Source of the DNA: Spirulina sp.
Lineage (GTDB): Bacteria > Cyanobacteriota > Cyanobacteriia > Phormidesmidales > Phormidesmidaceae
Reading direction: 5' to 3'
Length of the DNA: 64,000 nt
Assembly: GCA_044070495.1 (NCBI GenBank)
Contig: JBIPSI010000003.1
Span: 96,001-160,000 of the forward strand
Within the stretch, counting starts at the first letter, position 1. Every line of letters starts with the position of its first letter. The notes below the pieces were generated by a model, which saw nothing but the letters and a program-made list of their open reading frames with translations, was not told the DNA's origin and searched no databases. The position numbers were made by a program, and so were the translations under genes. This document shows, one piece after another, positions 1 to 64,000 of the stretch.

Positions 1-137
1 TGTAGCTCTACGAGTTTGCCACGATCCAGACTAATCTGCGACTGAACCAACGCCGTGGGCTCCACCACCAACCCCACGGGCTGGAGCATCCCAATCCATT
101 CTTTATGGAAGTATATAGAGCGATCATCGTGAGCCAT
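1..137 (-). CDS. N-terminus of a DrmMI-like / type IIG-like DNA methyltransferase (partial, runs off the window)
   Basis: Not in the ORF track. ATG at 137 reads MAHDDRSIYFHKEWIGMLQPVGLVVEPTALVQSQISLDRGKLVEL, open to base 1. The HxxWxGxxQPVGLVV start resembles, from memory, methylases that follow DrmD; it lies 40 bp downstream of drmD. Confidence 0.6.
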   Translation of the reverse strand, partial: MAHDDRSIYFHKEWIGMLQPVGLVVEPTALVQSQISLDRGKLVEL

Positions 138-177
138 GGGAGTTACGGAGAATCAGGATCAGGTGAAGGGGGTGGAC

Positions 178-3100
178 TTAGCTTGACAGTGGCCATAGAT
201 AAACCAGACCAACAGGTTCAATGCGATCTGCTTTGACCTCATAGGCTTGGCGAATGCGTTGGGGCTCTTCCTCTAGCTCCTGGTCAATCTTGCTAAGACG
301 ATCCTCTAAAAATTGAACGTCCATTTTCAACTGCCGTCGCTCCGCATCGGAAAATTCCAAGGTCAACTGCTGAACTGAATCTCGCTTATCCGGCAGTTCC
401 TTCTCAATCCGTTTCTTCTGGGATTGCAAGAGATCCACCATGGCTTTAGCCTCCCGCTCGCCTCGCTGCGTCAATTCTCGAATCGCCCGTTCCCTTAAGG
501 TTTCGGAACGCTTCTCCAAGTGGGGTAGCAAATCTGACACATCTTGAGCGGCATAGGCTTGAAATTGAATGGCCTCCTGGGGAGAAACCTGACACAGCTT
601 AGGGTCGGCCAAGGATTGATTCAACTCTTCCAATACTTCATCCTTATCGCTGATCGTAAGGGGCCGAAGCTTGCCTCGTCCCCGGTGCTCTGGGGCGATC
701 CACTCTGCCGCAACCGCAAGAATGTCATCATGGAGCCGTGCGGCCCGATTCCCGTAGAGGGATAAACGCCCCAACACAATGACCTTTGGAATTGCTGATC
801 GGGTTCGACATACACAGGCTCGACTGAGTTCATGGTGAACAAAGCCCTGCGCTAGAAAGCGTCCTAACAGTCGTTGCACCAAGCGGTGTTCTAGGTGGAG
901 GTGAACAAACTGCCCATCTAGACTATTAGGATCCTCGAAGATTACTGGACGGATAGATGATTCCCGCCGCCACTCTTGAAAATTTTGCCCCTTCCGTCGC
1001 GGTGCCCGTAGGCTGTCTAGGGTAGCCGCCCAGGATGGATCCCCCCCCAATTGCTGCTCTAGGTGGTCTAGATTCCAAGAACTAGAACCTGCCGTAGGCT
1101 GAAGGGGTGATATTCCCATCAAACCGAGAGAAACCGAGAGGGCATCTTGAAAATGATTGACCTCAAACCCTAGCCATTGCCTGGACTGTTCTAGAAGAAT
1201 TTGCAACTCAACTTGTTGGTTCTGAAGCTTAGATTCTTCTTCCCGAACCGCTTCTAATTCCTCTTTAATCACTCGTCCCTTATCTTTAGTCTCTTGATTA
1301 TCTTGATCGGCCTGTTTAATCAGAAGACTAATCTGCTCTGCATCCTGCTTCTGGATCCCTTGTTTCAGGATACGATCTACATTCTTCTCTAGGACTGGAG
1401 ATAGACTACCTAACTCCTTGGCAATTGTGTCTGTTTTCTCCACCAGGGTTTTCAAGACCTGATCCTCAGGCCGCTGGTGATAGACGAAATAATGACAACG
1501 CACCACGGGTTCTCGTTGGAGCTTGCGGTCAATCCGACCATTGCGCTGCTCCATCCGACTAGGATTCCAGGGCACATCGAAATGGAAGAGGTCAGCACAA
1601 TAGTTCTGGAGGTTGACCCCCTCTCGTGCCGCATCGGTGGCAATTAAAATCCTGAGAGGATGATCTTGAGGATTGGCATTAAACGCTGCTTTAATCAGTT
1701 GCCGTTGTTCATCTCCCATCCCGCCATGGAAGGTCGCAATGCGTTCCTCTGCCTGGTCAGTTTGGGCAATCATCTCCTTCAGTTGGATTTCTAGATAACG
1801 CTTCGTATCGGTGTATTCCGTAAAAATTAAGACTCGACGATTATTCCAGACTGCTCCAGGATGACCTAGATCAGGACAGAGATTTTCCTTGAGCCAATCA
1901 AATAATTTAAGGATTCGACCATCGGCCTGATGACGAGCTTTTTCAGCGATCACAGTCATTTCTTCCAACAGGTCTAATTCCCGTTGACTAATGTCTGTCT
2001 CTGAAGTGGCCTGGGTGGCCGCAGCCATCTGGTTATCTTCTTCCTGCTCTAACTCCTGCTCATCTACCTCAGCCCGATCATCATCGAACCCAACACTATT
2101 TTCCAGCAGATCATATTGAGCCAACAGGTGAGGAGCTTGATTCGTTGCCTGTCGTTCAATACTGGCTCGGTGTACCTTGAGCGTCCGGGCAAAAGCCTCA
2201 ATGGACGAGAGTAAGCGCTTTTGCAGCGAGATGACTACCAGCATGGCTGCCCGCTGATTAGACGCTGAGGTCTTTTTCAGTCGCTTCTGACGACAGCTTC
2301 GATATTCTTGCAATAAATCGGACAATACTAATTCAGGGGCATCCTTTGGTAGTCCATCAATGTTAACTGGCTCCACCTTTCGTTCAGGAAAGTCTGTAAT
2401 TTGAATGGCCCTCAGATCCTTCTTGAGCCGCCTTACCATTACATCCTCTAGCAGCTTCTTACTGCGCACTGGTATCCCCCGACAAAAGCGTTGGGGATCT
2501 AACATTTCAAGTAACGCAGCAAAACTATTAGAATGGCCATTGTGAGGTGTGGCCGATAGAAATAGCTTGTGCTCAAACAACGGACATAATTCCCGTACCG
2601 TCTTCGTGAGTTGAGAATCTATGGCATAACGAGAACTACTCGCGGGAGCAGCATTATGGGCCTCATCTAAAATAAATAACGTTTTGCCATCCGTAGCGCT
2701 TAACCAGTCCCTCAACGGGGCTGCATAGGTTTCATCCCGCAACAGCGCATGGGAGATGATAAAACGGTTATGGGTTTTCCATGGGTTAATGCCATATCCC
2801 CGCTGTCGTCGTTTCTGGGCCACATAGGCACGGTCAAACACCTGGAACAACAGTCCAAAACGGCTTTCCATTTCCTCCTGCCATTGCTGCACCACAGAAG
2901 GAGGACAGGAAATCACCATACGTTCGACCTTTTGACGCAGAATCAATTCTCGTAGAATCAAGCCCGCCTCGATTGTTTTACCGAGTCCTACGTCATCGGC
3001 AATAAATAAAGACACCCTCGGCATTTGCAATGCCTTTCGTAAGGGTTCTAACTGATAAGCCTTGACTTGAATCCCAGCCCGATATGGAGATTGGAATAAG

Positions 3101-3405
3101 TTGACTTTAGTAGACGTGACACAGTTCCACCGCAGGGTGTGGAGGTAGGCGGAGAAGCGATCAGGTTGGTCAAATCCTCTTTGTCCCACAACATCCCAAG
3201 AGGAATCCCCGAGAACACGAGCATCTAGTTCTTGGTTCCAAAAGACAGCAAGGGGTTGTCCCTGAGCATCATCCTCGATACAGGCGAGATGAACGGTGGC
3301 ATCTCCCTTCGATTCTTGAGGGCTTTCTACCTGCTGCACCAAATAGCGACGGGAACGAACGTGGACTACCTGACCAGGCATAGGCATTGACCGATCTTCC
3401 ACCAT
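178..3405 (-). CDS. drmD: DISARM-type SNF2-like helicase DrmD
   Basis: 1075 aa; SNF2 motifs ADDVGLGKT, DEAH, SATPHNG, TDAAREGVNLQ, QRNGRIDR; N-terminal PGQVVHVRSRRYLV and C-terminal IEPVGLVYLWP typical of the DrmD family. Confidence 0.85.
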   Translation of the reverse strand: MVEDRSMPMPGQVVHVRSRRYLVQQVESPQESKGDATVHLACIEDDAQGQPLAVFWNQELDARVLGDSSWDVVGQRGFDQPDRFSAYLHTLRWNCVTSTKVNLFQSPYRAGIQVKAYQLEPLRKALQMPRVSLFIADDVGLGKTIEAGLILRELILRQKVERMVISCPPSVVQQWQEEMESRFGLLFQVFDRAYVAQKRRQRGYGINPWKTHNRFIISHALLRDETYAAPLRDWLSATDGKTLFILDEAHNAAPASSSRYAIDSQLTKTVRELCPLFEHKLFLSATPHNGHSNSFAALLEMLDPQRFCRGIPVRSKKLLEDVMVRRLKKDLRAIQITDFPERKVEPVNIDGLPKDAPELVLSDLLQEYRSCRQKRLKKTSASNQRAAMLVVISLQKRLLSSIEAFARTLKVHRASIERQATNQAPHLLAQYDLLENSVGFDDDRAEVDEQELEQEEDNQMAAATQATSETDISQRELDLLEEMTVIAEKARHQADGRILKLFDWLKENLCPDLGHPGAVWNNRRVLIFTEYTDTKRYLEIQLKEMIAQTDQAEERIATFHGGMGDEQRQLIKAAFNANPQDHPLRILIATDAAREGVNLQNYCADLFHFDVPWNPSRMEQRNGRIDRKLQREPVVRCHYFVYHQRPEDQVLKTLVEKTDTIAKELGSLSPVLEKNVDRILKQGIQKQDAEQISLLIKQADQDNQETKDKGRVIKEELEAVREEESKLQNQQVELQILLEQSRQWLGFEVNHFQDALSVSLGLMGISPLQPTAGSSSWNLDHLEQQLGGDPSWAATLDSLRAPRRKGQNFQEWRRESSIRPVIFEDPNSLDGQFVHLHLEHRLVQRLLGRFLAQGFVHHELSRACVCRTRSAIPKVIVLGRLSLYGNRAARLHDDILAVAAEWIAPEHRGRGKLRPLTISDKDEVLEELNQSLADPKLCQVSPQEAIQFQAYAAQDVSDLLPHLEKRSETLRERAIRELTQRGEREAKAMVDLLQSQKKRIEKELPDKRDSVQQLTLEFSDAERRQLKMDVQFLEDRLSKIDQELEEEPQRIRQAYEVKADRIEPVGLVYLWPLSS

Positions 3406-3833
3406 TACGCTTCCCTCCTTAACTCATACACCCGCTGCCACTCCGCCGCCGTCACCTTGAAGTTAGTAGCATTGGGCTGGCGCAGCACCGTCAATGACTT
3501 CAGCACTGGATCTTGCTTCAGGTCACTTCGCAGCAGGGGCTGCTCCAGCAGCTTGTCCGTGAACCGTAGGGTGGCAAAGGGCTTTGTCCCCAGGCGTGAC
3601 TTATCCAGCCAGTAGCCGATATCAGGCGGCTCCGGCATCGGCTTGGGGGTGTCGATGATTTCTGCCATGGCATAGATCCCGGCCTCTGGCCCTGACATCC
3701 ATATCAGCACTCCATCACCAGGCTGCATGTCCTTGGCATAGCGCGTCACCAGCCAGGGCATTTGAGTGAAGTCTCGAATGCCGTCTAGGATGCGGTAATA
3801 CTTGGGATTTCCTTGAAAGAGCCAGTAGGCCAT
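3405..3833 (-). CDS. EVE domain protein (PUA-like, modified-base reader family)
   Basis: MAYWLFQGNPKYY...W...MQPGDGVLIW...GIYAMAEI...LRQPNATNFKVTAAEWQRV; likely start ATG 3833 (142 aa); its stop overlaps the drmD start (TAATG). Confidence 0.85.
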   Translation of the reverse strand: MAYWLFQGNPKYYRILDGIRDFTQMPWLVTRYAKDMQPGDGVLIWMSGPEAGIYAMAEIIDTPKPMPEPPDIGYWLDKSRLGTKPFATLRFTDKLLEQPLLRSDLKQDPVLKSLTVLRQPNATNFKVTAAEWQRVYELRREA

Positions 3834-4102
3834 TAGAGCATCATCCCCAGAACATCCCCACCGCAAAACAAGGCATTAGGAATGCCTGACTACTTTGGGT
3901 TTACCGAAACAACGACCAGGGAGAACGACCAACCCACATAGCCTGGGAATGCCTCAAACTCAGCAGCATCCCCAGCTAGAGATATTTACTTCACTCAGAG
4001 TACCCATCCGTATGACGAAATCACACATTACAAAACTAAATATTCTGACCTTGGGAAAAACCACTTGGCGGGGTTGCTGGAGTTCCACCACCGAGGACAG
4101 AC

Positions 4103-4284
4103 CTACCCCACGACGGTATCCTCCTCCAAGTCTTTGAACGCCTGTTCGAGGGCCATCCTACCCACTGCCGCCTTCTTGCGTTTGGCCTTAGCTGCTGCCT
4201 GGGTAAGCTGCTGGTGCAAGGACTCTGGCATATCCACGGTAAAGCGGATGATGCGCTCTGGGGATGTCGGGGTGGGGTGGCCAT
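4103..4284 (-). pseudogene. Frameshifted CopG/ParG-like ribbon-helix-helix regulator
   Basis: A minus-strand frame absent from the ORF track reads ERIIRFTVDMPESLHQQLTQAAAKAKRKKAAVGRMALEQAFKDLEEDTVVG* (beta-helix-helix pattern). It has an upstream in-frame TGA, and the nearby ATG (4284) is in another frame. Confidence 0.6.
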
Positions 4285-4359
4285 GACTTTTTCAGTCGAT
4301 TGAAGTTATTGTTTGATGGGATATTCTTTCAGGCCGATTAAATGGGATTAATTAGATAC

Positions 4360-5058
4360 TTAATCATTGTTATATATTGGTTCTAGGAGGCTGCCATCTT
4401 TTTCAATCTTCGTTTCGGCTTCTTTTTCTTCCTCGTCTTCCTCGTCTTCCTCGTCTAGATCAACTTCCCTCCATACGCCAATGAGATACCCTACTAAGTT
4501 CACTTGGCTCGACAACAGCTCTAGTGTAGGACTATTGTGATTCCAAGACTTGAGAATTACTTTGTCTCCGCTTCTATAAAAACCCGCAAATAGCAATCCC
4601 TCTGTAGTACGAGCAACGACTGCTGTACCATCCTGAACTGAGTCTCGATTTCCTATAGGACGAATTAAGACAACGTCACCCCCGGTAATCATAATGTCCT
4701 TAAATGAACACTCTTTCTCAACCTTAAGGGCAAAATCATCACTCCTGATAGGGATACCGGAAAAGTTCAAGCGTTCTACGGTATCCGTAAAAGCCTCCTT
4801 AACAAAGCCAGCCGCAATTGACCCTAATATAGGAAGCCCTCGACAATCTTCCCGGCAACTTATAGTTCGACCATGGCCTTCGGACCACTCTATATAGCCC
4901 TTGTTTTTTAGATACGTTAAACGAGCAGCCACAGACGAAACGGACTTTAAGCCAAGAGCTTGCATCATTTGGCGTAAAGAGGGGGCATGCTGATGCTTTG
5001 CAATGTATTCCACTATCCAGTCATAAAGTTCCTGTTGGGCGGAAGTGAGGGATTCCAT
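4360..5058 (-). CDS. LexA-family repressor paralogue (wHTH + degenerate S24 domain, acidic tail)
   Basis: LTSAQQELYDWIVEYI..HQHAPSLRQMMQALGLKS wHTH; LPILGSIAAG cleavage region; G.LIGVWR end. The catalytic TLKRF position reads LFAGF. Confidence 0.85.
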   Translation of the reverse strand: MESLTSAQQELYDWIVEYIAKHQHAPSLRQMMQALGLKSVSSVAARLTYLKNKGYIEWSEGHGRTISCREDCRGLPILGSIAAGFVKEAFTDTVERLNFSGIPIRSDDFALKVEKECSFKDIMITGGDVVLIRPIGNRDSVQDGTAVVARTTEGLLFAGFYRSGDKVILKSWNHNSPTLELLSSQVNLVGYLIGVWREVDLDEEDEEDEEEKEAETKIEKDGSLLEPIYNND

Positions 5059-5095
5059 ACATAGGGAAGCTAATAGGGTTTCATTGGGGCTTTAA

Positions 5096-5216
5096 GGATC
5101 TTCTGGGGTTGTGACTGAGCCTGTATGGGTAAATACATTTTGCTACCACTCAAGGGGCTGAAACCCTTGCCGTGCTTGATACAAGTCAAGCTTATCGCTA
5201 GATGACCAGAAGATCC
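5096..5216. mobile_element. 121-bp MITE-like element
   Basis: Perfect 11-bp terminal inverted repeats GGATCTTCTGG (5096-5106) / CCAGAAGATCC (5206-5216), non-coding interior; no clear target duplication. Confidence 0.5.
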
Positions 5217-5227
5217 GCCTTTGATTC

Positions 5228-5398
5228 CTACCGACTCCTCCGATCTAATCCTTCCAGCAAGGTATAGATATGTGAAGCCATGAGCGTAGGCGTGGCAATC
5301 AGCGCGAGATCGCCACGCGATCCTTCAGATAGACAGAGCCAAAGAGTCAGCAGAAATACACAAGCCGTGTAGGCTTGACGTTTGGTAATATAGAACAT
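5228..5398 (-). CDS. Candidate 56-aa hydrophobic peptide (possible type I toxin)
   Basis: MFYITKRQAYTACVFLLTLWLCLSEGSRGDLALIATPTLMASHIYTLLEGLDRRSR*; basic residues then a hydrophobic stretch; below the ORF-track cutoff; no good RBS. Confidence 0.3.
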   Translation of the reverse strand: MFYITKRQAYTACVFLLTLWLCLSEGSRGDLALIATPTLMASHIYTLLEGLDRRSR

Positions 5399-5405
5399 AT
5401 GTTCG
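5375..5405 (+). promoter_or_regulatory. Sigma70-type promoter overlapped by a LexA/SOS box
   Basis: TTGACG (5375-5380)-N17-TATGTT (5398-5403); box AGAACATATGTTCG (5392-5405) with perfect GAAC-N4-GTTC dyad. Confidence 0.65.
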
Positions 5406-5409
5406 ACGC

Positions 5410-5498
5410 GTTAAACGACGTTGTGGGACATCCTCTGCAAACCCAAAAAGCAGAAGGTTCATAGGCGGAGCAGTGTTGGAGCACTGCTCCGCCTTTTT
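5410..5498 (+). ncRNA. Candidate ~90-nt small (antisense) RNA
   Basis: Short interval between the promoter at 5375-5403 and an intrinsic terminator ending 5498; no meaningful ORF on this strand. The start site is an estimate. Confidence 0.45.
5463..5498 (+). terminator. Intrinsic terminator
   Basis: 13-bp perfect stem AGGCGGAGCAGTG-TTGGAG-CACTGCTCCGCCT followed by TTTT. Confidence 0.75.
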
Positions 5499-5529
5499 AG
5501 TTGTCCTAGGGAGAGAATTAACCTCCTTT

Positions 5530-5559
5530 ATAGTACATACGTTCGATAATGTTTGTCCA
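5530..5559 (-). promoter_or_regulatory. Minus-strand sigma70-type promoter overlapped by a LexA/SOS box
   Basis: Minus strand TGGACA (5559-5554)-N18-TACTAT (5535-5530); box AGTACATACGTTCG (5532-5545), close to the cyanobacterial consensus RGTAC-N4-GTWC. Confidence 0.6.
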
Positions 5560-5851
5560 TAGGTGATCCTGAATTCTATGGCTATAGGCAAGTCCCTAGA
5601 GGTTTTGAGGCACTCTGGAACTCCCTGAAGGTCTGGATGTAGGTCAAGGACTGAATTTGCTTATATCCACCCAATTGCCTCTACCTTCTCGCCAACCGAC
5701 ACAACCTTGTTCTGCATCGTGTGATTCCTCACATTCGTCAAAGGAAGGGTTTCCATACTCATACGAAAGCCAGATTGGGTGCTCATAGCGTCACTGTTAC
5801 GACGGCCTTTACGACGGGCATTCTGAGGGAATCAACGTAACCTTTGACACC

Positions 5852-7708
5852 ATGGCTACCCTCATCCCCGCCTACAGCGCTGTCTCTGGCCGCATGACCA
5901 ACGGCGAAAAGCGGCTGGCTGAACGGCTGGAAGAGAAGCTAGAGGATGACTACCTGCTTTGGTACGACGTTCCCGTAGGGAAAAAACGGCTGCATCCCGA
6001 CTTCATCATCCTGCACCCCCTGCGCGGGCTGATTGTCTTGGAGGTGAAGGACTGGAGCCTAGACAACATCAAACAGTTCAACCCCGACAGCTTCACGGTG
6101 GTCATGGGCGACGGGGAAAGACCCTGCAAAAATCCCCTCGAACAGGCCCGTGACTACGCCCTCGCCATTGCCAACCAGCTACAGCGGGACAAACAACTCA
6201 CCCAGGCCGCTGGCCCCCACCGTGGCAAACTCGCCTTTCCCTACAGCTACGGGGTGGTCTTCACCAACATCAAGCGCAAGGATTTGGACAAAGCCTACTT
6301 CTTCGAGCCCATGCTAGAAGAAATCCTGCCCTCCACCCTGGTCATTTGCCAGGATGAGATGCTGCCCAGCACCGACCCGCTGGCCTTCCAAGAGCAGCTA
6401 TGGAACCTGGCCACCTACCAATTTGGTGAAACCCTCACCCCAGCCCAGATTGACCGCATCCGCTGGCACATCTTTCCTGAGATTCGCATCAACGATAGCC
6501 TTTCTGGGCCTGCCACCAGCGATGAAGACATCACCATTCCCGATATCCTGCGCGTGATGGATCTCCAGCAGGAGCAACTAGCCCGTAGCCTGGGCGATGG
6601 CCACCGGGTTATCCATGGCGTTGCGGGCTCCGGCAAAACCATGATCCTGGCCTACCGCTGCATCCACCTGGCCGAAACCATCGACAAACCGATCCTCGTG
6701 CTGTGCTACAACGTGGCCCTGGCCGCCATGCTGCGCCAAAAACTTCATGCGGAAGGAGTGGGCCACCGGGTCACCATTCGCAACATCCATAAATGGTGCA
6801 GCGATCTACTGAAGCTGTATCAAATCCCAAGGCCCAGTTCCAACCAATTTAAGGGCGATGCCTACTACGACGAAATCATCCGTCGTGTCCTTAATGCCGT
6901 CACATCAGGCCGGATTCCCGCTGGCCAGTTTGGGGCGGTGATGATCGACGAGGGGCATGACTTCAAATCAGAGTGGTATCAACTGGTGGTGCAGATGGTC
7001 GATCCTGACACCGATTCCCTGCTGGTGCTCTACGACGATGCCCAGAGCATCTACGAGAAACAACAACGGCAAAGCTTCAGCTTCAAGAGCGTGGGGGTCA
7101 AAGCCCAGGGCCGTACCAAGATTTTGCACATCAACTACCGCAACACCCAGGAGATTCTGACCATTGCCTACGAGTTTGCCAAGGAGCTGCTGACCCCCAC
7201 CGAAGGCAAGGATGACGATACCCCCGTCCTGGTGCAGCCGGAAACCGCAGGTCGCCACGGGCCACCGCCACGGTTGATTAAGCTGCCCAGCTTCCGCCAT
7301 GAGGTTGATTACCTAACCCAGCAGGTGCAAGCCTTCCACAATCAAGGAACCCCCTGGAACGATATCGGTATCATCTACCGCACGAAGTTCATGGCCGAAG
7401 AAGTGTCCAAGCACTTCCAGCGAGAAGGTATCCCGGTGGAATGGATCAACCGGGACAAAGCCAGCCGCGACTACAGCACCACCCAGGACAGCATCAAACT
7501 GGTGACGATGCACTCCAGCAAAGGGCTAGAGTTCCCCATCGTCTGCATCCCCGGCCTGGGCTTCATGCCCAACCGCTACGGTGAACCCGACGATGAAGCC
7601 CGGTTGCTCTATGTGGCCATGACCAGGGCCATGGAGCAGTTGGTGATGACCTGCGATAGACAATCCACCTTTGTAGATCGGTTGGAGGGGATGTTGGAGA
7701 AGGCTTAG
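5852..7708 (+). CDS. NERD nuclease-domain / UvrD-like SF1 helicase
   Basis: N-terminal PDFIIL...LEVKDW (PD-(D/E)xK, NERD-like); GVAGSGKT, MIDEGHD, NYRNT, TMHSSKGLEF, LYVAMTRA. Confidence 0.85.
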   Translation: MATLIPAYSAVSGRMTNGEKRLAERLEEKLEDDYLLWYDVPVGKKRLHPDFIILHPLRGLIVLEVKDWSLDNIKQFNPDSFTVVMGDGERPCKNPLEQARDYALAIANQLQRDKQLTQAAGPHRGKLAFPYSYGVVFTNIKRKDLDKAYFFEPMLEEILPSTLVICQDEMLPSTDPLAFQEQLWNLATYQFGETLTPAQIDRIRWHIFPEIRINDSLSGPATSDEDITIPDILRVMDLQQEQLARSLGDGHRVIHGVAGSGKTMILAYRCIHLAETIDKPILVLCYNVALAAMLRQKLHAEGVGHRVTIRNIHKWCSDLLKLYQIPRPSSNQFKGDAYYDEIIRRVLNAVTSGRIPAGQFGAVMIDEGHDFKSEWYQLVVQMVDPDTDSLLVLYDDAQSIYEKQQRQSFSFKSVGVKAQGRTKILHINYRNTQEILTIAYEFAKELLTPTEGKDDDTPVLVQPETAGRHGPPPRLIKLPSFRHEVDYLTQQVQAFHNQGTPWNDIGIIYRTKFMAEEVSKHFQREGIPVEWINRDKASRDYSTTQDSIKLVTMHSSKGLEFPIVCIPGLGFMPNRYGEPDDEARLLYVAMTRAMEQLVMTCDRQSTFVDRLEGMLEKA

Positions 7709-7885
7709 CACTTATAGCTTTTGCGCTTAGGAGTGGCGTTTGTATGATTGCCCTTAGCCTTATCTACAAGAGCCTGCATTGCGCCCTTGTCTGTCTTAAA
7801 TTTGGCAAGTGGTTCATCATACTGGTTGATCACTGACAACCAAGTTTCTCTAAGCTAGGATTGCGGTATTTGAGCTATCGGCAGC

Positions 7886-9031
7886 ATGATGGAGATTCCC
7901 CCAGTCATTCGCCCTGAACGAACTCTATCAACGGCTGAGCGAATAGAGCTGTATAGGACACTCAACGGGTTGCCATTGTCTCAGCTACTAGAGCTAGAGT
8001 TTGCTCTGGATGTGCCTCAGGGGATTATGCCGCCGCCACTGGAGCGACAAGGCCTCCGAACTAGAGTTTTGCTTGATTGGGTTGGAGGCTCGACAGGAAT
8101 TGGATGGGATAAATTTCTTGACGTATTGAGAGATGTGACTGGTATCTCGCTAACCTGCCGATCTCAACGACTTAAAGTAGTCATTGAGGGAGATATCGCA
8201 GAAGCCGATTCAACACTATTACTCAAAATGTTGGCTGAGTTTCAAACCCAAGCACAGGCCCCTTCCCTAAAAATTTCCAGCATTAGGGAAGGTAGTATAG
8301 AGCTGATTTTGCAAGGTACCCCAGAGGAAATAGATCGGCTGAGAGAGTTGATAGATTCAGGTCAGCTTACCGAGTTCGTAGGGCAGCGCATTGGAGATGT
8401 AGAAAAAATCATTGATCTCAGCCATGCCAACCTCAGCAGTGCCAACCTCATCCGTGCCGACCTCATCCATGCCGACCTCAGCGGTGCCGACCTCAGCGGT
8501 GCCAACCTCAGCGGTGCCGACCTCAGCGGTGCCAACCTCAGCGGTGCCAACCTCAGCGGTGCCAACCTCAGCGGTGCCAACCTCAGCGGTGCCGACCTCA
8601 GCCGTGCCGACCTCATCCATGCCGACCTCGGTGGTGCCGACCTCGGTGGTGCCGACCTCAGGCAGGCCATCCTCAGGCATGTCGCCCTCAGCGGTGCTGA
8701 CCTCAGCCGTGCCATCCTCAGCGACACTGACCTCAGCCGTGCCGATCTCATGCAGGCCAACCTCAGCCATGCCATCCTCAGCCATGCCAACCTCAGCGAT
8801 GCCGACCTCAGCGATGCCGACCTCAGCCATGCCATCCTTAGCCATGCCCTCCTCAACGACACTGACCTCAGCCATGCCATCCTTTTCCGTACCGACCTCA
8901 GCCGTGCCATCCTCCGCAGTACAATATTTGGCAATAACCAAGGGTTAGATCAGGCAGACAAAATCGATTTGATAGAACGGGGGGCCATTTTTCGAGACAC
9001 CCCTGGCTCAGATGCCCCGGTCTTGGTCTAA
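7886..9031 (+). CDS. Pentapeptide-repeat protein with N-terminal helical (EAD-like) domain
   Basis: About 33 A(D/N)LSG-type repeats in the C-terminal half; non-repeat N-terminal ~175 aa. Confidence 0.85.
   Translation: MMEIPPVIRPERTLSTAERIELYRTLNGLPLSQLLELEFALDVPQGIMPPPLERQGLRTRVLLDWVGGSTGIGWDKFLDVLRDVTGISLTCRSQRLKVVIEGDIAEADSTLLLKMLAEFQTQAQAPSLKISSIREGSIELILQGTPEEIDRLRELIDSGQLTEFVGQRIGDVEKIIDLSHANLSSANLIRADLIHADLSGADLSGANLSGADLSGANLSGANLSGANLSGANLSGADLSRADLIHADLGGADLGGADLRQAILRHVALSGADLSRAILSDTDLSRADLMQANLSHAILSHANLSDADLSDADLSHAILSHALLNDTDLSHAILFRTDLSRAILRSTIFGNNQGLDQADKIDLIERGAIFRDTPGSDAPVLV
8415..8920 (+). repeat. 15-bp tandem repeats encoding the pentapeptide solenoid
   Basis: Repeated GCC(G/A)ACCTCAGCGGT and variants. 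Confidence 0.95.
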
Positions 9032-9149
9032 CTTCCAGATGTCTCAAACTTGCTATGGCCGTTTATTCTACAGAAAATGGGGTTGCAACTAGATCTATCC
9101 AGTTATCCCAGGCATTAGGCAGGAATGACGGAAAGAGAGAGCAAAATAA

Positions 9150-9250
9150 AGGGCACCTCAATTAATTGCCTTATTGCGAATCCAAAGAGACTGAAACCAC
9201 TAGAATCTAGTACCTATTCTCAATAAGGTTTGTATTTTTCGAGGTGCCCT
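9150..9250. mobile_element. 101-bp MITE-like element
   Basis: AGGGCACCTC (9150-9159) / GAGGTGCCCT (9241-9250) terminal inverted repeats plus a second inner inverted block CCTTATTG(C/A)GAAT. Confidence 0.6.
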
Positions 9251-9473
9251 AGAGAATAATCAGGTGCTCCTAAAGGCCTTACGGCAGTAGATCGCAGGTT
9301 TTGGAGGATTTTTCTCTAACCTGTAGATTAATGCGCTACCAAGACAACTTAGCTGGATCTTCACCACTGCTCCGAATGAGGTCTAGAATGCTTGCCAATA
9401 AACGGCTTCAGCCACACGGGCGCTAACTTTGAACCAGCCCCTATTCTGAGGCCCAGTCTATTCACGGTGGCCC

Positions 9474-12400
9474 ATGGCTGAAACAGTCTCCATTCTGCTC
9501 CAGGCAATCGATCAAGTGTCGCCCGTTCTCAACGCGATTCGGTCGGGGTTGGCGGGTCTATCCAGCGGGTTTGACTCTGGTGGGCTAGCCAGTGGGGCGG
9601 GGCACATCGGCAGTGCGATCACTGATGCGGGACAGCGGATCATGGCTGTCCAGGGTGACTTGCAGCGGGCCAGTGGGGCGATGGTGGTAGGCGGGGCGGC
9701 GATGGCGGCTCCGATTGTGGCGTTTGGTGCATCGGCGGCGCAGGTGGCAGGGCAGTTCGAGGCCAGCATGAACCAGGTTGCGGCCCTGTCGGGGGAGATG
9801 CCTGGAACCGTGGGCAGCAGTTTTAATGCCATGCGCCAGCAGGCGATGGAACTGGGGCGCACCACTCAATACAGCGCCAGTGAGGCCGCAGGGGCGATGG
9901 CGTTCCTTTCTGCCGCAGGCTTTCAGGCTGAGCAAACCATGGGTGCCCTGCCTGCCACGTTGCAACTGGCGGCGGCGACCAATACCGACCTAGCCCGCAC
10001 AGCGGATATTGCCTCGAATGTGATGACGGGCTATAGCTCCGTGGTGAGCGAGGCCGGGGGCAACTATGAGGTGGCCATGCGCCGGGTGGCCAGCGTGACG
10101 GCGGAGGCCTTTTCTACGTCTAACCTGGGCACCTCGATCAGCGGGTTGGGCGAGTCGATGAAGATGGTGGCTCCCCTGGCCTCTGGGATGGGTATTTCCT
10201 TCGAGCAAACGGCGGCGGCAATTGGGATGCTGGGCAATGCGGGGATTCAGGGCACGATGGCGGGCACCCAGATGGCGATGGTGCTTCAGAAGCTGGCCAA
10301 TCCGGTCGGACGTACCCAGAGCAAAATTGCGGAGCTGGGACTGGAGTTCCATAACGCGGACGGCTCTGTGAAGGACTTTGTGGGCATTTTGGCTGAGCTA
10401 GAGCGGGCCAACGTTAGCGCATCCGATATGTCGGCCCTGTTCGGGGAACAAACCAAGTCCATGATCCCGCTCCTAGAAATGGGGAGTCAGGCGGTGGCTG
10501 ACTATGCGGATCAACTGGCAACCGCCGATGGTCGAGGACGGCTGGAGCAACTTGCCGATGTGCAGATGCAGGGATTCCAGGGCGCTCTCCGGTCGCTGGG
10601 TAGCGCCTGGGAGGGGTTACAGATCTCGTTTATGTCGAGCGGGGTGCTGAATGTGTTTAGCGGCATCATCCAGGGCATTGCGGGCATGGTGCGGGCTTTT
10701 GCGGGGCTTCCGGCTCCGGTGTTCCAGGTGATTGCCGTCATCATGGGCCTAGTTGCCGCTGTGGGTACCGTCATGGCTGCATTAGGCGGGATTGGTCTAG
10801 CGGCCTCCGCCATCATGGGTGGGTTTGCGGCGCTGCCCGTTTTCTTTGGGGCTGTGGGTACGATAGTCAGCGCCCTAGGTGGCATATTTGCTGCCGTTGG
10901 AGCCGTGGCCGCTGGTTCCTTGTTGCCGATTCTGGGCATCGCTGCCGCTGTTGCCGCTGCCGCCTTCCTGATCATCGCGAACTGGTCGGCCATCTCTGGG
11001 GTGTTGGCCGGGGTAGGGGCTGCGATAGCATCGGCATTTCAACCCTTGCTCACCGTCCTGGGGCAAGCGATAGCGGTCATCCAAGCTTATTTCGCTGGCT
11101 TGGTTGAGGGGTTCCGGGCGGGACTGGCTCCCCTTGGTGGCATCTTTGCGGAAGTCGGTGCGGCCTGGGGTTCAGCCTTTCAAGGGGTAGGGGCGGCGTT
11201 TCAGGCTGTCCTAGGCATTGTGGGCCAGGTCGTGGGCGCAATTGCGGGGGCGATTTCGACGACGCTGGGGCTGGGGGCTGGATTTGATGCGGCCACATCG
11301 GGCGCTCGTTCCTTTGGGGCCACGGTGGGCGGGGCTATGGCGGGGGCGGTAGTGGCGACGGCCCGCGTTGTGGGTGGTGTAGCCCAGATCGGGGCAATGC
11401 TGGTGCAGGGGTTGGCGGGGGCGATCTCGGCGGTGGCTGGTGTGGTCGGGGCCGTTCTGGCTCCTATCCTCAGGATTGGCAGCGCCATTGCAGGTGCCCT
11501 CGGTGGTGCCGCCGTCGGCGCGATAGTGGGCCTGGTACAGGGGCTAGGGTCAGCCATCGCGCCAGTGGGTGCCGCCTTCTCCAGTGCGGGTGCGGCCCTT
11601 GGCCTTGCCTTTGAGTCGATCAAGCTGGCTATGGCGGATGTGGGAACGGCGTTCCAGTCGGCCTTCGCTACCATTGGTGCGGCGATTGCTCCCATCAGTG
11701 CAGCCCTGAGTCGTTTGGGAATTGAGTTTGGCGGGGCTGGCAGTGCTGCTCAACTGCTGGGGACAATGGTGGGCCAAGGACTCGCCGCCATCATTATCGG
11801 AGTTGCCAGGGTGGTTACTGTAGTCGCCCAACTGGTGGCGATCTTTGTTCGCCTAGGGGCCGCGATTGTCTCTGGGCTGGCCACCGCCTCTGCCGCCGTC
11901 TCTACCTTGGCCGCAGGAGTCCTGGGCAGATTGAGTGGCGCGATGGCCAGCGTCATTGCCTTGGGCTCTGGGTTGGCCCAAGCCTTCATGAATCCTGTAC
12001 AGACCATCGCGACTCTATTCGCCGCTCTTCCGAGTCAGATTGCCTCAGTAGTCGGCCAAATCACGGGCCTCATGGCGGGTCTCTTCTCAGGGGTTGGCGG
12101 TGGCGGGGGCAGCGGTATTGCGGCGGCGGTTCTCGCGCCCCTGCGGATTATTCCTGCGGCGATTGTAGGGATTGCGGGACAGGTGCAGTCGGCCCTGGGA
12201 GGCCTATTCTCTGGGGCGGGTGCCCAGGGGGCCATTGCTTTTGTGCAGAATATTCTGTCCGCATTGGGTACCCTGCCGGGGGCGATTGCGGGCATTGCCA
12301 GCGGTCTAGCAGGTGCCTTCACGGGGGCAATCACAGGCATCGTGGCTCAGTTCATGGCGCTGGGGACGACCATTGCCTCCACCTTAACCACGGCACTATC

Positions 12401-13610
12401 AACGATTGGCCAGGTCATTGGCAGCGGTCTAACCACAGCGTTTCAGTCCGCGATCTCAGTGGTGCAGGTGGGCCTAGCGACCTTACAGGCTGGGGTGATG
12501 GCAGCGGCAACCCTGATCGGGACTGGGCTATCCTTCGCCTTTCAGTCCGTGCTGACTGCCCTGGCACAGTTCGGGCCAATGATCGCCGGGTTCATCGCGG
12601 TGCTGATGCAGATCCCTCCCATCGCGATGCAGATCGGTATGGCTGTGATGGCGGTAGTAATGCAGGTCATCGCAGGCTTTCAGCAGATCATCATGGCGGG
12701 CCAAATGGTGATCGCCGGATTCATGCAGGTGGGTGTCGCCGTGATGGCCTTCGGAGTTCAGTCCGTCGGTGCAGTTCAGGGGGTGGTTGGTGCGATTGCG
12801 GCCCTGGTGGGTCGGGTACCCAGCATTACGGCGGCATTTAGCGCCATGGCTTCAGCCGTCCTCGGAGTTCTGAATGGCCTAGCGGGGCAGATGTTTGGCG
12901 CGGGTGCCCGCATCGTGCAGCAGATTGCGGCGGGGATTCGATCCGGCATGGGAGTTGTCACATCTGCCATTTCCAGCGTAGCGGCGGCGGTGCGGGGGGC
13001 ATTGCCCTTTTCCCCTGCTGAGTGGGGGCCACTCTCCGACCTGCATAAGACAGGGCCAGGGTTGATCAATACCTTCACCCAAGGCATAGAGCCGGGGCCA
13101 GTGGAACGGGTGCTGGGTTCTGTGATGGGACGGGCGCGGCGGATCATTAGCGAACCCCTGGAGCCGAACATCATTGGGGCCAATGCGGTGGTCGGTTCCG
13201 CCATGGCTGGAGCAATCGCGCTAACCCCGGCCCTTGGCGGGGGCATCATGCCGCCTAATGCCCCCGCCCCACAGGCTCCGACGCTGGCCCAGGGGGTGGG
13301 CCTTGAGGCCATGCGGACGCCGCCGTTCATTCCAGAGGGGCTGACGGGGCCAGGGTTACTAGGGCCACCAGGGTTACCGCCTGAACCCAGGGTGCCCGTG
13401 ATGGAGTCCTCCGCTGCACCAACGGCAAGTGGAGGACTGGGTGGCGCACCGATTACCATCAACCTGACCATGAATGTGACCGTGGAGGGCGGAGGAAACG
13501 AGCAAGACCTGCGCCGCCAGTTCCAAGCCATACTTGCCGAGGGCGGCGATCTGCTAGAGCGAAAGCTGAACGAAATAGCTGCTGATCATCGTCGCCGGGG
13601 GTATAGCTAA
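9474..13610 (+). CDS. Phage tail tape measure protein (TP901-type core)
   Basis: 1378 aa, Ala/Gly-rich; FEASMNQVAALSG..MRQQAMELGRTTQYSASEAA, LGNAGIQGTMAGT; C-terminal LPFSPAEWGPLSDL motif. Confidence 0.95.
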   Translation: MAETVSILLQAIDQVSPVLNAIRSGLAGLSSGFDSGGLASGAGHIGSAITDAGQRIMAVQGDLQRASGAMVVGGAAMAAPIVAFGASAAQVAGQFEASMNQVAALSGEMPGTVGSSFNAMRQQAMELGRTTQYSASEAAGAMAFLSAAGFQAEQTMGALPATLQLAAATNTDLARTADIASNVMTGYSSVVSEAGGNYEVAMRRVASVTAEAFSTSNLGTSISGLGESMKMVAPLASGMGISFEQTAAAIGMLGNAGIQGTMAGTQMAMVLQKLANPVGRTQSKIAELGLEFHNADGSVKDFVGILAELERANVSASDMSALFGEQTKSMIPLLEMGSQAVADYADQLATADGRGRLEQLADVQMQGFQGALRSLGSAWEGLQISFMSSGVLNVFSGIIQGIAGMVRAFAGLPAPVFQVIAVIMGLVAAVGTVMAALGGIGLAASAIMGGFAALPVFFGAVGTIVSALGGIFAAVGAVAAGSLLPILGIAAAVAAAAFLIIANWSAISGVLAGVGAAIASAFQPLLTVLGQAIAVIQAYFAGLVEGFRAGLAPLGGIFAEVGAAWGSAFQGVGAAFQAVLGIVGQVVGAIAGAISTTLGLGAGFDAATSGARSFGATVGGAMAGAVVATARVVGGVAQIGAMLVQGLAGAISAVAGVVGAVLAPILRIGSAIAGALGGAAVGAIVGLVQGLGSAIAPVGAAFSSAGAALGLAFESIKLAMADVGTAFQSAFATIGAAIAPISAALSRLGIEFGGAGSAAQLLGTMVGQGLAAIIIGVARVVTVVAQLVAIFVRLGAAIVSGLATASAAVSTLAAGVLGRLSGAMASVIALGSGLAQAFMNPVQTIATLFAALPSQIASVVGQITGLMAGLFSGVGGGGGSGIAAAVLAPLRIIPAAIVGIAGQVQSALGGLFSGAGAQGAIAFVQNILSALGTLPGAIAGIASGLAGAFTGAITGIVAQFMALGTTIASTLTTALSTIGQVIGSGLTTAFQSAISVVQVGLATLQAGVMAAATLIGTGLSFAFQSVLTALAQFGPMIAGFIAVLMQIPPIAMQIGMAVMAVVMQVIAGFQQIIMAGQMVIAGFMQVGVAVMAFGVQSVGAVQGVVGAIAALVGRVPSITAAFSAMASAVLGVLNGLAGQMFGAGARIVQQIAAGIRSGMGVVTSAISSVAAAVRGALPFSPAEWGPLSDLHKTGPGLINTFTQGIEPGPVERVLGSVMGRARRIISEPLEPNIIGANAVVGSAMAGAIALTPALGGGIMPPNAPAPQAPTLAQGVGLEAMRTPPFIPEGLTGPGLLGPPGLPPEPRVPVMESSAAPTASGGLGGAPITINLTMNVTVEGGGNEQDLRRQFQAILAEGGDLLERKLNEIAADHRRRGYS

Positions 13611-13611
13611 G

Positions 13612-14109
13612 ATGCGCGGATTCTTTGGGCCACTAGAATTTGAGAATGCCTACTCCCCGACGGGGGCCACCCTCAAGCTGGCCAATAAACTCGCGGAACA
13701 CCCCCGATTAGAAACCAAGGGGGTCTTGCAGTGGACGGGATACGATTTGAACCTGGTCGATCTAAAATTTCGCTGGGACTACTGGCATACCAACCCAGCC
13801 GCCCAGGTCGAGACGGCGATGGCAATGTTGATGGCCCATGACGCTTATCCCCTAGTCACCGTCACCGAGGTGAAGGGGACAGTCTACGGAATGCCCTACG
13901 GGGGCAGCGATATTTTTGAGAACGAGTATGTTATGGCCAAGTTTGACATCGACGTAAAGCACACCGACCACTCCGGGCGGCTGACCTGCGTGGAGGCCAC
14001 TGCCCACCTCATCGAGGTGGTTCAGGACGGCGGCATTGGTGGCATTGGGGCAGGCGGGGGCGGGTTCCTGGGCGCAATCGGCGGGTTCATATCGGGATTG
14101 TTCGGCTAA
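13612..14109 (+). CDS. P2 GpU-like tail protein
   Basis: MRGFFGPLEFE...AEHPRLETKGVLQWTG.DL; directly follows the tape measure gene. Confidence 0.7.
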   Translation: MRGFFGPLEFENAYSPTGATLKLANKLAEHPRLETKGVLQWTGYDLNLVDLKFRWDYWHTNPAAQVETAMAMLMAHDAYPLVTVTEVKGTVYGMPYGGSDIFENEYVMAKFDIDVKHTDHSGRLTCVEATAHLIEVVQDGGIGGIGAGGGGFLGAIGGFISGLFG

Positions 14110-14414
14110 TGAGTACGTTTGTTTTCAACAACCAACAACTGATTGAGGACGTGACCCGCAGGCTACACCAAGGCACTCAACCCTTCCGTCAGTTTGTTCC
14201 GAACGTCGATGTTCGCTGGGATGCCCTCAGCCATGCCTTCTACGGCACTCCCTGGCTAGAGGAAATCCTAGTCAGGGCCAACCCCAACCACATCGGCCAA
14301 GTCTTTGCCCCCGCCGGGACAACTTTGATTATCCCGGAACTGGGCAAGGTGGCTTGGGTCGATCCGAATAGCCTGCCCCCATGGGATACTCGGCGGCAAA
14401 GCCGGAGGCGCTAG
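14109..14414 (+). CDS. Tail protein X-like (LysM-like)
   Basis: RWDALSHAFYG...ILVRANP...AGTTLIIP...LPPW pattern. Confidence 0.85.
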   Translation: MSTFVFNNQQLIEDVTRRLHQGTQPFRQFVPNVDVRWDALSHAFYGTPWLEEILVRANPNHIGQVFAPAGTTLIIPELGKVAWVDPNSLPPWDTRRQSRRR

Positions 14415-15464
14415 ATGGTTCAGAGCGGTGGTAACGCCGGGGGTGGGCGGAGGCCCAGACTCCCGGCCTATGACGTGTCCTACGAGGGCGCAGACATCTC
14501 GCTATACATCGAAAAAATCGAGGTTACTGAGGAACTGGAGGGTAGCAGCGACTCGGCTAACCTGGTCGCCAATAACTACCAACTGCACTGGTATAACGAA
14601 TGGCGACCGCGCCTTGGTGATCGCTTCACGGTTAGCCTTGGCTATCGGGATGAAGCCTTTACGGCCCCAGTCACCTACGAGGTGGATGAACCGACCTTTC
14701 GGATTGCGCCGGACGTGATGGAGCTGAAAGGGCTGGCTACCCCAGTGACCGAGAGCCTACGTCAGAAGTCTAGCAATGCCTTTGAACAATGGACGCTGCG
14801 CGAGATGGCCGAGTATGTGGCCGAAAAGCACGGCCTAGAGTTGGTCGGGGAGGTGCCTGAAATTCTCTTTGATCGCGTCACCCAGAAAAATGAAGAGGAT
14901 CTGGCATGGCTGCGTAAGCTCGCCCTCAAGTATGGCGTGATCTTCAAGGTCGAGAGTTGTGAACGCCTGGTCTTTGCCGTCGAGAGCGAGATTGAGGCCA
15001 TGCCGCCGATCTACGAAATCAGTCGTAAGTTGCTGAGTGATGACGGTAGCACCAGCTTTAAGATGCAGACCACGGACACCTATCGGGAGGCCCAGGCCGA
15101 CTACAAAGACCCGAAGACGAATGAATGGATGACCCTGGTCGCCACCTCCGACAATCCAGAGGTGGCGACGGGCGACGTTCTGCGGATTACGGGGGAGCGC
15201 TTCGAGAACGTAGAGCAACTGGAACTCAGGACGGCGGAGGCACTTCGTAAGGCCAATAGCACCCTGGTGGAAGGAACGCTCAACCTAGAGGGTGAGGTGT
15301 ACTGGCGGGCGGGGCTGAACCTCTGGCTACCCGACGACCGAGACGAGTTTGGTTTCTTGGGCGGCAAATACCAGGTTCGCAGCGTTAAGCACACCCTGGT
15401 GCCAGAGGGGGGCCGAAAGCAGGGCTGGCGCTCCGAGTTGTCCGTCCGCAAAGTCTTTGAGTGA
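14415..15464 (+). CDS. Phage late control D / baseplate hub protein
   Basis: DISLYIEKIEVTEELEGSSDSA, RVTQKNEEDLAWLRKLALKYG..FKV, GKYQVRSVKHTL. Confidence 0.9.
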   Translation: MVQSGGNAGGGRRPRLPAYDVSYEGADISLYIEKIEVTEELEGSSDSANLVANNYQLHWYNEWRPRLGDRFTVSLGYRDEAFTAPVTYEVDEPTFRIAPDVMELKGLATPVTESLRQKSSNAFEQWTLREMAEYVAEKHGLELVGEVPEILFDRVTQKNEEDLAWLRKLALKYGVIFKVESCERLVFAVESEIEAMPPIYEISRKLLSDDGSTSFKMQTTDTYREAQADYKDPKTNEWMTLVATSDNPEVATGDVLRITGERFENVEQLELRTAEALRKANSTLVEGTLNLEGEVYWRAGLNLWLPDDRDEFGFLGGKYQVRSVKHTLVPEGGRKQGWRSELSVRKVFE

Positions 15465-15488
15465 CTAAGATAGGGGCACGTTTGGAGG

Positions 15489-16307
15489 ATGGGAATGTCC
15501 AAAAACCTATTCAGCCATAGGCCCGTTAGCCCTGGTGGCGATGTCCATAACGTTCAGCAGGGGCGATTGGCACTGCGCTGGGGCAAGGTGGTGGAGCTAT
15601 CGCCAGAGCATAGCCAAGTCAGGGTTGAGACGGACGAACTCGACGAAATCCCGTCCTACTGGCTTTCCATCCTGTATCCCAAAACCTGGCACGACAAATT
15701 CTATTGGATGCCCGAACTGGATGAGCATGTCTGGTTTCTGTGGGACGAGCAGGGCGAAGAGGGCGTTATCCTGGGCGCGTTCTACTGTGCTGAGGTGCCC
15801 CTGTCGGAACGACACGAACCCACCCCGCACAAAACCGAGATTCACTGGGGCGATGAGAGTTTCTTTATCTATGATCGCGCCGAACATCGGGGCGAGTGGA
15901 ACGTGCGGGGGCAGGTCGAGATCCGCGCTAAGGATGGTCGGATGGAACTCGAAGCCACCGACGATCTACACCTCCATGGCAAGACCATCACCCTCGAAGC
16001 CTGCGAACGCATTACGCTACGGGCTCCCCTAATTATTCTGGAGGGGGCCGTCACGATGAATGGAGGGGCCGGGGGCATTGCCATGATGGGAGCCAGTTTC
16101 ATGGCGGGTGGCATTCCCATTGCTGGCATTGGTAGTGCTGTGGCCGGGGGCCGGGTGGTATCTGGGATTCCAGGGCTGGCAGGTGGATCTGGTGGCGGTG
16201 AGGTCGGCTGCCCGGAGCCAGAGACGGCAGCAGAGGTTGAGGTTGAGCAAGAGGGTGACCTGCGCCGATTGATGGGATACACGCCACCGGGGTTCGGAAA
16301 TGCCTGA
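15489..16307 (+). CDS. Baseplate assembly protein V (spike)
   Basis: OB-fold segment GKVVEL..QVRVE..SYWL..FYWMPELDEHV..GVILGAFY, then beta-helix-like repeats. Confidence 0.9.
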   Translation: MGMSKNLFSHRPVSPGGDVHNVQQGRLALRWGKVVELSPEHSQVRVETDELDEIPSYWLSILYPKTWHDKFYWMPELDEHVWFLWDEQGEEGVILGAFYCAEVPLSERHEPTPHKTEIHWGDESFFIYDRAEHRGEWNVRGQVEIRAKDGRMELEATDDLHLHGKTITLEACERITLRAPLIILEGAVTMNGGAGGIAMMGASFMAGGIPIAGIGSAVAGGRVVSGIPGLAGGSGGGEVGCPEPETAAEVEVEQEGDLRRLMGYTPPGFGNA

Positions 16308-16782
16308 TTCATTTAACGCGCAAGACATTCAGATCGTGCCGCCCGTCCCGCCCATCCCGGCGATCTCGGAGGTGTCGATGCCGCGATCCCTATGGCGGCA
16401 AGCCAAGCTAAGCGAAATTGGCAACGGCGTTGCCGATTCAGTGGGTGCGGTTGTAACCGACCTAGCCGACGTGGCCCAGTGCATTCAGATTATTCTGACC
16501 ACACCCAAGGGCACCGATCCCTACCGCCCAGACTTTGCCCTAGAGATTTTGGACTACCTGGACTGGCCGATCCAAAAGGCTACGCCGTTTGTGGTGCGCG
16601 AAGCCATGCGGGCCGTGCTGACCTGGGAACCCAGGGTAGAGGTGACAAAGGTTGGAGTACGCTACGACGGAGCACCCCTGGGGCAGGCGTACATCTCGGT
16701 TGAATGGCGGCTCAAAGATCCACCTAGATCGACCCAGGTACAGATCACCGAGGCATTGTTTGGGAGGACGGTGTATGGCTGA
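16300..16782 (+). CDS. GpW/gp25 baseplate protein
   Basis: DVAQCIQIILTTPKGTDPYRPDF...YLDWP...WEPRVEV. Confidence 0.92.
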   Translation: MPDSFNAQDIQIVPPVPPIPAISEVSMPRSLWRQAKLSEIGNGVADSVGAVVTDLADVAQCIQIILTTPKGTDPYRPDFALEILDYLDWPIQKATPFVVREAMRAVLTWEPRVEVTKVGVRYDGAPLGQAYISVEWRLKDPPRSTQVQITEALFGRTVYG

Positions 16783-17956
16783 GTCATACCCAACCAGTTT
16801 GTATGATCGCGGGTTTGAACGCCCTCACTTTGCAGATCGTGACCCACAGGCGATCACGGCAGCGGTTATTACGGAAATGGAACAACTGCTGGAACGGCAG
16901 CTATTTCCAGCCCAAATTGAGCGACTCCTGGCCAATTTACAGGCGTACCGCGAGGTCGGCGTTCGGCAGGCCATTCAATGGACAGGCGAACAAAACTTGG
17001 TGGCCTTTGCGACGGGCATTCACCTGGACTACCTCGGTGAGTTGGTGGGCTGCTATCGTCTCGGTGCAGCCCCTGCTATGACGCGCCTCCGGTTTACCCT
17101 ATCCAGGGTGCCAGACTGGGCCGTTGTGGTGCCGGAGGGAACCACCGCAACGCGGGGGCGCGGTGCAGGGCAGATTCACTGGCGCACCGTTCGCAGTGCC
17201 CGGATCAATGGGGCTATGGAGGGCGGTAGCCTGCTCCTGGATGAGGATGGCCTACCCTACGTTGAAGTGGAGGCTCAGGCTTCGACCCATGGCGTGATTG
17301 GCAATGGGTTCCAGCCGGGGGAAATCAATGCCCTTGTGACCGATCCGTTCCCTTGGTTCAAGTCCGTCGAAAACGTCGTGATTAGCCGCCAAGGGGCGGC
17401 GACCGAGTCCGATGATCGCTACCGTCATCGGATCATGCTGGCCCCTGAACAATTGGCCGGGGGCAGTGAGGGCGCTTACCAGTACGCCATCCTGAGCCTG
17501 TCTCCCTACATTACCGATGTTGCCGTCGTCCAAGATAGCCCAGGCCACATCACCGTTCTGCCGCTGACCCATGGCGGGCTACCCACACCAGAACTCCTGG
17601 CCCAGGCATCTAAGGCACTGCGTCCAGACCGTCGCCGTCCCCTAACGGATTGGGTCTCCGTTGCCGCCCCGGTAGAAGTGCCCCTGCACCTCCATGTCAC
17701 CGTTACACCCTACACCGGGCGCAATGGCATCGAGCTAGAGCAACGGCTGCGGGCGGAGCTAGATGTGTGGATGAAGCAGCGTAACCCTGTCCTGGGCGTG
17801 GATTTTGTCCCGTCTCAGGTCTGTGGCGCAATCGCGGGTATTGCCGGGGTCTATCGGGTGGAGGTGACGGCTCCCGCCTACCGGGTGATTGCCCCCAACG
17901 AATGGGCACACTACACCGGACTAACGTTGACAATGGCTGAACCACAGTCAGGCTAG
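16775..17956 (+). CDS. Baseplate J/gp47 protein
   Basis: Start ATG 16775 (ATGGCTGA overlap with W); QNLVAFATGIHLDYLGELVG, GNGFQPGEIN, GAATESDDRYRHRI, RPLTDWVSV. Confidence 0.92.
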   Translation: MAESYPTSLYDRGFERPHFADRDPQAITAAVITEMEQLLERQLFPAQIERLLANLQAYREVGVRQAIQWTGEQNLVAFATGIHLDYLGELVGCYRLGAAPAMTRLRFTLSRVPDWAVVVPEGTTATRGRGAGQIHWRTVRSARINGAMEGGSLLLDEDGLPYVEVEAQASTHGVIGNGFQPGEINALVTDPFPWFKSVENVVISRQGAATESDDRYRHRIMLAPEQLAGGSEGAYQYAILSLSPYITDVAVVQDSPGHITVLPLTHGGLPTPELLAQASKALRPDRRRPLTDWVSVAAPVEVPLHLHVTVTPYTGRNGIELEQRLRAELDVWMKQRNPVLGVDFVPSQVCGAIAGIAGVYRVEVTAPAYRVIAPNEWAHYTGLTLTMAEPQSG

Positions 17957-17962
17957 GGGGCT

Positions 17963-19012
17963 ATGTCCAAGGAAATCCTGCAACCATCCATCGCCCACGA
18001 CCCGCGCAGTCGAGCCTTCGCGGAGGTCTTGGAACGCCTAGGGCGGCTAGACCTCAGTCCGTTGCTGGTTTATCGACTGGCCACAACACGGCCTGGGGTA
18101 TTGCCGTGGCTAGCGGAACAGTTCAATGTCGGCGGCGTTAAGGGCTGGCACTGGGCTACCACGGACGATGAGCGCCGGGACTTAGTTCGTAATGCTGTTC
18201 CGCTCCATCGCCTGAAGGGAACGCTGGAGGGCTATCGTGCAGCCCTGAGAATGACCAAGACCGCGACCCTGGAGAGCTACATTGCCCCTCCAGACATGCC
18301 CTACGCAGATGCGCCCTTAACCGAGGCTGAGTGGAATCGCTTTCTGGAACAGATGCCCCAGCTTCGCCTATATCGCTATAACCACCGTGGGGTACAGCAA
18401 AGCGCCTTGCTGAGGCGGTGCTTTGTGGTAGATAACGACAGCCACCCCGCCGCCAAGTGTTATCCCATGGTCACGGGGGCATGGTCTAGGTTTGGAGAAC
18501 GGCCCTTTCTCTGGCATCCCGATGGCCAAGTCGAGGAACTACGGGTCTGGCGGCGCACCCTGACGGTAGAGGATAGATTTGCCACAACCGTCGAGGCGGT
18601 GATTCGTCCCGGTCGGGCGCTCGGCTTTTTCCCGGTAGACTATCACCAAGCATCGGGTGGTGAGGCTTCTTCGGTACGGCTGGTGGGCCAGCGATCCCGT
18701 CGGGGATACCCACTGTTGATTGATCAAGATCCGTTGAGTCGGGTGTATCGTCTGGAGCTAACCGAGCCTTTTATGCAGCAATCAGAACGGCTCAGTTCTC
18801 GCCTGTTGACCCCAGGGTACAAACAACTTCGGGCACAGTACGACATGATTGCAGAGCGTTCCGTCACCCAGGGGCAGTTTGATGGACGAATGTGGGCCGG
18901 AGGCAGCAGGCCCACACCGCCCCCGCCGTCTCAAGTCATCTCCCCGGCTCCGGTCAAGGCTCTACGCTGGAACGTTCGCGGTTCGACGCTGGTGCCACTC
19001 ATCACCCGCTAG
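17963..19012 (+). CDS. P2 GpI-like tail/baseplate protein (extended)
   Basis: LDLSPLLVY...LPWLAEQFNV.G..GW...RRDLVRNAVPLHRLKGT. Confidence 0.85.
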   Translation: MSKEILQPSIAHDPRSRAFAEVLERLGRLDLSPLLVYRLATTRPGVLPWLAEQFNVGGVKGWHWATTDDERRDLVRNAVPLHRLKGTLEGYRAALRMTKTATLESYIAPPDMPYADAPLTEAEWNRFLEQMPQLRLYRYNHRGVQQSALLRRCFVVDNDSHPAAKCYPMVTGAWSRFGERPFLWHPDGQVEELRVWRRTLTVEDRFATTVEAVIRPGRALGFFPVDYHQASGGEASSVRLVGQRSRRGYPLLIDQDPLSRVYRLELTEPFMQQSERLSSRLLTPGYKQLRAQYDMIAERSVTQGQFDGRMWAGGSRPTPPPPSQVISPAPVKALRWNVRGSTLVPLITR

Positions 19013-19048
19013 CAGGTCAAGTTAGGCCGTCCTGAAACCTACATCACC

Positions 19049-19474
19049 ATGCCCCTGTCTCCATCTACCCTCGTTCCCACCATCACTGACCTGCATCTGC
19101 TGCAATGCGCGATCACCGATCAGGCTTTCTATGCCATGCTGCTGCTGGAACTGCCGGGGCCAGAGGTCGAGGTTAGGGCCGCCATTCAAACGGCGGGTGA
19201 GCCGATAGAACTTAGCGGGGTGCAGATTCGGGCCACCGACGATGGTGGGGCCGGACTGTGGGCCGACGACGTAACTTGGATTGGCGCGACGGCGACCTCG
19301 GTGGCTGGGGTCGGTATCTTTCGTAAGGTAGGCTTGAGTCCTAGTACCAGCGATCCACTGTTCTCGGTCGTGGCCTTTGTCGATGCTGCCGGACTGACTT
19401 GCCCTATCGATTTTGCCGCTGATAACTTCACGGCATCCCTCAGCACTACTCCGTTCTTTTTGACCCGTGGCTAA
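19049..19474 (+). CDS. Hypothetical phage structural protein (141 aa)
   Basis: Within the tail operon; ADDVTWIGAT...GVGIFRKVG...SDPLF pattern recalls small tail-associated beta proteins. Confidence 0.5.
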   Translation: MPLSPSTLVPTITDLHLLQCAITDQAFYAMLLLELPGPEVEVRAAIQTAGEPIELSGVQIRATDDGGAGLWADDVTWIGATATSVAGVGIFRKVGLSPSTSDPLFSVVAFVDAAGLTCPIDFAADNFTASLSTTPFFLTRG

Positions 19475-19883
19475 TCGAACCTTCACCCTCCCCAACTCCG
19501 ATGCTCACCTACGGCTATACAAGCGCCTGTACCTATGGGACAAGGAGGCCATCCTGCGATTGGGGCGGGCCTTCGCCCACTGTGATCGCGCTCGGTTTGG
19601 AATGCCGCCGTACCACGCCCAACTGAACGCGAAGCTACAATCGCCCCCGCTACCAATCAATGTGTTCAATGGTGGTGGACGCCATGCGATGGGCTTTTTC
19701 CGGCCTGATAACGCCCATTCCCGCTACTGGGCCACGATGGAGCTAGGACGGTCGATGACCTATGCCCGCGACCGCGTGATGATCCGCACTAGGCAGACGA
19801 TCCCCGTCACTGCCGGAGATCGCATTTCGTCGGGGGCGGGAATACTAGCTGGACAATTCCTAAATCGGGATACTCATGATTGA
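19467..19883 (+). CDS. Hypothetical tail protein, possibly the C-terminal part of a split GpI-like protein
   Basis: 138 aa, overlaps the previous gene; SDAHLRLYKRLYLWD...RFGMPPYHAQL. Confidence 0.5.
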   Translation: MANRTFTLPNSDAHLRLYKRLYLWDKEAILRLGRAFAHCDRARFGMPPYHAQLNAKLQSPPLPINVFNGGGRHAMGFFRPDNAHSRYWATMELGRSMTYARDRVMIRTRQTIPVTAGDRISSGAGILAGQFLNRDTHD

Positions 19884-19940
19884 TGCTCTTGAGGGCCGTT
19901 GCGGTAGGATGGTGAGCATTGCCAACTGAGCGCGGCCATC

Positions 19941-22190
19941 ATGCATGGAAAAGTCAATTACTACGTTGGGGGCGAGTTCCAGAGCAAGGATTTAAGGGAT
20001 GCCCAACGGTTTAAGGCTGATGGGGTCGCAGCGGTGGCGGCGGATGGCATTGGCACAGGCCACTATTACGCGGGCCTAGGTGTCACCCAGGGCGGGGTTA
20101 CGTCGCTGCTGGTTGCGCCGGGACGGCTTCTGAAGGACGGTCAGTATTACACTCTGCCCCAAAGCAGTAGCCTGCCGGGGACGGCGGGGGCAGTGCTGGA
20201 GGTGGGGGCACACCTACCGATCATCCAAAACAAGATTGTGGCCCTGTGCGTCTGGGGACGGGTCATCGAAACGCAGGTGGAGAACCGTAGCTTTCGCCTC
20301 GACCTCGTGACCGATACCACCGAGTTTCGGGCCGTCCCCGTCATTCAACATTGGGAGGCGGTCGTAGACATCGTGGATGACGGCACCGAGGCCGTGGCTC
20401 CCGTGGTCCCGGCCATTCCGCCTGGAATGCTGCACTTTTGCTCTATCTGGCTCAGTCCGAGTGGCATCACGCGCATCGAGATGGTGGAGTCCGTCCGACT
20501 GCCCAGCACCATCGGGCTTCAGCACCTCCTGACCGGGATCTCCCAGTGGCGCACCCGGATCGAGGCCCAGGTGGACTCGCTCAAGGTGCAGTTTGCCGCC
20601 CTGCGAGCGATGCAGTTTAACTATGCCCGCCACCGGGAACTGATCAATATGGCCAGTGATGTAGCGCTTCTGAAGCGTTTGGCCTTGCTGCCAGCGGGTA
20701 CCTCGGCCTATGACGCAGATGCCTTCCAGGATGAGTCTGGCTCGGATACGAGCCACCCCAGCTATGATGCGCGGGTGGACTGGGGACTGTTGTTTTCCGT
20801 CGCTGCCCAGGCCACCATCAACCTGGCCTTGCTTAGCCCCAACGATGCCAACGCAAAACGGTCTGGCGACCTACTCCTTCCCGCCTACGACTCCGTGCCT
20901 CGGTTCACCAGTGGCACCTGGAATGGTCAGGACGTTGCGATGGCCATCGAGCAATCGTCCTGGGAATACGAGACGGTTGAATTTTCGAGCTGGGTCAACG
21001 TCAAGGGCTGGAGCTTTAACCACTATGCCCAGTGGTGGTGCAGCCAATTTGCTTGGTGGGGCCAGACCGACTATCGCGTTAACCGCATCTCTCAAGATTC
21101 CTACACGGCCCGCTGGCTCAATGACTGGAACCGCAACTGGACGCTGGCTCCGGTCGAGGCTGAAGTTCTGACGGCAGGGAGCCAGACCCAAGTTTCGGGT
21201 GCGGCAATTGCTCAGACCTTTGTGGCACCGACGCTATGGCTGACCGAAGTTGAGGTATTTATCACGGGGCAGGCGCAGGGGGCCGACCTTCAGTTATTCA
21301 TCTGCCCCACCTCAGAGACGGGTAAGCCGTTATTCTCGGCTGTCCTAGGGAAGGCCATCATGCCCCACGAGTCGATCCAAGTCCATCCCAAGGGCACCCG
21401 CCTACAACTGAATCATCCCGTCCTGTTGCAGGGCGGAGAGCGCTACGCGATGGTGTTGGTCAGTGATGGCATCTATCGACTGGCCACCATTGAGAGCGCC
21501 AGCTTTGCCGAGGGCACCTTTTTCACCAGCAGCAGCGGCGACTTCTTCCAGGGCGACCAGGCTATCGACCTGCTGTTTGTCTTGCACGGGGCCAAGTTCC
21601 GCTATCCGCGCACGGTGCTCAGCCTACAGCCGATCTCCCTTGCCGGGGGCATTACCGATCTAAAACTCCTACTGCGGCAGCGGGTACCCCAGGGGTGCAA
21701 CCTGGAGGTTCAGTACCAAGTCAACGGAGTTTGGCACCAGCTCAAAGATGGTGAATCGCCGTTAGATGTAGCTCCTAGCTTGGTACCGCTTCGGGCTGTC
21801 TTCCTGGGCACATCCACGATACAGCCCGCTCTTCTGATTGACGGAGCTAGCCGGGTGGAGGGCAGCCGCGCCAAGCTCACCTTTTCCCATGTATCTGCCC
21901 TACGAAGGCTGGCTACCCCGGCTCAGTCCTTTGTGGTTCGCGCCCGCACCTACGGCTACCAGGAGGGCACCCATTCCCTAACCTGTTCGATCTGGGTGGG
22001 CGAGACGGCCCATTCAGCGGAGAGTGCCGTGCTGCGGCCCGACCAGGATGGCTCCACCTTGCACACCTTCACCTTTGAGGTAGGGACGGCAGGGGCCAGC
22101 AGCTATCAGGTACACCTGACGGGCACTCGCCCCAGCCCCGAAGTCCCGCCCTTCATTGTTTCGGAGCGGGTTGAAGTGGCCATGAACTAG
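19941..22190 (+). CDS. Large baseplate/tail-fibre-associated protein, paralogue 1 (749 aa)
   Basis: Follows J/I; aligns end-to-end by eye with the next ORF; coiled-coil segment then an AQTF beta-sandwich-like domain. Confidence 0.7.
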   Translation: MHGKVNYYVGGEFQSKDLRDAQRFKADGVAAVAADGIGTGHYYAGLGVTQGGVTSLLVAPGRLLKDGQYYTLPQSSSLPGTAGAVLEVGAHLPIIQNKIVALCVWGRVIETQVENRSFRLDLVTDTTEFRAVPVIQHWEAVVDIVDDGTEAVAPVVPAIPPGMLHFCSIWLSPSGITRIEMVESVRLPSTIGLQHLLTGISQWRTRIEAQVDSLKVQFAALRAMQFNYARHRELINMASDVALLKRLALLPAGTSAYDADAFQDESGSDTSHPSYDARVDWGLLFSVAAQATINLALLSPNDANAKRSGDLLLPAYDSVPRFTSGTWNGQDVAMAIEQSSWEYETVEFSSWVNVKGWSFNHYAQWWCSQFAWWGQTDYRVNRISQDSYTARWLNDWNRNWTLAPVEAEVLTAGSQTQVSGAAIAQTFVAPTLWLTEVEVFITGQAQGADLQLFICPTSETGKPLFSAVLGKAIMPHESIQVHPKGTRLQLNHPVLLQGGERYAMVLVSDGIYRLATIESASFAEGTFFTSSSGDFFQGDQAIDLLFVLHGAKFRYPRTVLSLQPISLAGGITDLKLLLRQRVPQGCNLEVQYQVNGVWHQLKDGESPLDVAPSLVPLRAVFLGTSTIQPALLIDGASRVEGSRAKLTFSHVSALRRLATPAQSFVVRARTYGYQEGTHSLTCSIWVGETAHSAESAVLRPDQDGSTLHTFTFEVGTAGASSYQVHLTGTRPSPEVPPFIVSERVEVAMN

Positions 22191-22199
22191 GAGGTTGCC

Positions 22200-24461
22200 A
22201 TGTGGGACAGAGTACAAATTCAGGATCGGATGGAGGTTCGCGCAGGCGACCTCAATGCCATGCAGGACTACGCTAAGCAAGGCATCGAGGCACTGTTTTT
22301 TGACGGCATCGGCTCCGGCAAATATTACTCCGGGCTAGAGGTTTCTCAGATTAGTCCGACCGAGGTACGGGTTGCGCCAGGGCGTTACTGGGCAGCGGGG
22401 CAATGCTTTGCGCGGCTAGAAAATTTGCAGGTAGGCATCCAAGCCGAAACGATCCCGCTGATCAATCATCTCCCGGCTCAATACGAGCGGGCAATTGCGC
22501 TCTGTGTCTATGGCGAAGTTCGGGATACGAACGTGGAGCCACGAGACTTTTTAATCGATCTCGTGACCCAGGCGACTGAACCTGCTCCGGTACCTATCAA
22601 TCGGATGCAGTTGGCCCTGGTGGGGGTTTATCCAGGAGTAGAGAGTCCTCAGCCACAGATTCCCATCATTCCATCCGGGGTGCTGCACTTTTGCACTGTC
22701 TGGCTCCAACCCACGGGCATCGCTCGAATTGAGATGGTAGAGGCGAACCGGGTGCCTTCCACAGCAGACTGTTATCTCAACCTGGACGAGCTTCTACGCT
22801 GGAAGTCTTCGATTGAAGCGCTCCTAGAGAGCCTTCGGTCGGAATTAGCTGCGCTCTACGAACTGATCAAGAATTTCAGTCCCCTGTCTCAGCTTCGGCT
22901 CTTGGGGTTGGACATCGCCAGACTGAAGGAGTGGGCCAGCCTACCCGATACCTATAGCGCCTACGGATCCGACTGGTTTCTGGAGGAGGAGGAGTCTGAC
23001 CTGGGTTACTCCGGCTATGACGCTCGGATTGACTATGGCCTACTGTTTCCGATCTCAGCCTCGGCCAGCTCGGCAATCGCACTCCTGAGTCCCAATGATT
23101 CCAGTGTCAGGGTTAGCTATGGGCGAGTGTTGCCAACCTATACGAACCGACGACGGTTTGGCACCATGGGCTACACGGGCAAAGACATTGGACTAACGGT
23201 CGAGCAACAGTCCTTCGAGCTGCGCTCCTTCGAGATTTCGCAGTATGTCCACAAGTATGGCTGGAGCTATAACGACTACGGTGCCTGGTGGTCACAGAAC
23301 TATAACCAGGGCAAGGACTTTAGCCAGGGTTCGGCCCTTAACCTACACAACCCAAACGACAAGATCACCTTTGCCTATAACTGGACCTTGCAGTGGAACA
23401 ACCACTGGACGCTTCAGCCCGTGACCCAGCAGTACCTCGCTCCCACGACGACGACGGTGGTAGGGGCGATGGTGGCCCAGACCTTTATGGCTCCGGCCAG
23501 TATGTGGCTGACCGCTGTGGATTTACACTTCACCAAAATCGATAGTTCGGGCAGCGTTACCCTGGCGGTGTGCCGAGTCAGTGAGACGGGTGAGCCCCTG
23601 CTGGGCCAGGTCGTTACCCAGGCCACCCTGTCGCATTCCCAACTACGGCTGCATTCTCAAGCTACACAGTTCGCCCTGCCGCCTGCCTTCCTTTACTCTG
23701 GGCAGCGCTATGCCCTTTGTGTGATTAGTCAGGGGGCGCACCGTCTGGCTACGGTCAATGGTAAGGAGTTTACGGAGGGTACCCTATTCACCTCCACATC
23801 GGGCAGTTTCTTTGAGGGCGACTTAACTCAAGACCTGCTGTTCGCGATCTACAGCGCTCACTTCACCAATCCAAGAACCGTGGTAGCGCTCCAGCCGCTA
23901 TCACTCTCCGGCGGATTCTCGGATCTGGAAATCAATGCCCCCGCCTTCGTTCCCCAGGGCACCGATCTCATTTACGAAATCCAGGTCGGCGGGATCTGGC
24001 ATCCCCTCACCGAACCCACCTACTACCTTCAGTCATTGCCCGACTCGGTGCCGCTACGGGTCGTTTTCCTGGGTACAACCGACATTCAACCTGCCCTTGA
24101 ATTAACGGCTGATGCGATCCAGGTATCACGCCCCAAAACAACCTTGACCCATATCTCAACAGAGCGCACCCTGGCCAGCCCATCTAGCGACATCACGGTT
24201 AAGGTCAAAGCCCACGGGTTCAATGGCGCGGTGGGCCAGACCGATCACGATCTAGTCGCCAAGCTAGTTCTTCCTGATGGGGCGCTTCTAAGTCCTGCGG
24301 CCTCCAGCTTGGAAGTGCAGCCCGATGGGGCTACCGTCCATGTCTTCGAGTTTAGCCCTGGCACGGCCATCAACACCTATCGGGTACGCCTAGAGGGCTT
24401 TCGTTCAGGGGCTACCGTCCCCCCATTTGTCATTGTTGAGCGTCTGGATATTGCGGTCTAA
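22200..24461 (+). CDS. Large baseplate/tail-fibre-associated protein, paralogue 2 (753 aa)
   Basis: RBS GGAGG; shares YYxGLxV, LHFCxxWLxPxGIxRIEMVE, YDARxDxGLLF, AQTFxAP, FxEGTxFTS, VPLRxVFLGT and VPPF with paralogue 1. Confidence 0.7.
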   Translation: MWDRVQIQDRMEVRAGDLNAMQDYAKQGIEALFFDGIGSGKYYSGLEVSQISPTEVRVAPGRYWAAGQCFARLENLQVGIQAETIPLINHLPAQYERAIALCVYGEVRDTNVEPRDFLIDLVTQATEPAPVPINRMQLALVGVYPGVESPQPQIPIIPSGVLHFCTVWLQPTGIARIEMVEANRVPSTADCYLNLDELLRWKSSIEALLESLRSELAALYELIKNFSPLSQLRLLGLDIARLKEWASLPDTYSAYGSDWFLEEEESDLGYSGYDARIDYGLLFPISASASSAIALLSPNDSSVRVSYGRVLPTYTNRRRFGTMGYTGKDIGLTVEQQSFELRSFEISQYVHKYGWSYNDYGAWWSQNYNQGKDFSQGSALNLHNPNDKITFAYNWTLQWNNHWTLQPVTQQYLAPTTTTVVGAMVAQTFMAPASMWLTAVDLHFTKIDSSGSVTLAVCRVSETGEPLLGQVVTQATLSHSQLRLHSQATQFALPPAFLYSGQRYALCVISQGAHRLATVNGKEFTEGTLFTSTSGSFFEGDLTQDLLFAIYSAHFTNPRTVVALQPLSLSGGFSDLEINAPAFVPQGTDLIYEIQVGGIWHPLTEPTYYLQSLPDSVPLRVVFLGTTDIQPALELTADAIQVSRPKTTLTHISTERTLASPSSDITVKVKAHGFNGAVGQTDHDLVAKLVLPDGALLSPAASSLEVQPDGATVHVFEFSPGTAINTYRVRLEGFRSGATVPPFVIVERLDIAV

Positions 24462-24640
24462 TGCTACTCAAAAAAAATCTGGTGGATGATGCCGCCTACT
24501 GGATCACCCTCAAACAACCCGTGGAGATTGCGGGCAAGACGCGCTACCCGTCCAGGGGCAAGCTGCGGTTGACGGGTGCCGCTGTCAAAGCCATTTATGC
24601 GTCGTGCGCCACTATCACTCCAGCGCTGTTGGAGGACTAA
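24461..24640 (+). CDS. Small hypothetical tail-operon protein (59 aa)
   Basis: Missed by the ORF track: MLLKKNLVDDAAYWITLKQPVEIAGKTRYPSRGKLRLTGAAVKAIYASCATITPALLED*; TAATG overlaps at both ends. Confidence 0.75.
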   Translation: MLLKKNLVDDAAYWITLKQPVEIAGKTRYPSRGKLRLTGAAVKAIYASCATITPALLED

Positions 24641-26283
24641 TGCCCAGTATCTTCGAGCAAACCTATCGCTTCACGCCAGAAACACGCCTTGACCCAACCG
24701 AGCTAAATAACCGATTCTGGTCGGTCGATGCTCGCCTACGAGCGCTGGAGCGTCAGAACGCTAGCCTCGACCAGCTCATCGAAACCCTACGGGGCGATGG
24801 CGTTTCTCGGCTAACGACGGCGCTCCAGACCTTGTTGCCCAGCATCCTAGCCGATGCTCAGTCGGGTTACCTATCCGGGCTGGGGGATGCCTCGATTTTA
24901 TGGTCAGCCATTGATACGACCGGGGCCACTCCTGCCAGCATTGGGGCTGAGGTTGCCGGAACGATGGCGCTGCACCTGGCGACTCCCGGTGTTCACAGCA
25001 TCAGCGATGTGGCTGACCTAGGCAGTGCCCTCGCTGGGAAGCAGCCCTACAGTGCCCTGCTCACCGCCATCGCAGCAGCGGCACCAACGGAGTTAGGCGT
25101 TCCTGTAGGGACAGGGACAACCTATCAAGTGCTGGCCCTGGAGGCGGGCGACTCGATTGCGATTTCTCAAGTTGGAGATCGCCTACGGATCGATGCGACG
25201 GGCAGTGCCTCCGGGGAATCCAATTCCGGGGCAAACCTGGGAGCGGGCCTGCCGATCTATGCGGGCAAGGTGGGTACTACCCTAAACTTCAAGACATTGA
25301 TAGCTGCCGATAACAGCATCGACCTGGTGCAGGCAGGAGATTCACTCAGCCTGAGGGTTAATGCAGCGGCGCTAGAAATTGGGATAGATCAGGTCATCAA
25401 CCTGACCGAAGGACTGAGCGAAAAACAGCCACTCTCTAGTAACCTATCGACCCTGGCCGAGTTGGTCCCGGTTGCAGGTCAGGTGGTGACAGGAGCCGGG
25501 GGCAGCTTTCAATTGGCTACCCTTACCGCTGGGGACAACATCACGATCACCCCCAATGGCAGCACCATCACCATAGCGGCGATCAACACTGGCGAGGCCA
25601 ATACAGCCTCTAACTTGGGCAGTACAGGGGCGGGGATTTTTGCCGGTAAGTCGGACGTTGATCTCCGTTTTCGCCGCCTCAGTTCCCTCGCCGACTTTGT
25701 TGTTTTGTCCGAGGCCAGTAATACCGTCAACCTGGACTTTGACACCTCGGCCTTCTTGTCCGGTCTACCCAGTGCCGCGATCTCCTGGGGCAAAGTTAGC
25801 AAGGCGGGGGCCATGGCAGCGGATGTGGGCGCTGAGCCTACCGGGGCTGTCGCGACCCATGCTGGGGGCGCTGGGGTACATGGAATTTCTGGGGTTCAAG
25901 GGCTCCAGACAGCCCTGGACGCGAGGGTAGAACTGGTGAAGGGTTCCACCCAATCAATGCAGACTAGCCTTGCGATTACACCCGCCACAGCCAATGTGGG
26001 CAGCTATACGCCCAACCTAGCGGGACAAAACTATTTCGTCCTGACCCAGACCAGCAATACGACTATCAACAATCCGACCAACTTGCCTAGCGGTAAGGTG
26101 ATGTTCTTAGACCTCATCCTCATCCAAGACAGCACCGGAGGACGAACCACCACCTGGGGCAACGCCTACACCTGGGGCGATGGGGGTGCCCCAACCTTAA
26201 AAACGACACCCAATGCTGTCAACCTGCTGACCTTCAAGCACTGGAACGGCAAACTTTACTTCCTGGGGCATCGGAGCTATTAG
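24640..26283 (+). CDS. Tail fibre protein
   Basis: Start ATG 24640 after GGAGG; repeats HSISDVADLGSALAGKQ / HGISGVQGLQTALDAR and two GExNxxxNLG..G..I(Y/F)AGK units; C-terminal NPTN..QDSTGGRT..W..AP.L domain seen in fibre proteins. Confidence 0.75.
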   Translation: MPSIFEQTYRFTPETRLDPTELNNRFWSVDARLRALERQNASLDQLIETLRGDGVSRLTTALQTLLPSILADAQSGYLSGLGDASILWSAIDTTGATPASIGAEVAGTMALHLATPGVHSISDVADLGSALAGKQPYSALLTAIAAAAPTELGVPVGTGTTYQVLALEAGDSIAISQVGDRLRIDATGSASGESNSGANLGAGLPIYAGKVGTTLNFKTLIAADNSIDLVQAGDSLSLRVNAAALEIGIDQVINLTEGLSEKQPLSSNLSTLAELVPVAGQVVTGAGGSFQLATLTAGDNITITPNGSTITIAAINTGEANTASNLGSTGAGIFAGKSDVDLRFRRLSSLADFVVLSEASNTVNLDFDTSAFLSGLPSAAISWGKVSKAGAMAADVGAEPTGAVATHAGGAGVHGISGVQGLQTALDARVELVKGSTQSMQTSLAITPATANVGSYTPNLAGQNYFVLTQTSNTTINNPTNLPSGKVMFLDLILIQDSTGGRTTTWGNAYTWGDGGAPTLKTTPNAVNLLTFKHWNGKLYFLGHRSY

Positions 26284-26286
26284 GCC

Positions 26287-27669
26287 ATGCTGATCTACCC
26301 CCAGGCCATTATGGCGACCCAGGCTGCTGCTTTCGGAACAGACTATCCGGCCCTGAACTCTGCCAACGCGATGGCGGCAAGCTGCACCTGGTTGGCCATG
26401 CCGTCTCTATTCACGAAGGACTCACACCAGCAAGAACCAACCCTGTTTGGCGGAGCCACCATCGACAGCAGCGGTCTTCAGGTACCTAACAATGGTAGTG
26501 CCGGGGCAGCTTGGCCCAGCCCTAGCAACTTTGAGCGGATCAATCAATCGGGGCAGTTCTCCATCGCGTGGTTTGGCCGCCCCCTGTCCTACGCGACCGA
26601 CGGAATGTTCTTGAACGCTCCGCTGACGAGCACGACGACGATTTCTTTTACTCGCCTCGCTAGGGCTGGGAATACCGCCTACGGCCATACTCGCTGGCTC
26701 AATGCCGCTAATCATGTCTTCGCCGACCTCTATAACAGCGGCCAGGGCGATCACATCTTTGCCAATGCTACACAGCAGTATGTGTTGACCTTCAACGGCA
26801 GCACCGTTTGCCTCTATCGAAACGGTGCTTTGGCCTTCCAAGGCAACTTTTCGCCGGGGGTGGCCTCCAGTGATACGTCCGTTCGTCACATCACCCTTTG
26901 TAATCGTTCCCCAGATGACCTGCGAAACGGTATCCAGGCCGCCGATGTATCCCTCGCTGCTCTCTTTGACCGTGCCCTATCTCTGACCGAGGTGCAGTCG
27001 TTGGGGAGCAACCCTGGCCAGCTTATCCTCTCGAATGCGCCACCCTCCTACGATTACCCAGCAATTTCAGGGGCGCACAGCATTGGCCAGGACGTGGTCT
27101 GGGCACTCGATGCCACACGGTTTGAGAAAGATTCAACGGAGGCAGAACCCCTCCTTAACGGTGCGGCTAGCTTCACGACAGCAGGCTTGACCATGGCCAA
27201 CACCTGGAGCGACTGGGCGCAGTTCCAGATCGATTATGTTCCGGTTCGCAATGCGGGACAGTGTACGGTATGGCTCGATGCGAACATTACAAGCTGGGAA
27301 TCCTGGGGAGACCTAATGTTTGAGTCTCCCGATATTGGCGGCTGGCGAATCTTTCGGGATGCGAGTACAGCAGATATTGTCTTCCGCTGGCCGAGCAGTA
27401 AAAGCGCTAGGTTCTCAAACCAAGTGATGACGACATCCCAAGCCTTGGCCATTACCCACGATGGTGGCACCGTGCGCCTCTACCGAAATGGGGTGCTAGT
27501 CGCCACGACCTCCGGCCAGTCCATCGGAACAGGCGAGTATGGCGCAAATCGGTTTGGCTATGGCGTGAATATGGTGCTGCGGCGGGCCTTTGTCGCGAAG
27601 CGTTCACTGTCGGCCAGCGAAATATCGAGTCTCTATAGCAACTGGAGTCAGTTTCTCCTCAACCCGTAA
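26287..27669 (+). CDS. Tandem LamG/ConA-like domain protein, putative receptor-binding protein
   Basis: Two internal repeats starting DYPALNSANAM / DYPAISGAHSI, each with LT(F/H)xGxTVxLYRNG and RxLSxxE(V/I)xSL. Confidence 0.75.
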   Translation: MLIYPQAIMATQAAAFGTDYPALNSANAMAASCTWLAMPSLFTKDSHQQEPTLFGGATIDSSGLQVPNNGSAGAAWPSPSNFERINQSGQFSIAWFGRPLSYATDGMFLNAPLTSTTTISFTRLARAGNTAYGHTRWLNAANHVFADLYNSGQGDHIFANATQQYVLTFNGSTVCLYRNGALAFQGNFSPGVASSDTSVRHITLCNRSPDDLRNGIQAADVSLAALFDRALSLTEVQSLGSNPGQLILSNAPPSYDYPAISGAHSIGQDVVWALDATRFEKDSTEAEPLLNGAASFTTAGLTMANTWSDWAQFQIDYVPVRNAGQCTVWLDANITSWESWGDLMFESPDIGGWRIFRDASTADIVFRWPSSKSARFSNQVMTTSQALAITHDGGTVRLYRNGVLVATTSGQSIGTGEYGANRFGYGVNMVLRRAFVAKRSLSASEISSLYSNWSQFLLNP

Positions 27670-27764
27670 AGGTCATAGCAACAGCAGGATGACTAACCCT
27701 TGAAAGATCGTCCAGCCAACAACGGCGATCACGTTGCTGTGTTCAAGGTCTTGTGGTGGCATCC

Positions 27765-28946
27765 CTAAAGTCCTGCATTGTATTTGGCCAAGATGGAGCG
27801 GGTATAGGCATCGATGCTCGGATACTCCCGCCCGCCGTAAAATTGTCGCCCTGTGTTGTTGTAGAGGTGGGGACGGCCACTATACCAACGACTCGCCACG
27901 CGCCGAATGGCGGTGTCCTGGTCATGGCCCTGGGCTAGTTCCTCCGCCAGGTAAAGGCCTAATCGGTGGTTGATGATAGCGATTTGGATGGCAGGGCTAT
28001 TGAGGAACTCCCCCCGGCTCACCTCGCGACCTAGGGCGGCACGACTCCAAGCAGGTAGGTTATTGGGCATCACCTGACCATAGCCCAGCGCACCGGAGTC
28101 GGGATTGACGGCACGAAAATTGCCGCTAGATTCATGACCAATGATGACTCGGCGCAGGCGGTCAAGGGATACGCCCCCCTGGGTAGATCCGCCCCCGCCG
28201 GAGCCATAGGCCGTCGGACGCAGGGCGGAATGAAAGTTCGACCGTCCGTTTCCGTTGAAGTCGGTGTGGATGGAGCGCTGCCGCACTGGCGCGGATCGGG
28301 TGCTGCGATCCACCATCTGCCCCTGCCCAATATAGACACCGACATGGGTTACTTTTCGTCGTCCATCAGCCCCCGGCAACACCCGTCCACCACCGTTGTA
28401 GGTTTCGTGGAACATGACGATATCTCCGGGCTGAAGCTGGGTCGGGTCTAGAATGATCTGCCCTAGTTCTGGCCCAAAGAATGAATCCGCCATCAGTGGC
28501 CCTGCGCTACCCTTTGCCGTCGGAATGGCTATCCCAGCCTCTTGTAGGACGACTCTTACAAAGTCGGCACAGCGCTCGGTTTGCCTAGGCTTAAAGTCTC
28601 GTCCCACCCATGCTGTCGCCTTGGTGGCCACCGTCTGGCCTAGGGCCGACCCGCCAGAGGGGGCAACCGCATTGACGGAAGGATTTGCCTGTCCTAGCCC
28701 TAGCCATTGCCCAGCCCGACTCTGGCTAATCTGGGCACCCAAGGCCTGAACCGCCATGACCAGGGCACACAGGCCGATGATGGCCCAGATAATGCCCAGT
28801 TCAATGACATCGCTGGAGGTACCCGCTGCATTGGCGGTTTCTTCATTGTTATCCCGATTTTTCTGGGCGACCCGCAGAAGCTGCTCTAGCAGTTCCACCT
28901 GTCGCTTCTGGATGGCATGGATATCATCGGTAGCGGGGGCGGTCAC
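27765..28946 (-). CDS. Membrane-anchored bifunctional peptidoglycan hydrolase (NlpC/P60 + lytic transglycosylase-like)
   Basis: TM helix LGIIWAIIGLCALVMAV; ERCADFV, LQPGDIVMF, THVGVYIG (NlpC/P60 Cys/His); GHESSGNFRAVNPDSGALGYGQVMP (SLT-like Glu). Likely GTG start 28946 (GTGA overlap). Confidence 0.85.
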   Translation of the reverse strand: MTAPATDDIHAIQKRQVELLEQLLRVAQKNRDNNEETANAAGTSSDVIELGIIWAIIGLCALVMAVQALGAQISQSRAGQWLGLGQANPSVNAVAPSGGSALGQTVATKATAWVGRDFKPRQTERCADFVRVVLQEAGIAIPTAKGSAGPLMADSFFGPELGQIILDPTQLQPGDIVMFHETYNGGGRVLPGADGRRKVTHVGVYIGQGQMVDRSTRSAPVRQRSIHTDFNGNGRSNFHSALRPTAYGSGGGGSTQGGVSLDRLRRVIIGHESSGNFRAVNPDSGALGYGQVMPNNLPAWSRAALGREVSRGEFLNSPAIQIAIINHRLGLYLAEELAQGHDQDTAIRRVASRWYSGRPHLYNNTGRQFYGGREYPSIDAYTRSILAKYNAGL

Positions 28947-29158
28947 GGTGCATCGCTCCAAAATTCGTCAAAGCCATTGGCGACAGGATCTTCCTGGAAT
29001 GGGTCAACGGGGGGTGGAGGTGGCTCATCCCCGTTATTCTCCACATCTGGTTGGATGACCCCTTCGAGGTGGTGAGCAAACGGGATACGGTATTCGAGCA
29101 TCTTGAACAACATGGCGATGGTCAACAGCCACGCCAAGATCCGAAGCGGCTTGATCAT
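28943..29158 (-). CDS. Small membrane protein (71 aa)
   Basis: N-terminal hydrophobic helix, Pro/acidic tail; 4-bp overlaps with both neighbours. Confidence 0.65.
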   Translation of the reverse strand: MIKPLRILAWLLTIAMLFKMLEYRIPFAHHLEGVIQPDVENNGDEPPPPPVDPFQEDPVANGFDEFWSDAP

Positions 29159-29382
29159 TCCGGCTGGCCCCCCTGGATACGGCAGTTTTCGCCATTCTTG
29201 TTACACATCAGCGCCTCAGCCTCTCCGGCCTGCTGTAGTGCCCCGTTCCACATCCCGGCAAACACCAGACTGGCTGGCTGGATAGCATCTACCACGGCGA
29301 AAAAAATGGGACTCAAAACCCCGGCGCTACCCAGGGATACCACGACGACAAGGACGGTCATGTGGCCAACTACCTTAAACAT
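29155..29382 (-). CDS. Small membrane protein (75 aa)
   Basis: Start ATG 29382 overlapping the ATPase stop; MFKVVGHMTVLVVVVSLGSAGVLSPIFFAVV... Confidence 0.65.
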   Translation of the reverse strand: MFKVVGHMTVLVVVVSLGSAGVLSPIFFAVVDAIQPASLVFAGMWNGALQQAGEAEALMCNKNGENCRIQGGQPE

Positions 29383-30631
29383 TGAAGCGATCTCCGTATT
29401 CACTGAACAACACTCGTACCCGTTCGTCCCGGTAGTTCCCGGTCTTCTTGTCGCGCCCCATGTGACCATGGAGCTTCAGCAGTTTGCACAGTCCGGTAAA
29501 ACTGGTCACGCTGCCGTCCTCTAGGGCCGCGTCTACCTTGGCCCGCACCTGGTCGATCCAAGGGGCATCATCAAACACCCAGTTCACTTGGCACTGGCTG
29601 CGGTCGGGCAATGTCTTGACCTGGGCGGTGGAGAAGGGCAGCTTTGAGAAGCTACCGGGCCGCACCACAGCGGTTGTAAATCGGGCGGTCGGCGAAGACG
29701 CAATCTGCGCCTTGAGGGTGGCAATCAGTTCTTTGCTATTGGCCTTGATGTCCTGGGGCCAGGACACCGTAGAGTCCCCCACTGTCATGCCCATAATCAC
29801 AGCGGTCATCGGCCACAGCACGGAGCTATCAATGCCGTTCTCGCCCTTCTTCGGGCTGTGCATTCCTAGGTAGATCCGCATCCCAAACTTGCGCCCACCC
29901 CGGACGATCTCGCCGATCCACTCCAGCGCTTGCTCCCGTCGATCCTTCGGGATACAGTCCTGAAACTCGTCGATGACGATTGCAGCGATGGTTTCGGTTT
30001 TCAAATTTCCGGCCATCCGCCGCTTAAACTCTTGATGAAAAGCCTTCAGCGCTGCAAAGGCATCCTCGCCACTTTTTCGGGCGGGCACCTGCTCCCTGGG
30101 GATACCGTTCAGCCAGGTATCGATAGGCTTTTCCTCGTCCGGGTCATAGTGGGGGTCACAGATAGCCCAGAGACAGTCCAGCCCGTGGGCTTTGACCAAC
30201 ATATCGACGTGATGCTTCAAATTGACGGACTTACTGGTGCCGGGTTCACCGATGTAAACGGTAGACCAAGACCAGAACTCGTTGGACACCCAGGACGCGG
30301 GGGCCAGATCTTCCAGCACCAATGTCCTCATCGGTCTCAGCCGTCGGGCGATTGCTGGCCCCAGGTCGGGGAAGTTGTCCACGTCATTCACGGCTATATC
30401 AAAGTCGTCCAAGACCTGCCCCATGGCAACAACAACTTCGGTAGCCGTTACCTGGTACTCCCGTCGGTAGTAGCGCGAGAGTAAGAGACTGGGCAGGCCC
30501 GTCATACCGCCGATGATGGCGACGGGAAGAGAATTCGCTACTAGACCCAGGACGCAATTCACCGTTCCGGCTAGGCCCAGGACGCCGCTCAACAGCACCA
30601 ACCGAGGCGCTGCATTCTGCTGCCGTTCCAT
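29375..30631 (-). CDS. Membrane-anchored FtsK/HerA/coupling-protein-like P-loop ATPase
   Basis: Two N-terminal TM segments; Walker A-like GEPGTSKS, ICDPH, Walker B IVIDEFQD, GRKFGMRIYL (arginine-finger region). Confidence 0.75.
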   Translation of the reverse strand: MERQQNAAPRLVLLSGVLGLAGTVNCVLGLVANSLPVAIIGGMTGLPSLLLSRYYRREYQVTATEVVVAMGQVLDDFDIAVNDVDNFPDLGPAIARRLRPMRTLVLEDLAPASWVSNEFWSWSTVYIGEPGTSKSVNLKHHVDMLVKAHGLDCLWAICDPHYDPDEEKPIDTWLNGIPREQVPARKSGEDAFAALKAFHQEFKRRMAGNLKTETIAAIVIDEFQDCIPKDRREQALEWIGEIVRGGRKFGMRIYLGMHSPKKGENGIDSSVLWPMTAVIMGMTVGDSTVSWPQDIKANSKELIATLKAQIASSPTARFTTAVVRPGSFSKLPFSTAQVKTLPDRSQCQVNWVFDDAPWIDQVRAKVDAALEDGSVTSFTGLCKLLKLHGHMGRDKKTGNYRDERVRVLFSEYGDRFNV

Positions 30632-31413
30632 TACTCCGTCCCTCCATAGAGAATCCGCTGTAGTCCACCGGGGCGGGCTGCTGCTGCTGGAGTTGAGACG
30701 GCAGGGGCCACAGGAACCGCAGGGGCCGGGTCGGTGGAACGGTCAGTTCCTTCCCAGATCCGCTGGGCCTCTGCCAACTGACCTGCCTCTAGCCGTTCGA
30801 GGTTGTCTCGGCGTAGCTCAACCCTAGCCGTCACCTCATTGAAGACCTGGGCCAAACGAGCTACGTCCCTGGCTACCGAGTCACTGCACAGGGGCAGTCC
30901 CTCACGGCTGTATAGCAGGTCGCCAAGGTAGAGCAAGGCTTGGGTGTCCAGAATGATGGCCCGCGCCTTGCCAATGCTTTCCGCATCTCCCTGGATGGAT
31001 GCGGAGGTGGTCTGGTTCCACTGATTGACACGCTTTAGATGAGCGGCCATCTCAAGCTGAAAGACCTCTTCCATGGGCTGGCTGGTCTGCCGCGCCCAGG
31101 AGTGCAGCTTGGCACTTAGCTCCTGCGCCCTGGCGCAAAGGAGAGCCTCGTTGAGCGCTGACCAATCGTCGTAGGCCACGCGCACAGCCTGATGTGCCAC
31201 TAACAGATCGCTTTGGTAGATGAAGGCTTCCTCGGCCTGAGCAATGGCTTCTCGTTCCGCATCCCGTTCTGCCTGTACCGCATCAACGGCGGTACGAACC
31301 GCTGTCAGGGGCAGAGATATGGTGGGATTTCGATAGCTGATGACAGCGCGGATAACCCCAGCACTGATGATCGTTCCACCCACAATAATCAAGGCCCAAT
31401 ACGCTCGTTTCAT
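30631..31413 (-). CDS. Hypothetical bitopic coiled-coil protein (260 aa)
   Basis: N-terminal TM, helical A/E/Q-rich body; TAATG overlap with the ATPase. Confidence 0.7.
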   Translation of the reverse strand: MKRAYWALIIVGGTIISAGVIRAVISYRNPTISLPLTAVRTAVDAVQAERDAEREAIAQAEEAFIYQSDLLVAHQAVRVAYDDWSALNEALLCARAQELSAKLHSWARQTSQPMEEVFQLEMAAHLKRVNQWNQTTSASIQGDAESIGKARAIILDTQALLYLGDLLYSREGLPLCSDSVARDVARLAQVFNEVTARVELRRDNLERLEAGQLAEAQRIWEGTDRSTDPAPAVPVAPAVSTPAAAARPGGLQRILYGGTE

Positions 31414-31415
31414 CG

Positions 31416-31751
31416 CTACTGTCCCTCTCTCAAATCTTGCAAAACATAGGCAATCGCCGCTCGTTGGTCATCGGACAGATCCCGTCGTCCGGTCTGTCGG
31501 TAAAGAAATAGGGCCACCTCCGCGTTGATCCATCCCTGCAATTGGGTTCCAACCCAGCGCCATAGGATCAACCAAGCCACCAGGCAACCCGTGATCGCGA
31601 TCAGGCTCCCGGCCTGATAAACATCCAGCAAGTCAAACTGTCGCCCTAGGTAGTAAGCGATCACGATTCGCCGAACGATGGTGCTGGTGACGATGCCACC
31701 CAAGAACACCGTGAGCGCAGTAACCCAGAACAACCTGCTGATTCGTCTCAT
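31416..31751 (-). CDS. Hypothetical 2-TM membrane protein (111 aa)
   Basis: Two hydrophobic helices; 2-9 bp gaps to neighbours. Confidence 0.7.
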   Translation of the reverse strand: MRRISRLFWVTALTVFLGGIVTSTIVRRIVIAYYLGRQFDLLDVYQAGSLIAITGCLVAWLILWRWVGTQLQGWINAEVALFLYRQTGRRDLSDDQRAAIAYVLQDLREGQ

Positions 31752-31760
31752 CCGACTACC

Positions 31761-32132
31761 TCACAGCACTGACAAGTCAACTTCGATGGCTCCCCCACCG
31801 GGGGCGGGTGCTGGGGGAGGGCCGGGGCTGGGGGTGTCGCTTTTGCTGGGCACGGGCGGAGCCTCTCCCGCCTCCAATGCCGCAATCAAGGACTGTACTT
31901 GGTCGGCATACTTGGCGATCAGCGCGGCTTGCCGATTATTCAAAGCTGGATGGTGCTGGGCCTGCTCGGCGTAGACCGTCAGGACGTGGGGCAGCAGGGT
32001 ACAAAGGCTTTTCGCGTAAGGGTGATACTCGATCATTGCTTTATAGATTTCGAGTGCCCTGGCCTGCTCCGGGTTATCCAGGTTGAAGCGTAGAGTCTCT
32101 TGATGGACATTGCCGCCATTACGAGGGGCCAT
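31761..32132 (-). CDS. Putative ParR-like adaptor/DNA-binding protein
   Basis: 123 aa, 8 bp downstream of parM; ETLRFNLDNPEQARALEI beta-helix start and a disordered Pro-rich tail. Assigned mainly by position. Confidence 0.5.
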   Translation of the reverse strand: MAPRNGGNVHQETLRFNLDNPEQARALEIYKAMIEYHPYAKSLCTLLPHVLTVYAEQAQHHPALNNRQAALIAKYADQVQSLIAALEAGEAPPVPSKSDTPSPGPPPAPAPGGGAIEVDLSVL

Positions 32133-32140
32133 GGCACCCC

Positions 32141-33220
32141 CTAACCCATCTGGGCCATCAGGACAGCATTGATCAACTGTGGCTCAATTCCAGGAAGCCG
32201 GACAACTTGAAACCTACCGCCCGTCGCCTTCTCCAGCGGAGCCAATAGGCCACTCGCCCCACCAACGATATAGACCATACCGAGCTGCCCCCAGACCGAG
32301 GCCCAGTTATCCTGCGTGAGCTGGTGCAGCAGATCCCGATTCCACTGCCGTACCACCTCTTCAACCAGTCCCGTGAAGTCATGGGCTTCGCCCGATTGCT
32401 CGTAGATGTAGCGCCGATCCTCCGGCGCATTGCCTCCCTGGACACGAATAATGTCCAAGATGCTGGCCCGGTCAGGCGTATGGCCCCGAACCCGGTGGGC
32501 AAACCCAGACGCAATCGCCCCCGCTAGTTCCTTCATAGCGGGGGCGACAAAGGACACCTGCCCCGACTTTCCGGCACTGCGAATGATGGTGCCCGACTTA
32601 GACCATACCGAGCAGGTCAGGTCGCCCGTCCCGGCATCGATCACCCCGGTCAGGGGATAGCCGCTCAGCGATTGGGGCACCTGTCCCGTTTCCATCGCCC
32701 AACTCCACACCGGGTATCCCTCCGTAACCAGTTCCACACTGGCCGTTGGCTGAAAGCGCTCGAAGCCACGCTGAAACAGTCGGGCATGGAAATCGGCAAC
32801 GGCGTTGCCAATTTGACTCGCCACCTCCTGCCACTGCACTTTGCTGGAGTCGGGCACCAGCAGACGAACCGTAACGGCCCCCGACCGCACCCCGGCCAGC
32901 GCTAGTGCCGCCGCCACCGCAATCGGAGTGTGTTCTACCTTGCCTGCCTCAAATAGTGATCTCCCGCCCAAATCACGGGCCAAATTACCAAACGCATAGG
33001 TCTCTCCCTGGAGGGTCACTAAGACCGACTCTGCATCAGGTCGAGCATCAGCAACCTCTAGCTCACTCAGCCGTTTCACAGACGCGATAAAGGAGACCTG
33101 CCCACCAGCCGTCGCCATCTTGAAATAGCCATTGCCAGCATCAACGCAGACCACCTCCGGCAACCGTACATCGCACTTTCGCTTTGCCCCCGCACTTGCT
33201 ACCACAATCCACCTCCCCAT
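32141..33220 (-). CDS. parM: ParM/StbA-family actin-like ATPase
   Basis: Phosphate-1 VDAGNGYFK, EG connect, phosphate-2 IDAGTGDLT, adenosine IVGGAS, PQLINA. Confidence 0.85.
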   Translation of the reverse strand: MGRWIVVASAGAKRKCDVRLPEVVCVDAGNGYFKMATAGGQVSFIASVKRLSELEVADARPDAESVLVTLQGETYAFGNLARDLGGRSLFEAGKVEHTPIAVAAALALAGVRSGAVTVRLLVPDSSKVQWQEVASQIGNAVADFHARLFQRGFERFQPTASVELVTEGYPVWSWAMETGQVPQSLSGYPLTGVIDAGTGDLTCSVWSKSGTIIRSAGKSGQVSFVAPAMKELAGAIASGFAHRVRGHTPDRASILDIIRVQGGNAPEDRRYIYEQSGEAHDFTGLVEEVVRQWNRDLLHQLTQDNWASVWGQLGMVYIVGGASGLLAPLEKATGGRFQVVRLPGIEPQLINAVLMAQMG

Positions 33221-33500
33221 TCAGATTGAGTCAAATCTGAGGCAGTTCGCCTCAAGTGCGACTAAACTAACACGATTAAATATAGTTGTCACGCATCAGG
33301 AATACGAATAACTGATGGTGATGATGAATTTGCTGAATGCAGCACTGGAACGGCCTACTGAGCCGTAAACTGCTGACTCGATCCGAGGTAAATCCGACGC
33401 ATAAAGCCAATGATTCGCTCGAAGTTGATCAACTTTGAGGCAGGTTGACTCTGGCCACAGCAATTCCCTCTATCTGCCTGCAATCTGCCTCGCTGTAGAG

Positions 33501-34070
33501 TCACTTTGCCTCAGGATGCGGGGACTTACCGCTGAGAATCTTAAAGTTCGGGTCGCCTACCACCAGTCCACAGGTTGCCATCGCGGAGATGGCTTCTCTG
33601 GCCCAGTCGATTTGCTGGGAGGGGCGGAGGGTCAGTGGTTGCGCCAGACCGTACAGAATCTTTTTGACGTTGAGATCGCGACGGGGCTGAAGTCCTTGGA
33701 GGTCTGCGGTAGCCACAAACAGCACATCATAGGAGTACAGCCCGTCAGCATCAGGCCAGTGACTCGCTAGGGCAATCGTAATTTGGTGGGTATGCCGATT
33801 ACCCTGGTTTGCCATCCCATCTAAGTGATCAATCAGGACATGGCAATCGGGTGCAGTGCAGGCTCCTGTTCTGATCGGCATCCAGATGGCCGTCCCTACA
33901 TCCCTAGGGCAGTGTTCAGGATTGCGACGAACGGATAGCAAAAGACCTGCTCCAGGGACGTGGTGGGCGGTGATTAACTCGTAGGGTCGTCGAGAAACTT
34001 TACCCTCACGCCACCAGACCAGCGCGTTCAGCCACTCTGCGATCGCCGTTAGGATTCTGTTAAGACGCAT
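33501..34070 (-). CDS. Hypothetical protein (189 aa)
   Basis: Longest ORF in the interval, ATG start; no recognisable motif. Confidence 0.55.
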   Translation of the reverse strand: MRLNRILTAIAEWLNALVWWREGKVSRRPYELITAHHVPGAGLLLSVRRNPEHCPRDVGTAIWMPIRTGACTAPDCHVLIDHLDGMANQGNRHTHQITIALASHWPDADGLYSYDVLFVATADLQGLQPRRDLNVKKILYGLAQPLTLRPSQQIDWAREAISAMATCGLVVGDPNFKILSGKSPHPEAK

Positions 34071-34171
34071 GTATTGTTATCCCGGACTAGGGATACTGTA
34101 TTTTACAGGCGTACTTCGGGACGGAATTTATTGGAACCCTGGAGCCAGAGGCAAGGCAGCGAGGTAGCACG

Positions 34172-34531
34172 GTGGCAGATGAGCAGAGCCTACAAGAGCA
34201 GATCGAGGTCTTGCATCAAGAGATCATCGTTCTTCGAGATCGGTTGGAGGATCTGGAGCACGGCGTTAAGTCAATTCCGTTCATTATTCCAACTCGGAAA
34301 AGAACTAAGGTCTGGGCCTTTTTGGCTTCAGTGCTAACTACGGCGGCGCTGGTTTTTGCCCTTTCTCCGCACCAGATTCAGGTTGGGAACTGGAGGTATG
34401 ACTCACCGGGCATCAAGCTCGATGTAATCACCAGCGTGGCCGCACTGATCGGTGTATGGGCAACGATTCGGGAACACTTGAGGGATAAGCATGACTATCG
34501 AACCCACGGCGGCGGCTCCAAGCATGGCTGA
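34172..34531 (+). CDS. Small 2-TM membrane protein with N-terminal coiled coil (119 aa)
   Basis: RBS GAGG, GTG start; ATGGCTGA overlap with the downstream GGDEF-EAL gene. Confidence 0.65.
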   Translation: MADEQSLQEQIEVLHQEIIVLRDRLEDLEHGVKSIPFIIPTRKRTKVWAFLASVLTTAALVFALSPHQIQVGNWRYDSPGIKLDVITSVAALIGVWATIREHLRDKHDYRTHGGGSKHG

Positions 34532-36113
34532 GCTGTTAACCCTACTGGAGCAAACAGCGGGGCTGCGACTTTTTATCAAAAACACCGAGGGCCAAATTCT
34601 GTGGGCCAATACAGGCGCGGTCAGCGACCTAGATGACGGAAGCCATATCCATGGCCCAGCTAGCCTCGACAGTGCGCTGGCATCGGACATCGATCAGCGG
34701 GGGGATGAGTTAGCCCTTCAGCGTGGACACAGCCAGGGGATTGAACCGTTGGGTGATCGCTTTATCCAAATCTGGAAGACCCGGATCGAGCGAGAGGGAC
34801 AAACCTATATTTTGGGTGGCTACCTCGACTGCACCGAGCGGGTGCTGAGTGAAGAGCGAGAGCTACGCCGCCTGGAGTACGAAGCCACCCACGACAGTCT
34901 CACCGGGCTGTTGAACCGAGGCTCCTTTTACATGCTCCTAGAGTCGGCCTGCCAACAACGTCGTCCAAAGCTGGCGCTGCTCTATCTCGACCTGAATGGT
35001 TTTAAGCGAATCAACGATATCCAGGGCCACCTAGAGGGAGATCGGCTCCTGCGGGTCGTCGCGAACCACCTTACGGCCTCCGTTCGGAGCGGGGATGCCG
35101 TGGCTCGTATGGGCGGTGACGAATTTACCGTGCTGCTACCGGGAGCCTCATCGGTTGAAGCCATGGTTGTCGCGGATCGCATTAGTAAACTCATGCCGAA
35201 GGACGGTCTCACCACGGCGATGGGAATTGCGGCATGGGAGAAGGGCGATACCCCAGACGCCATTGTGGGGCGAGCTGACGAGCTAATGTTCCTCGCCAAG
35301 CGCGATGGGGTACCGTGCCGCACCTCAAGCACTTGTACAACATCCATTGACTTAGTACAGGCACTCGACCAAGCGCTGGAACAGGGTGAGATCGTTCCCT
35401 ACTTCCAGCCGATTGCGGCCAGCCGAAATCGCCGAATCATTGGCTATGAATTGCTAGCCCGCTGGGTGCGTCCTGGGGGGCAGGTGGTGTCCCCCGCTGA
35501 GTTTATGCCGATCCTGGCGGAGGCCCGCTGGATGTCGCGACTAGACTGGTTGATGTTGCGGGCCGGAATGAGGGCGCTGGAGCACTTTTCCGACCAGTGG
35601 CTCTCGATCAACATCTCTGAAGAAACGCTGTTCGATGCCGAGTTCAGTAATCGGCTGGCCAGGGAGCTAGAGTCCCACTTTGCCTCCACAGAATTTCTGC
35701 GCCTGGAAATCTCCGAGTCCATCGCAATTAGCGTGCAGCCCCTGCTCGAAGGGAGAGATGCGATTACTCAACTCAAAAACCTGGCCAGTGCCGATGTAGA
35801 CATTGGCCTCCTGGTGGATGATTATGGCAGCGCCTACGCTCACCTCCTGGCTATTATGCGCCTCTGTGAGGAAGTTCCCAACGTGCGGGCCATCAAGCTG
35901 GTGGGTGATCTGGTGCGAAACATTGACAACACCCCCGCCAAAATCACGATCTGCCGAAACGCGATTGAACTGGCCCACGGCCTGGGCCTGGAAACCATCG
36001 CCGAGGGCGTTGAGACAGAGGCGGAGCTAATGACCTTACGAGGGCTACACTGCGATTCCGTACAGGGATACTACTTGGGTGTCCCTCTCGCCATGGATGA
36101 ATACCTGCCCTGA
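34524..36113 (+). CDS. PAS-like/GGDEF/EAL c-di-GMP enzyme
   Basis: HDSLTGLLNR, DLNGFKRIND, RSGD I-site, GGDEF; YFQPI, ELLAR, SINIS, LEISE, DDYGSAY, AEGVET, QGY. Alternative start 34491. Confidence 0.93.
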   Translation: MAELLTLLEQTAGLRLFIKNTEGQILWANTGAVSDLDDGSHIHGPASLDSALASDIDQRGDELALQRGHSQGIEPLGDRFIQIWKTRIEREGQTYILGGYLDCTERVLSEERELRRLEYEATHDSLTGLLNRGSFYMLLESACQQRRPKLALLYLDLNGFKRINDIQGHLEGDRLLRVVANHLTASVRSGDAVARMGGDEFTVLLPGASSVEAMVVADRISKLMPKDGLTTAMGIAAWEKGDTPDAIVGRADELMFLAKRDGVPCRTSSTCTTSIDLVQALDQALEQGEIVPYFQPIAASRNRRIIGYELLARWVRPGGQVVSPAEFMPILAEARWMSRLDWLMLRAGMRALEHFSDQWLSINISEETLFDAEFSNRLARELESHFASTEFLRLEISESIAISVQPLLEGRDAITQLKNLASADVDIGLLVDDYGSAYAHLLAIMRLCEEVPNVRAIKLVGDLVRNIDNTPAKITICRNAIELAHGLGLETIAEGVETEAELMTLRGLHCDSVQGYYLGVPLAMDEYLP

Positions 36114-36133
36114 CGACTTTTTCTGCGTATTCA

Positions 36134-36155
36134 TTTTGGGGGCAATTTGGGGAAC
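36134..36155. repeat. Tandem 11-bp imperfect repeats, putative integrase arm-type sites
   Basis: TTTTGGGGGCA / ATTTGGGGAAC about 55 bp inside the tRNA fragment. Confidence 0.4.
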
Positions 36156-36209
36156 GATTCACACCAAGATCGCCAAAATCCTTTTATATCAATACTCTTA
36201 GTCAAGAAG

Positions 36210-36259
36210 GCAGCCGCCTTCTAAGCGGTCGGTCGCTGGTTCGATCCCAGCATGGCCCG
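36210..36259 (+). other. attR: 3' fragment of tRNA-Arg(TCT)
   Basis: GCAGCCGCCTTCTAAGCGGTCGGTCGCTGGTTCGATCCCAGCATGGCCCG: anticodon arm (TCT), T arm GCTGG-TTCGATC-CCAGC and 3' acceptor strand; 5' acceptor strand and D arm absent. Confidence 0.88.
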
Positions 36260-36310
36260 TTACCAGCGTAACCCTTACGCAGAGACACTTTTAACTTAGA
36301 TCCCTGCTTT

Positions 36311-36345
36311 CAGATCCCCGGTTTCTCGCAGAAACCGGGGATCTG
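36311..36345. repeat. 16-bp perfect inverted repeat (REP-like / terminator)
   Basis: CAGATCCCCGGTTTCT-CGC-AGAAACCGGGGATCTG between the tRNA fragment and the convergent mpg stop. Confidence 0.8.
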
Positions 36346-36358
36346 GCCGTGGACAAGC

Positions 36359-37000
36359 TCACCCAGAACCAGCGCGTTTAGACACGGCGGCGGAGTCCTC
36401 GACGTACCAGCGCCAGGGTAATTCCGTGCCCTGGGTGAGGCCGATGCGGGTGGTTTGGATGCGGTTGTCGGAAGGGGCGACTCTCTGCCGCCATTGGGGA
36501 GTGGGCGGGGCCAGCCATAGGCCGCTGTCGGGAATCAAGGGCTGCTCGGTGAGGCGACGGTCGATCTCTAAAAGCTGGCAGGTTTTGCCGGGGCCAGCCC
36601 CCCAGCGGGTGGGTGTTTCCTGGCGCTTGCCGGGACGCTTTTCTTGACGTTCCTGGACTAGCCAGGGGGGAACGGTCTCCAGTTCTACCGCTCGAATCAG
36701 TACCGCACTGGGGATACGGTCTTGGTCGGTGACCACGTTAAAGCAGTGGTAGATGCCGTAGATTAGGTACACATAGCTGTAGCCCGCGGGGCCGAACATC
36801 ACCCGATTGCGTGGGGTTTCGCGACGGTAGGCATGGCAAGCCGGGTCGCCCTCCGTGTAGGCCTCGGTTTCCACAATCACCGCCTCTAGGTGGCGGCCAT
36901 CGGGCCACCGCCGCACCAGCCGACAGCCCAACAAATCCGGGGCCACCTCCAACGCTGGCCGACTCAGCCAATCGGGAGCAATCACCCCATCGCCCTGCAT
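36359..37000 (-). CDS. mpg: DNA-3-methyladenine glycosylase (MPG/AAG family)
   Basis: IVETEAY, DPACHAY, MFGPAG.SYVYLIYG.YHCFNVV, AVLIRA, GPGK, TRIGL, PWRW. Confidence 0.93.
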   Translation of the reverse strand: MQGDGVIAPDWLSRPALEVAPDLLGCRLVRRWPDGRHLEAVIVETEAYTEGDPACHAYRRETPRNRVMFGPAGYSYVYLIYGIYHCFNVVTDQDRIPSAVLIRAVELETVPPWLVQERQEKRPGKRQETPTRWGAGPGKTCQLLEIDRRLTEQPLIPDSGLWLAPPTPQWRQRVAPSDNRIQTTRIGLTQGTELPWRWYVEDSAAVSKRAGSG

Positions 37001-37008
37001 CGTGGTGC

Positions 37009-39081
37009 CTAGCCCTGGAACCATTCGTCCTGGGCTTCTTCCTTGGTGTTGGTGCGGCGGTCGGGGGTTTGCCGATCAAAGGTCATGTGGATGGAACGGT
37101 TTTGTTCGCCATCAGCCGCCACAGCCATGATCGGGTAGTCGATGGTGCCGTCTGGGAAGCTAGTGTGGAATCGGAAGGTGCCCTCAGGACTCAACTGAAT
37201 AGGCTGTCCGGCGATGGTGACGGTGGCGTCGGGTTCGGTAGCTCCGTAGACGATCAGCTCGGCATCGGCCACCAGCCAGAATTTGCGGGGCCGGGCCGGG
37301 GGCATGGAGGCCGAGAAACCCACCCCAGACATGGTGAGGCCCGAAATGCCGGACATCGTCAGGCCAGAGACAGTCATGCCTGACATCCCAACGCCCGACA
37401 TCCCCACCCCAGACATCGTCACGCCCATGCCGACCCCAGACATCATGCCCATCCCAGACATCGTGGGCACCGCGCCCCCTGGCCCCGGCATTCCCTGCAA
37501 TAGCCCCGCCCCGGAGGCTCCCCAGGCGTAGGAACTCTCGGCGGCTTGGTAGGGAGCCATCGATCCGGCCACATGCGGTATCGAACCTGGCACCTGCTGA
37601 ATCGATCCGGCCACATGGGACACAGAACCCGGTACGTGGGGCACTGATCCAGGGACGTGCTGCATGGATCCATAGAGGGAGCCATCGACACGATCCGCTT
37701 CTCCGGCCTGGGAAATGGCGTACATTTGCTCGTGCAGGCTACGGGATTTTTGGTTGGGATCCACCAAGGTCATCAGGGTTTTGCCCCGCAGGTCTGCCTC
37801 CCAGGTCACCGTTTTGAAGTGGTCTTCGCTCCAGTCGGAGGGGTAGATGGGGGGAATGCGGATAGTGTTGGATCGGGCCAGCAGCAGCCAGCGGCCATCC
37901 CCTGTGAGATAGCCAATTTCGGCCTGGTAATCGCGGTCGCTGACGGGAATTTGCAGGTACCAATCCCGCGCTAGTTCGTCACAGTCGCACTGCTGCATTC
38001 CGTGGGGAGCTTGGTAGGTGCGATCAATATCGGTAACATCGTAGAGTCGCAGGGCCAGCCGCTCGCCCCCCTGGCGACGCAGGTCTTCCTTGTGGGTGTG
38101 GGGGATATCCCAATAGACGTAGGCCCACTGGGGATCACGGGGCATCAGCACCATACGGCTCTCGCCATAGCCATCGGGCAAGGGTGGCAGGCCATCGTCA
38201 ATGCTGGAGAGGTCGATATCGCCATCGGTGGGTTGGCCCACCACATCAAATTTTCTGGCCTCAATGTCGGTCTGATCTTCGGTGCTAGCCATCGCTGCCG
38301 CTGCTCCTGCGGCCAATCCCACCATCCCCGTCGCCATCGCCATTACCGGAACGGCACTGGGCTGAGGAATGGGGGGCTCTTCTAGGGCTGTCGGTGGCTC
38401 AGGGGTTTCAATGGCAGGTGGGACTTCCTCGACCACAACAGGTTCCTGTATTTCAGAAACCACGGGTTCAGGAATATCAGTCGCACCAGGTTCAGGAATC
38501 TCAGAAATCACAGGTTCAGGAATATCCGAGACCACGGACTCAGCCACCGCAGGGGCCGAATCCAGCCAGGGATCGGTTTCTAACGGTGAGGCGGAGATAG
38601 ATTCTGCGGCTACCGGCGGCGGCGTTACCGCTGAAGGCTCGGTGACTACGGGGTTTGGGGTGGCATTTGCCAGCGAGGAAGGGGATGCGGTTTGGGGTGC
38701 CTCAGGGGCGGGCGCGGGGGGAGCCGCCGCTAATTCCTCTGGAGCCGAAACCTCTGATGCCGTAGATGATGCCGTGGATCCTCGGCGGCTAGCGGCCCAG
38801 CCCAGGGCACCTACCCCAGCGGCAATGGGCAACAGCCACCACCAGGCAAATCCGCCACCTTGGGCGGCAGGCGGGGCGGTGGGGGGAGTCGTCTGCTGCG
38901 CTAGGAGGACTTCCTCGGCAGGCTGGGAAGCAGGAGCCGCTGGCACGTCGTCGGGCACCGGAAACGTCGTTGATGTTTGGGCCACTGGGGCAGACAACGG
39001 CAAGGCTAGAGCCTTCAAGCCAGTTTGCGCCGTACCGAGGAGCAACAGCGCAGCAACGAGGGTTCTGGAGAAATACGGCAT
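37009..39081 (-). CDS. DUF4912 domain protein with signal peptide and TM
   Basis: LPDGYGESRMVLMPRDPQWAYVYWD, LRLYDVTD, FWLVADAELIVYGATEPDATV. Confidence 0.88.
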   Translation of the reverse strand: MPYFSRTLVAALLLLGTAQTGLKALALPLSAPVAQTSTTFPVPDDVPAAPASQPAEEVLLAQQTTPPTAPPAAQGGGFAWWWLLPIAAGVGALGWAASRRGSTASSTASEVSAPEELAAAPPAPAPEAPQTASPSSLANATPNPVVTEPSAVTPPPVAAESISASPLETDPWLDSAPAVAESVVSDIPEPVISEIPEPGATDIPEPVVSEIQEPVVVEEVPPAIETPEPPTALEEPPIPQPSAVPVMAMATGMVGLAAGAAAAMASTEDQTDIEARKFDVVGQPTDGDIDLSSIDDGLPPLPDGYGESRMVLMPRDPQWAYVYWDIPHTHKEDLRRQGGERLALRLYDVTDIDRTYQAPHGMQQCDCDELARDWYLQIPVSDRDYQAEIGYLTGDGRWLLLARSNTIRIPPIYPSDWSEDHFKTVTWEADLRGKTLMTLVDPNQKSRSLHEQMYAISQAGEADRVDGSLYGSMQHVPGSVPHVPGSVSHVAGSIQQVPGSIPHVAGSMAPYQAAESSYAWGASGAGLLQGMPGPGGAVPTMSGMGMMSGVGMGVTMSGVGMSGVGMSGMTVSGLTMSGISGLTMSGVGFSASMPPARPRKFWLVADAELIVYGATEPDATVTIAGQPIQLSPEGTFRFHTSFPDGTIDYPIMAVAADGEQNRSIHMTFDRQTPDRRTNTKEEAQDEWFQG

Positions 39082-39371
39082 CGTGACGAGGGAATCAAAG
39101 GGACTCTAACGGCGGCAGTCGTCGTGTCAGGGTAAGCCCAGCCCAGGCAACGGATCCAGAGACACCGATCCAGGGCCAGCATCTAGGGTTCCATCGGGCT
39201 ATGCGGCCCCTAACTCGAGCGTAATTCTAGGCTCAGACCCAAGAATTACGCTCAACTATCGCAGTATTCGTCAGGGGAGTCAATGGGATCTCCTCTCAGG
39301 CGAACCTAGGGCGAAAAACTGGCTAAAAACCCGTTATTCTATGGGTTCTGCCCGCCTAAGGAAATCGAGTG

Positions 39372-39656
39372 CTAGCCCCGGAACCCCCCGGTAAATTCCG
39401 TGTCGAGGTAAATCTCAGCCCGCCATACCCGTTCTTGCAGTTGCCGAAACAGCGCACACTTGGCCGCACTGTAGGCTTGGCCCTTGACCATGGCCGCCAG
39501 AATGGCCTCCGCATCCCAACGGGCCAGATAGCCATCGGCGGTTGCCTGGTCAATCAAGCGCTGGAAGGCCCATAGGTCGCCATAGTCGCTGCCATGGCTA
39601 GCTTCGGTGTTAGGGGGTAGGTTTCCGGGCGGTGCGTTGGTCATCCTCGTCACCAT
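39372..39656 (-). CDS. Hypothetical protein (94 aa)
   Basis: LIDQATADGYLARW...CALFRQLQERVWRAEI resembles small conserved cyanobacterial proteins. Confidence 0.6.
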   Translation of the reverse strand: MVTRMTNAPPGNLPPNTEASHGSDYGDLWAFQRLIDQATADGYLARWDAEAILAAMVKGQAYSAAKCALFRQLQERVWRAEIYLDTEFTGGFRG

Positions 39657-40012
39657 AGGACGTTTTCTCTAGGGTTCAGGGCCATTAATCGGGAATGGCT
39701 ATTTAATTAAACGTCACGTCCACCGTCGCGGTTGTTTAATGGGCTACCCACCGTCGCCGCCCCACGCCAAAAGCCTCTCTACGCCTAGGTATACCTCGAA
39801 TTCTAAAGGGGGGAGGTTTTAGCCCAGGGCGATAATCCCAATCGGATGGCGGGGAACCCTGGCCTGGGGATGAGTGATTAGGGCCTAGGGGGGGCATACT
39901 CAATAGTAAGCAGTTCTTCCCAGAGGGCTGCGCCCATCCAGACCTCCTCCAATCGTCGAGAGGATCTGTGATTTCCCTTGCTTCGTCCCGTTTGATGGGG
40001 GTTCCTTACGCC

Positions 40013-41422
40013 ATGGCTGCATCCGCAATTCGTCCGGCCCGCATTTCCCGCGTATTGCCCGGCTCCATTGCCGAGGAGGTGGGGTTTGAACCCGGTGATG
40101 CCCTCGTTTCCATTAACGATCAGTGCCCCAGGGACTTGATCGATTACCAGTTCCTCTGCGCCGAGGAGGAACTGACCCTAGAGGTGCTAGATCGCGAGGG
40201 CAAAACCCATCGGGTGGAACTGGAAAAAGACATTGATGCCGACCTAGGGCTGGAGTTTGAAACCGCCCTGTTCGACGGGCTAATCCAGTGCAACAATGCC
40301 TGTCCCTTCTGCTTTATCGATCAACAGCCCCCCGGCAAGCGCGACACCCTCTATCTAAAAGACGACGACTACCGCCTCAGCTTCCTCTACGGCAGCTACC
40401 TCACCCTCACCAACCTGCTGCCCCAGGAATGGGAACGCATCGCCCAACTGCGTCTGTCGCCCCTGTATGTGTCGGTTCATGCCACCGAGCCGGAGGTGCG
40501 ATCCCGCCTGCTGAAGAACCCTAGGGCAGGGCAAATCCTAGAGCAACTGGCCTGGTTCCAAGCCCAGCGGCTGCAAATCCATGCCCAGGTGGTGGTCTGC
40601 CCCGGCATCAACGATGGCGCACACCTAGAAACCACCCTGCGGGATCTGGCTCGTTTCCACCAGGGCGAAGTGCCCGCCGTGACCTCCGTGGCGGTGGTGC
40701 CCGTGGGGCTAACCCGGTTCCGCCCCGCCGAAGATGAACTCACCCCGGTAACCGCCGACCAAGCGGCCACGGTGATCGCCCAGGTGGAGGCGCTTCAGGT
40801 GGAGTTTCAGCCCCAGTTTGGCACCCGCTTTGCTTGGCTGGCCGATGAATGGTACCTGCTGGCCAACCGGGAGGTGCCCAGCTCCGACGACTACGAAGAC
40901 TATCCCCAACTCGGCAACGGCGTAGGGTCGATTCGCCAATTCCTCGACCAGTTTGCCCAGTCGGCCAGCGACTATTTACCCGATGCCGTCCACCCACCGC
41001 GCACCCTCACCTGGGTGGTGGGCAATGCCGTAGAACATGCCTTCCAGCCCATTGTGGATCGGCTCAATCAGGTGGAAGACCTCACCGTGCAACTGGCGGC
41101 CCTCGCCAGCGACTATTGGGGCCGAGACTTAACCGTAACGGGCCTGCTCACCGGACAAGACCTGCTCAGCGGGCTGGAGGGCAAACCCCTGGGGGATGCG
41201 GTGCTGCTGCCCACGGTGATGCTCAAACCCAGCGACAGTGGCCAACCCGAAGACACCCTCTTCCTCGATGACATGAGCGTGGCAGAGGTGAGCCAGCGCC
41301 TCAATGTGCCGATTCTACCCATCGACGATACCGACGCCCTGGTGAAGAGTTGCTGCGGCGTCGTGCCGAAGGCCTCCTACACCGATCTCCAGCCTGCGGT
41401 GGGCTATTGGGCACCGTCTTAG
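40013..41422 (+). CDS. TIGR03279-family PDZ / radical-SAM-like (DUF512) protein
   Basis: PDZ-like start, CNNACPFCFIDQQPPG, KDDDYRLSFLYGSYLTLTN, YPQLGNGVG. Confidence 0.93.
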   Translation: MAASAIRPARISRVLPGSIAEEVGFEPGDALVSINDQCPRDLIDYQFLCAEEELTLEVLDREGKTHRVELEKDIDADLGLEFETALFDGLIQCNNACPFCFIDQQPPGKRDTLYLKDDDYRLSFLYGSYLTLTNLLPQEWERIAQLRLSPLYVSVHATEPEVRSRLLKNPRAGQILEQLAWFQAQRLQIHAQVVVCPGINDGAHLETTLRDLARFHQGEVPAVTSVAVVPVGLTRFRPAEDELTPVTADQAATVIAQVEALQVEFQPQFGTRFAWLADEWYLLANREVPSSDDYEDYPQLGNGVGSIRQFLDQFAQSASDYLPDAVHPPRTLTWVVGNAVEHAFQPIVDRLNQVEDLTVQLAALASDYWGRDLTVTGLLTGQDLLSGLEGKPLGDAVLLPTVMLKPSDSGQPEDTLFLDDMSVAEVSQRLNVPILPIDDTDALVKSCCGVVPKASYTDLQPAVGYWAPS

Positions 41423-41683
41423 CTTGAACTAAACGGTTTAGTTTGGCACAATGACTATACAGGAGAGATCCAACGGCCCGGTACCTTAAGAACCGGCGCT
41501 GACATGGGATTGCTCCCCTGTTTCTCTACCCTAGGGTAGGGAGTTGGCCCATGGCTTTTATGTCCGGCCAGATGCCGATATGCTAAAACACTGGAGGACT
41601 GGGTCAACACTCTGCGGAGTTGCGATTCAGGGGCCGTTAGCGTTTTCCCTTGGCGTTTTCCATTACTGTGACCTGTGGTGTTT

Positions 41684-43438
41684 ATGCGTGACTTGTGCCG
41701 TCGTCGCTTGATTCTGGCTAGCGTGGGGGCAACGGCCCTCTCTTGGCCCATCCTGCCCGTTGCGGCCCAGCCCTGGCCCCAGACCGTCGCCCTTGCGACT
41801 GCATCGGTGCGGTGGCTGGCCCAGGAAAATACCCAATCCCAGGGGGCAGAGGATGCCTCGGAGCCCGTGACCTCCGAGGCCGATCCGTCCGATCCCGCCG
41901 CCAGCCCCGCCGCCCAGGAACCGACCACCCCTGTAGAACCGGGGGGCGACCCCACCCTGCCGCTTCAGCAGAATAGCGCTGACCCAGGAGAGGACGCTAA
42001 TTCAGAAACCGTCCCAGCCTCGGATACCGAAATGTCCGATCCAGAGATAGCTACCCCAGAAACCCCTGATTCAGAGGCCGCATCAGAGGCCAATCCCTCG
42101 GTAACGGCACCTGGCCTCCCCCCAGAGGTTGACCTAGAGTACCTTCAGCCCCACGCCAACCCGCTGCAATTACAAACCCAGCCCGATGAGGTGGAGATTG
42201 TGGGCACCCAGCCCCTTTCCCTCGAAGCCGCCATTGAGCTGGCCTACCGCAACAGCGAAGAACTGCGCATTGCCCAACTGCAACTGGAACGCAGCCACGA
42301 AGGACTCCGGGCCGAACGCGCACTGCTTTACCCCACCGCCGACCTGAGTGCCACCCTGGAGGTTACCGACCAAACCAACTTTGGCCTAGGACTGGGCGAC
42401 ACCGCCACACGGCTGAATAGCGGCATCCGCGCTGAATATGACCTGGGGGTATCGGGGGAGCGATCCGCCCGCATTCAGGCCGCCGAGGAGCAGGTGCGGC
42501 TAGCGGAGTTGGCCATGGAACGCACCCGCGAGGAACTACGGCTCGACACGACCACGGACTACTATGCCGTGCAGGATGCCAGCGAGCAGATTCGGATTAA
42601 CGAAGCCTTTCTCCGGGAAGCGGAGGAAAACTTGAGAATTACGCGGCTGCGGGAAGAGGTGGGCGTGGGCACTCGGTTTGACGTGTTGCGGGCCGAGGTT
42701 CAGGTGGCCAATGCTCGCCAAAACATTACCCAAGCTCGGAGCCAGCGAGACATTGCCCAGCGCCAACTGTCTCGCCGTTTGAATATCCCCCCCTCTATCA
42801 CCGTGACTACCTTGGCGGTTGAGGTGATGGGCCCCTGGCCCCTAAGCCTGGAGGAGAGTATTGTGCTGGCCTACCAAAATCGGGCCGAGCTAGAGCAGTT
42901 CCTCACCGAGCGCGATCTCAACGAAGCCCAGCGGCAGGCTGCCCTGGCCCGAACTCGGCCTAGCGTGGGGCTGTTTGCCCAATACAACTTCCAGGCTCTC
43001 CTGATTACGCCGGAGGGTGTGCCTACCAGTACCAACGATGGGTTCTCGGTGGGTGCCCAGCTAGCCTGGCGGCTTTTCGATGGCGGCGGCACCCAGGCAC
43101 GGGCGGCCCAGAGTGAACTGGATATCCGCATCGATGAATTTGAGTTTGAGAACGCCCGCAACACCATTCGCACCCAGGTGGAGGAGGCCTACTACACCCT
43201 GCAAGCCAACCTCGCCAATATCGATACGGCCACCCTGGCGGTAACCCAGGCCCAGCAAGCGCTAAGGTTGGCAAACCTGCGCTTTGAGGCGGGGGTGGGT
43301 ACCCAAACCGAGGTGCTGAACGCCACCAGCGAACTCACCCAGGCCGAAGGCAACCTGGTGCGGGCCAAGCTAGACTACAACCGCGCCCTAGCCCGCCTAG
43401 AGCGGGCCGTCAGCAACCTCAGCCCCCTGCCCCGCTAA
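41684..43438 (+). CDS. TolC-family outer membrane protein
   Basis: LSLEAAIELAY, GVGTRFDVLRAEVQ, W.LFDGG, LRFEAGVGTQTEV, YNRALARLERAV. Confidence 0.93.
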   Translation: MRDLCRRRLILASVGATALSWPILPVAAQPWPQTVALATASVRWLAQENTQSQGAEDASEPVTSEADPSDPAASPAAQEPTTPVEPGGDPTLPLQQNSADPGEDANSETVPASDTEMSDPEIATPETPDSEAASEANPSVTAPGLPPEVDLEYLQPHANPLQLQTQPDEVEIVGTQPLSLEAAIELAYRNSEELRIAQLQLERSHEGLRAERALLYPTADLSATLEVTDQTNFGLGLGDTATRLNSGIRAEYDLGVSGERSARIQAAEEQVRLAELAMERTREELRLDTTTDYYAVQDASEQIRINEAFLREAEENLRITRLREEVGVGTRFDVLRAEVQVANARQNITQARSQRDIAQRQLSRRLNIPPSITVTTLAVEVMGPWPLSLEESIVLAYQNRAELEQFLTERDLNEAQRQAALARTRPSVGLFAQYNFQALLITPEGVPTSTNDGFSVGAQLAWRLFDGGGTQARAAQSELDIRIDEFEFENARNTIRTQVEEAYYTLQANLANIDTATLAVTQAQQALRLANLRFEAGVGTQTEVLNATSELTQAEGNLVRAKLDYNRALARLERAVSNLSPLPR

Positions 43439-43789
43439 ACCCCCTTCAAGCAGGCCCTCGGTGGGGGGATGGGCCGCATGATCGGCACAGAGGCGCTCGA
43501 TCACCTGTTCAGCGGTCATCAATCGTTTTAGCACCACCTGGTTAAAGGCGGATTCGCTATCCTGCTCAGGCTTCACCTCCACCATCAGTACCGCCTCCTC
43601 CACCTGGTACAGCCAGAGGGTTTCCCCCTGCTCGTGGATGGCCAAAGTGAGGCGACGGAGGTGGGGTTTGCGCTGCCAAGCCAACTCGTTCCACAGACCG
43701 CCAAATTCCCACACGCGGCCCGTTACCCAACCATCGGAAAGAAAAAAGTATTTCACCGTTCGCTCTGTCACACCATAGTTCTCTGGCAT
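43397..43789 (-). CDS. Conserved hypothetical cyanobacterial protein
   Basis: KYFFLSDGW..GRVWEFGGLWNE..W.RKP...MVEVKP...QVVLKRL. Confidence 0.7.
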   Translation of the reverse strand: MPENYGVTERTVKYFFLSDGWVTGRVWEFGGLWNELAWQRKPHLRRLTLAIHEQGETLWLYQVEEAVLMVEVKPEQDSESAFNQVVLKRLMTAEQVIERLCADHAAHPPTEGLLEGGLAGQGAEVADGPL

Positions 43790-43916
43790 TATCCACCGTT
43801 AGCCAGCCCTAACCCAAAGATTTTCCTAGGATGGCGATGCCCCAGGCCAGCCAGGGACGCATCTAAGGTGGGGATGGGTATGATAGGGAAAAATTTTGCG
43901 GCAGTGGGAGGTAGCC

Positions 43917-44528
43917 ATGACCCAAGATTCTGACCCGTCGAACGCAGCCCGTGGCAGCGGCCCGTGGAAGTGGGTGGCCCTGGGCTGTGGTGGTTGTCTG
44001 GTGTTTAGCACCGTTGCCCTGGTGGCCCTGGTTTGGCTGATTGGCCGCACCATGCAGTTTGCCATTGGCCCTGAGGGGGTAAACCCTGAACAAGCCCCCT
44101 TTGCCTACACCATCCCAGGACAGAGCGAGGGCGTGTTGTCCATGAATATGTTTGGGATGGAAATCACCCAAATTACCAGCACCGACACGCCACCCTCCGT
44201 GTTGTTAACGATGGGCCGATTGCCCCGCTACTTGCAAAACTCGGCGGATCAGGCCAGCCTGCTGGAATCCTTCCAGGAGGGCATGATTGGGGATGAAACC
44301 TACCAATTTTCCCCGCCCCGCACCGAGGAACGTACCCTCTGCGACACGGCGGTTCCCGTCATTCTACAGACGGGAGACTATCAGGAGAATCAATCCACCT
44401 ACCCAGCCACCAGCTTAATGGCCGCCGTGGACTACAATGGCCGCACCCAATTTGTGTGGATTTTGGCCCACGGTGATGCGGCAACGGCCAACGCCGACCA
44501 GGTGTTTAGCTCCTTGGCCTGTCAGTAG
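43917..44528 (+). CDS. Hypothetical membrane-anchored protein
   Basis: RBS GGGAGG; WKWVALGCGGCLV TM anchor. Confidence 0.75.
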   Translation: MTQDSDPSNAARGSGPWKWVALGCGGCLVFSTVALVALVWLIGRTMQFAIGPEGVNPEQAPFAYTIPGQSEGVLSMNMFGMEITQITSTDTPPSVLLTMGRLPRYLQNSADQASLLESFQEGMIGDETYQFSPPRTEERTLCDTAVPVILQTGDYQENQSTYPATSLMAAVDYNGRTQFVWILAHGDAATANADQVFSSLACQ

Positions 44529-44547
44529 GGCAGGATTCGTCAGTTCA

Positions 44548-45513
44548 TTACCCGCCGAAGTTCCACATCACCGGGTCGGGATCGACGTGGTCGGTGACGG
44601 TACGACTGATGGCGTCGATGTCTTGTAGGTCTTGGGCGGAGAGGCGAACATCGGCGGCTTTGGCGTTTTCCTGGGCCTGGATTGCGTTGCGTACCCCCAC
44701 GATGGCAGTGGTTTGGGGTTGGGCCAGCAGCCAGGCCAGGGCCAGGTTGCCGATGGTGGTGTGGTGCCGTTGGGCGATGGGGTTTAGCTCGGTGAGGGCG
44801 GCCAGGGCGGTGTCGTAGAGGGGCGGGCGGAACAGCTTATTTTTGCTGCGAATGTCGGCATCGGGGAAGCGGTGATCGGCATCAAATTTGCCCGTCAGCA
44901 AGCCCTGGGCCAGGGAAGAATAGGCCATCACCGTGAGGTTGTGTTCGATGCAGTAGGGCAACTGATCGGTTTCTACCCCGCGCCAAAACAGGGAATAGGG
45001 GGGCTGAAGGCTATCAATGCGGCCATGCTGGGCGGCCTCTTCGAGTTGAACACGGGAAAAGTTGGATACGCCAATGGCCCGGATTTTGCCCTGTTCCTTA
45101 AGCTGATTGAGGGCGGCCATGGTTTCGCCAATGGGGACGATCTCGCTGCCAAAGGAACCCGACGGCCAGTGAATTTGGTAGAGGTCAATCACATCGGTTT
45201 GCAGCCGTCGCAGGGATTGCTCACAGGCTTCGATGACTTGGTTAAACCGCAGATGATTGGCAAATACCTTAGTAGCCAGCACCACCCGATCCCGTCGATC
45301 CGCTAGGGCTTTGCCCACCAGTTCCTCGGAGTAGCCATCGCCGTAGACTTCAGCGGTATCGAAGGTGGTGATGCCCGCTTCTAGGGCCGCCTGCATGGCG
45401 GAGATGACGGTCTGGTCTTCAATGTCCACCCAGCCCTTTTTACCCGCCTGCCAGGTGCCGAGAATGATAGGACTCATCGCAATGCTGGTGTTGCCCAATA
45501 GACGGGTTTCCAT
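44548..45513 (-). CDS. Aldo/keto reductase
   Basis: GITTFDTAEVYG, LATKV, DLYQIHWP, GKIRAIGVSNF, AYSSLAQGLLTGK. Confidence 0.95.
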   Translation of the reverse strand: METRLLGNTSIAMSPIILGTWQAGKKGWVDIEDQTVISAMQAALEAGITTFDTAEVYGDGYSEELVGKALADRRDRVVLATKVFANHLRFNQVIEACEQSLRRLQTDVIDLYQIHWPSGSFGSEIVPIGETMAALNQLKEQGKIRAIGVSNFSRVQLEEAAQHGRIDSLQPPYSLFWRGVETDQLPYCIEHNLTVMAYSSLAQGLLTGKFDADHRFPDADIRSKNKLFRPPLYDTALAALTELNPIAQRHHTTIGNLALAWLLAQPQTTAIVGVRNAIQAQENAKAADVRLSAQDLQDIDAISRTVTDHVDPDPVMWNFGG

Positions 45514-45597
45514 GGCTGCGCTCCCTCCAGGACTATCAATACCGTGGGGCCATTATCCCCTGAATCTCGGTGGGTGAGGATTTTGGCGAACGATGGG

Positions 45598-45681
45598 CCA
45601 GGACGTCACGAAACTAGGGCGTCGCTAAAAACTAGAGCGTCACTAAAAACTAGGACATCACCAACTAGGGCGTCACTAAAA
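45598..45681. repeat. Degenerate 15-18-bp tandem repeats copying the 3' end of the L,D-transpeptidase gene
   Basis: ACTAGGGCGTCACTAAAA-like units at 45613, 45631, 45649 and 45664, plus a weaker one at 45598. Confidence 0.8.
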
Positions 45682-46306
45682 CCGTCATGCCCATTTGAAC
45701 GTGGTCGAACAAGGCTACCACATCCTCGTTGCGCAGCCGCACACAGCCGTTGGAGGCCGCCTGCCCAATGGAGGACACCGTGGGGGTACCGTGGAAGCCA
45801 ATAATGCCGTTATCGAGGGTGAGAAAGCCGATCCAGCGCAACCCTAGGGCGCTATTGGGGCCAGGTTCGTGGATTGCCCCTGTCCAGGGGCTTTTCCACA
45901 CCGGATCCACAATCATCTGAAAAATTTGGTACTCGCCCACGGGGGTTGGGGTGTCGGGGGCACCAATGGCGACGGGATAGCTATCCAGCACCATTTCGCC
46001 GCCATAAACATAAGCCCGCCGCTCCCCCAAACGTAGGACAACGTGGGTGGCGCGAGGTTTGGGAGATTCTGGCAGGTAGTCTGTGGGTAGGCCCAGGGGT
46101 GGCCCCGCCAGGGCTGGCACCACGGGTTCAGGGGAAACCGCCAGGGGTAAAGCCCCCGGAGAAGCTAGGACGGCACCGGAGGAAATGCCTACGGCCCCCG
46201 TGGCTAGCACGGCAGCCAGCCGACCACACCATCGAAAGCCACGGAACCCAGGCTTCAGCCGGGGCTGGGGGCAAGGGGTGGGTGCTGTCTTGGGGGGTAT
46301 GATCAC
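45665..46306 (-). CDS. L,D-transpeptidase (YkuD/ErfK family)
   Basis: YPVAIG..TPTPVG, LGLRWIGF, GFHGT...SIGQAASNGCVRL. Confidence 0.93.
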   Translation of the reverse strand: MIIPPKTAPTPCPQPRLKPGFRGFRWCGRLAAVLATGAVGISSGAVLASPGALPLAVSPEPVVPALAGPPLGLPTDYLPESPKPRATHVVLRLGERRAYVYGGEMVLDSYPVAIGAPDTPTPVGEYQIFQMIVDPVWKSPWTGAIHEPGPNSALGLRWIGFLTLDNGIIGFHGTPTVSSIGQAASNGCVRLRNEDVVALFDHVQMGMTVLVTP

Positions 46307-46310
46307 GGTT

Positions 46311-46354
46311 CTTTTATTCGTACATCACTAGGCTTTTATTCGTACATCACTAGG
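46311..46354. repeat. 22-bp direct tandem duplication
   Basis: CTTTTATTCGTACATCACTAGG twice, immediately upstream of the L,D-transpeptidase start. Confidence 0.85.
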
Positions 46355-46456
46355 CTTTACCTTCCTGGATCGTACATCCCTGGGGTTGCTGGCGAAGCCT
46401 TGGCCCCACCAGCCTAGCTATGCCTCCATCCTTGGGAACGGAGGGCGCAGCGTTCT

Positions 46457-47200
46457 CTACCAGAGTCCTTGAACAGGCTCGGAGGTGGTGGTGGTCGGAG
46501 TAGTGGTGGTGGTCGGGGTGGTGGTCGGGGTTACGACTTCTTCAACCACTTCCTCCTCGACAACGGGTGTGGTTTCCTCGGCTTCCACGGTCTCAGCCTC
46601 AACCATCCGGGCCGTCAGCTTATCCACAAACCCTTCAGGAATCAGCACGGTGTCGATGGCGTGGATGACGCCGTTGCTGGCCTCAACATCTGGAATGATG
46701 ATTTCGGCATCATTAACAAACAATTCATCGCCCATGGAGCTGATGTTAACAGGGCCATTTAGGGTTTCAAGATCGCGGGGGCCACTCAGACCAGAGGAGG
46801 TCACCGTATCGGGCACCACATGGTAGGCCAGCAGTTCCGTGAGCAGATCCTTGTTTTCAGGCAACAGCAGAGCCTCTACCACTTCGTCGGGCAGGGCCTC
46901 AAAGGCCTCGTTGGTGGGGGCAAACACGGTGAAAGGCCCATCGCCAGAGAGGGTGTCTACAAGGTCAGCGGCCTGTACAGCGGTGACGAGGGTGCTGAAG
47001 TTATCGTTGCCAGCGGCCACATCCACAATGGTGTCACCCATTTGGGCGATGTGCATGTCGGCAAGCTCGATGGCCACGGGGTTAGCTACAGCCGAAGTGG
47101 AGCGCAGTTCCTCGGCCAGGGCTGGGGCAGCGGCCAAGATTCCTACACCTGCCACGCTAAAGAGGGCAGAAACAACCTTGGACATGATGGGGTGGGTCAT
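46457..47200 (-). CDS. Fasciclin (FAS1) domain protein
   Basis: Signal peptide; GPFTVFAPTNEAF, LAYHVV, ASNGVIHAIDTVL; Thr-rich tail ending PVQGLW. Confidence 0.95.
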   Translation of the reverse strand: MTHPIMSKVVSALFSVAGVGILAAAPALAEELRSTSAVANPVAIELADMHIAQMGDTIVDVAAGNDNFSTLVTAVQAADLVDTLSGDGPFTVFAPTNEAFEALPDEVVEALLLPENKDLLTELLAYHVVPDTVTSSGLSGPRDLETLNGPVNISSMGDELFVNDAEIIIPDVEASNGVIHAIDTVLIPEGFVDKLTARMVEAETVEAEETTPVVEEEVVEEVVTPTTTPTTTTTPTTTTSEPVQGLW

Positions 47201-47314
47201 AGTTCTTGAGTGTAAAGTTTTGCAAACAAAGACACCTGAGATTCTAATACACTTCCACACTCTGCACCGGAACTCCCATGGGCGCATCCTGACATTAGCC
47301 CTACGGAGTTGGCC

Positions 47315-48181
47315 CTAGTGCAAGACGGGGCCAGCCCCCCCAAACAAAAACAGCGACAGGAAAAAATCCACCACAAACAGCCCCACCCAGGTGGTAACCA
47401 CGGCGGCGGTGGCGGATCGGCCCACGGATTGACTACAGGTGGTGGTGAGGCCCCAGGTGCAGCCCGCCAAACCCACCATGGCCCCAAATAGTACAGATTT
47501 CATTAAAACGGCTAGCAAGTCGCTCATCCCCAGCAAGGCCCGCACCGACTCAAGAAACTGTGGCACCGGCACCTGATAGATTTGCTGGGCGATGGCGGCC
47601 CCCGACAGAATCCCTAGTACCAAACCAATCACGGTGAGGGCAGGTAACATCAGGCAGCAGGCCAAAACCCTCGGCACCACCAGGTAGTTGACGGGGCAGG
47701 TTTGCAAGACCTTGAGGGCATCGATCTGATCCGTGACCTTCATACAGCCAATTTCGGCGGCAAAGGCGGTTCCCACCTGCCCCGCCAAAATCGCCGCCGT
47801 TAGCAGGGGGGCCAACTCTCGACAAAAGGCCATGGCGAAGGCTCCACCCAGGGCAAAGATGGCTCCAAACCGATCCAGTTCGCGGGCGGTTTGGATAGTG
47901 AAGATCATGCCAGCGAAGACATTAATCATCACTACGGGCATTAGGGTGCCCGGCCCCACCAGTGCCATTTGTGCCAGGGTGTTCTGGCGATTCACCCGCC
48001 CCTGCAAAACCCGGACGAGCACTTGCCCACCCAGAAAGCAGGCCATGACCACATGGTACAGCCACGACCGTTGACGCAACCCCGCCCCTTGAGGGGCCGC
48101 GAGCCATGGCTGAGGCGACGGTTGCGCCTGGGGTACGGGGGTATTTCCATCCCAGGCATGGGGAAACGGGGCTTTAACCAT
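47315..48181 (-). CDS. mlaE: MlaE-family lipid ABC transporter permease
   Basis: RELAPLLTA..AGQVGTAFAAEIG.MKVTDQIDAL, YLVVPRVLAC, VGRSATAAVV. Confidence 0.9.
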   Translation of the reverse strand: MVKAPFPHAWDGNTPVPQAQPSPQPWLAAPQGAGLRQRSWLYHVVMACFLGGQVLVRVLQGRVNRQNTLAQMALVGPGTLMPVVMINVFAGMIFTIQTARELDRFGAIFALGGAFAMAFCRELAPLLTAAILAGQVGTAFAAEIGCMKVTDQIDALKVLQTCPVNYLVVPRVLACCLMLPALTVIGLVLGILSGAAIAQQIYQVPVPQFLESVRALLGMSDLLAVLMKSVLFGAMVGLAGCTWGLTTTCSQSVGRSATAAVVTTWVGLFVVDFFLSLFLFGGAGPVLH

Positions 48182-48349
48182 GGCTAAGGTGACTCGCAAT
48201 CGCTAAGGGGGGCATCAAGGCTGATCTTGATCTTGATCTGATTGACGTTCGACTGACGGGATTGTCGCCCGACTTTTCGCATCTGCCCCCTCGGCGTATC
48301 AATTTTTTTCAGTTTTTCCGATCCAAGGGTTGCCATTTCTAAGTTTTAT

Positions 48350-48378
48350 AGTACATTTGTATTTAGTTCTCTTGTTCT
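48350..48378 (+). promoter_or_regulatory. Tandem LexA/SOS-box-like sites
   Basis: AGTACATTTGTATT (48350-48363) and AGTTCTCTTGTTCT (48365-48378), overlapping a TTGCCA-N16-TACATT promoter candidate. Confidence 0.5.
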
Positions 48379-48388
48379 AGTACGCGCC

Positions 48389-49309
48389 ATGGATACCCAA
48401 GCTTTGCAGGCCATGCAGGAAAAGCTTCTCCGTCAGCAGCAGACCCTCAGGTCTCAGTCCCCGTTGGAGATCCGGAGTGATTGGCCTGTGCCCCACCATA
48501 TTGGGGTTCACAGTACCGCAGCTCGGGTAGCAGAAACGGTAGACATGCTACAGCGCCGATCTTGGCAGTCGGGGGCAACGGGGGCCACCCCTAGGTCAAG
48601 GTCGGAGGTGGCCCGTAGGGTAGGGGTAGATCGGCCCCGTCGGTTTACCCCCGCCACCTATCAGCGGCAGATGGCCGCCATCGTCAAACGCATTAACGAC
48701 CTCTCGCGTGAGCAAGAGCAGGCCATGGCGGAAATGCAATGGGTGCAGCAACAGCTCGTTTCCTTCGGTGCTGAAGGATCCTCTCCTCCGGCTTGGCCCA
48801 CCATTAACTTCGACCAGGCCGTAACCGCCAGGGCCAGCCTGGATGCTTCTGGTCAAGTTCTGCTCGGCTATGGTTCCGTGCGTCCCCAGCCCGTTCAGGA
48901 GGAGGAAGCCCATGCCCTAGCCCAGCACCTGCGCCAAGCCTACGGGTCGCCCCAAGGGCAGCGTCCCGGTTCGGTAGGGCTGCGGCGAGTATGGCGTCGC
49001 CTGGGGGCATGGATTACCAAAGCCATCCCCAGTAGGGCAATCCATCCCCACCAAGACCGTATCCCTTCCCCAGCGCCCTCGACCACCGAGGCCATGCTGT
49101 GGGCGGGGGCTGGCGTGGGTGGTCGATTTGTGATTCAGGGGCTGATGATGACCATCCCCAGTTTAGGCATAGTCGCTGTTGTGGCCTGCCTTGCCAGCCT
49201 CTCCCTAACCCTGTATCGCGCCATTTTGTCGCCTACGCCCGATGTCAACCTGATGAGTCGAATCGCCCTAGCCCTAGCGGGGCTGTTGATTGGCGGTTAT
49301 CTGGTCTAG
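48389..49309 (+). CDS. Hypothetical protein, coiled coil plus C-terminal TM helices (306 aa)
   Basis: ATG start; three hydrophobic segments at the C-terminus. Confidence 0.75.
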   Translation: MDTQALQAMQEKLLRQQQTLRSQSPLEIRSDWPVPHHIGVHSTAARVAETVDMLQRRSWQSGATGATPRSRSEVARRVGVDRPRRFTPATYQRQMAAIVKRINDLSREQEQAMAEMQWVQQQLVSFGAEGSSPPAWPTINFDQAVTARASLDASGQVLLGYGSVRPQPVQEEEAHALAQHLRQAYGSPQGQRPGSVGLRRVWRRLGAWITKAIPSRAIHPHQDRIPSPAPSTTEAMLWAGAGVGGRFVIQGLMMTIPSLGIVAVVACLASLSLTLYRAILSPTPDVNLMSRIALALAGLLIGGYLV

Positions 49310-49408
49310 GAACCCTAGCAATCTACCCTCACGGATTCCTTCCCCAATTTCTTCCCAAGCGTCGTTCTCCAGCCATCTCCTGCTCCAGCCATTCCTAAGG
49401 ACTCCCCC

Positions 49409-49822
49409 ATGCTTTCCACTCGCCCCCCCATCGATTCCCCCTCTCCCACCCTGGCAAAGTCCTTGCTGCCTGCGGCGGCCTCGCTCATTGCGGTCGCTGT
49501 CGTTGGCCAAGGTCAAATTCCCAACTTCTGGCGATCCACCTCCACGCCGTCTTCCTCGGAAACCTGTGAAGCCATCATCCGCAGCGATGCCCGCCTTGGT
49601 CGCGAAGAATTGGCCAAGCTGTTGACCATTCCTGAGCGCGACAGCAAAGAAAATGTGCGCAAGGTGGTTTCTGAGCCTTACTGCCGCCTGCCTGCCCTTC
49701 AAATTCGGGCGGGTGTTGAGGCCGAGCGCGAGGTCTATCCCCTCGCCTTCGACCCCTCCACCCACCTCATCCTGCTCTACGAAGGAGACGAGTATGCAGG
49801 GTATCGATTCAAGGTGAACTAG
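49409..49822 (+). CDS. Conserved hypothetical cyanobacterial protein (137 aa)
   Basis: LAKLLTIPER...EPYCRLP....RAGV.AERE.YPLAFDP...LYEGDEYAGYRF. Confidence 0.8.
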   Translation: MLSTRPPIDSPSPTLAKSLLPAAASLIAVAVVGQGQIPNFWRSTSTPSSSETCEAIIRSDARLGREELAKLLTIPERDSKENVRKVVSEPYCRLPALQIRAGVEAEREVYPLAFDPSTHLILLYEGDEYAGYRFKVN

Positions 49823-49830
49823 GCTCGAAT

Positions 49831-49916
49831 GGCGCTGATGTGAGGCTGGTGGGCAGTGCCCACCCTACGGCTACGGCGCTGATGTAAGGCTGGTGGGCAG
49901 TGCCCACCCTACGGCT
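49831..49916. repeat. Two tandem 44-bp units each containing a GTAG-type REP palindrome
   Basis: GGCGCTGATGT(G/A)AGGCTGGTGGGCAGTGCCCACCCTACGGCT twice; its reverse complement core GTAGGGTGGGCACTGCCCACC also occurs at 53950. Confidence 0.88.
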
Positions 49917-49957
49917 CTCCCTATTTCCCCTAGACTCCCCATCCCCATCCGGTCCCC

Positions 49958-51685
49958 ATGAAACTGCTTCTCTTCCTGTTAACCACCAGTGCCCTGGTGC
50001 TTTGGGTGGGCTTAGCCCCTGCCCAGGCAGAGGATTTCGCCCTCAACTTTGATCCTCCGGCCTTGCCCCAGCCCAGCCCGCCGCCAGAGCCGCCAGAGCC
50101 GCCAGAGCCTACCCCATTCCTGCCCCCAGAACAGCGACCTCTGCCCATTCCTAGCCACGGCACCCGCCCCCCCATGCGCTTTCATTCCCCCAGTCAACTG
50201 CCCAGCGGGGTAAACCGACAGGCGGTGGCGGTGGCCCTCAACGAAGGCCATTCGGCCATGGACGTGCTGCCCCCGGTGCCGCCTAGGATGGAGCCAGATC
50301 CCGCCGTGGTTGAGGCCCCAGCGCCCGATGCGACTCCACCGGATCCCGTAGCGGCTATCCCCCCTGAGCCAGCACCCAAGCCCGACGACGTGATCTTGAG
50401 CTTTGGGGTAGATTCCACCGATGCCTCGGCAACGGTGGCCCAGGCCGAGCCAGAACCCCCTCCGGCGACGCCCCCTCCGGCTCCCGTGCTATCTACCTTG
50501 TTTGAAGGGGGCAATCAGTCTTTGGTGGCCCGTACCGTGGGCAGTGCCGAGGGCACCCGCACCGCCACGGGGGGGTTCACCTCCGCTTACCATGGCCACA
50601 CCGACCCCGGCAACCGGGCCTGGAATATGGGCACCTTCTCCTACCAGCATGGGGCCACCTCGGCGGCGGAGGCGGATCGCAAGCAGCTCAAGCGCCTGCA
50701 ATCTCAGACTGGGGTGCTGGAGCGGCGGGCTTTGAACCGGGGCATGAACCTAACCCTGGAGGAAACCCTCAACGGCATCGACCTGGCTAACCAATCGCCC
50801 CTGGCCTCCATTGGGCGGGTGGGCTACATCGAGCGGCTGTCGGAGGTGAGAACCTGGGGGCTGGAGGGAACCGAGGCCATCGTCGTGGCCCGCACCCGGT
50901 CGTACATCAACCCCAACACGGGCCGCTGGAATGCCCCCGGCCTAGGCAACACCGAAGCCAGCATCACCCGCGACCAACGCCGCCGCACCGATGCCATCGC
51001 CCGCGCCCTAGAAGCCTATCGCCTAGAGTATCCCCACCTAAACTTGGCTCCTACCCTGGTCACCATCGCTCCCCCAGAGGTGCTAGCGGCGGCTCAGCCC
51101 CCCGTCCTGCTCCCCACCCCGGAACCGGAACCGGATACCGTGCCTGTGAAGATGGCAGATTTCTCCGAACCCCCGTCATCGGAAGCTCCCCTGGCTGAAA
51201 CCCCAGCATCGGAAAACTCACTATCTGAAAACTCCCTGGCTGAAACCCCAGCATCGGAAAACTCACCGCCGGAAAACCCCTCGTCTGTAGGCGCATCGTT
51301 GGTAAACGCATCGGACGAACCAGCAAGGACACCCGATCAACATGCAGATACCCTAAACCTTCCCTCCGCAGAACCCGTCAATCCCCCAGAACTCGCTAGT
51401 CAACAGGATGATCAACAGGCTGACGACTTCGCTGTAACGTCCCCAGAAGCGACCGAGTCCGTTGCCACTGTAACGTTCCCAGAAGCGACCGAGTCCGTTG
51501 CCACTGACCCACTGCCCCCAACGCCGCCTGCCCCAGATTCGGCCAATGCAGAGGCAAATCCATCAAACGTTGCCGATTCACCCATCGATCCAGCCGCTGA
51601 AACGATGGAGGTGACGACTCCAGCAACGGCATCCTCTGACGATCAGGACATGGCCCCATCCGCCCCCTCCCCAGCCACGCCATAA
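49958..51685 (+). CDS. Secreted Pro-rich hypothetical protein with a conserved central domain
   Basis: Signal peptide; core VGSAEGTRT...AYHGHTDPGN...GTFSYQH; low-complexity flanks with 45-bp and 36-bp internal duplications. Confidence 0.8.
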   Translation: MKLLLFLLTTSALVLWVGLAPAQAEDFALNFDPPALPQPSPPPEPPEPPEPTPFLPPEQRPLPIPSHGTRPPMRFHSPSQLPSGVNRQAVAVALNEGHSAMDVLPPVPPRMEPDPAVVEAPAPDATPPDPVAAIPPEPAPKPDDVILSFGVDSTDASATVAQAEPEPPPATPPPAPVLSTLFEGGNQSLVARTVGSAEGTRTATGGFTSAYHGHTDPGNRAWNMGTFSYQHGATSAAEADRKQLKRLQSQTGVLERRALNRGMNLTLEETLNGIDLANQSPLASIGRVGYIERLSEVRTWGLEGTEAIVVARTRSYINPNTGRWNAPGLGNTEASITRDQRRRTDAIARALEAYRLEYPHLNLAPTLVTIAPPEVLAAAQPPVLLPTPEPEPDTVPVKMADFSEPPSSEAPLAETPASENSLSENSLAETPASENSPPENPSSVGASLVNASDEPARTPDQHADTLNLPSAEPVNPPELASQQDDQQADDFAVTSPEATESVATVTFPEATESVATDPLPPTPPAPDSANAEANPSNVADSPIDPAAETMEVTTPATASSDDQDMAPSAPSPATP

Positions 51686-51741
51686 CCCGCCCAGGGATAG
51701 TTTTGGTAAAGTGGTACTGAGTACGATTTATACCCTTCACC

Positions 51742-52188
51742 ATGGCTATCCCCGTCTCCCCAACACCGCCCATCACCTCCCTGGAGGACGCGCTAGAGCG
51801 GTGTCAGGCCTTGGGAATGCGCCTCAGCCGCCAGCGGCGCTACATCCTAGAACTGCTTTGGCAGCAGCAGGGGCATCTGTCGGCGCGGGAAATTTACCAT
51901 CGCCTCAACCAGCAGGGGCGGGAGATTGGCCATACCTCGGTGTACCAAAACCTGGATGCCCTCTCGGAGCAGGGCATTATTGAATGCGTGGATCGGGCCG
52001 ATGGGCGGCTCTATGGCCCCACTAGCAGTTCCCATAGCCACGTTAACTGTCTGGATACGGAGGAAATCATCGATGTGGATGTGGTGCTACCAGCGGAACT
52101 GATTCAACACATCGAGGCCCAAACTGGGGTTTCTATTATCGACTACCGGATTGATTTCTTTGGCACCAAAACCGCTGCGGTGGGCTAG
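51742..52188 (+). CDS. Fur-family transcriptional regulator
   Basis: GMRLSRQRRYILELL, HLSAREIY, TSVYQNL, HSHVNC. Confidence 0.92.
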   Translation: MAIPVSPTPPITSLEDALERCQALGMRLSRQRRYILELLWQQQGHLSAREIYHRLNQQGREIGHTSVYQNLDALSEQGIIECVDRADGRLYGPTSSSHSHVNCLDTEEIIDVDVVLPAELIQHIEAQTGVSIIDYRIDFFGTKTAAVG

Positions 52189-52373
52189 CGCTTCGTCCGG
52201 ATTGGGGGCGGATTGGACTGTATGAAAACCTTGGGCATCGGATGAATCGAATTTCCTGGAGTTCTTGGATTCCCTGGATTCCCTGAACCTGAAGAACTAG
52301 ATTCACGCAGATGCCCTAGGCGTCTCGATAGGGCATCTGCCTGGTGTTGTCCTTCCCCGTCCTTTATTACCTG

Positions 52374-52766
52374 ATGTCGCCCATGCAACGGCCCCTCCTT
52401 TCCCTTGGCTTGATGGCTAGCGTCCTGACTCTGGCCCTACCCGCCGCCGCCCGTCCAGAACTCGCCAGTGGTGACCAACTGCTGAATACCGATGTTGCCG
52501 GATGCCTCGCCGCCGCCGATCAGTTTATTCAAGACTTGGGAATTGAGTTTTCCCAGGGCAGCATCGACCGCACGGGCTATTTTGAAGACGGCGTCTTCCG
52601 CATTCTGTGCTACGGAGCCGGAGAAGAGGAAAGCTTGGCGGTGGTGTTTGCCAGCCACGACACCTCGAGCGATGCGGTGGCCGACTTCATCCAACTGGCC
52701 CTCAGCTCCCTCAGTCGCCTTCAGCCGGAGACCCCATCGGCCCAAGGTCTTCCCCAGGAAGACTAG
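52374..52766 (+). CDS. Hypothetical secreted protein
   Basis: Signal peptide ending LALPAAA; start could be 52383. Confidence 0.7.
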   Translation: MSPMQRPLLSLGLMASVLTLALPAAARPELASGDQLLNTDVAGCLAAADQFIQDLGIEFSQGSIDRTGYFEDGVFRILCYGAGEEESLAVVFASHDTSSDAVADFIQLALSSLSRLQPETPSAQGLPQED

Positions 52767-52995
52767 GCGATCTAGATATTTTGTTAGATTGGAGCGTCTG
52801 GAGCGGTTATTGGCGGTTATCGCTATCGTCACTTGAGCCAGAACATTCAGACAACCTTCAAACCTTGGAACGTTCTAACCTTTAAAGGGGCAATGTCTCA
52901 ACCAGACTGGCTGCGGCTATCGTTATGGGTTATTGGCTGGTTCAAAAGTGCCCCATTGATCGCTACACTACCCCCAACTACGGAGGGGAACGATC

Positions 52996-53919
52996 ATGGA
53001 ATCTAGTGCGTTAACGACCCTTTTTCTGCCCCTAGCCCTGTTTGCCGTCATGCTGGGGATGGGCCTGGGGCTACGGGTTGAAGATTTTAAGCGGGTGGTG
53101 GTCTATCCAAAATTAGTGATTGTGGGGCTGATGGCCCAGTTGGTGATGCTGCCAATGCTAGGGTTTCTCCTAGCTACGGTTTTTCCCCTACAGCCTGAGC
53201 TGGCGGTGGGGATGATTCTGCTAACGGCCTGCCCAGGGGGGCCAACCTCGAACGTGATGACCTATTTGGCGCGAGGCAATGTGGCTCTTTCGATTTCCCT
53301 CACCGCCCTCAGTAGCATGATCACGGTGTTGACCATTCCCCTGGTGATTAACCTGGCCATGGGGCGTTTTTTAGGCGCAACGACGACTCTACAACTACCC
53401 TTCCTGGCTACGGTTCTTCAAATTGCGGTGATTACCATCATTCCGGTGGGGCTGGGAATGATGGTCAACCACTATCGCCCCCGCACCGCCGCCCAAATCG
53501 AACGGGGAGTGAAGTGGCTATCCCTCTTTTTGCTAGGGGTGATTATCGCCGGACTGTTGATTCAACAACGCGCTAACCTGCTCGATTTCTTTGCTCAGGT
53601 GGGGGTTGTCATGCTCGTGCTAAATCTGGTGGCCATGGGGCTAAGCTATGGGATCGCCCGCGCCTGCCGCCTCGATGACCCCAGTAGCACAGCCATCACG
53701 ATAGAGGTGGGCACCCAGAACGGCACCCTCGCCATTGCTCTGGCTAGCTCGCCCCTGTTTCTCAACCAGCCCGACCTCGCCATTCCCGCCGCCATCTACA
53801 GTCTGCTGATGTTTGCCACGGGCCTCGCCTTTGCCACCTGGAAAAGCAAAACCCCCAGGCTTGCCAACATTGAAGCTGCCCCTCATCCCGATGGTGATCC
53901 CATCGGTGGGCGTAAGTAG
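52996..53919 (+). CDS. Bile acid:sodium symporter (BASS) family protein
   Basis: MLGMGLGL, AQLVMLP, ACPGGPTSN, GNVALS, IEVGTQNGTLA. Confidence 0.95.
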   Translation: MESSALTTLFLPLALFAVMLGMGLGLRVEDFKRVVVYPKLVIVGLMAQLVMLPMLGFLLATVFPLQPELAVGMILLTACPGGPTSNVMTYLARGNVALSISLTALSSMITVLTIPLVINLAMGRFLGATTTLQLPFLATVLQIAVITIIPVGLGMMVNHYRPRTAAQIERGVKWLSLFLLGVIIAGLLIQQRANLLDFFAQVGVVMLVLNLVAMGLSYGIARACRLDDPSSTAITIEVGTQNGTLAIALASSPLFLNQPDLAIPAAIYSLLMFATGLAFATWKSKTPRLANIEAAPHPDGDPIGGRK

Positions 53920-53949
53920 TAACCCGTCTGGGCCGCCCCCCTAACCATC

Positions 53950-53970
53950 GTAGGGTGGGCACTGCCCACC
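53950..53970. repeat. GTAG-type REP palindrome
   Basis: GTAGGGTGGGCACTGCCCACC between convergent genes. Confidence 0.85.
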
Positions 53971-54053
53971 ATGAGGGAGAACGTTTTCCAGAAATCTCCT
54001 CAGGGTTGATCCCCTAGGCTGCCGAAGGAAAGGGGCTTTGAGCCTGACTTGGA

Positions 54054-55505
54054 TTAGCCTAGCTGGGGGCGCTGTTTGTGCCAGTCGGTGGATTGCTCGT
54101 AGGCGTAGCCCACCTCAAACAGCAGGTCTTCGCGCAGCACGTTGCCAATCAGTTGCAGGCCGATGGGTAGGCCCAGGTCATCAAAGCCGCAGGGGATACT
54201 CATCCCCGGCAGACCCGCCAGATTCACGGGAATCGTCATCAAGTCAGAGAGGTACATGCTGAGGGGGTCGTCCACCTTGTCACCGGCTTTGAAGGCGGTG
54301 GTGGGGGCGGTGGGGCACACCAGCACATCCACGCTGGCAAAGGCTTTCTCAAAGTCTTGTTTGATTAGGGTACGCACCTTTTGGGCCTTCAGATAGTAGG
54401 CGTCGTAGTAGCCCGCCGACAGGGCGTAGGTGCCGATCATAATCCGCCGCTTCACCTCATCCCCGAAGCCCTCGGCGCGGGTTTTGGTGTACATGGTGAT
54501 CAGGCTGTCGTTGTCCTTGCGGGCACCGTATTTCACACCGTCGTAGCGGGCCAGGTTGGAGGAGGCCTCCGAGGGGGCAATGATGTAGTAGGTGGGCAGA
54601 CCGTAGGGGAACTGAGGGCAGGAGATTTCCTGGATTTCGGCTCCCAGGTCTTTGAGTTGTTGAATCGCTTTTTCCGTGGCGGCTCTCACGGCGGGGTCGA
54701 TGCCCTCGGCGGCAAAGGTTTCGGTGATGATGCCAATTTTGCGGCCCTTCAGGTCGGTTTTGAGGAACTGGGTATAGTCGGGCACGGGCACATCCAAACT
54801 GGTGGAGTCGCGCCGATCATGGCCCGCAATCGCCCCCAGCAGCAGGGCGGCATCCTCCACGGTGGGAGTCAGTGGCCCAATTTGATCCAACGACGAGGCA
54901 TAGGCCACTAGCCCAAACCGAGACACCAGGCCGTAGGTCGGCTTTAGACCCACCACGCCACAGAAGGACGCGGGCTGACGAATAGACCCGCCCGTATCCG
55001 AGCCTAGGGCCACGGCACATTCCCCCGCCGCCACCGCCGCCGCCGATCCGCCAGAGGATCCACCGGGCACCCGCTCCACATCCCAGGGGTTGCCCGTGAG
55101 CTGGTAGGCGGAATTTTCCGTGGAACTGCCCATGGCGAACTCGTCCAGGTTCGTTTTGCCCAAGGCCACCATTCCGGCATCTTTGAGCTTTTGGGTAACG
55201 GTGGATTCGTAGGGGGGCACAAAATTTTCTAGCACCTTAGATCCGCAGGTGGTGCGGATGCCCTCGGTGCAAAGGTTGTCCTTCAGGCCGATGGGAATCC
55301 CCGCCAGGGGGCCAATGTCCTCCCCAGCGGCAAGTTTGGCATCCACCGCTGCCGCCTGGGCCAAGGCCGCATCGGCAGTCACCGTCAGATAGCTGTGCAG
55401 CTTGGGTTCCAGAGCCGTCATCCGGTCGAGGTATCCCTGGGCGATCTCCACCGCAGAGCGCTCTTTGCTGACCAACTGTTGATGCAGTTCGCGGATGACA
55501 GACAT
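54054..55505 (-). CDS. gatA: Asp/Glu-tRNA amidotransferase subunit A
   Basis: [61 protein letters not shown]; start MSVIRELH. Confidence 0.97.
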
Positions 55506-55624
55506 GGAATTCCTCGGATTTGCCACAAACACCAAAGTACCAGTATAGGCGGGTTCTGGCCCAGTCTCTTGGTCGATGGCTGGCATTATTTTCCGAGATT
55601 AGGCTAAACAATTCGTCCCGTCTA

Positions 55625-56164
55625 TCACCAATAGGCAGGATCATTCAAGGCTGGCACACAGGAACAACGCCCAGGAATTGGCTCAATGGCCTCCTGCGTT
55701 AGGGCTTGCCCTAGCCATCCCTCCGGTTGGGAAAGTGCCAGCGGCGCGGCAATGACATTCTGCGACAGCGGGCGGAACCCCACCTTTGAATAGAAGGCCG
55801 GATCCCCGTAGGTGGTGACGACGTTGACCCCTTTGGACTTAAGCTCTTGCAGTCCATGGGTAATCAAAGCTTGCCCGATTCCTTGGCCCTGATAGTCTGT
55901 TTGAACGGCGACGGGAGCCAAAATAAATACATCAATATTTGACGCAAAGGTGAGCCGACTAAAAAATATGGAGCCAACGATGTTCTCGCCATCAACGGCC
56001 ACAAAGCCGTAAAGATTCTGCGGGTCAGTAGTGGACATCAACTGCTGAGCTAGGTGGCCAATTAAGGCTCCTTCCCGCTCTCCTTCCGACTGGGAAAAGA
56101 CGAATATAAAGAGATTTTCTATGGCTGATGCCTCGTTCGGCTGATGGGATCTATACGCTATCAT
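55625..56164 (-). CDS. GNAT-family N-acetyltransferase
   Basis: LAPVAVQTDYQGQGIGQALI, YGDPAFYSKVGF. Confidence 0.9.
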   Translation of the reverse strand: MIAYRSHQPNEASAIENLFIFVFSQSEGEREGALIGHLAQQLMSTTDPQNLYGFVAVDGENIVGSIFFSRLTFASNIDVFILAPVAVQTDYQGQGIGQALITHGLQELKSKGVNVVTTYGDPAFYSKVGFRPLSQNVIAAPLALSQPEGWLGQALTQEAIEPIPGRCSCVPALNDPAYW

Positions 56165-56273
56165 TGGCGTTTCTCTTGTTTGAAATGGCTTGAAGAACCT
56201 GATGCTTGAACCGCTAACCCTCTGATCTCCTGACCTATAGCAGATTGCAGTTGGATGCGGTACGGGCAACGGG

Positions 56274-56293
56274 CAAGGGGCTTAAGCCCCTTG
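56274..56293. repeat. 20-bp perfect palindrome (REP-like)
   Basis: CAAGGGGCTTAAGCCCCTTG. Confidence 0.8.
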
Positions 56294-56314
56294 TTATGGG
56301 ACTGATTCTCCAGC

Positions 56315-57400
56315 CTAACGATATCGGTTCTTTTTATGCTTCATGACCGATTTCACCATTTTGCCAAACGCTTTATCTTTTTCCCGTTTTTCAACGTAGG
56401 ACATTTGGTTAAAGTCTGACTCTTTTTTGATTTTTAGGTAGTTTTGATAGCGCTGTTCTGATAGGGTGCCGTCTTCTATAGCGGATAGCACCGCACAACC
56501 CTCTTCATTGGTGTGGGAACAGTTGGAAAATTTGCAGGTTTGGGTAAGCGCTGTGATGTCTGAAAAGGTTTCGTCTAACCCGTCATCAACGGCCATGCTG
56601 CCGAGTTCTCGCATTCCTGGGGTGTCGATGATCATCGCCCCGTTGTCTAGGCAAACGAGCTGACGCTGGGTGGTCGTGTGACGACCTTTGCTCTGGAGTT
56701 TGCTGACGGCTTGAGTATCGTATTTTTCGTAGCCAATCAGGCTGTTAAGTAGCGTTGTTTTACCTACCCCAGAGGAACCTAGTAGACAGTAGGTAAATCC
56801 ACTTTTTAGTAATCCGGTTACCGCATCAACATCATCCTGATTCAAGTTGCTAAACGCCATCACGCAAGCCTGGGGGGCAATGGCAAAAATCTTTTCCTTG
56901 ATGTTTTCTATCTCCTCCCCTGACATTAAATCCGCCTTGCTGAGGAGAATAATTGGCTCAATGCCGCCTTCGTTGACCATCACCAGATAACGTTCTAGCC
57001 TACGCAGATTGAAGTTCTCATTCAACGATTGCATGATAAAAGCGACATCAAGATTGGCCGCAATCAACTGAAAGTCTATCGCCTTCCCAGCGGCCTTTCG
57101 GCGTAGGAGGGTTTTTCTGGGCAACACCCCGTGGATAATCCCATGGCTATCGTTATCAAAACAGTCGGCATAGACCCAATCCCCCGTGGTCGGCAGATCG
57201 CATTCGGATTCGATGCGGTACAGCAAATGCCCCGATAACTCGGCAAAGATCCCGGCCCCTCCCTTCGTGATGGTGTAGCTGTCTTTGTGAACCGACACCA
57301 CACGAGCAACGGCGTGGGCCGCCACCATGGCCTCGTCCACGCGATGGTTAAACCAGTCGTGATACCCCAGGCGTTCTAGACTATCCATTGTCATGGCCAT
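56315..57400 (-). CDS. rsgA: Ribosome small subunit-dependent GTPase A (long type)
   Basis: Circularly permuted GTPase: SKAD, GSSGVGKT, GRHTTT, DTPG; Zn finger CKFSNCSHTNEEGC. Confidence 0.92.
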   Translation of the reverse strand: MAMTMDSLERLGYHDWFNHRVDEAMVAAHAVARVVSVHKDSYTITKGGAGIFAELSGHLLYRIESECDLPTTGDWVYADCFDNDSHGIIHGVLPRKTLLRRKAAGKAIDFQLIAANLDVAFIMQSLNENFNLRRLERYLVMVNEGGIEPIILLSKADLMSGEEIENIKEKIFAIAPQACVMAFSNLNQDDVDAVTGLLKSGFTYCLLGSSGVGKTTLLNSLIGYEKYDTQAVSKLQSKGRHTTTQRQLVCLDNGAMIIDTPGMRELGSMAVDDGLDETFSDITALTQTCKFSNCSHTNEEGCAVLSAIEDGTLSEQRYQNYLKIKKESDFNQMSYVEKREKDKAFGKMVKSVMKHKKNRYR

Positions 57401-57439
57401 GGTTGCTTGAGTCGGGGGGCAATCCGTTCCGCCTTTACC

Positions 57440-58648
57440 CTAGACCGGAACCGCTTCGGCCTTGATGGCAAAGATGCGTTCGATGGTGTCTTCCACGGAG
57501 CGGTCGGGGGTGGAGGCCCCAGAGGTGACACCCACCACCAGAGGGCCAGCGGGGAGCCAGTTTTCGGTGACGGTCATCTCACCGTGGAGGAGTTTGTGTT
57601 CGATGCGGTTACCGGGGCCAATGCGGCTGGCGCTGTCGATGTGGTAGGAGGGAATGTTGCGCTCCACAGCAATTTCTTGCAGGTGGGTGGTGTTGGAGGA
57701 GTTGTAGCCGCCGATTACTACCATCACATCGAGTTTTTCATCCACCAGCTTGAACATGGCATCTTGGCGTTCTTGGGTGGCATCGCAGATGGTGTTGAAG
57801 CTGAGGAAGTGGTCGTTGAGGGTTTGGGGGCCGTATTTTTTCAGCATGGTGTGCTCAAAAAGTTTGCCGATTTGCTCGGTTTCGCCCTTGAGCATGGTGG
57901 TTTGGTTGGCGATGCCGATGCGGTCTAGGTCGGTGTCTGGATCGAACCCAGCGGAGCAAGCTTTGCCGAATTTGGCCATAAATTCCTCGCGGTTGCCGCC
58001 GTTGAGGATGTAGTTAGCGACGTATTCCGCCTGTTCCAAATTCAGAACAATCAAATACTTGCCCGCAAAGGAACTGGTGGCCACGGTTTCTTCATGGTTA
58101 TATTTGCCGTGGATGATGGAGGTGTGGTCTTTTTTCTTGTGCTTTTCCACGGTGTTCCACACCTTAGAAACCCAGGGGCAGGTGGTATCCACAATGGTGC
58201 AGCCCTTGTCGTTAAGCAACTGCATTTCCTGGACGCTGGCCCCAAAGGCGGGGAGAATCACCACATCGCCTTGACCGACCACCGAGAAATCCTTGTCGCC
58301 GTTGTTCATCTCAATAAAAGCGACTTTCATTTCCTTGAGGCGCTGGTTGACGCTGGGGTTGTGGATGATTTCGTTAGTAATCCAAATTTGCTCGGTGGGG
58401 AAGTGTTGTCGAGTTTCGTAGGCCATGGCCACCGCCCGTTCTACGCCCCAACAAAAGCCGAACGCCTCCGCCAGTTTGATGGTGACCTCACCACGGTTCA
58501 GCGTGTAATTTAGCGCCCGAATTTCCTGAATCAGACCACTGTTGTATTCGGTCTGCATCTGGTCGGCCACCTCATCCCCATGGCCAAAGCCCTTACGGAA
58601 ATAGTTCTCAGAATGGTGCAGGGAGCGCTTAAAGGCCTTGGTATCCAT
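57440..58648 (-). CDS. ispH: 4-hydroxy-3-methylbut-2-enyl diphosphate reductase
   Basis: [43 protein letters not shown]; start MDTKAFKR. Confidence 0.97.
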
Positions 58649-58837
58649 CGGTATTTCCCAGAGTGGCGACACGTTACCTAGGATAACGGGTTGTGCACCG
58701 GGTTTTGGTGCCATCAGCCTAGGAAAATCTCTATGGTTAGGGCAAAGGCTGGGCGCTAGGCGGCGGTTTGCCAAAACATTGATGTGACGGGTTGGGGCTG
58801 TCGTTATGATGAAGCCATGCGCTCCTAGGCCATTGCC

Positions 58838-59632
58838 ATGGTACAAGCCGACCTCTACAAAAACCTCCCCACCAGCGACGAGCTGCCCGACTCCGACGAT
58901 ACCCCCGTGGACAACGAAGACCAGAATCTCTTACCCAACTACCTGCTCTTTTTGCTGAAACTGATCTGGGCCGACCGCCAAGACTGGTACTTCGGGGTGG
59001 ATATGGGCATTTACCACACCACAGGGGAGGATCACCGTGTTCCGGTGATTCCCGATGGCTTTTTGGCCCTCGGCGTGCCCCGTCGCAAGCCCGGTCAGCG
59101 CTTCCGCAGAAGCTATGTGCTCTGGGAAGAAGCCGACACTGTGCCAACCATGACCCTAGAAATGGTGTCTTGGAGTCCGGGTGGGGAGTACGTCGAAAAA
59201 ATGGCCATCTACGCCAACCTCGGTGTTCTGTACTACGTCATCTACAACCCCGAATACTGGGGACGCGACAAGCACCAGCCCTTTGAGGTGTACAAACTCA
59301 TCGGTGGGAAATACCAACTGCAACGGGGTGAACCCTACTGGATGCCGGAAGTCGGCCTCGCCATTGGGCGGGCGCAGGGGCTGCTGGGCGGCGAGATTCG
59401 CGAGGTACTCACCTGGTTTGATGCCGAGGGCAACCGCTATCCGTCCGCCGAAGAAAAAGCCCTAGAACTGGAAGCCCAGGCCCAGGAATATCAATCCCAG
59501 GCCCAACAGGAACGTCAGGCCCGTCTAGGGGCTATTCAACCGCTCCATCAACGGGGACTCTCAACGGCGGAAATCGCCGCCATTCTGAGTTTGTCTGTGG
59601 ATGAGGTTGAGCAGGCGCTGAGATCTAGCTAA
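58838..59632 (+). CDS. Uma2 (DUF820) family endonuclease-like protein
   Basis: [43 protein letters not shown]. Confidence 0.92.
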
Positions 59633-59694
59633 CCTCAGTTCGGGCTAAGCCAAAAGCTATCATTTTGAGAAACCTGCTTCCAGCCTGAACTTTA

Positions 59695-59785
59695 GCCCTC
59701 ACCCTAAATCCCTCTCCCCAAGGGAGAGGGACTTTGAGCTTTGCTAGCTCCCCTCTCCTTGTGGGAGAGGGGTTGGGGGTGAGGG
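59695..59785. repeat. Cyanobacterial CCCTCTCC...GGAGAGGG nested-palindrome element
   Basis: GCCCTCACCC...TCCCTCTCCCCAAGGGAGAGGGA...CCCCTCTCCTTGTGGGAGAGGGG...GGGTGAGGGC between convergent genes. Confidence 0.8.
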
Positions 59786-59812
59786 CTGCGGGGACTTTGC
59801 GATCTGCTGAGG

Positions 59813-61108
59813 TTAAGACTGCTGACGTTTGATCGCCATGGCCAGGGCTTTTTCGGTGGATAGGATGGCCTGCTGAATTTCGTCGGCATTCACGTTCAGG
59901 GGCGGCACAAAGCGCACCACCTGGGGGCCAGCCGGAACGAGCAGCAAGCCTTCGCCCATGGCGGCTTTGACAATATCTACGGATTTAATTGAGCTTTCGG
60001 GTTGCAGCACTAGGCCGTTGATTAGCCCCCAGCCGCGCACCTGCTCTAGCACAGTGGGATACTGCTGAATCATGCGTTGCAGCCCTAGGCGCAGTTGTTC
60101 GCCCCGCTGTTGCACGTTTTCCAACAGGTTTTCCGCCTCCAGGGTTTGGCAAACGGTGAGGCCCACTTTGCAGGCGAAGGGATTGCCGCCAAAGGTGCTG
60201 GCGTGGTCGCCCGGTTCAAACACATCGCAGGAGGCTTTGCAGAGCATGGCCCCAATGGGAATGCCGCCCCCCAAACCCTTGGCCGAGGTGAAGATATCCG
60301 GCTCGATACCGAGGTTTTCGTAGCCCCAGAGGGTGCCCGTGCGGCCCATGCCCACCTGCACCTCGTCCAGAATCAGCAGAATGCCCTTTTCGTCGCAGAT
60401 CTGCCGCACCCGTTGGAAATAGGCCCGATCCCCTGGGCAGACACCCCCTTCCCCCTGAAGCGCCTCTAGCATGATGGCCGCGACCTGGGGTGTTTCGGCG
60501 TCCAGTTCGGCCACCAAGGCTTCCAGGGCGGCAATATCGTTGTAGGGCACATAGGCAAAACCGGGCATCAGCGGGTCGAAGTTCTTCTGATACTTGGGTT
60601 GCCCGGTGGCGGTGATGGTGGCCAGGGTGCGTCCGTGGAAACTGGCCTGGGCGGTGATGATCAGCGGGTTAGTGATGCCCCGTTTGGTGTGGGCATACTT
60701 GCGGGCCAGCTTAATTGCCCCTTCGTTGGCCTCGGCCCCAGAGTTGCAGAAAAACGCCCGATCCGCACAGGAATGCTCCACCAGCCATTGGGCCAGGGCA
60801 CCCTGTTCGGGGATGTAGTAGAGGTTCGACACATGGTGCAGGGTTTGAATCTGCTGGCTGACGGCCTCCACCATAGCGGGGTGGGCATGGCCCAGGGTGC
60901 AGGTAGCAATTCCCGCCACAAAGTCTAGGTAGCGACGGCCCTGGTTATCCCACACAAAACAACCCTTGCCACGGGTGAGGGTGAGGGGAAAGCGCCCGTA
61001 GGTGGTCATCACCGCCGCATCGAACTGGGCCGGGGAGAAACCGTTGTGGCCGTTGCCGCTAAAGGGTAAGGACTTGAGAGACTTTTGGACGAGGGTTTTT
61101 AGGCTCAC
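59813..61108 (-). CDS. argD: Acetylornithine aminotransferase
   Basis: YLDFVAGIA, FCNSGAEANEGAIKLAR, SFHGRT, DEVQVGMGRTG, SAKGLGGG, HASTFGGNP; likely GTG start. Confidence 0.93.
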   Translation of the reverse strand: MSLKTLVQKSLKSLPFSGNGHNGFSPAQFDAAVMTTYGRFPLTLTRGKGCFVWDNQGRRYLDFVAGIATCTLGHAHPAMVEAVSQQIQTLHHVSNLYYIPEQGALAQWLVEHSCADRAFFCNSGAEANEGAIKLARKYAHTKRGITNPLIITAQASFHGRTLATITATGQPKYQKNFDPLMPGFAYVPYNDIAALEALVAELDAETPQVAAIMLEALQGEGGVCPGDRAYFQRVRQICDEKGILLILDEVQVGMGRTGTLWGYENLGIEPDIFTSAKGLGGGIPIGAMLCKASCDVFEPGDHASTFGGNPFACKVGLTVCQTLEAENLLENVQQRGEQLRLGLQRMIQQYPTVLEQVRGWGLINGLVLQPESSIKSVDIVKAAMGEGLLLVPAGPQVVRFVPPLNVNADEIQQAILSTEKALAMAIKRQQS

Positions 61109-61397
61109 GGTGGCAAGGGGGTGGATAAAGAGTGCGGATAAGCAGGACGGATTGCAGGTCACAGCCCTACCTTGGATCGAGCATAGCGGAAAGCCCTAGA
61201 AAATCCAGCCTAGAAATAGGGGGATTTAATGACATAGCCGATAGGGTGGGGCATAGCAGGGATGACTTTGCCTGAAGATGCCACCGCTGAAATCTTCGAT
61301 GGTGATGGTGATCGTGACCCAGAAGCAAGTTAGGTACAGCCCTCAGTATCATGAAGATAAGGAATCCGCCAAAGCATCCACCTTGGAGAGATACACC

Positions 61398-61652
61398 ATG
61401 GGCAAAGTCATACAAGCGACCTACCACGATGGCAACCTAGTGCTCGATGAAAAGCTAGACATTGCCTTAGAAGGCCGAAAACTCACGCTGATTTTGGTTG
61501 AGGAGACCTCTCCTAGCCACCCAGAGGTTGAGCAAACAGAGAAGGTTCAGGATTTTCTGACATGGGCACAGCAATACTCTGTCAACCTACCACCTGACTA
61601 TAAGTTTGATCGAGAAGAAATCCATGATCGCGACTGTTTTCATCGCTTCTAA
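61398..61652 (+). CDS. Putative antitoxin (AF2212/DUF104-like)
   Basis: MGKVIQATYHDGNLVL start and YKFDREEIHDR end typical of antitoxins that precede PIN toxins. Confidence 0.65.
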   Translation: MGKVIQATYHDGNLVLDEKLDIALEGRKLTLILVEETSPSHPEVEQTEKVQDFLTWAQQYSVNLPPDYKFDREEIHDRDCFHRF

Positions 61653-61700
61653 TCTTTGAGGCTATGGCTACTAGATCGAGTTGATCCTGATCTTCTCGCT
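61624..61700 (+). pseudogene. Remnant of a PIN/VapC toxin N-terminus
   Basis: Overlapping ATG reads MIATVFIASNL*GYGY*; matches VFIDSNLWxY with D>A and W>stop. End coordinate approximate. Confidence 0.55.
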
Positions 61701-61719
61701 TGCAGAGATTTGCTTTCTG

Positions 61720-64000
61720 TTAGGTGTGAGGCATACGCCAGCGCCAGCGGGGACGATTTTGCGAAGGCTGGCTGCGGCGAATGAGTTTCAGTTTTTCGGT
61801 TAAATAGGCGGCATTTTGTTCTTCGCGGCCATAGCGCCAGCGGACGTAGGCATGGGCAATTTCTCCGGCGGCTTGGGCCTGGGTGGCGTGGGTCTTTTGA
61901 TACAGGCGTTGGCTATATTCCAGAGGCGTTTCGCTGGGGCGTTTGGGGTGGCCCTGTTCCTCAAACCAGGCCAGCATTTGTTGATAGAGTTGTTCGGTGG
62001 GGGGCAGTTGCCGCAGTTGCCACTGCCGCCAGCCCAGCCGCAGCCAGATCCAGCCGAGCCAGCCCGCAAAGGCCAGGGCCGTTGCTCCGGCGAGGCCGAG
62101 GACAATGCCCACCCAGCCCAGGCGCATCAACCCACCCAGGGCGCGCACTAAGCTGACTAGAAGGTCTGTGACGAGGAGTCGTACTCCGTCTAAAAATCCC
62201 AGGACGGGGGAAGGCAGCCAGCCTGCGATCCAGTTCCAGAAGCGGCGCACGGTGCTGAAGGTTTCGTATTCGCGCAGGCTGGGGGGTATCAGTTCGTGTC
62301 CGGGGATGGGGTCGAACCCGAACCAGCCGTACTGCGGGAAATAGACCTCCGTGAGGGCGTAGGCATCTACGTTTTGCACCACGTAGAACCCGGTGAAGGG
62401 GTTGAATTGGCCCTCGCCAAAGCCTGCCACCAGTCGGGCCGGAATGCCGATGGATCGCAGCATGATGGTGAGCGTGGTCGGAAAATGGTCGGGGTAACCG
62501 CCCTCGATGATGAAGAGGAAAGCTTCGACTAAATCCTGATCCTCCGCCAAAAAGGGTAGGTCTGTTTCCAGGCTGTAGGGCTGGGTGGGGTCGGGGTAGC
62601 GTTTATAGCGCTGTTTGAGGGTCTGGGCCAGGTACAGGGCTTTTTCGTAGGGATCGGTGAGGGGGGTGGGGGAGGTGGCTAGGAGTTCTTCGGTGCGTTG
62701 GCGGACGCGGTCGCGAATGGCATCGGGCACTTGCAGGTAGTGCTGGCGAATTTCGGCGGGGTATTCCGTGGGGGCTTGGCGCAGCAGGGTGCGATCTCGA
62801 AAGGGCACCCGCGACACCACAGTATAGGTGAGGCCCTGTTCTAGGCCCACGGGAGAACGCAGGCTACCCTCCGGGTCAATCGCCACTTCGCGAGTGGGGA
62901 AGTAGAGTTCTCGCGCTTGGGCGAGGGCCGGAATCAGGTTGGGCAGGTTGCTCACCATGGTGTAGGTCTGCACCACTTCCCGCTGGCGGTTGAGGGTCGG
63001 CTCGATGGGCAGCAGGGTTTGGTTCGAGAACCGCGACCGACTCAGGGTTTGCACCGCTTCGTTGCGAGAGATTTCCCAACCCTGCCCGGTATAACGATCA
63101 AAGGCCAGCACCCGCCAGAACCCTGGAGCCTGGGATCGCACCCGCATCACCACCTCCGGGGTCATCACGCCGCGCAGGTTTTGGTTCATGGTTTGGTTGA
63201 AGCCGTAGTAGGAGGTGTTGTCCACCTGCCCTGGCCCGGTGGTCTGTCCCTGCCCCTGAATGGTGCCGCCGCCTTCCCCAAAGCCCTGATCGCCCTGGCC
63301 ACCATCGTTGATATAGCCTGGATTGATAATGGACTGGCCATCAAAGCCTTCGTCAATGTCAATGGTGGAGCTAACCGGGAAATTTTGAATTTGGTACCCC
63401 GGCAGGCGCGGCAAAAACAGAAAAATGACTAGCCCTAGGGCTACGGTAACGCTCAGCAGGGCCACAAATTGCCGTAGCGTTGGCCCCACCCGCACCTGCC
63501 GCCAAGGCCCTGGCTTTAGCCCCAGGCGCGATTGATAGTCCAGCACCAGCACCGGAATAGCCAGCACCAAAAACAGCAGCAGCATCGGCGCGAAGGAAAA
63601 GGTTTGGCTGATGGTGGCCGCCACCCCCAGCAAAATCAGGCCAATCATCATTGAATAGCCCAGGTCTTTGCGGCGGGGCAGGTCGAAACTGTGGAGCACC
63701 TGGAGCTGGATCAACAACTCCGCCAGGATGATGCGGGTATCTCCCGGTTCTTGCAGCAGCCGCGAGAAAAAGGCCCCCAAGGCTAGCAACATGCCTAGGG
63801 CAATCGCGAACTTCATGGCCGTATTGCGCTTGCGTCGCCGCTGCCAGCTATAGATCGCCCCCACAATGCTGAGGGGAATGGCCAACAGGTTCCACAGGGA
63901 GGTTTGCGTCACCCCTACCGCCGCCACCGCCACCGAGGCGATTCCTACGGTTACCAGCCCCTGCACCAGCACCCGCAGCAGAATCGATTCCTCGACTTCA
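61720..64000 (-). CDS. DUF3488 / transglutaminase-like membrane protein (5' end outside the window)
   Basis: N-terminal TMs, LPRLPG, FWRVLAFDRYTG, MLRSIGIPARLVAGF, EVYFPQYGWFGFDP, ETPLEY; frame open to the window edge. Confidence 0.9.
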   Translation of the reverse strand, partial: EVEESILLRVLVQGLVTVGIASVAVAAVGVTQTSLWNLLAIPLSIVGAIYSWQRRRKRNTAMKFAIALGMLLALGAFFSRLLQEPGDTRIILAELLIQLQVLHSFDLPRRKDLGYSMMIGLILLGVAATISQTFSFAPMLLLFLVLAIPVLVLDYQSRLGLKPGPWRQVRVGPTLRQFVALLSVTVALGLVIFLFLPRLPGYQIQNFPVSSTIDIDEGFDGQSIINPGYINDGGQGDQGFGEGGGTIQGQGQTTGPGQVDNTSYYGFNQTMNQNLRGVMTPEVVMRVRSQAPGFWRVLAFDRYTGQGWEISRNEAVQTLSRSRFSNQTLLPIEPTLNRQREVVQTYTMVSNLPNLIPALAQARELYFPTREVAIDPEGSLRSPVGLEQGLTYTVVSRVPFRDRTLLRQAPTEYPAEIRQHYLQVPDAIRDRVRQRTEELLATSPTPLTDPYEKALYLAQTLKQRYKRYPDPTQPYSLETDLPFLAEDQDLVEAFLFIIEGGYPDHFPTTLTIMLRSIGIPARLVAGFGEGQFNPFTGFYVVQNVDAYALTEVYFPQYGWFGFDPIPGHELIPPSLREYETFSTVRRFWNWIAGWLPSPVLGFLDGVRLLVTDLLVSLVRALGGLMRLGWVGIVLGLAGATALAFAGWLGWIWLRLGWRQWQLRQLPPTEQLYQQMLAWFEEQGHPKRPSETPLEYSQRLYQKTHATQAQAAGEIAHAYVRWRYGREEQNAAYLTEKLKLIRRSQPSQNRPRWRWRMPHT

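Follow-up and report, generated by a model that had tools for sequence, protein, structure and literature searches.

A baseplate module of Spirulina sp. as the probable right arm of one tRNA-integrated, contractile-tailed prophage split by a defence island

Positions 9474–36260 of the window (the whole 64,000-nucleotide stretch analysed, whose position 1 is position 96001 of contig JBIPSI010000003.1, here C3) very probably form the right arm of one temperate prophage, 92,635 bp long and with a contractile tail. The first-pass annotation had taken them for an orphan, P2-like baseplate module, belonging either to a phage-plasmid with a split structural region or to a mobile element with tail-tip parts only. 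Its gene run, operon, GGDEF-EAL gene and attR stand, as do its tRNA integration, split structural region, ParM and translocase-type ATPase; “orphan”, “P2-like” and the restriction to tail-tip parts do not. The baseplate looked orphan because a defence island places its partner genes 26 kb away, past the left edge of the window.

C3:39579–132260, prophage element, 92,635 bp, integrated at tRNA-Arg(TCT)
C3:39552–39624, intact tRNA-Arg(TCT), outside the window, with attR 92.6 kb away to its right
C3:79760–105473, low-GC defence island, 25,714 bp, between the tail-chaperone and tape-measure genes
36214–36260 (C3:132214–132260), plus strand, attR, 47-bp direct repeat of the 3′ part of tRNA-Arg(TCT)

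The last 47 bp of tRNA-Arg(TCT), the sole tRNA on C3, recur at attR with 47/47 identity and have no further copy. Extending leftward from the window, we reached the intact tRNA gene 92.6 kb away, and with it the integrase, head, sheath and tube genes. The empty site is found in a congener (G737), in which the aligned tRNA is followed by 25 bp and then by the right-flank DNA, with the attB/attL/attR relation visible in the alignment; the 92.6 kb therefore entered as one insertion. The enzyme responsible is an XisA-family tyrosine integrase, which inserted the element into the 3′ end of tRNA-Arg(TCT): a 374-aa ORF adjoining the tRNA has 84 homologs, several of them annotated as integrase or as excisase A (XisA), with PF00589 present in some. 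A gpD-like query did not find the prophage in any of 52/52 other species of the genus.

From the tRNA rightward, the integrase is followed by about 20 kb of minus-strand genes of early/anti-restriction type (among them Dam-like methylases, LPD29, DUF3560, RadC and ParB), and then by the head and tail genes: the small terminase TerS (phrog_309, 2.6e-19), a probable large terminase TerL (phrog_675, a weak match at 7.5e-6), a probable portal, likewise weakly assigned, MuF (PF04233), a gene at the scaffold position, the major capsid protein (phrog_29, 5.8e-12), neck, sheath (phrog_23, 3.8e-79), tube (PF04985, 1.3e-20) and tail chaperone; a tail completion gene matches phrog_26. The chaperone has a −1 frameshift site: the slippery sequence G GGA AAG lies in phase with the gene, 11 codons ahead of its stop, and in the −1 frame another 63 codons are open. 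Beyond it come the island, the tape measure, baseplate and fibres, the converging ParM operon, the GGDEF-EAL gene and attR. The sheath, tube, chaperone, capsid, MuF and terminase genes occupy C3:59.9–79.8 kb, 16–36 kb left of the window start, and the 33 ORFs scanned at 1–41 kb of the window gave no capsid, portal, terminase, sheath or tube match, as the first-pass annotation had observed. By the standard it had itself set, that a full complement of head, sheath and tube genes to the left denotes a conventional prophage, the element is one. None of its genes was recognised as a replication gene. The source genome has two more sheath loci, on contigs C40 and C7.

The right arm begins with an unbroken, tightly packed plus-strand run (9474–27669; Pfam and PHROGs), intact and coupled as first described:

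9474–13610, plus strand, tape measure protein, 1378 aa (PF10145, 7.5e-36; phrog_1533, 4.7e-69)
13612–14109, plus strand, gpU-like tail protein (PF06995, 5.2e-10; 83% identity to its UViG homolog)
14109–14414, plus strand, gpX-like tail protein (phrog_46, 1e-8; PF05489 at 8.8e-4, below the Pfam cutoff)
14415–15464, plus strand, gpD-like late tail protein (phrog_52, 8.6e-46; 88% identity to its UViG homolog)
15489–16307, plus strand, gpV-like baseplate hub/spike (PF04717, 3e-5; phrog_9992)
16300–16782, plus strand, gpW/gp25-like baseplate wedge (PF04965, 1.7e-10; phrog_43, 7.5e-25)
16775–17956, plus strand, gpJ-like baseplate wedge (PF04865, 4.7e-40)
17963–19012, plus strand, gpI-like baseplate protein (PF09684, 3.5e-16)
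19049–27669, plus strand, distal tail/fibre block: 141-aa and 138-aa ORFs, two paralogs of about 750 aa, 559-aa and 460-aa proteins
19941–22190 and 22200–24461, plus strand, the two paralogs (phrog_17470, 1e-114 and 7e-136)

The tape-measure ATG at 9474 is the first start past an in-frame TGA at 9447, and the gpJ-like protein probably starts at the ATG at 16775 (the longest ORF runs from 16652; the UViG homolog has 393 aa). The distal block also matches phrog_9017 and PF13385, its 559-aa protein being fibre-like and its 460-aa protein carrying a LamG domain. All of its proteins have syntenic homologs (37–56% identity) in IMGVR_UViG_3300000362_000004, the UViG of the list, against which every structural ORF is full length. 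In 9 of the 11 computable genes dN/dS is 0.03–0.25 (0.03 for the gpD-like gene), with 0.49 and 0.62 in the other two, dS being saturated.

Portal, MuF, capsid, sheath, tube, tape measure, U, X, D, V, J and I genes are contiguous in all five relatives found by sheath similarity. Among cultured phages, the closest sheaths are Mu/BcepMu-like (36–37.5% identity). The gene order, set against those of P2 and Mu, is likewise of Mu/BcepMu and not P2 type, and so is the morphogenesis.

What parts the two halves is the island, with a GC content of 50.3% against 56.9% and 58.8% in the arms and 56.7% in the genome. It holds STAND-WD40, complete class 1 DISARM, EVE, LexA paralog, NERD-UvrD and TRADD_N-pentapeptide genes; PADLOC recognised DrmC (1.7e-100), DrmB (1.1e-86), DrmA (3e-304) and DrmD (E = 0), and Pfam a DrmMI-type methylase and NB-ARC. 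Its right 9.5 kb lie in the window at 1–9473 (identities from PADLOC and Pfam):

1–137, minus strand, 3′ end of DrmMI
178–3405, minus strand, DrmD
3405–3866, minus strand, EVE
4360–5058, minus strand, LexA paralog
5852–7708, plus strand, NERD-UvrD
7886–9031, plus strand, TRADD_N-pentapeptide
9150–9341, dispersed host repeats of about 95 nt, intergenic, at the right border of the island

The island ends fall exactly between the chaperone frameshift extension and the tape-measure start codon, leaving both genes unbroken, and most island genes face opposite to the late operon. The tube-to-tape-measure gap is 26,582 bp here versus 454–862 bp in 5/5 distant relatives. As the chaperone/tape-measure junction is not spanned by any close relative, we infer insertion of the island from relatives at 33–38% sheath identity; the source assembly (G000) is a 74-contig draft, and C3 could conceivably be a chimeric join at the island borders. 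The island lengthens by 25.7 kb a phage that would otherwise measure about 66.9 kb. Upstream of the tape-measure gene lies a promoter-like site, which scored no better than chance. The relative G213 has a defence-type AAA_15/AAA_21 ATPase gene between its terminase and portal genes.

Converging on the fibre genes is a minus-strand operon (33220 to 27765) running from a ParM-like gene through an NlpC/P60 hydrolase. We count seven genes where eight had been described, or eight if the conserved upstream 189-aa gene is included; a c-di-GMP gene follows, as reported.

27765–28961, minus strand, membrane-anchored bifunctional peptidoglycan hydrolase (PF00877, NlpC/P60, 1.4e-7)
28943–29158, minus strand, 71-aa protein, hydrophobic N-terminus and acidic, proline-rich tail
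29375–30631, minus strand, 418-aa FtsK/HerA-superfamily ATPase, two N-terminal transmembrane helices
30631–31413, minus strand, 260-aa bitopic protein, N-terminal transmembrane segment, then a helical domain
31416–31751, minus strand, 111-aa protein, two TM-like segments; homologs in L031 and L038
31761–32132, minus strand, 123-aa candidate ParR-like adaptor, directly downstream of parM
32141–33220, minus strand, ParM-family actin-like ATPase, 359 aa
33229–33513, three candidate operator/parC-like sites in both orientations, upstream of parM
33501–34070, minus strand, conserved 189-aa protein upstream of parM, 55% identical to a syntenic UViG homolog
34491–36113, plus strand, GGDEF-EAL (c-di-GMP) gene (PF00990, 4.9e-33; PF00563, 8.9e-52)

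The ParM is real: its model (pLDDT 87.2, pTM 0.83) has a true ParM fold, and the 21 Foldseek matches listed, ranked 1–25, comprise 18 of the ParM/Alp family and three chains of Ta0583, an archaeal actin homolog. PDB profiles match pCBH ParM (4e-4) and CorM (5e-4), and the DxGxG, DxGxGxxT and GGA motifs are invariant. The alignment of the 123-aa protein shows a proline-rich linker and conservation of the C-terminal tail; searches for Pfam, PDB, ParR, RHH or other family matches returned none. It may bind ParM, the predicted complex reaching an ipSAE of 0.56 versus 0.00 for the best control, which rates as weak support, a mark attained by 116/157 solved complexes and 2/215 mismatched pairs, and attained at 0.60 or below by 18/157 solved complexes and both mismatches; the runs share at least 29% of contacts, with partner pLDDT at least 57. 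Since ParM–ParR complexes are solved, this pass may reflect likeness to them. The candidate sites are about 16–17 bp (TGAGGCA-N3/4-TGACTC), and 3 of the 10 TGAGGCA matches in the window fall within these 285 bp.

The 418-aa ATPase, rightly called of DNA-translocase type, has Walker A/B motifs and an invariant GRKF motif, helices at residues 8–31 and 35–58 (model pLDDT 78.3), PDB profile matches to DUF87 (9.5e-9) and HerA (6.2e-6), Foldseek matches to FtsK, TcpA and HerA, and FtsK/SpoIIIE clusters as atlas neighbours. The hydrolase has a transmembrane segment (residues 49–67) and an SLT-like C-terminal domain, 37% identical to the SLT domain of its homolog in L038. No family was found for the 260-aa protein in searches including Pfam and PHROGs, and small membrane ORFs occupy the position of the 71-aa protein in L031 and L038. 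The whole seven-gene order is kept beside fibres in the UViG (ParM 70%, ATPase 51% identity) and recurs in the metagenome contig L038, so that the operon is a conserved phage module of putative function. Its last gene always encodes a two-domain wall hydrolase (NlpC/P60+SLT, M23+lysozyme and M23+SLT among relatives). The GGDEF-EAL gene, with GGDEF and ELL motifs, lies inside the element beside attR and is likely a moron.

That the element carries tail-tip/host-range parts only, as a tailocin or to retool the tail of a helper phage, is highly improbable. Head, sheath and tube genes are indeed missing from positions 1–36 kb of the window, and a helper might in principle be found in the sheath loci on C40 and C7; but the att-bounded element itself includes genes for terminase, capsid, neck, sheath, tube and chaperone, both halves form one conserved morphogenesis block in relatives, and the empty site shows one insertion. 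As the element carries more than tail-tip parts, the tailocin and helper-retooling readings fall. A possible, though rather unlikely, alternative is that the prophage is complete on paper but defective, its late operon split and its genome oversized, a grounded carrier of defence and c-di-GMP genes that will decay. The widened tube-to-tape-measure gap, the antisense island genes, the host-type repeats that have colonised the right island border and the negative gpD-like query in 52/52 congeneric species speak for this, whereas the identical att repeats, the open, full-length integrase, tape-measure, baseplate and fibre ORFs and chaperone frameshift site, the exactly intergenic island ends and the tolerance of a defence-type ATPase gene in G213 speak against it.

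The ParM operon invites two further readings. It is distinctly unlikely that the element is an integrative phage-plasmid, one that could also be kept as a low-copy circular episome by ParM and adaptor (plus ParB), integration being its other state: the true ParM fold, candidate adaptor and three upstream repeats, left-arm ParB gene and purifying selection on the module would fit, but the element sits integrated between perfect att repeats and has an integrase, the scan of 98 ORFs (33 + 65) led to no recognised initiator of plasmid replication, and 72,556 plasmid records contain no relative of the ATPase. AlpAC, moreover, is a known prophage-borne actin/adaptor pair that serves replication after induction and not plasmid life (PMC4446434). 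It is also unlikely that the distal operon is a lysis cassette instead of a DNA-handling set, with the 111-aa protein as holin, the 260-aa protein spanin-like, and the 71-aa protein and hydrolase as the endolysin set. Besides the hydrolase of this operon, no gene of the element was recognised as an endolysin or holin, the catalytic domains of the hydrolase are swapped between relatives as in endolysins, its partners are small membrane proteins, and a terminator-like hairpin (at chance level) after the ATPase gene could part two units. Against this, the two-TM FtsK/HerA ATPase is conserved mid-set in all three loci, the genes are translationally coupled to parM, and in lytic Nostoc and Anabaena phages a distant homolog of this ATPase, which likewise has two TM segments, sits in the early/replication region.

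For a single temperate prophage we propose the following scheme. As cargo, the c-di-GMP gene and the island (with STAND-WD40, class 1 DISARM, NERD-UvrD and others) would serve the lysogenic host. The prophage would be inducible: acting on the 47-bp repeats, the integrase would cut out a circle, and positioning or segregating this DNA would fall to the ParM filament with its adaptor, a task that AlpAC performs for prophage CGP3. At the envelope, DNA would be handled by the membrane proteins transcribed together with them, namely the FtsK/HerA pump, the three small proteins and the wall hydrolase. A working phage would also express its tail genes downstream of the island and package 92.6 kb; the island may prevent packaging of the prophage or shut down the tape-measure and baseplate genes.

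On sequence, the tail genes of the window form the right arm of a conventional and apparently intact temperate myovirus prophage with Mu/BcepMu-type morphogenesis, carried on contig JBIPSI010000003.1 (C3) of the Spirulina sp. genome (G000). Scans of 33 window ORFs by Pfam and PHROGs upheld the run from tape measure to fibres described in the first-pass annotation, and agreed with its remark that head, sheath and tube genes are missing from this 36 kb (0 of 33 ORFs match such families). The right arm reads as follows, in window coordinates:

9474-13610, tape measure (PF10145, 7.5e-36)
13612-14109, gpU-like (PF06995, 5.2e-10)
14109-14414, gpX-like (phrog_46, 1e-8)
14415-15464, gpD-like (phrog_52, 8.6e-46)
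15489-16307, gpV-like (PF04717, 3e-5)
16300-16782, gpW (phrog_43, 7.5e-25)
to 17956, gpJ (PF04865, 4.7e-40)
17963-19012, gpI (PF09684, 3.5e-16)
to 27669, two small ORFs, two ~750-aa paralogs, a 559-aa fibre-like protein and a 460-aa LamG protein
34491-36113, GGDEF-EAL gene, GGDEF and ELL motifs intact
36214-36260, attR, 3′ part of tRNA-Arg(TCT)

An in-frame stop eight codons upstream leaves the tape-measure ATG as the first available start. The protein has 1378 aa against 747-883 aa in five cyanobacterial relatives, which implies a much longer tail in this lineage, of roughly 200 nm at about 0.15 nm per residue; its N-terminus, searched against viral contigs, found four distant loci (30-38% identity). 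At the other end of the arm, the position of the GGDEF-EAL gene is taken in the uncultivated viral genome IMGVR_UViG_3300000362_000004 (L031, “the UViG” below) by a gene with a sub-threshold HD_5 match (L031:12-635), and both genes may be second-messenger morons at the att-proximal end.

The whole tRNA from which attR derives was expected to lie to the left, and tRNA-Arg(TCT) was indeed found at C3:39552-39624, the sole tRNA of the contig in an ARAGORN search of the whole genome (the window holds no whole tRNA by the same tool). Its last 47 bases are repeated, 47/47 identical, at C3:132214-132260 only, giving an element of 92,635 bp. In G737, a congener with an empty site, the left flank and tRNA end at C1:216686 and the right flank begins from 216711; the three-way alignment has the classical attB/attL/attR relation, and all 92.6 kb thus entered as a single insertion. 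The ORF adjoining the tRNA (374 aa) has no match in Pfam, PHROGs or NCBIfam; of its 84 homologs, several bear the names integrase, site-specific integrase or excisase A (XisA), and PF00589 is present in some. With an integrase, and with att repeats around an insertion that is absent from a relative, the element is a temperate prophage. A tandem array of two elements is ruled out by the presence of only two att copies and by the contiguity of both halves in relatives. Of nine sequencing runs, all Logan contigs, two (X1 and X2) contain near-identical right-flank DNA at ~3-4x depth, and no contig bridges the att site, the missing cover over the prophage part being uninformative.

The genes that the window lacks are found between the integrase and the window, where 65 ORFs were scanned by Pfam and 53 by PHROGs. 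The late genes of this left arm are, in order:

plus strand, small terminase, TerS (phrog_309, 2.6e-19)
plus strand, probable large terminase, TerL, 668 aa (phrog_675, 7.5e-6, weak)
plus strand, probable portal, 505 aa (by position and 27-30% identity to the proteins of relatives)
plus strand, MuF (PF04233)
plus strand, scaffold-position gene, between MuF and capsid
plus strand, major capsid protein (phrog_29, 5.8e-12)
plus strand, tail completion (phrog_26)
plus strand, Gp37 neck gene (Pfam scan)
C3:76820-78331, plus strand, sheath (phrog_23, 3.8e-79)
C3:78349-78891, plus strand, tube (PF04985, 1.3e-20)

The tube is followed by a chaperone ORF (C3:78981-79601) in which the heptamer G GGA AAG, with its precedent in lambda G/GT, lies in phase 11 codons before the stop, and the -1 frame is open for 63 further codons, to 79759. 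An in-phase slippery site with an open -1 frame is a hallmark of tail assembly chaperones. By their family matches the two arms together would supply the terminase, portal and capsid of a tailed prophage (TerL weakly matched, the portal assigned by position and low identity, with sub-threshold SPP1_portal matches in three of four relatives' proteins), and likewise sheath, tube, frameshifted chaperone, tape measure and baseplate.

This is the complete head plus sheath and tube module which, by the first-pass annotation's own reckoning, would turn the element into an ordinary prophage. The annotation had taken the baseplate for an orphan, on one of its two readings part of an element with only tail-tip and host-range components, perhaps a tailocin or a satellite that refits the tail of a helper. 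None of these readings holds: terminase, MuF, capsid, sheath and tube genes all lie in the same att-bounded element, to the left of the window. The baseplate looked orphan because of the window edge and a large insertion, a window-edge effect that calls for caution in the reading of “orphan” phage modules. An extracellular contractile injection system (eCIS) or T6SS is likewise ruled out by the tape-measure-first, Mu-type gene order, the head genes and the att sites.

The early region, on the minus strand, encodes Dam-type methylases, a Gp3 domain resembling recombination directionality factors (RDFs), LPD29, DUF3560, RadC and ParB. The Gp3-like domain (PF18897, 8e-27) sits in a 422-aa protein at L001:12208-13476 (-), that is C3:48208-49476; the family is known from serine-integrase phages, and here it accompanies a tyrosine integrase. 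Two of the early genes are Dam-type methylase fusions, and the terminase genes are flanked by a fusion of DAM-like-phage1 and GNAT-phage-like domains (L002:3945-5345, +) and a DUF5131 protein (L002:8744-9586, -), L001 and L002 being stretches of C3 left of the window. Judged by these domains, the early fusions and the terminase-flanking genes point to a heavy investment in DNA modification or anti-restriction.

A class-level sheath search matched 7 of 401 genomes, G000 included, and the five best relatives, at 33-38% sheath identity, keep one unbroken run of portal, MuF, capsid, sheath, tube, tape measure, U, X, D, V, J and I. Among cultured phages, the nearest sheaths belong to the Mu/BcepMu-type myoviruses (Burkholderia phage BcepMu, phiE255), at 36-37.5% identity over 95% of the protein, and the element shares with this type a MuF-type head morphogenesis protein and Phage_tail_S/Gp37 neck genes. 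The order of the tail genes in Mu (sheath, tube, chaperone, tape measure, U/X/D-like, V, W, J and I) is also that of the element. Unlike Mu, it uses an XisA-family tyrosine integrase at a tRNA instead of transposition, and it differs from Mu and BcepMu in its size of 92.6 kb, in a 25.7-kb island within the tail operon and in its capsid, which has no match among 50,697 phage records and so far as sequence goes appears to be without a cultured relative. TerL and the portal candidate have no sequence match in the PDB, a chaperone search of viral contigs found none, and the sheath, searched against genome contigs, found only two loci, each a 33-residue match in a Treponema MAG, which we disregarded. 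With the gpD-like protein as query, the prophage was found in none of the 52 other species searched within the genus. G000 itself has at least two more sheath loci and two more Baseplate_J loci, on contigs C40 (sheath 14836-15300, Baseplate_J 29181-29897), C7 (52467-52775) and C30 (49816-50334); these are other contractile systems or prophages unrelated to the 92.6-kb element.

Two features of this prophage are out of the ordinary, a DISARM-bearing island in the chaperone/tape-measure junction and a conserved operon of ParM, FtsK/HerA ATPase and wall hydrolase; as far as the titles and abstracts of the papers listed by full-text searches show, neither the ParM module nor the position of the island has been described.

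The island comprises 25,714 bp at 50.3% GC, between arms of 56.9% and 58.8% in a genome of 56.7%; the GC content drops just after the stop of the chaperone extension (C3:79759) and recovers just before the start of the tape measure (105474). Its defence-type and regulatory genes are:

NB-ARC/STAND-WD40 protein (Pfam)
C3:85841-99405, DISARM genes (PADLOC: DrmC 1.7e-100, DrmB 1.1e-86, DrmA 3.2e-304, DrmD E = 0)
between DrmA and DrmD, methylase in the DrmMI position, 1347 aa, N6_Mtase/Eco57I/MmeI-type
EVE protein
window 4360-5058, minus strand, LexA paralog (LexA_DNA_bind and Peptidase_S24)
NERD-UvrD candidate defence helicase (PADLOC, 6e-217)
TRADD_N-pentapeptide protein (Pfam)

All five class 1 genes (drmD, drmMI, drmA, drmB and drmC) are present, contiguous and on one strand, and by these matches the system is predicted to be a class 1 DISARM; such genes are known, and the difference here is their location inside a prophage tail operon. 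The LexA paralog is not the host core gene, a second LexA being encoded at G000:C55:3763-3957, and from its domains it might place genes of the island or prophage under the control of DNA damage.

The block sits cleanly in the junction, with both of its neighbours, chaperone and tape measure, unbroken. No direct or inverted repeats above chance were found at its borders (the longest shared words being 9-10 nt), and no integrase or transposase within it except a sub-threshold OrfB_IS605 match inside DrmA. Promoter and terminator scans stayed at chance level, including a promoter-like site ahead of the tape-measure gene and a terminator-like hairpin following the ATPase gene. At the right border, in the gap before the tape-measure gene (window 9150-9341, C3:105150-105341), are two adjacent ~95-nt elements, the first of which forms a long nested hairpin. 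Copies of both, 73-86% identical, are scattered over at least 10 other G000 contigs, so that they resemble MITE-type dispersed repeats. Another defence-type insert inside the morphogenesis block of this phage group is seen in the related prophage L019 of G213, a distant relative, where a gene for an AAA_15/AAA_21 (OLD/Abi-type) ATPase separates the portal gene from the terminase region (L019:8232-10088).

Defence hotspots in prophages are established for P2-like phages and P4 satellites, and in P2 the site is described as a stretch beside cos, flanked by the replication gene gpA on one side and the portal gene gpQ on the other (Rousset et al. 2022, PMC9122126). In so far as that account describes them, the likeness is of defence systems carried as cargo at a junction of an otherwise conserved prophage (PMC9122126); the differences are that the cargo here interrupts the tail operon, with the chaperone gene on one side and the tape-measure gene on the other, and that it amounts to 25.7 kb with a complete class 1 DISARM and at least three other defence-type genes. 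For prophage defence cargo, both the place and the size are unusual.

An island in this position raises the question of whether tail expression and genome packaging are still possible for such a phage, and the prophage could be complete on paper and defective through the insertion. The gap from tube to tape measure is 26,582 bp here against 454-862 bp, with one chaperone-sized ORF, in five relatives, and in all relatives found, which are distant only, the chaperone/tape-measure junction is free of cargo. The unbroken state of the two flanking genes is to be set beside this, as is the comparison with the closest relative, the UViG, whose 21.8 kb cover the end of the tape measure through baseplate and fibres to the whole converging operon. 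Identity runs from 88% (gpD-like) down to 37-56% (fibres), with ORF lengths of 165/165, 349/349, 123/123 and 111/111 aa. The dN/dS is 0.03-0.25 in 9 of the 11 computable pairs, 0.49 for the 111-aa protein and 0.62 for the hydrolase (22% identity over 147 aligned residues), and is undefined in 8 of the 19 pairs; because dS is saturated or undefined in all 19, the ratio is only a coarse sign of purifying selection. Within that limit, these values argue that the tail genes and the ParM operon have long been under purifying selection, and have no bearing on present activity. On balance we regard a prophage grounded by its island as possible but rather doubtful.

The other unusual feature, the ParM operon, runs on the minus strand from window position 33220 to 27765 and converges on the fibre genes; it encodes a ParM-like protein, proteins of 123, 111, 260, 418 (P-loop) and 71 aa, and lastly a 398-aa NlpC/P60 protein. 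The AlphaFold model of the ParM-like protein (alignment of nine rows) has a pLDDT of 87.2 and a pTM of 0.83. Among the 21 Foldseek matches listed, ranked 1-25, 18 are of the ParM/Alp family and three are chains of the archaeal actin homolog Ta0583, with MreB and Hsp70 lower. The structural neighbours include Dh-cParM1, pCBH ParM, the cyanobacterial CorM, Alp7A, Bacillus thuringiensis ParM, R1 ParM, pSK41 ParM, Alp12 and Cbc-ParM, the top ParM-family matches having E values of 3.6e-16 to 1e-13 at 13-19% identity to solved ParMs. The nucleotide-binding motifs are unchanged across all nine ParM sequences, and from fold and motifs the protein is predicted to be a ParM-fold actin-like ATPase. Metagenome contigs searched with the ParM alignment yielded none.

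The gene directly downstream of parM encodes a 123-aa protein with a proline-rich linker and a conserved C-terminal tail; it has no ParR, ribbon-helix-helix (RHH) or significant Pfam match, and its profile has no match in the PDB. The predicted complex with ParM gives an ipSAE of 0.56 against 0.00 for the best control, the runs agreeing in at least 29% of contacts with a partner pLDDT of at least 57. Of 157 solved complexes, 116 reach the ipSAE mark, as do 2 of 215 mismatched pairs, but its band up to 0.60 contains only 18 of the 157 and both mismatches; and since ParM-ParR complexes have already been solved, the pass may reflect only likeness to them. The model thus lends weak support to the 123-aa protein as a candidate adaptor. 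Upstream of parM, three sites of ~16-17 bp (TGAGGCA-N3/4-TGACTC) lie within 285 bp, accounting for 3 of the 10 heptamer matches in the window.

The 418-aa protein has Walker A and B motifs and two N-terminal helices of transmembrane length (hydropathy, and a model with pLDDT 78.3). Profile matches in the PDB are to a DUF87 protein (9.5e-9) and HerA (6.2e-6), Pfam alone giving a sub-threshold AAA_22; structural neighbours are FtsK motor domains, the pCW3 coupling protein TcpA and HerA, and neighbours in the Atlas are FtsK/SpoIIIE clusters, many of them viral. Models and profiles alike place it in the FtsK/HerA superfamily. It has no match in the plasmid collection, and in a phylum-wide search its alignment hit 5 of 401 genomes (E <= 1e-5); apart from that in G000 these were short P-loop matches (~1e-6) in much longer frames, which we did not count as relatives. 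The 260-aa protein, bitopic and helical, has no usable Atlas match. No significant Pfam match was obtained for the 111-aa protein with its two TM segments, for the small 71-aa membrane protein or for the 189-aa protein encoded upstream of parM. The last gene is predicted from sequence to encode a wall hydrolase with a membrane anchor and two domains, and no other wall hydrolase was found in the element; its domains are NlpC/P60 and SLT-like here, M23 and phage lysozyme in the UViG, and M23 and SLT in the metagenome contig L038.

L038 repeats the order of the module (ParM-like by hhalign at 99.6%, 119, 108 and 253 aa, ATPase, small ORFs, hydrolase) in an upstream context that differs and is also phage-like (Sipho_Gp157). 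The module is rare: a search of 5.8 billion proteins gave 13 ATPase clusters and 9 ParM clusters, the window's own included, and among viral contigs it occurs in one IMG/VR contig, the UViG, the sole return of searches with two alignments (A4 and A2).

The nearest published parallels each share a part of this arrangement. Type II ParMRC systems (R1, pCBH) and CorMR, a chromosomal cyanobacterial ParMR derivative that is described as controlling cell shape (bioRxiv 10.1101/2025.06.27.661541), likewise combine a ParM fold with a small gene immediately after parM and repeats ahead of it; the operon differs from them, as far as they are described there, in its low identity to solved ParMs, in a downstream protein that matches neither ParR nor RHH, and in having three repeat sites only. 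Unlike in ParMRC plasmids, parM is here in an integrated phage without a recognised plasmid replicon: scans of the element's ORFs with Pfam, PHROGs and NCBIfam gave no Rep-type family. A phage-plasmid, the other reading of the first-pass annotation, would call for a plasmid replication module and an episomal state, and we consider it unlikely. In the CGP3 prophage of Corynebacterium glutamicum, the actin/adaptor pair AlpC/AlpA is reported to be needed for efficient phage DNA replication, the small adaptor AlpA binding sites upstream of its own operon and linking circular phage DNA to the filaments (PMC4446434). Going by that account, both prophages have an actin-like ATPase co-transcribed with a small adaptor, a candidate one in the present case; here a membrane FtsK/HerA ATPase, a wall hydrolase and three membrane proteins are encoded in the same operon as the pair. 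A further parallel is the “DNA translocation operon” of Bacillus phage 0305phi8-36, an informatic description (Pathria et al. 2012, PMC3357382) of an actin-like (MreB/ParM-type) protein, a conjugation-type ATPase, membrane proteins, a VirB6-like protein and a MobC-like relaxase, the deletion of which is said there to cause no laboratory growth defect. Actin-like protein, translocase ATPase and membrane proteins in one operon are common to both; from what the description states, the translocase of 0305phi8-36 has no TM helices, whereas the window ATPase has two, its relaxase and VirB6-like protein have no counterpart by Pfam in the element's scanned ORFs, and a bifunctional wall hydrolase closes the operon only in the element (PMC3357382).

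Pfam, PHROGs and NCBIfam detected no VirB4, VirB6-like protein or relaxase in the operon or the rest of the element, and a type IV secretion or conjugation system is ruled out, only a coupling-protein-like FtsK/HerA ATPase and a hydrolase being present. Nostoc phage N1 and Anabaena phage YongM2 carry distant homologs of the ATPase, with the same two TM segments, in their early/replication regions. These membrane-anchored homologs in phages of filamentous hosts would fit a far more speculative role, to which we give little credence: that the seven-gene module is an apparatus which passes the excised dsDNA phage genome across the septum to adjoining cells of the cyanobacterial filament. Such transfer would resemble the TraB/Spd-driven spread of plasmids in Streptomyces hyphae.

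This cyanophage lineage has a rare, conserved operon of ParM, membrane FtsK/HerA ATPase and wall hydrolase. No function has been assigned to phage “DNA translocation operons” since their publication in 2012, and a genetically tractable filamentous cyanobacterium that carries one would make the question testable. If septal transfer were true, a temperate phage could colonise a whole multicellular filament without particles.

Follow-up and report, generated by a model that had tools for sequence, protein, structure and literature searches.

The window, that is, the whole 64,000-nucleotide stretch of DNA that was analysed, contains an operon of eight minus-strand genes (g1 to g8), located towards the right end of an island of 92.6 kb. 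The initial annotation described these genes as overlapping or separated by at most 9 bp; all eight open reading frames are present and the spacings agree, being, in order from g1 to g8, 8, 9 and 2 bp, followed by overlaps of 1, 8, 4 and 4 nt. The genes are packed, with overlapping start and stop codons. A ninth gene, g0, which was absent from that account, is conserved beside g1. The features are as follows.

9474..27669, plus strand: prophage tail module (tape measure, gpU, gpX, gpD-like, V, W, J, I and fibre-region proteins)
28946-27765, minus strand: g8, predicted anchored bifunctional wall hydrolase, 393 aa (GTG start) or 398 aa (TTG at 28961)
29158-28943, minus strand: g7, 71 aa, weakly hydrophobic N-terminus, Pro-rich acidic tail, no cysteine
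29382-29155, minus strand: g6, small membrane protein, 75 aa, one or two hydrophobic anchors (longest ORF start 29469)
30631-29375, minus strand: g5, membrane-anchored FtsK/HerA-fold P-loop ATPase, 418 aa (motifs, profile and fold)
31413-30631, minus strand: g4, 260 aa, one N-terminal anchor, helical middle, Pro/Ala-rich tail
31751-31416, minus strand: g3, 111 aa, two hydrophobic helices (hydrophobicity scan)
32132-31761, minus strand: g2, ParR-like adaptor, 123 aa, N-terminal strand-helix, Pro-rich linker, conserved C-terminal IEVDLSVL tail
33220-32141, minus strand: g1, actin-like ParM-type ATPase, 359 aa (ALP_N, PHROG and PDB profile matches)
33221..33500, minus strand: upstream region of the operon, AT-richer, with GAGGCAG/CTGCCTC-type motifs, repeated and inverted
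33501..34070, minus strand: g0, 189 aa, of no known family, conserved upstream of the ParM-like gene
34172..34531, plus strand: divergent 119-aa open reading frame with a hydrophobic core
34491..36113, plus strand: GGDEF-EAL protein, within the island, with the operon on one side and attR on the other
36214..36260, plus strand: attR, a perfect 47-bp direct repeat of the tRNA-Arg(TCT) 3' end

The island is integrated in tRNA-Arg and flanked by perfect 47-bp repeats, the partner of attR lying beyond the window at C3:39579-39625, and a sister genome lacks the 92.6 kb altogether. It is the prophage of a contractile-tailed (myovirus-type), tRNA-integrated temperate cyanophage, not a plasmid or ICE, and so a context other than the one first assumed; the operon is an accessory or early-type cassette of this phage. 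The tail module and the operon are convergent. The GGDEF-EAL gene shows no DNA-level conservation in the nearest relatives; GGDEF/EAL genes also adjoin the module in two other genomes, G022 and G474. In a further genome, G465, a look-alike of the 119-aa open reading frame, judged by eye and unscored, occupies the same place.

Two sub-modules in one operon

The operon comprises two sub-modules, the segregation pair g0-g1-g2 and the conserved cassette g3-g8, and the families originally assigned to its eight genes stand at the superfamily level. No ATPase match was found in the three genomes with close ParM homologues (G022, G020 and G465), and other membrane proteins come after ParR in G465; the two sub-modules are therefore separable. 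In favour of a link between them, close homologues of ParM and of the ATPase match twice by source and contig size (7575, ncbi; 5653, lgn).

The g1 protein matches the PHROG partition protein family (2.2e-9) and, by profile against the PDB, CorM (3.7e-4, the best match) and pCBH ParM (8.7e-4); its match to ALP_N (E 1.1e-4, 22.9 bits) is below the cut-off of 26.3. Homologues of g1 are 54-71% identical to it. Homologues of g2 adjoin ParM homologues in G022, G465 and G020. In G465 (E 5.7e-68) and G020 (1.4e-54), a homologue of g0 immediately precedes the ParM gene, g0 itself having no match in Pfam, PHROG, PADLOC or the PDB. Complex prediction placed the conserved C-terminal tail of g2 (residues 113-123) on g1 with a score of 0.64, against 0.32 for the best control; a mark of 0.64 is reached by 116 of 157 solved pairs and by 2 of 215 mismatched pairs, and this pass may reflect likeness, because like complexes have already been solved. 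The runs share at least 55% of contacts, with a partner pLDDT of at least 63. The upstream region 33221..33500, in which repeats D1, D7, I2, I3 and I7 were found, may hold a promoter and a parC-like site, a putative centromere. Conserved synteny and the complex prediction support the ParM-ParR pairing, and g0-g1-g2 is taken as an actin-like segregation pair of the ParM/ParR type that has a candidate centromere upstream.

The g5 ATPase consists of a TM hairpin (~8-58), a motor (~107-354) and a small C-terminal helical domain (355-418). Its Walker A residues, Walker B residues and G-R-K motif are invariant in the family (13 sequences), and a hydrophobic segment lies ahead of Walker A in 94 of 123 full-length family representatives. 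Profile comparison with the PDB retrieved DUF87/HerA structures at 9.5e-9 and 6.2e-6, and g5 falls short of the Pfam models FtsK_SpoIIIE, DUF87 and TrwB (TrwB_AAD_bind); judged by sequence, it is closer to the HerA type, a group in which many proteins do not export DNA. In exhaustive structure alignment, the best match of the g5 model (mean pLDDT 78) is TcpA (6o1x), the coupling protein of pCW3 conjugation (Z 17.3, 3.1 A, 209 residues), so the likeness to a Gram-positive conjugation ATPase proposed at first holds for the structure. FtsK (2ius, Z 15.9), EccC (15.2), VirB4 (14.4), HerA (14.2) and TrwB (13.0) follow, and since the scores of TcpA, FtsK, EccC, VirB4 and HerA span only about 3 Z, they separate neither the sub-clade of g5 nor its substrate. 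Foldseek gave E values of only ~1e-4 and ranked RecA first. Folded alone (pLDDT 85), the C-terminal domain matches no fold significantly (highest Z 3.8), and no DNA-recognition domain was demonstrated; no cluster of 7-9-mer repeats resembling a clt site was found in 27000-36400.

The ATPase was initially said to be accompanied by four membrane proteins. Three small ones are clear, and the fourth, g7, is marginal, having no segment above the hydrophobicity threshold. The hydrolase g8 is predicted to run from a cytoplasmic N-terminal tail through a TM segment (47-65) to an NlpC/P60 endopeptidase and a lytic-transglycosylase-like glycosidase. Its match to NlpC/P60 is above the cut-off (1.4e-7) and that to SLT is only 0.026, below the cut-off, with SLT or Transglycosylas-like domains present in homologues. 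The glycosidase domain is ~33% identical to domains of Streptomyces phage minor tail proteins/glycosylases and of a Rhizobium phage tape measure.

Recurrence of the cassette in cyanobacterial mobile elements

The core cassette begins with a ~100-aa TM protein and a ~240-aa N-anchored protein, followed by the ATPase of FtsK/HerA fold with its TM anchor, by one or two small TM proteins and by a peptidoglycan hydrolase with two activities. Other mobile elements of cyanobacteria carry it too, with synteny in all five loci compared (the window, G467, G474, G003 and G015), each of which pairs the ATPase with an anchored bifunctional hydrolase. Positional counterparts of g4 (222-268 aa) are found in all four loci with upstream sequence, the homologue in G467 lying directly 5' of the ATPase (7.7e-19), and counterparts of g6 (67-84 aa) lie between ATPase and hydrolase in the other four loci. 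Furthermore, G022 keeps the order ParM, ParR, g3, g4, with homologues of g3 (E 3.2e-21, at the equivalent position) and g4 (8.6e-14). The genes thus co-occur elsewhere, as the initial annotation had anticipated. The hydrolase domains are swapped between loci (NlpC/P60, M23 or CHAP, with SLT, Transglycosylas-like or Phage_lysozyme2), which argues for selection on the combination.

Homologues of the ATPase are also present in three lytic phages of filamentous cyanobacteria, TM-anchored, beside a small multi-TM protein and in an early or replication region; AND75530 of cyanophage N1 is 27.9% identical to g5 over 58% of the query (E 2e-12). Conservation on plasmids, suggested at first as a check, was not borne out, the ATPase family being found on none of 72,556 plasmids. 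Moreover, the absence of a relaxase and of VirB4, first noted for the window, extends to the whole genome, where six-frame searches detected neither a relaxase (PF03432, PF08751) nor a VirB4-type AAA_10 domain, and no standard T4SS or relaxase that would explain the genes was found there. Within the literature searched, the cassette is undescribed.

Candidate functions of the cassette

The operon looks like a stripped-down DNA-transfer machine, and the reading favoured here, held tentatively and as possible rather than probable, is that the cassette may be a phage-borne device for dsDNA translocation or spreading, working like TraB/Spd. The ATPase would form a ring at the membrane and pump dsDNA of the phage or prophage through a passage built or gated by the small membrane proteins, and the anchored hydrolase would open the peptidoglycan locally. 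ParR bound to the upstream repeats would load ParM filaments, which would push a DNA copy to the pole or septum holding the translocon. DNA would then pass between cells with no need of a relaxase, VirB4 or a virion, as with Streptomyces TraB and Spd, or as with TcpA and TcpG in the Tcp system of clostridia.

An unlikely reading, though one that keeps some weight, is phage release or wall remodelling, in which g8 is the lysin, the small membrane proteins are holin- or spanin-like and the ATPase controls or powers g8, on the model of FtsEX-EnvC-amidase control. In its favour, Pfam scans of island ORFs detected a peptidoglycan-hydrolase domain in g8 alone, although small ORFs and several hitless ORFs could still be lysins, and the glycosidase of g8 resembles phage tail protein and tape measure domains. 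By eye, the N-terminal anchor, helical body and Pro-rich tail of g4 recall i-spanins, and in four of the five loci small TM ORFs run into the start of the hydrolase gene. However, the operon lies on the strand opposite to the structural genes and adjoins attR, the G467 cassette is flanked by Rad52/HNH genes and an integrase, and the N1 ATPase lies among replication genes, with 'lysozyme' genes annotated elsewhere. The absence of cysteine means that g7 cannot be a lipoprotein o-spanin, and FtsK-like ATPases are not known to us from any lysis cassette.

Superinfection exclusion or defence is improbable. Here, a membrane HerA-like ATPase would act with its partners to stop or degrade DNA entering the cell, or would set off damage to the wall upon infection. 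The prophage end beside attR and the GGDEF-EAL gene is a typical site for accessory genes, the HerA-type defence ATPases SIR2/HerA and DptH are among the sequence and fold matches, and weak PADLOC matches were obtained (mad8, 5.4e-6; HerA, 3.6e-4). Nevertheless, no PADLOC system model was matched and only one of the 11 proteins scanned gave any match, while the homologues of lytic phages lie in early or replication regions. To our knowledge, known defence systems do not usually include ParMR or a wall hydrolase with two activities.

Type VII-like export of a phage protein by the FtsK/SpoIIIE-fold ATPase and small partners, with the hydrolase clearing the wall, is very unlikely: the best fold matches of g5 include the ATPase domains of EccC and EssC (Z 13.5-15.2) and the module does have small membrane partners and a wall hydrolase, but g5 has a single ATPase domain where EccC and EssC carry three, TcpA and FtsK outscore both, and no WXG100-like gene was recognised in Pfam and PHROG scans. 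An equally slim chance is given to a hijack of cytoskeleton and wall, in which ParMR would act like cyanobacterial CorMR, forming a cytoskeleton associated with the membrane, and steer wall remodelling by g8 instead of segregating DNA; CorM is the best PDB profile match of g1, but this match is no better than that to plasmid ParM, and the upstream repeats fit a centromere. According to the CorMR preprint (10.1101/2025.06.27.661541), CorMR is a ParMR system of the chromosome that has been repurposed to serve cell shape and may be linked to peptidoglycan biogenesis, and CorR has an N-terminal amphipathic helix as its membrane-binding feature, whereas g2 begins with a strand-helix motif and shows no such helix by eye.

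Comparison with known systems

For the translocation or spreading device favoured above, a close parallel is Streptomyces TraB/Spd (pSVH1), in which TraB and the Spd membrane proteins together are described as a DNA translocation complex. Both have a membrane-anchored FtsK-like motor, several small membrane proteins and overlapping stop and start codons, both lack a relaxase and T4SS, and both involve the wall. Spd homologues have been noted on actinophages (PMC4447253). In contrast, no sequence relation to TraB/Spd was detected, g5 has only ~420 aa and misses Pfam FtsK_SpoIIIE, and neither a TraB-type recognition domain nor 8-bp repeats were demonstrated for the cassette, which has a dedicated bifunctional hydrolase and is carried by a tailed prophage in a cyanobacterium.

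The clostridial pCW3 Tcp system (TcpA, TcpG) likewise has an N-terminal membrane anchor and a motor paired with a two-domain wall hydrolase. The g8 NlpC/P60 domain gave weak, non-significant matches to Tn916-type (ICEBs1/Tn916 CwlT-type) hydrolases (9ubf, 0.0087; 4hpe, 0.028), and the Phage_lysozyme2 domain in one relative's hydrolase adds to the Tcp/CwlT-type likeness. However, VirB4 (TcpF), a VirB6-like protein and a relaxase are all missing here, and in g8, unlike the Tcp/CwlT-type hydrolases, the endopeptidase domain comes first. The segregation pair resembles ParMRC (R1, pCBH) and CorMR in the matches of g1 to ParM and CorM structures, the adaptor tail modelled on the ATPase and the upstream repeats; it differs in its sub-threshold ALP_N score and in being prophage-encoded and, to judge from the gene order, co-transcribed with membrane and wall proteins.

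A further parallel is TdtA of Thermus thermophilus ICEth1 (transjugation), described in PMC5365140 as a membrane-associated hexameric HerA/FtsK-type ATPase that pushes DNA from the donor. That element is inserted in a tRNA gene 3' end, with 47-bp direct repeats and no classical T4SS, and the island appears to share all three traits. TdtA, however, is partnered by a NurA-like nuclease and a restriction enzyme instead of by ParMR and a wall hydrolase, and an ICE of 14 kb carries it rather than a phage. Phage-encoded FtsK-like motors, with a role given as unknown, have been reported in mycobacteriophage Cluster J, where they have no membrane domain (PMC3706429). Among the cyanophage proteins, AND75530 and its relatives are true homologues of g5, with N-terminal hydrophobic helices; no hydrolase or ParMR lies beside the N1 ATPase gene.

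Prophage context of the operon

The window is C3:96001-160000, part of a 5.3-Mb assembly. In a sister genome (G443), the sequence corresponding to ~39.6 kb of C3 is fused straight to that at ~132.2 kb, revealing an empty site.

Features of the inserted island
C3:39579-39625 and C3:132214-132260 (the latter being window 36214-36260): 47-bp perfect direct repeats, with tRNA-Arg(TCT) at the site in the assembly studied
9474-27669, plus strand: contractile-tail module (tape measure, gpU, gpX, gpD-like, V, W, J, I and fibre-region proteins)
L042:10208-11476 (in a stretch of the prophage left of the window): Gp3-like directionality factor

Because the sister genome has an empty site and tRNA-Arg(TCT) and the 47-bp repeats lie at the junctions, the operon is located within a 92.6-kb tRNA-integrated prophage (C3:39626-132260). 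A BLAST search found two copies of the repeat and no third att copy that would indicate a tandem second element. The island combines the hallmarks of an integrated prophage: a tRNA target, flanking repeats, an empty site in a relative and virion genes (terminase, MuF-like, capsid, neck, sheath, tube, tape measure and baseplate). Left of the window lie the sheath and tube genes, followed by the terminase subunits, MuF-like protein, major head protein and neck protein, and beyond the head genes come early genes encoding ParB, RadC, a Dam-like enzyme, an HTH protein and the Gp3-like directionality factor. No match to the integrase families PF00589 or PF07508 was detected in the island; a 374-aa ORF next to its left end (attL) has no match. 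The operon and the fibre-region genes are convergent. About 3 kb separates the operon from the right end (attR), and this interval is occupied by g0 (a ninth gene, upstream of the first operon gene), a 119-aa ORF and a gene for a GGDEF-EAL protein.

The tail module also harbours ~26 kb of defence-like genes between the tube/chaperone-like genes and the tape measure (L020:3781-19933, left of the window, and window 178-9031). Among their products are a WD40 protein, a PLD nuclease-like protein, an MZB-domain protein, a helicase, an MmeI-type restriction-modification enzyme, an SNF2 helicase with an EVE protein, a LexA-like S24 repressor, a NERD-UvrD helicase and a pentapeptide/TRADD-N protein. 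The GC content falls to 0.48-0.51 at window 1-6000. The fibre region contains two adjacent paralogues of ~750 aa (19941-22190 and 22200-24461), matching phrog_17470 at E 2.8e-114 and 7e-136. Finally, GGDEF and/or EAL (c-di-GMP) genes adjoin the ParMR/ATPase module at three loci, window 34491-36113, L057:1-1634 (genome G022) and L027:5825-6907 (genome G474), and may represent linked cargo or chance.

The segregation pair and the membrane ATPase

The initial annotation had described a tightly packed set of eight genes (g1 to g8), which the ORF spacing bears out: the ORFs run on the minus strand from 33220 to 27765, with gaps of 8, 9 and 2 bp followed by overlaps of 1, 8, 4 and 4 nt. Of the four membrane proteins proposed, those encoded by g3, g4 and g6 have clear hydrophobic helices, but the stretch in g7 falls below the hydrophobicity threshold.

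The product of g1 (359 aa), which had been proposed as an actin-like ATPase, indeed shows the actin-like ATPase of a ParMRC system. It matches ALP_N (E 1.1e-4, just below the Pfam cut-off) and a PHROG partition protein (2.2e-9), while a profile built from ten homologues retrieved CorM (3.7e-4) and pCBH ParM (8.7e-4) among solved structures. Its phosphate-binding and adenosine motifs can be seen by eye. The next protein, g2, is a 123-aa product without a known family, listed earlier as a small adaptor candidate. This idea gains from its adjacency to ParM, conserved in four loci, and from a C-terminal motif (IEVDLSVL, IEVDMSKL or IEIDFSKL) that follows a Pro-rich linker. The predicted g1-g2 complex scored 0.64 versus 0.32 for the best control, the complex-score mark being reached by 116 of 157 solved pairs and 2 of 215 mismatched ones; the contact residues of g2 (113-123) correspond to the conserved tail, model runs share at least 55% of contacts and the partner pLDDT is at least 63. 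The model supports g2 as a ParR-type adaptor binding g1 through its C-terminal tail, as a likeness to ParM-ParR and not as proof, since similar complexes have already been solved. Upstream of g1 (33221-33513), direct and inverted GAGGCAG-type repeats are a candidate centromere (parC) or operator, although short families of two copies can be fortuitous.

Close ParM homologues (54-70% identity) are present in three other genomes, G022, G020 and G465. The first keeps ParM, ParR and the g3 and g4 homologues in order, with overlapping starts, up to the contig end. The other two keep g0, ParM and ParR, and in G465 different membrane proteins come next. No ATPase match was found in these three genomes, whose ParM-bearing contigs are all shorter than 6 kb. 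As ParM and ATPase homologues twice share both the source and the longest-contig figure (7575, ncbi; 5653, lgn), two metagenome contigs probably hold both genes.

The fifth gene, g5, encodes a 418-aa protein in which a TM hairpin at the N-terminus precedes a P-loop motor, in keeping with the membrane-anchored FtsK/HerA-type ATPase first suggested. All 13 aligned sequences keep residues G128, G131, K134, S135, D221, E222 and G246-R247-K248 (Walker A, Walker B and a G-R-K motif) unchanged, and the family profile matches solved DUF87/HerA proteins at 9.5e-9 and 6.2e-6. The AlphaFold model (mean pLDDT 78.3) was compared with 48,161 chains. The best match was TcpA of pCW3 (Z 17.3, 3.1 A over 209 residues), followed by FtsK (Z 15.9), EccC (Z 15.2), VirB4 (Z 14.4), HerA (Z 14.2) and TrwB (Z 13.0); these matches (Z 13-17) span residues ~107-354. 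Foldseek gave weaker results (E ~1e-4, RecA on top). With Walker A, Walker B and a RecA-like core, g5 is firmly assigned to the FtsK/HerA fold, at the level of the superfamily and not of a sub-clade.

Placement within FtsK, HerA or VirD4 proper was rejected because the corresponding Pfam models do not reach g5. FtsK_SpoIIIE (PF01580) gave no match to the protein at E<=0.1 or to its locus (C3:125375-126631) in a six-frame genome search at E<=1, DUF87 (PF01935) none at the locus at E<=1, and TrwB_AAD_bind none to g5. HerA-type proteins carry an N-terminal barrel domain, where g5 has its TM hairpin, although the family profile matches a solved DUF87 protein at 9.5e-9. Type IV coupling proteins combine N-terminal TM helices with a motor domain and are partnered with a relaxase and a VirB4-based T4SS. 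As a candidate of this type (VirD4/TrwB/TcpA), g5 has the hairpin and the fold likeness, but no match to TrwB_AAD_bind, a relaxase or AAA_10 was found. The absence of relaxase and VirB4, at first noted for the window, extends to the whole genome (97% complete), where no PF03432, PF08751 or VirB4-type AAA_10 was found. As for the genome's own FtsK, a Pfam FtsK_SpoIIIE query retrieved only short P-loop-level matches (the best at 25.3 bits, model positions 28-64) and no full-length canonical FtsK.

In the TraB-type dsDNA transfer of Streptomyces, a C-terminal winged-helix domain reads clustered 8-bp repeats (clt). The C-terminal 74 residues of g5 fold confidently alone (pLDDT 85); the best fold match (Z 3.8) is not significant, several winged-helix domains appear among the weak rows, and no significant match to a TraB/FtsK-gamma-like recognition domain was obtained. 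No clt-like local clusters of 7-9-mers were detected within 27000-36400.

Conservation of the cassette and its carriers

The protein g5 belongs to a small unnamed family without a Pfam model. A search of 5.8 billion clustered proteins yielded no more than ten close relatives (51-59% identity), none of them named. Of 1.84 billion representatives searched exhaustively with the profile, 297 match at E<=1e-3; 123 of these reach <=1e-10 and 28 reach <=1e-30. Among the 150 matches listed, 123 have at least 380 aa, and 94 of these 123 carry a hydrophobic segment N-terminal to Walker A. The Atlas places g5 among cyanobacterial and Uroviricota clusters, with the viral FtsK_SpoIIIE clusters farther out; an Atlas search with g4 gave no usable match. 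Within the genus, whole-genome searches gave ATPase relatives in 3 of 53 genomes, and within the order in 4 of 173 (E<=1e-10). In a phylum sample of 401 genomes, the window was the only close match, the others being weak P-loop matches. A pattern-based search with the ATPase or its alignment, which reaches close relatives only, retrieved none from viral, genome or metagenome contigs.

Neighbourhood conservation on cyanobacterial plasmids had been suggested as a check. The layout is shared by five loci, each with the ATPase, small ORF(s) and a hydrolase, and with an anchored protein upstream in the four where the contig does not end there. By tblastn, the ATPase was found in 0 of 72,556 plasmids.

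Layout of the cassette at the five loci (upstream anchored protein; ATPase; small ORFs; hydrolase)
Window: 260 aa (g4); 418 aa; 75 + 71 aa; NlpC/P60 + SLT-like
G467: 268 aa (g4 homologue, 7.7e-19); 421 aa; 67 + 132 aa; M23 + Phage_lysozyme2
G474: 240 aa; 401 aa; 77 + 81 aa; M23 + Transglycosylas/SLT
G003: 222 aa; 394 aa; 77 aa; M23 + SLT-like
G015: contig ends upstream; 399+ aa; 68 + 84 aa; weak CHAP match, 2e-41 to g8

The endopeptidase head is swapped among loci while the architecture remains constant, as expected for parts that work together. In G467, the cassette lies between Rad52-like/HNH genes and an integrase, followed by small terminase, portal-like, capsid and tail-completion genes; this carrier is another prophage, unrelated to that of the window except for g4 and g5. 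The G015 cassette is near a tape-measure-like protein, ParA and an integrase, and that of G003 near a PriCT_2 primase, on a 13.4-kb contig with no terminal overlap indicative of circularity.

Among 50,697 phage records, tblastn found the ATPase in three: Nostoc phage N1, Dolichospermum phage Dfl-JY23 and Anabaena phage YongM2. The N1 homologue (525 aa, with hydrophobic helices at the N-terminus) is encoded in the early region near a helicase and a polymerase, and the 'lysozyme' genes are annotated away from it. Within L022:7142-10074 of this phage, a 95-aa protein with ~3 hydrophobic helices precedes the homologue, and a 100-aa single-TM protein lies farther up. A small membrane set thus accompanies the ATPase even in a lytic phage.

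Possible roles and known parallels

All parts of the cassette belong to known kinds, while their combination is without description in the limited full-text collection searched. Their most plausible joint role, held tentatively and short of probable, is a phage-borne device for dsDNA translocation or spreading. It is placed first because a TM-anchored FtsK/TcpA-like motor is encoded together with small membrane proteins, an anchored two-domain wall hydrolase and a segregation pair, no relaxase or VirB4 was found in the genome, and TraB/Spd and TdtA offer precedents. The ATPase would form a ring at the membrane, acting on double-stranded DNA that passes through a channel; the anchored hydrolase would open the wall locally, and ParM could deliver DNA to the machine.

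The hydrolase, g8, bears on this reading and on its main rival. It has a cytoplasmic N-tail and one TM at 47-65, and its NlpC/P60 domain scores 31.9 bits against a cut-off of 23. Its SLT match is weak (14.5 bits, under the cut-off), an assignment supported by homologues on record with SLT or Transglycosylas-like domains. The proposed membrane-anchored NlpC/P60-transglycosylase is therefore retained, with the anchored glycosidase plus endopeptidase architecture of bifunctional conjugative wall hydrolases (CwlT/TcpG/PrgK type). PDB matches to Tn916-like hydrolases are weak, and the likeness holds at the level of architecture. A hypothetical protein of Streptomyces plasmid CP108637.1 (L044, 16.9 kb; 7549-8367) has a domain 36% identical to the g8 glycosidase domain. 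It adjoins a LysM protein, and the small replicon, which also encodes a GH25 enzyme and an SSB elsewhere, looks more phage-like than conjugative.

A lysis or wall-remodelling device would draw on the same protein: g8 has the only wall-hydrolase domain found among the island ORFs scanned, its glycosidase domain resembles phage tail lysins, and g4 is built like a spanin. Phage lysis cassettes, however, are placed among late genes and encode an endolysin and a lipoprotein o-spanin. The cassette has an early or opposite-strand placement in three phage contexts, the operon being on the strand opposite to the late genes and the G467 cassette in an early region, and g7 is without cysteine; this role is unlikely, if still the strongest rival. 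Even in that role, the cassette would be a conserved machine coupling a ring ATPase to a bifunctional hydrolase, one without description in the literature searched.

An exclusion or defence role appears improbable, as PADLOC matched no defence system to the operon region. Type VII-like secretion and a CorMR-like cytoskeletal role, the latter drawing on 10.1101/2025.06.27.661541, are both very improbable. The cassette connects ParMR with envelope proteins just as non-canonical roles are coming to light for ParMR systems of cyanobacteria.

A more specific form of the translocation reading, in which cyanophages of filamentous hosts carry their own TraB/Spd-like translocon and spread along the filament without virions, relaxase or T4SS, is distinctly unlikely. 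ParMR filaments would push a phage genome copy to the septum, where dsDNA would enter the neighbouring cell by way of the membrane-anchored ATPase, the small membrane proteins that partner it and the anchored hydrolase. The limited collection searched yielded no literature linking cyanophages or prophages to septal junctions or cell-to-cell spread in filamentous cyanobacteria. Should the cassette move DNA, a relaxase-free transfer apparatus of the FtsK type would be on record for the first time beyond actinomycetes and Thermus, and for the first time on a tailed phage, and phages would have a virion-independent route of spread within multicellular cyanobacteria.

Phage FtsK-like genes have been reported in mycobacteriophage Cluster J, their role being given as unknown (PMC3706429); unlike the anchored g5, the proteins described there are without a membrane domain. 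In Thermus, TdtA is a membrane HerA/FtsK ATPase that exports DNA and is encoded by a tRNA-integrated element (PMC5365140). Streptomyces, with its relaxase-free dsDNA transfer, offers the best parallel: there, TraB and the Spd membrane proteins make up one translocation complex, and the authors of that work had already remarked on Spd homologues in actinophages (PMC4447253).
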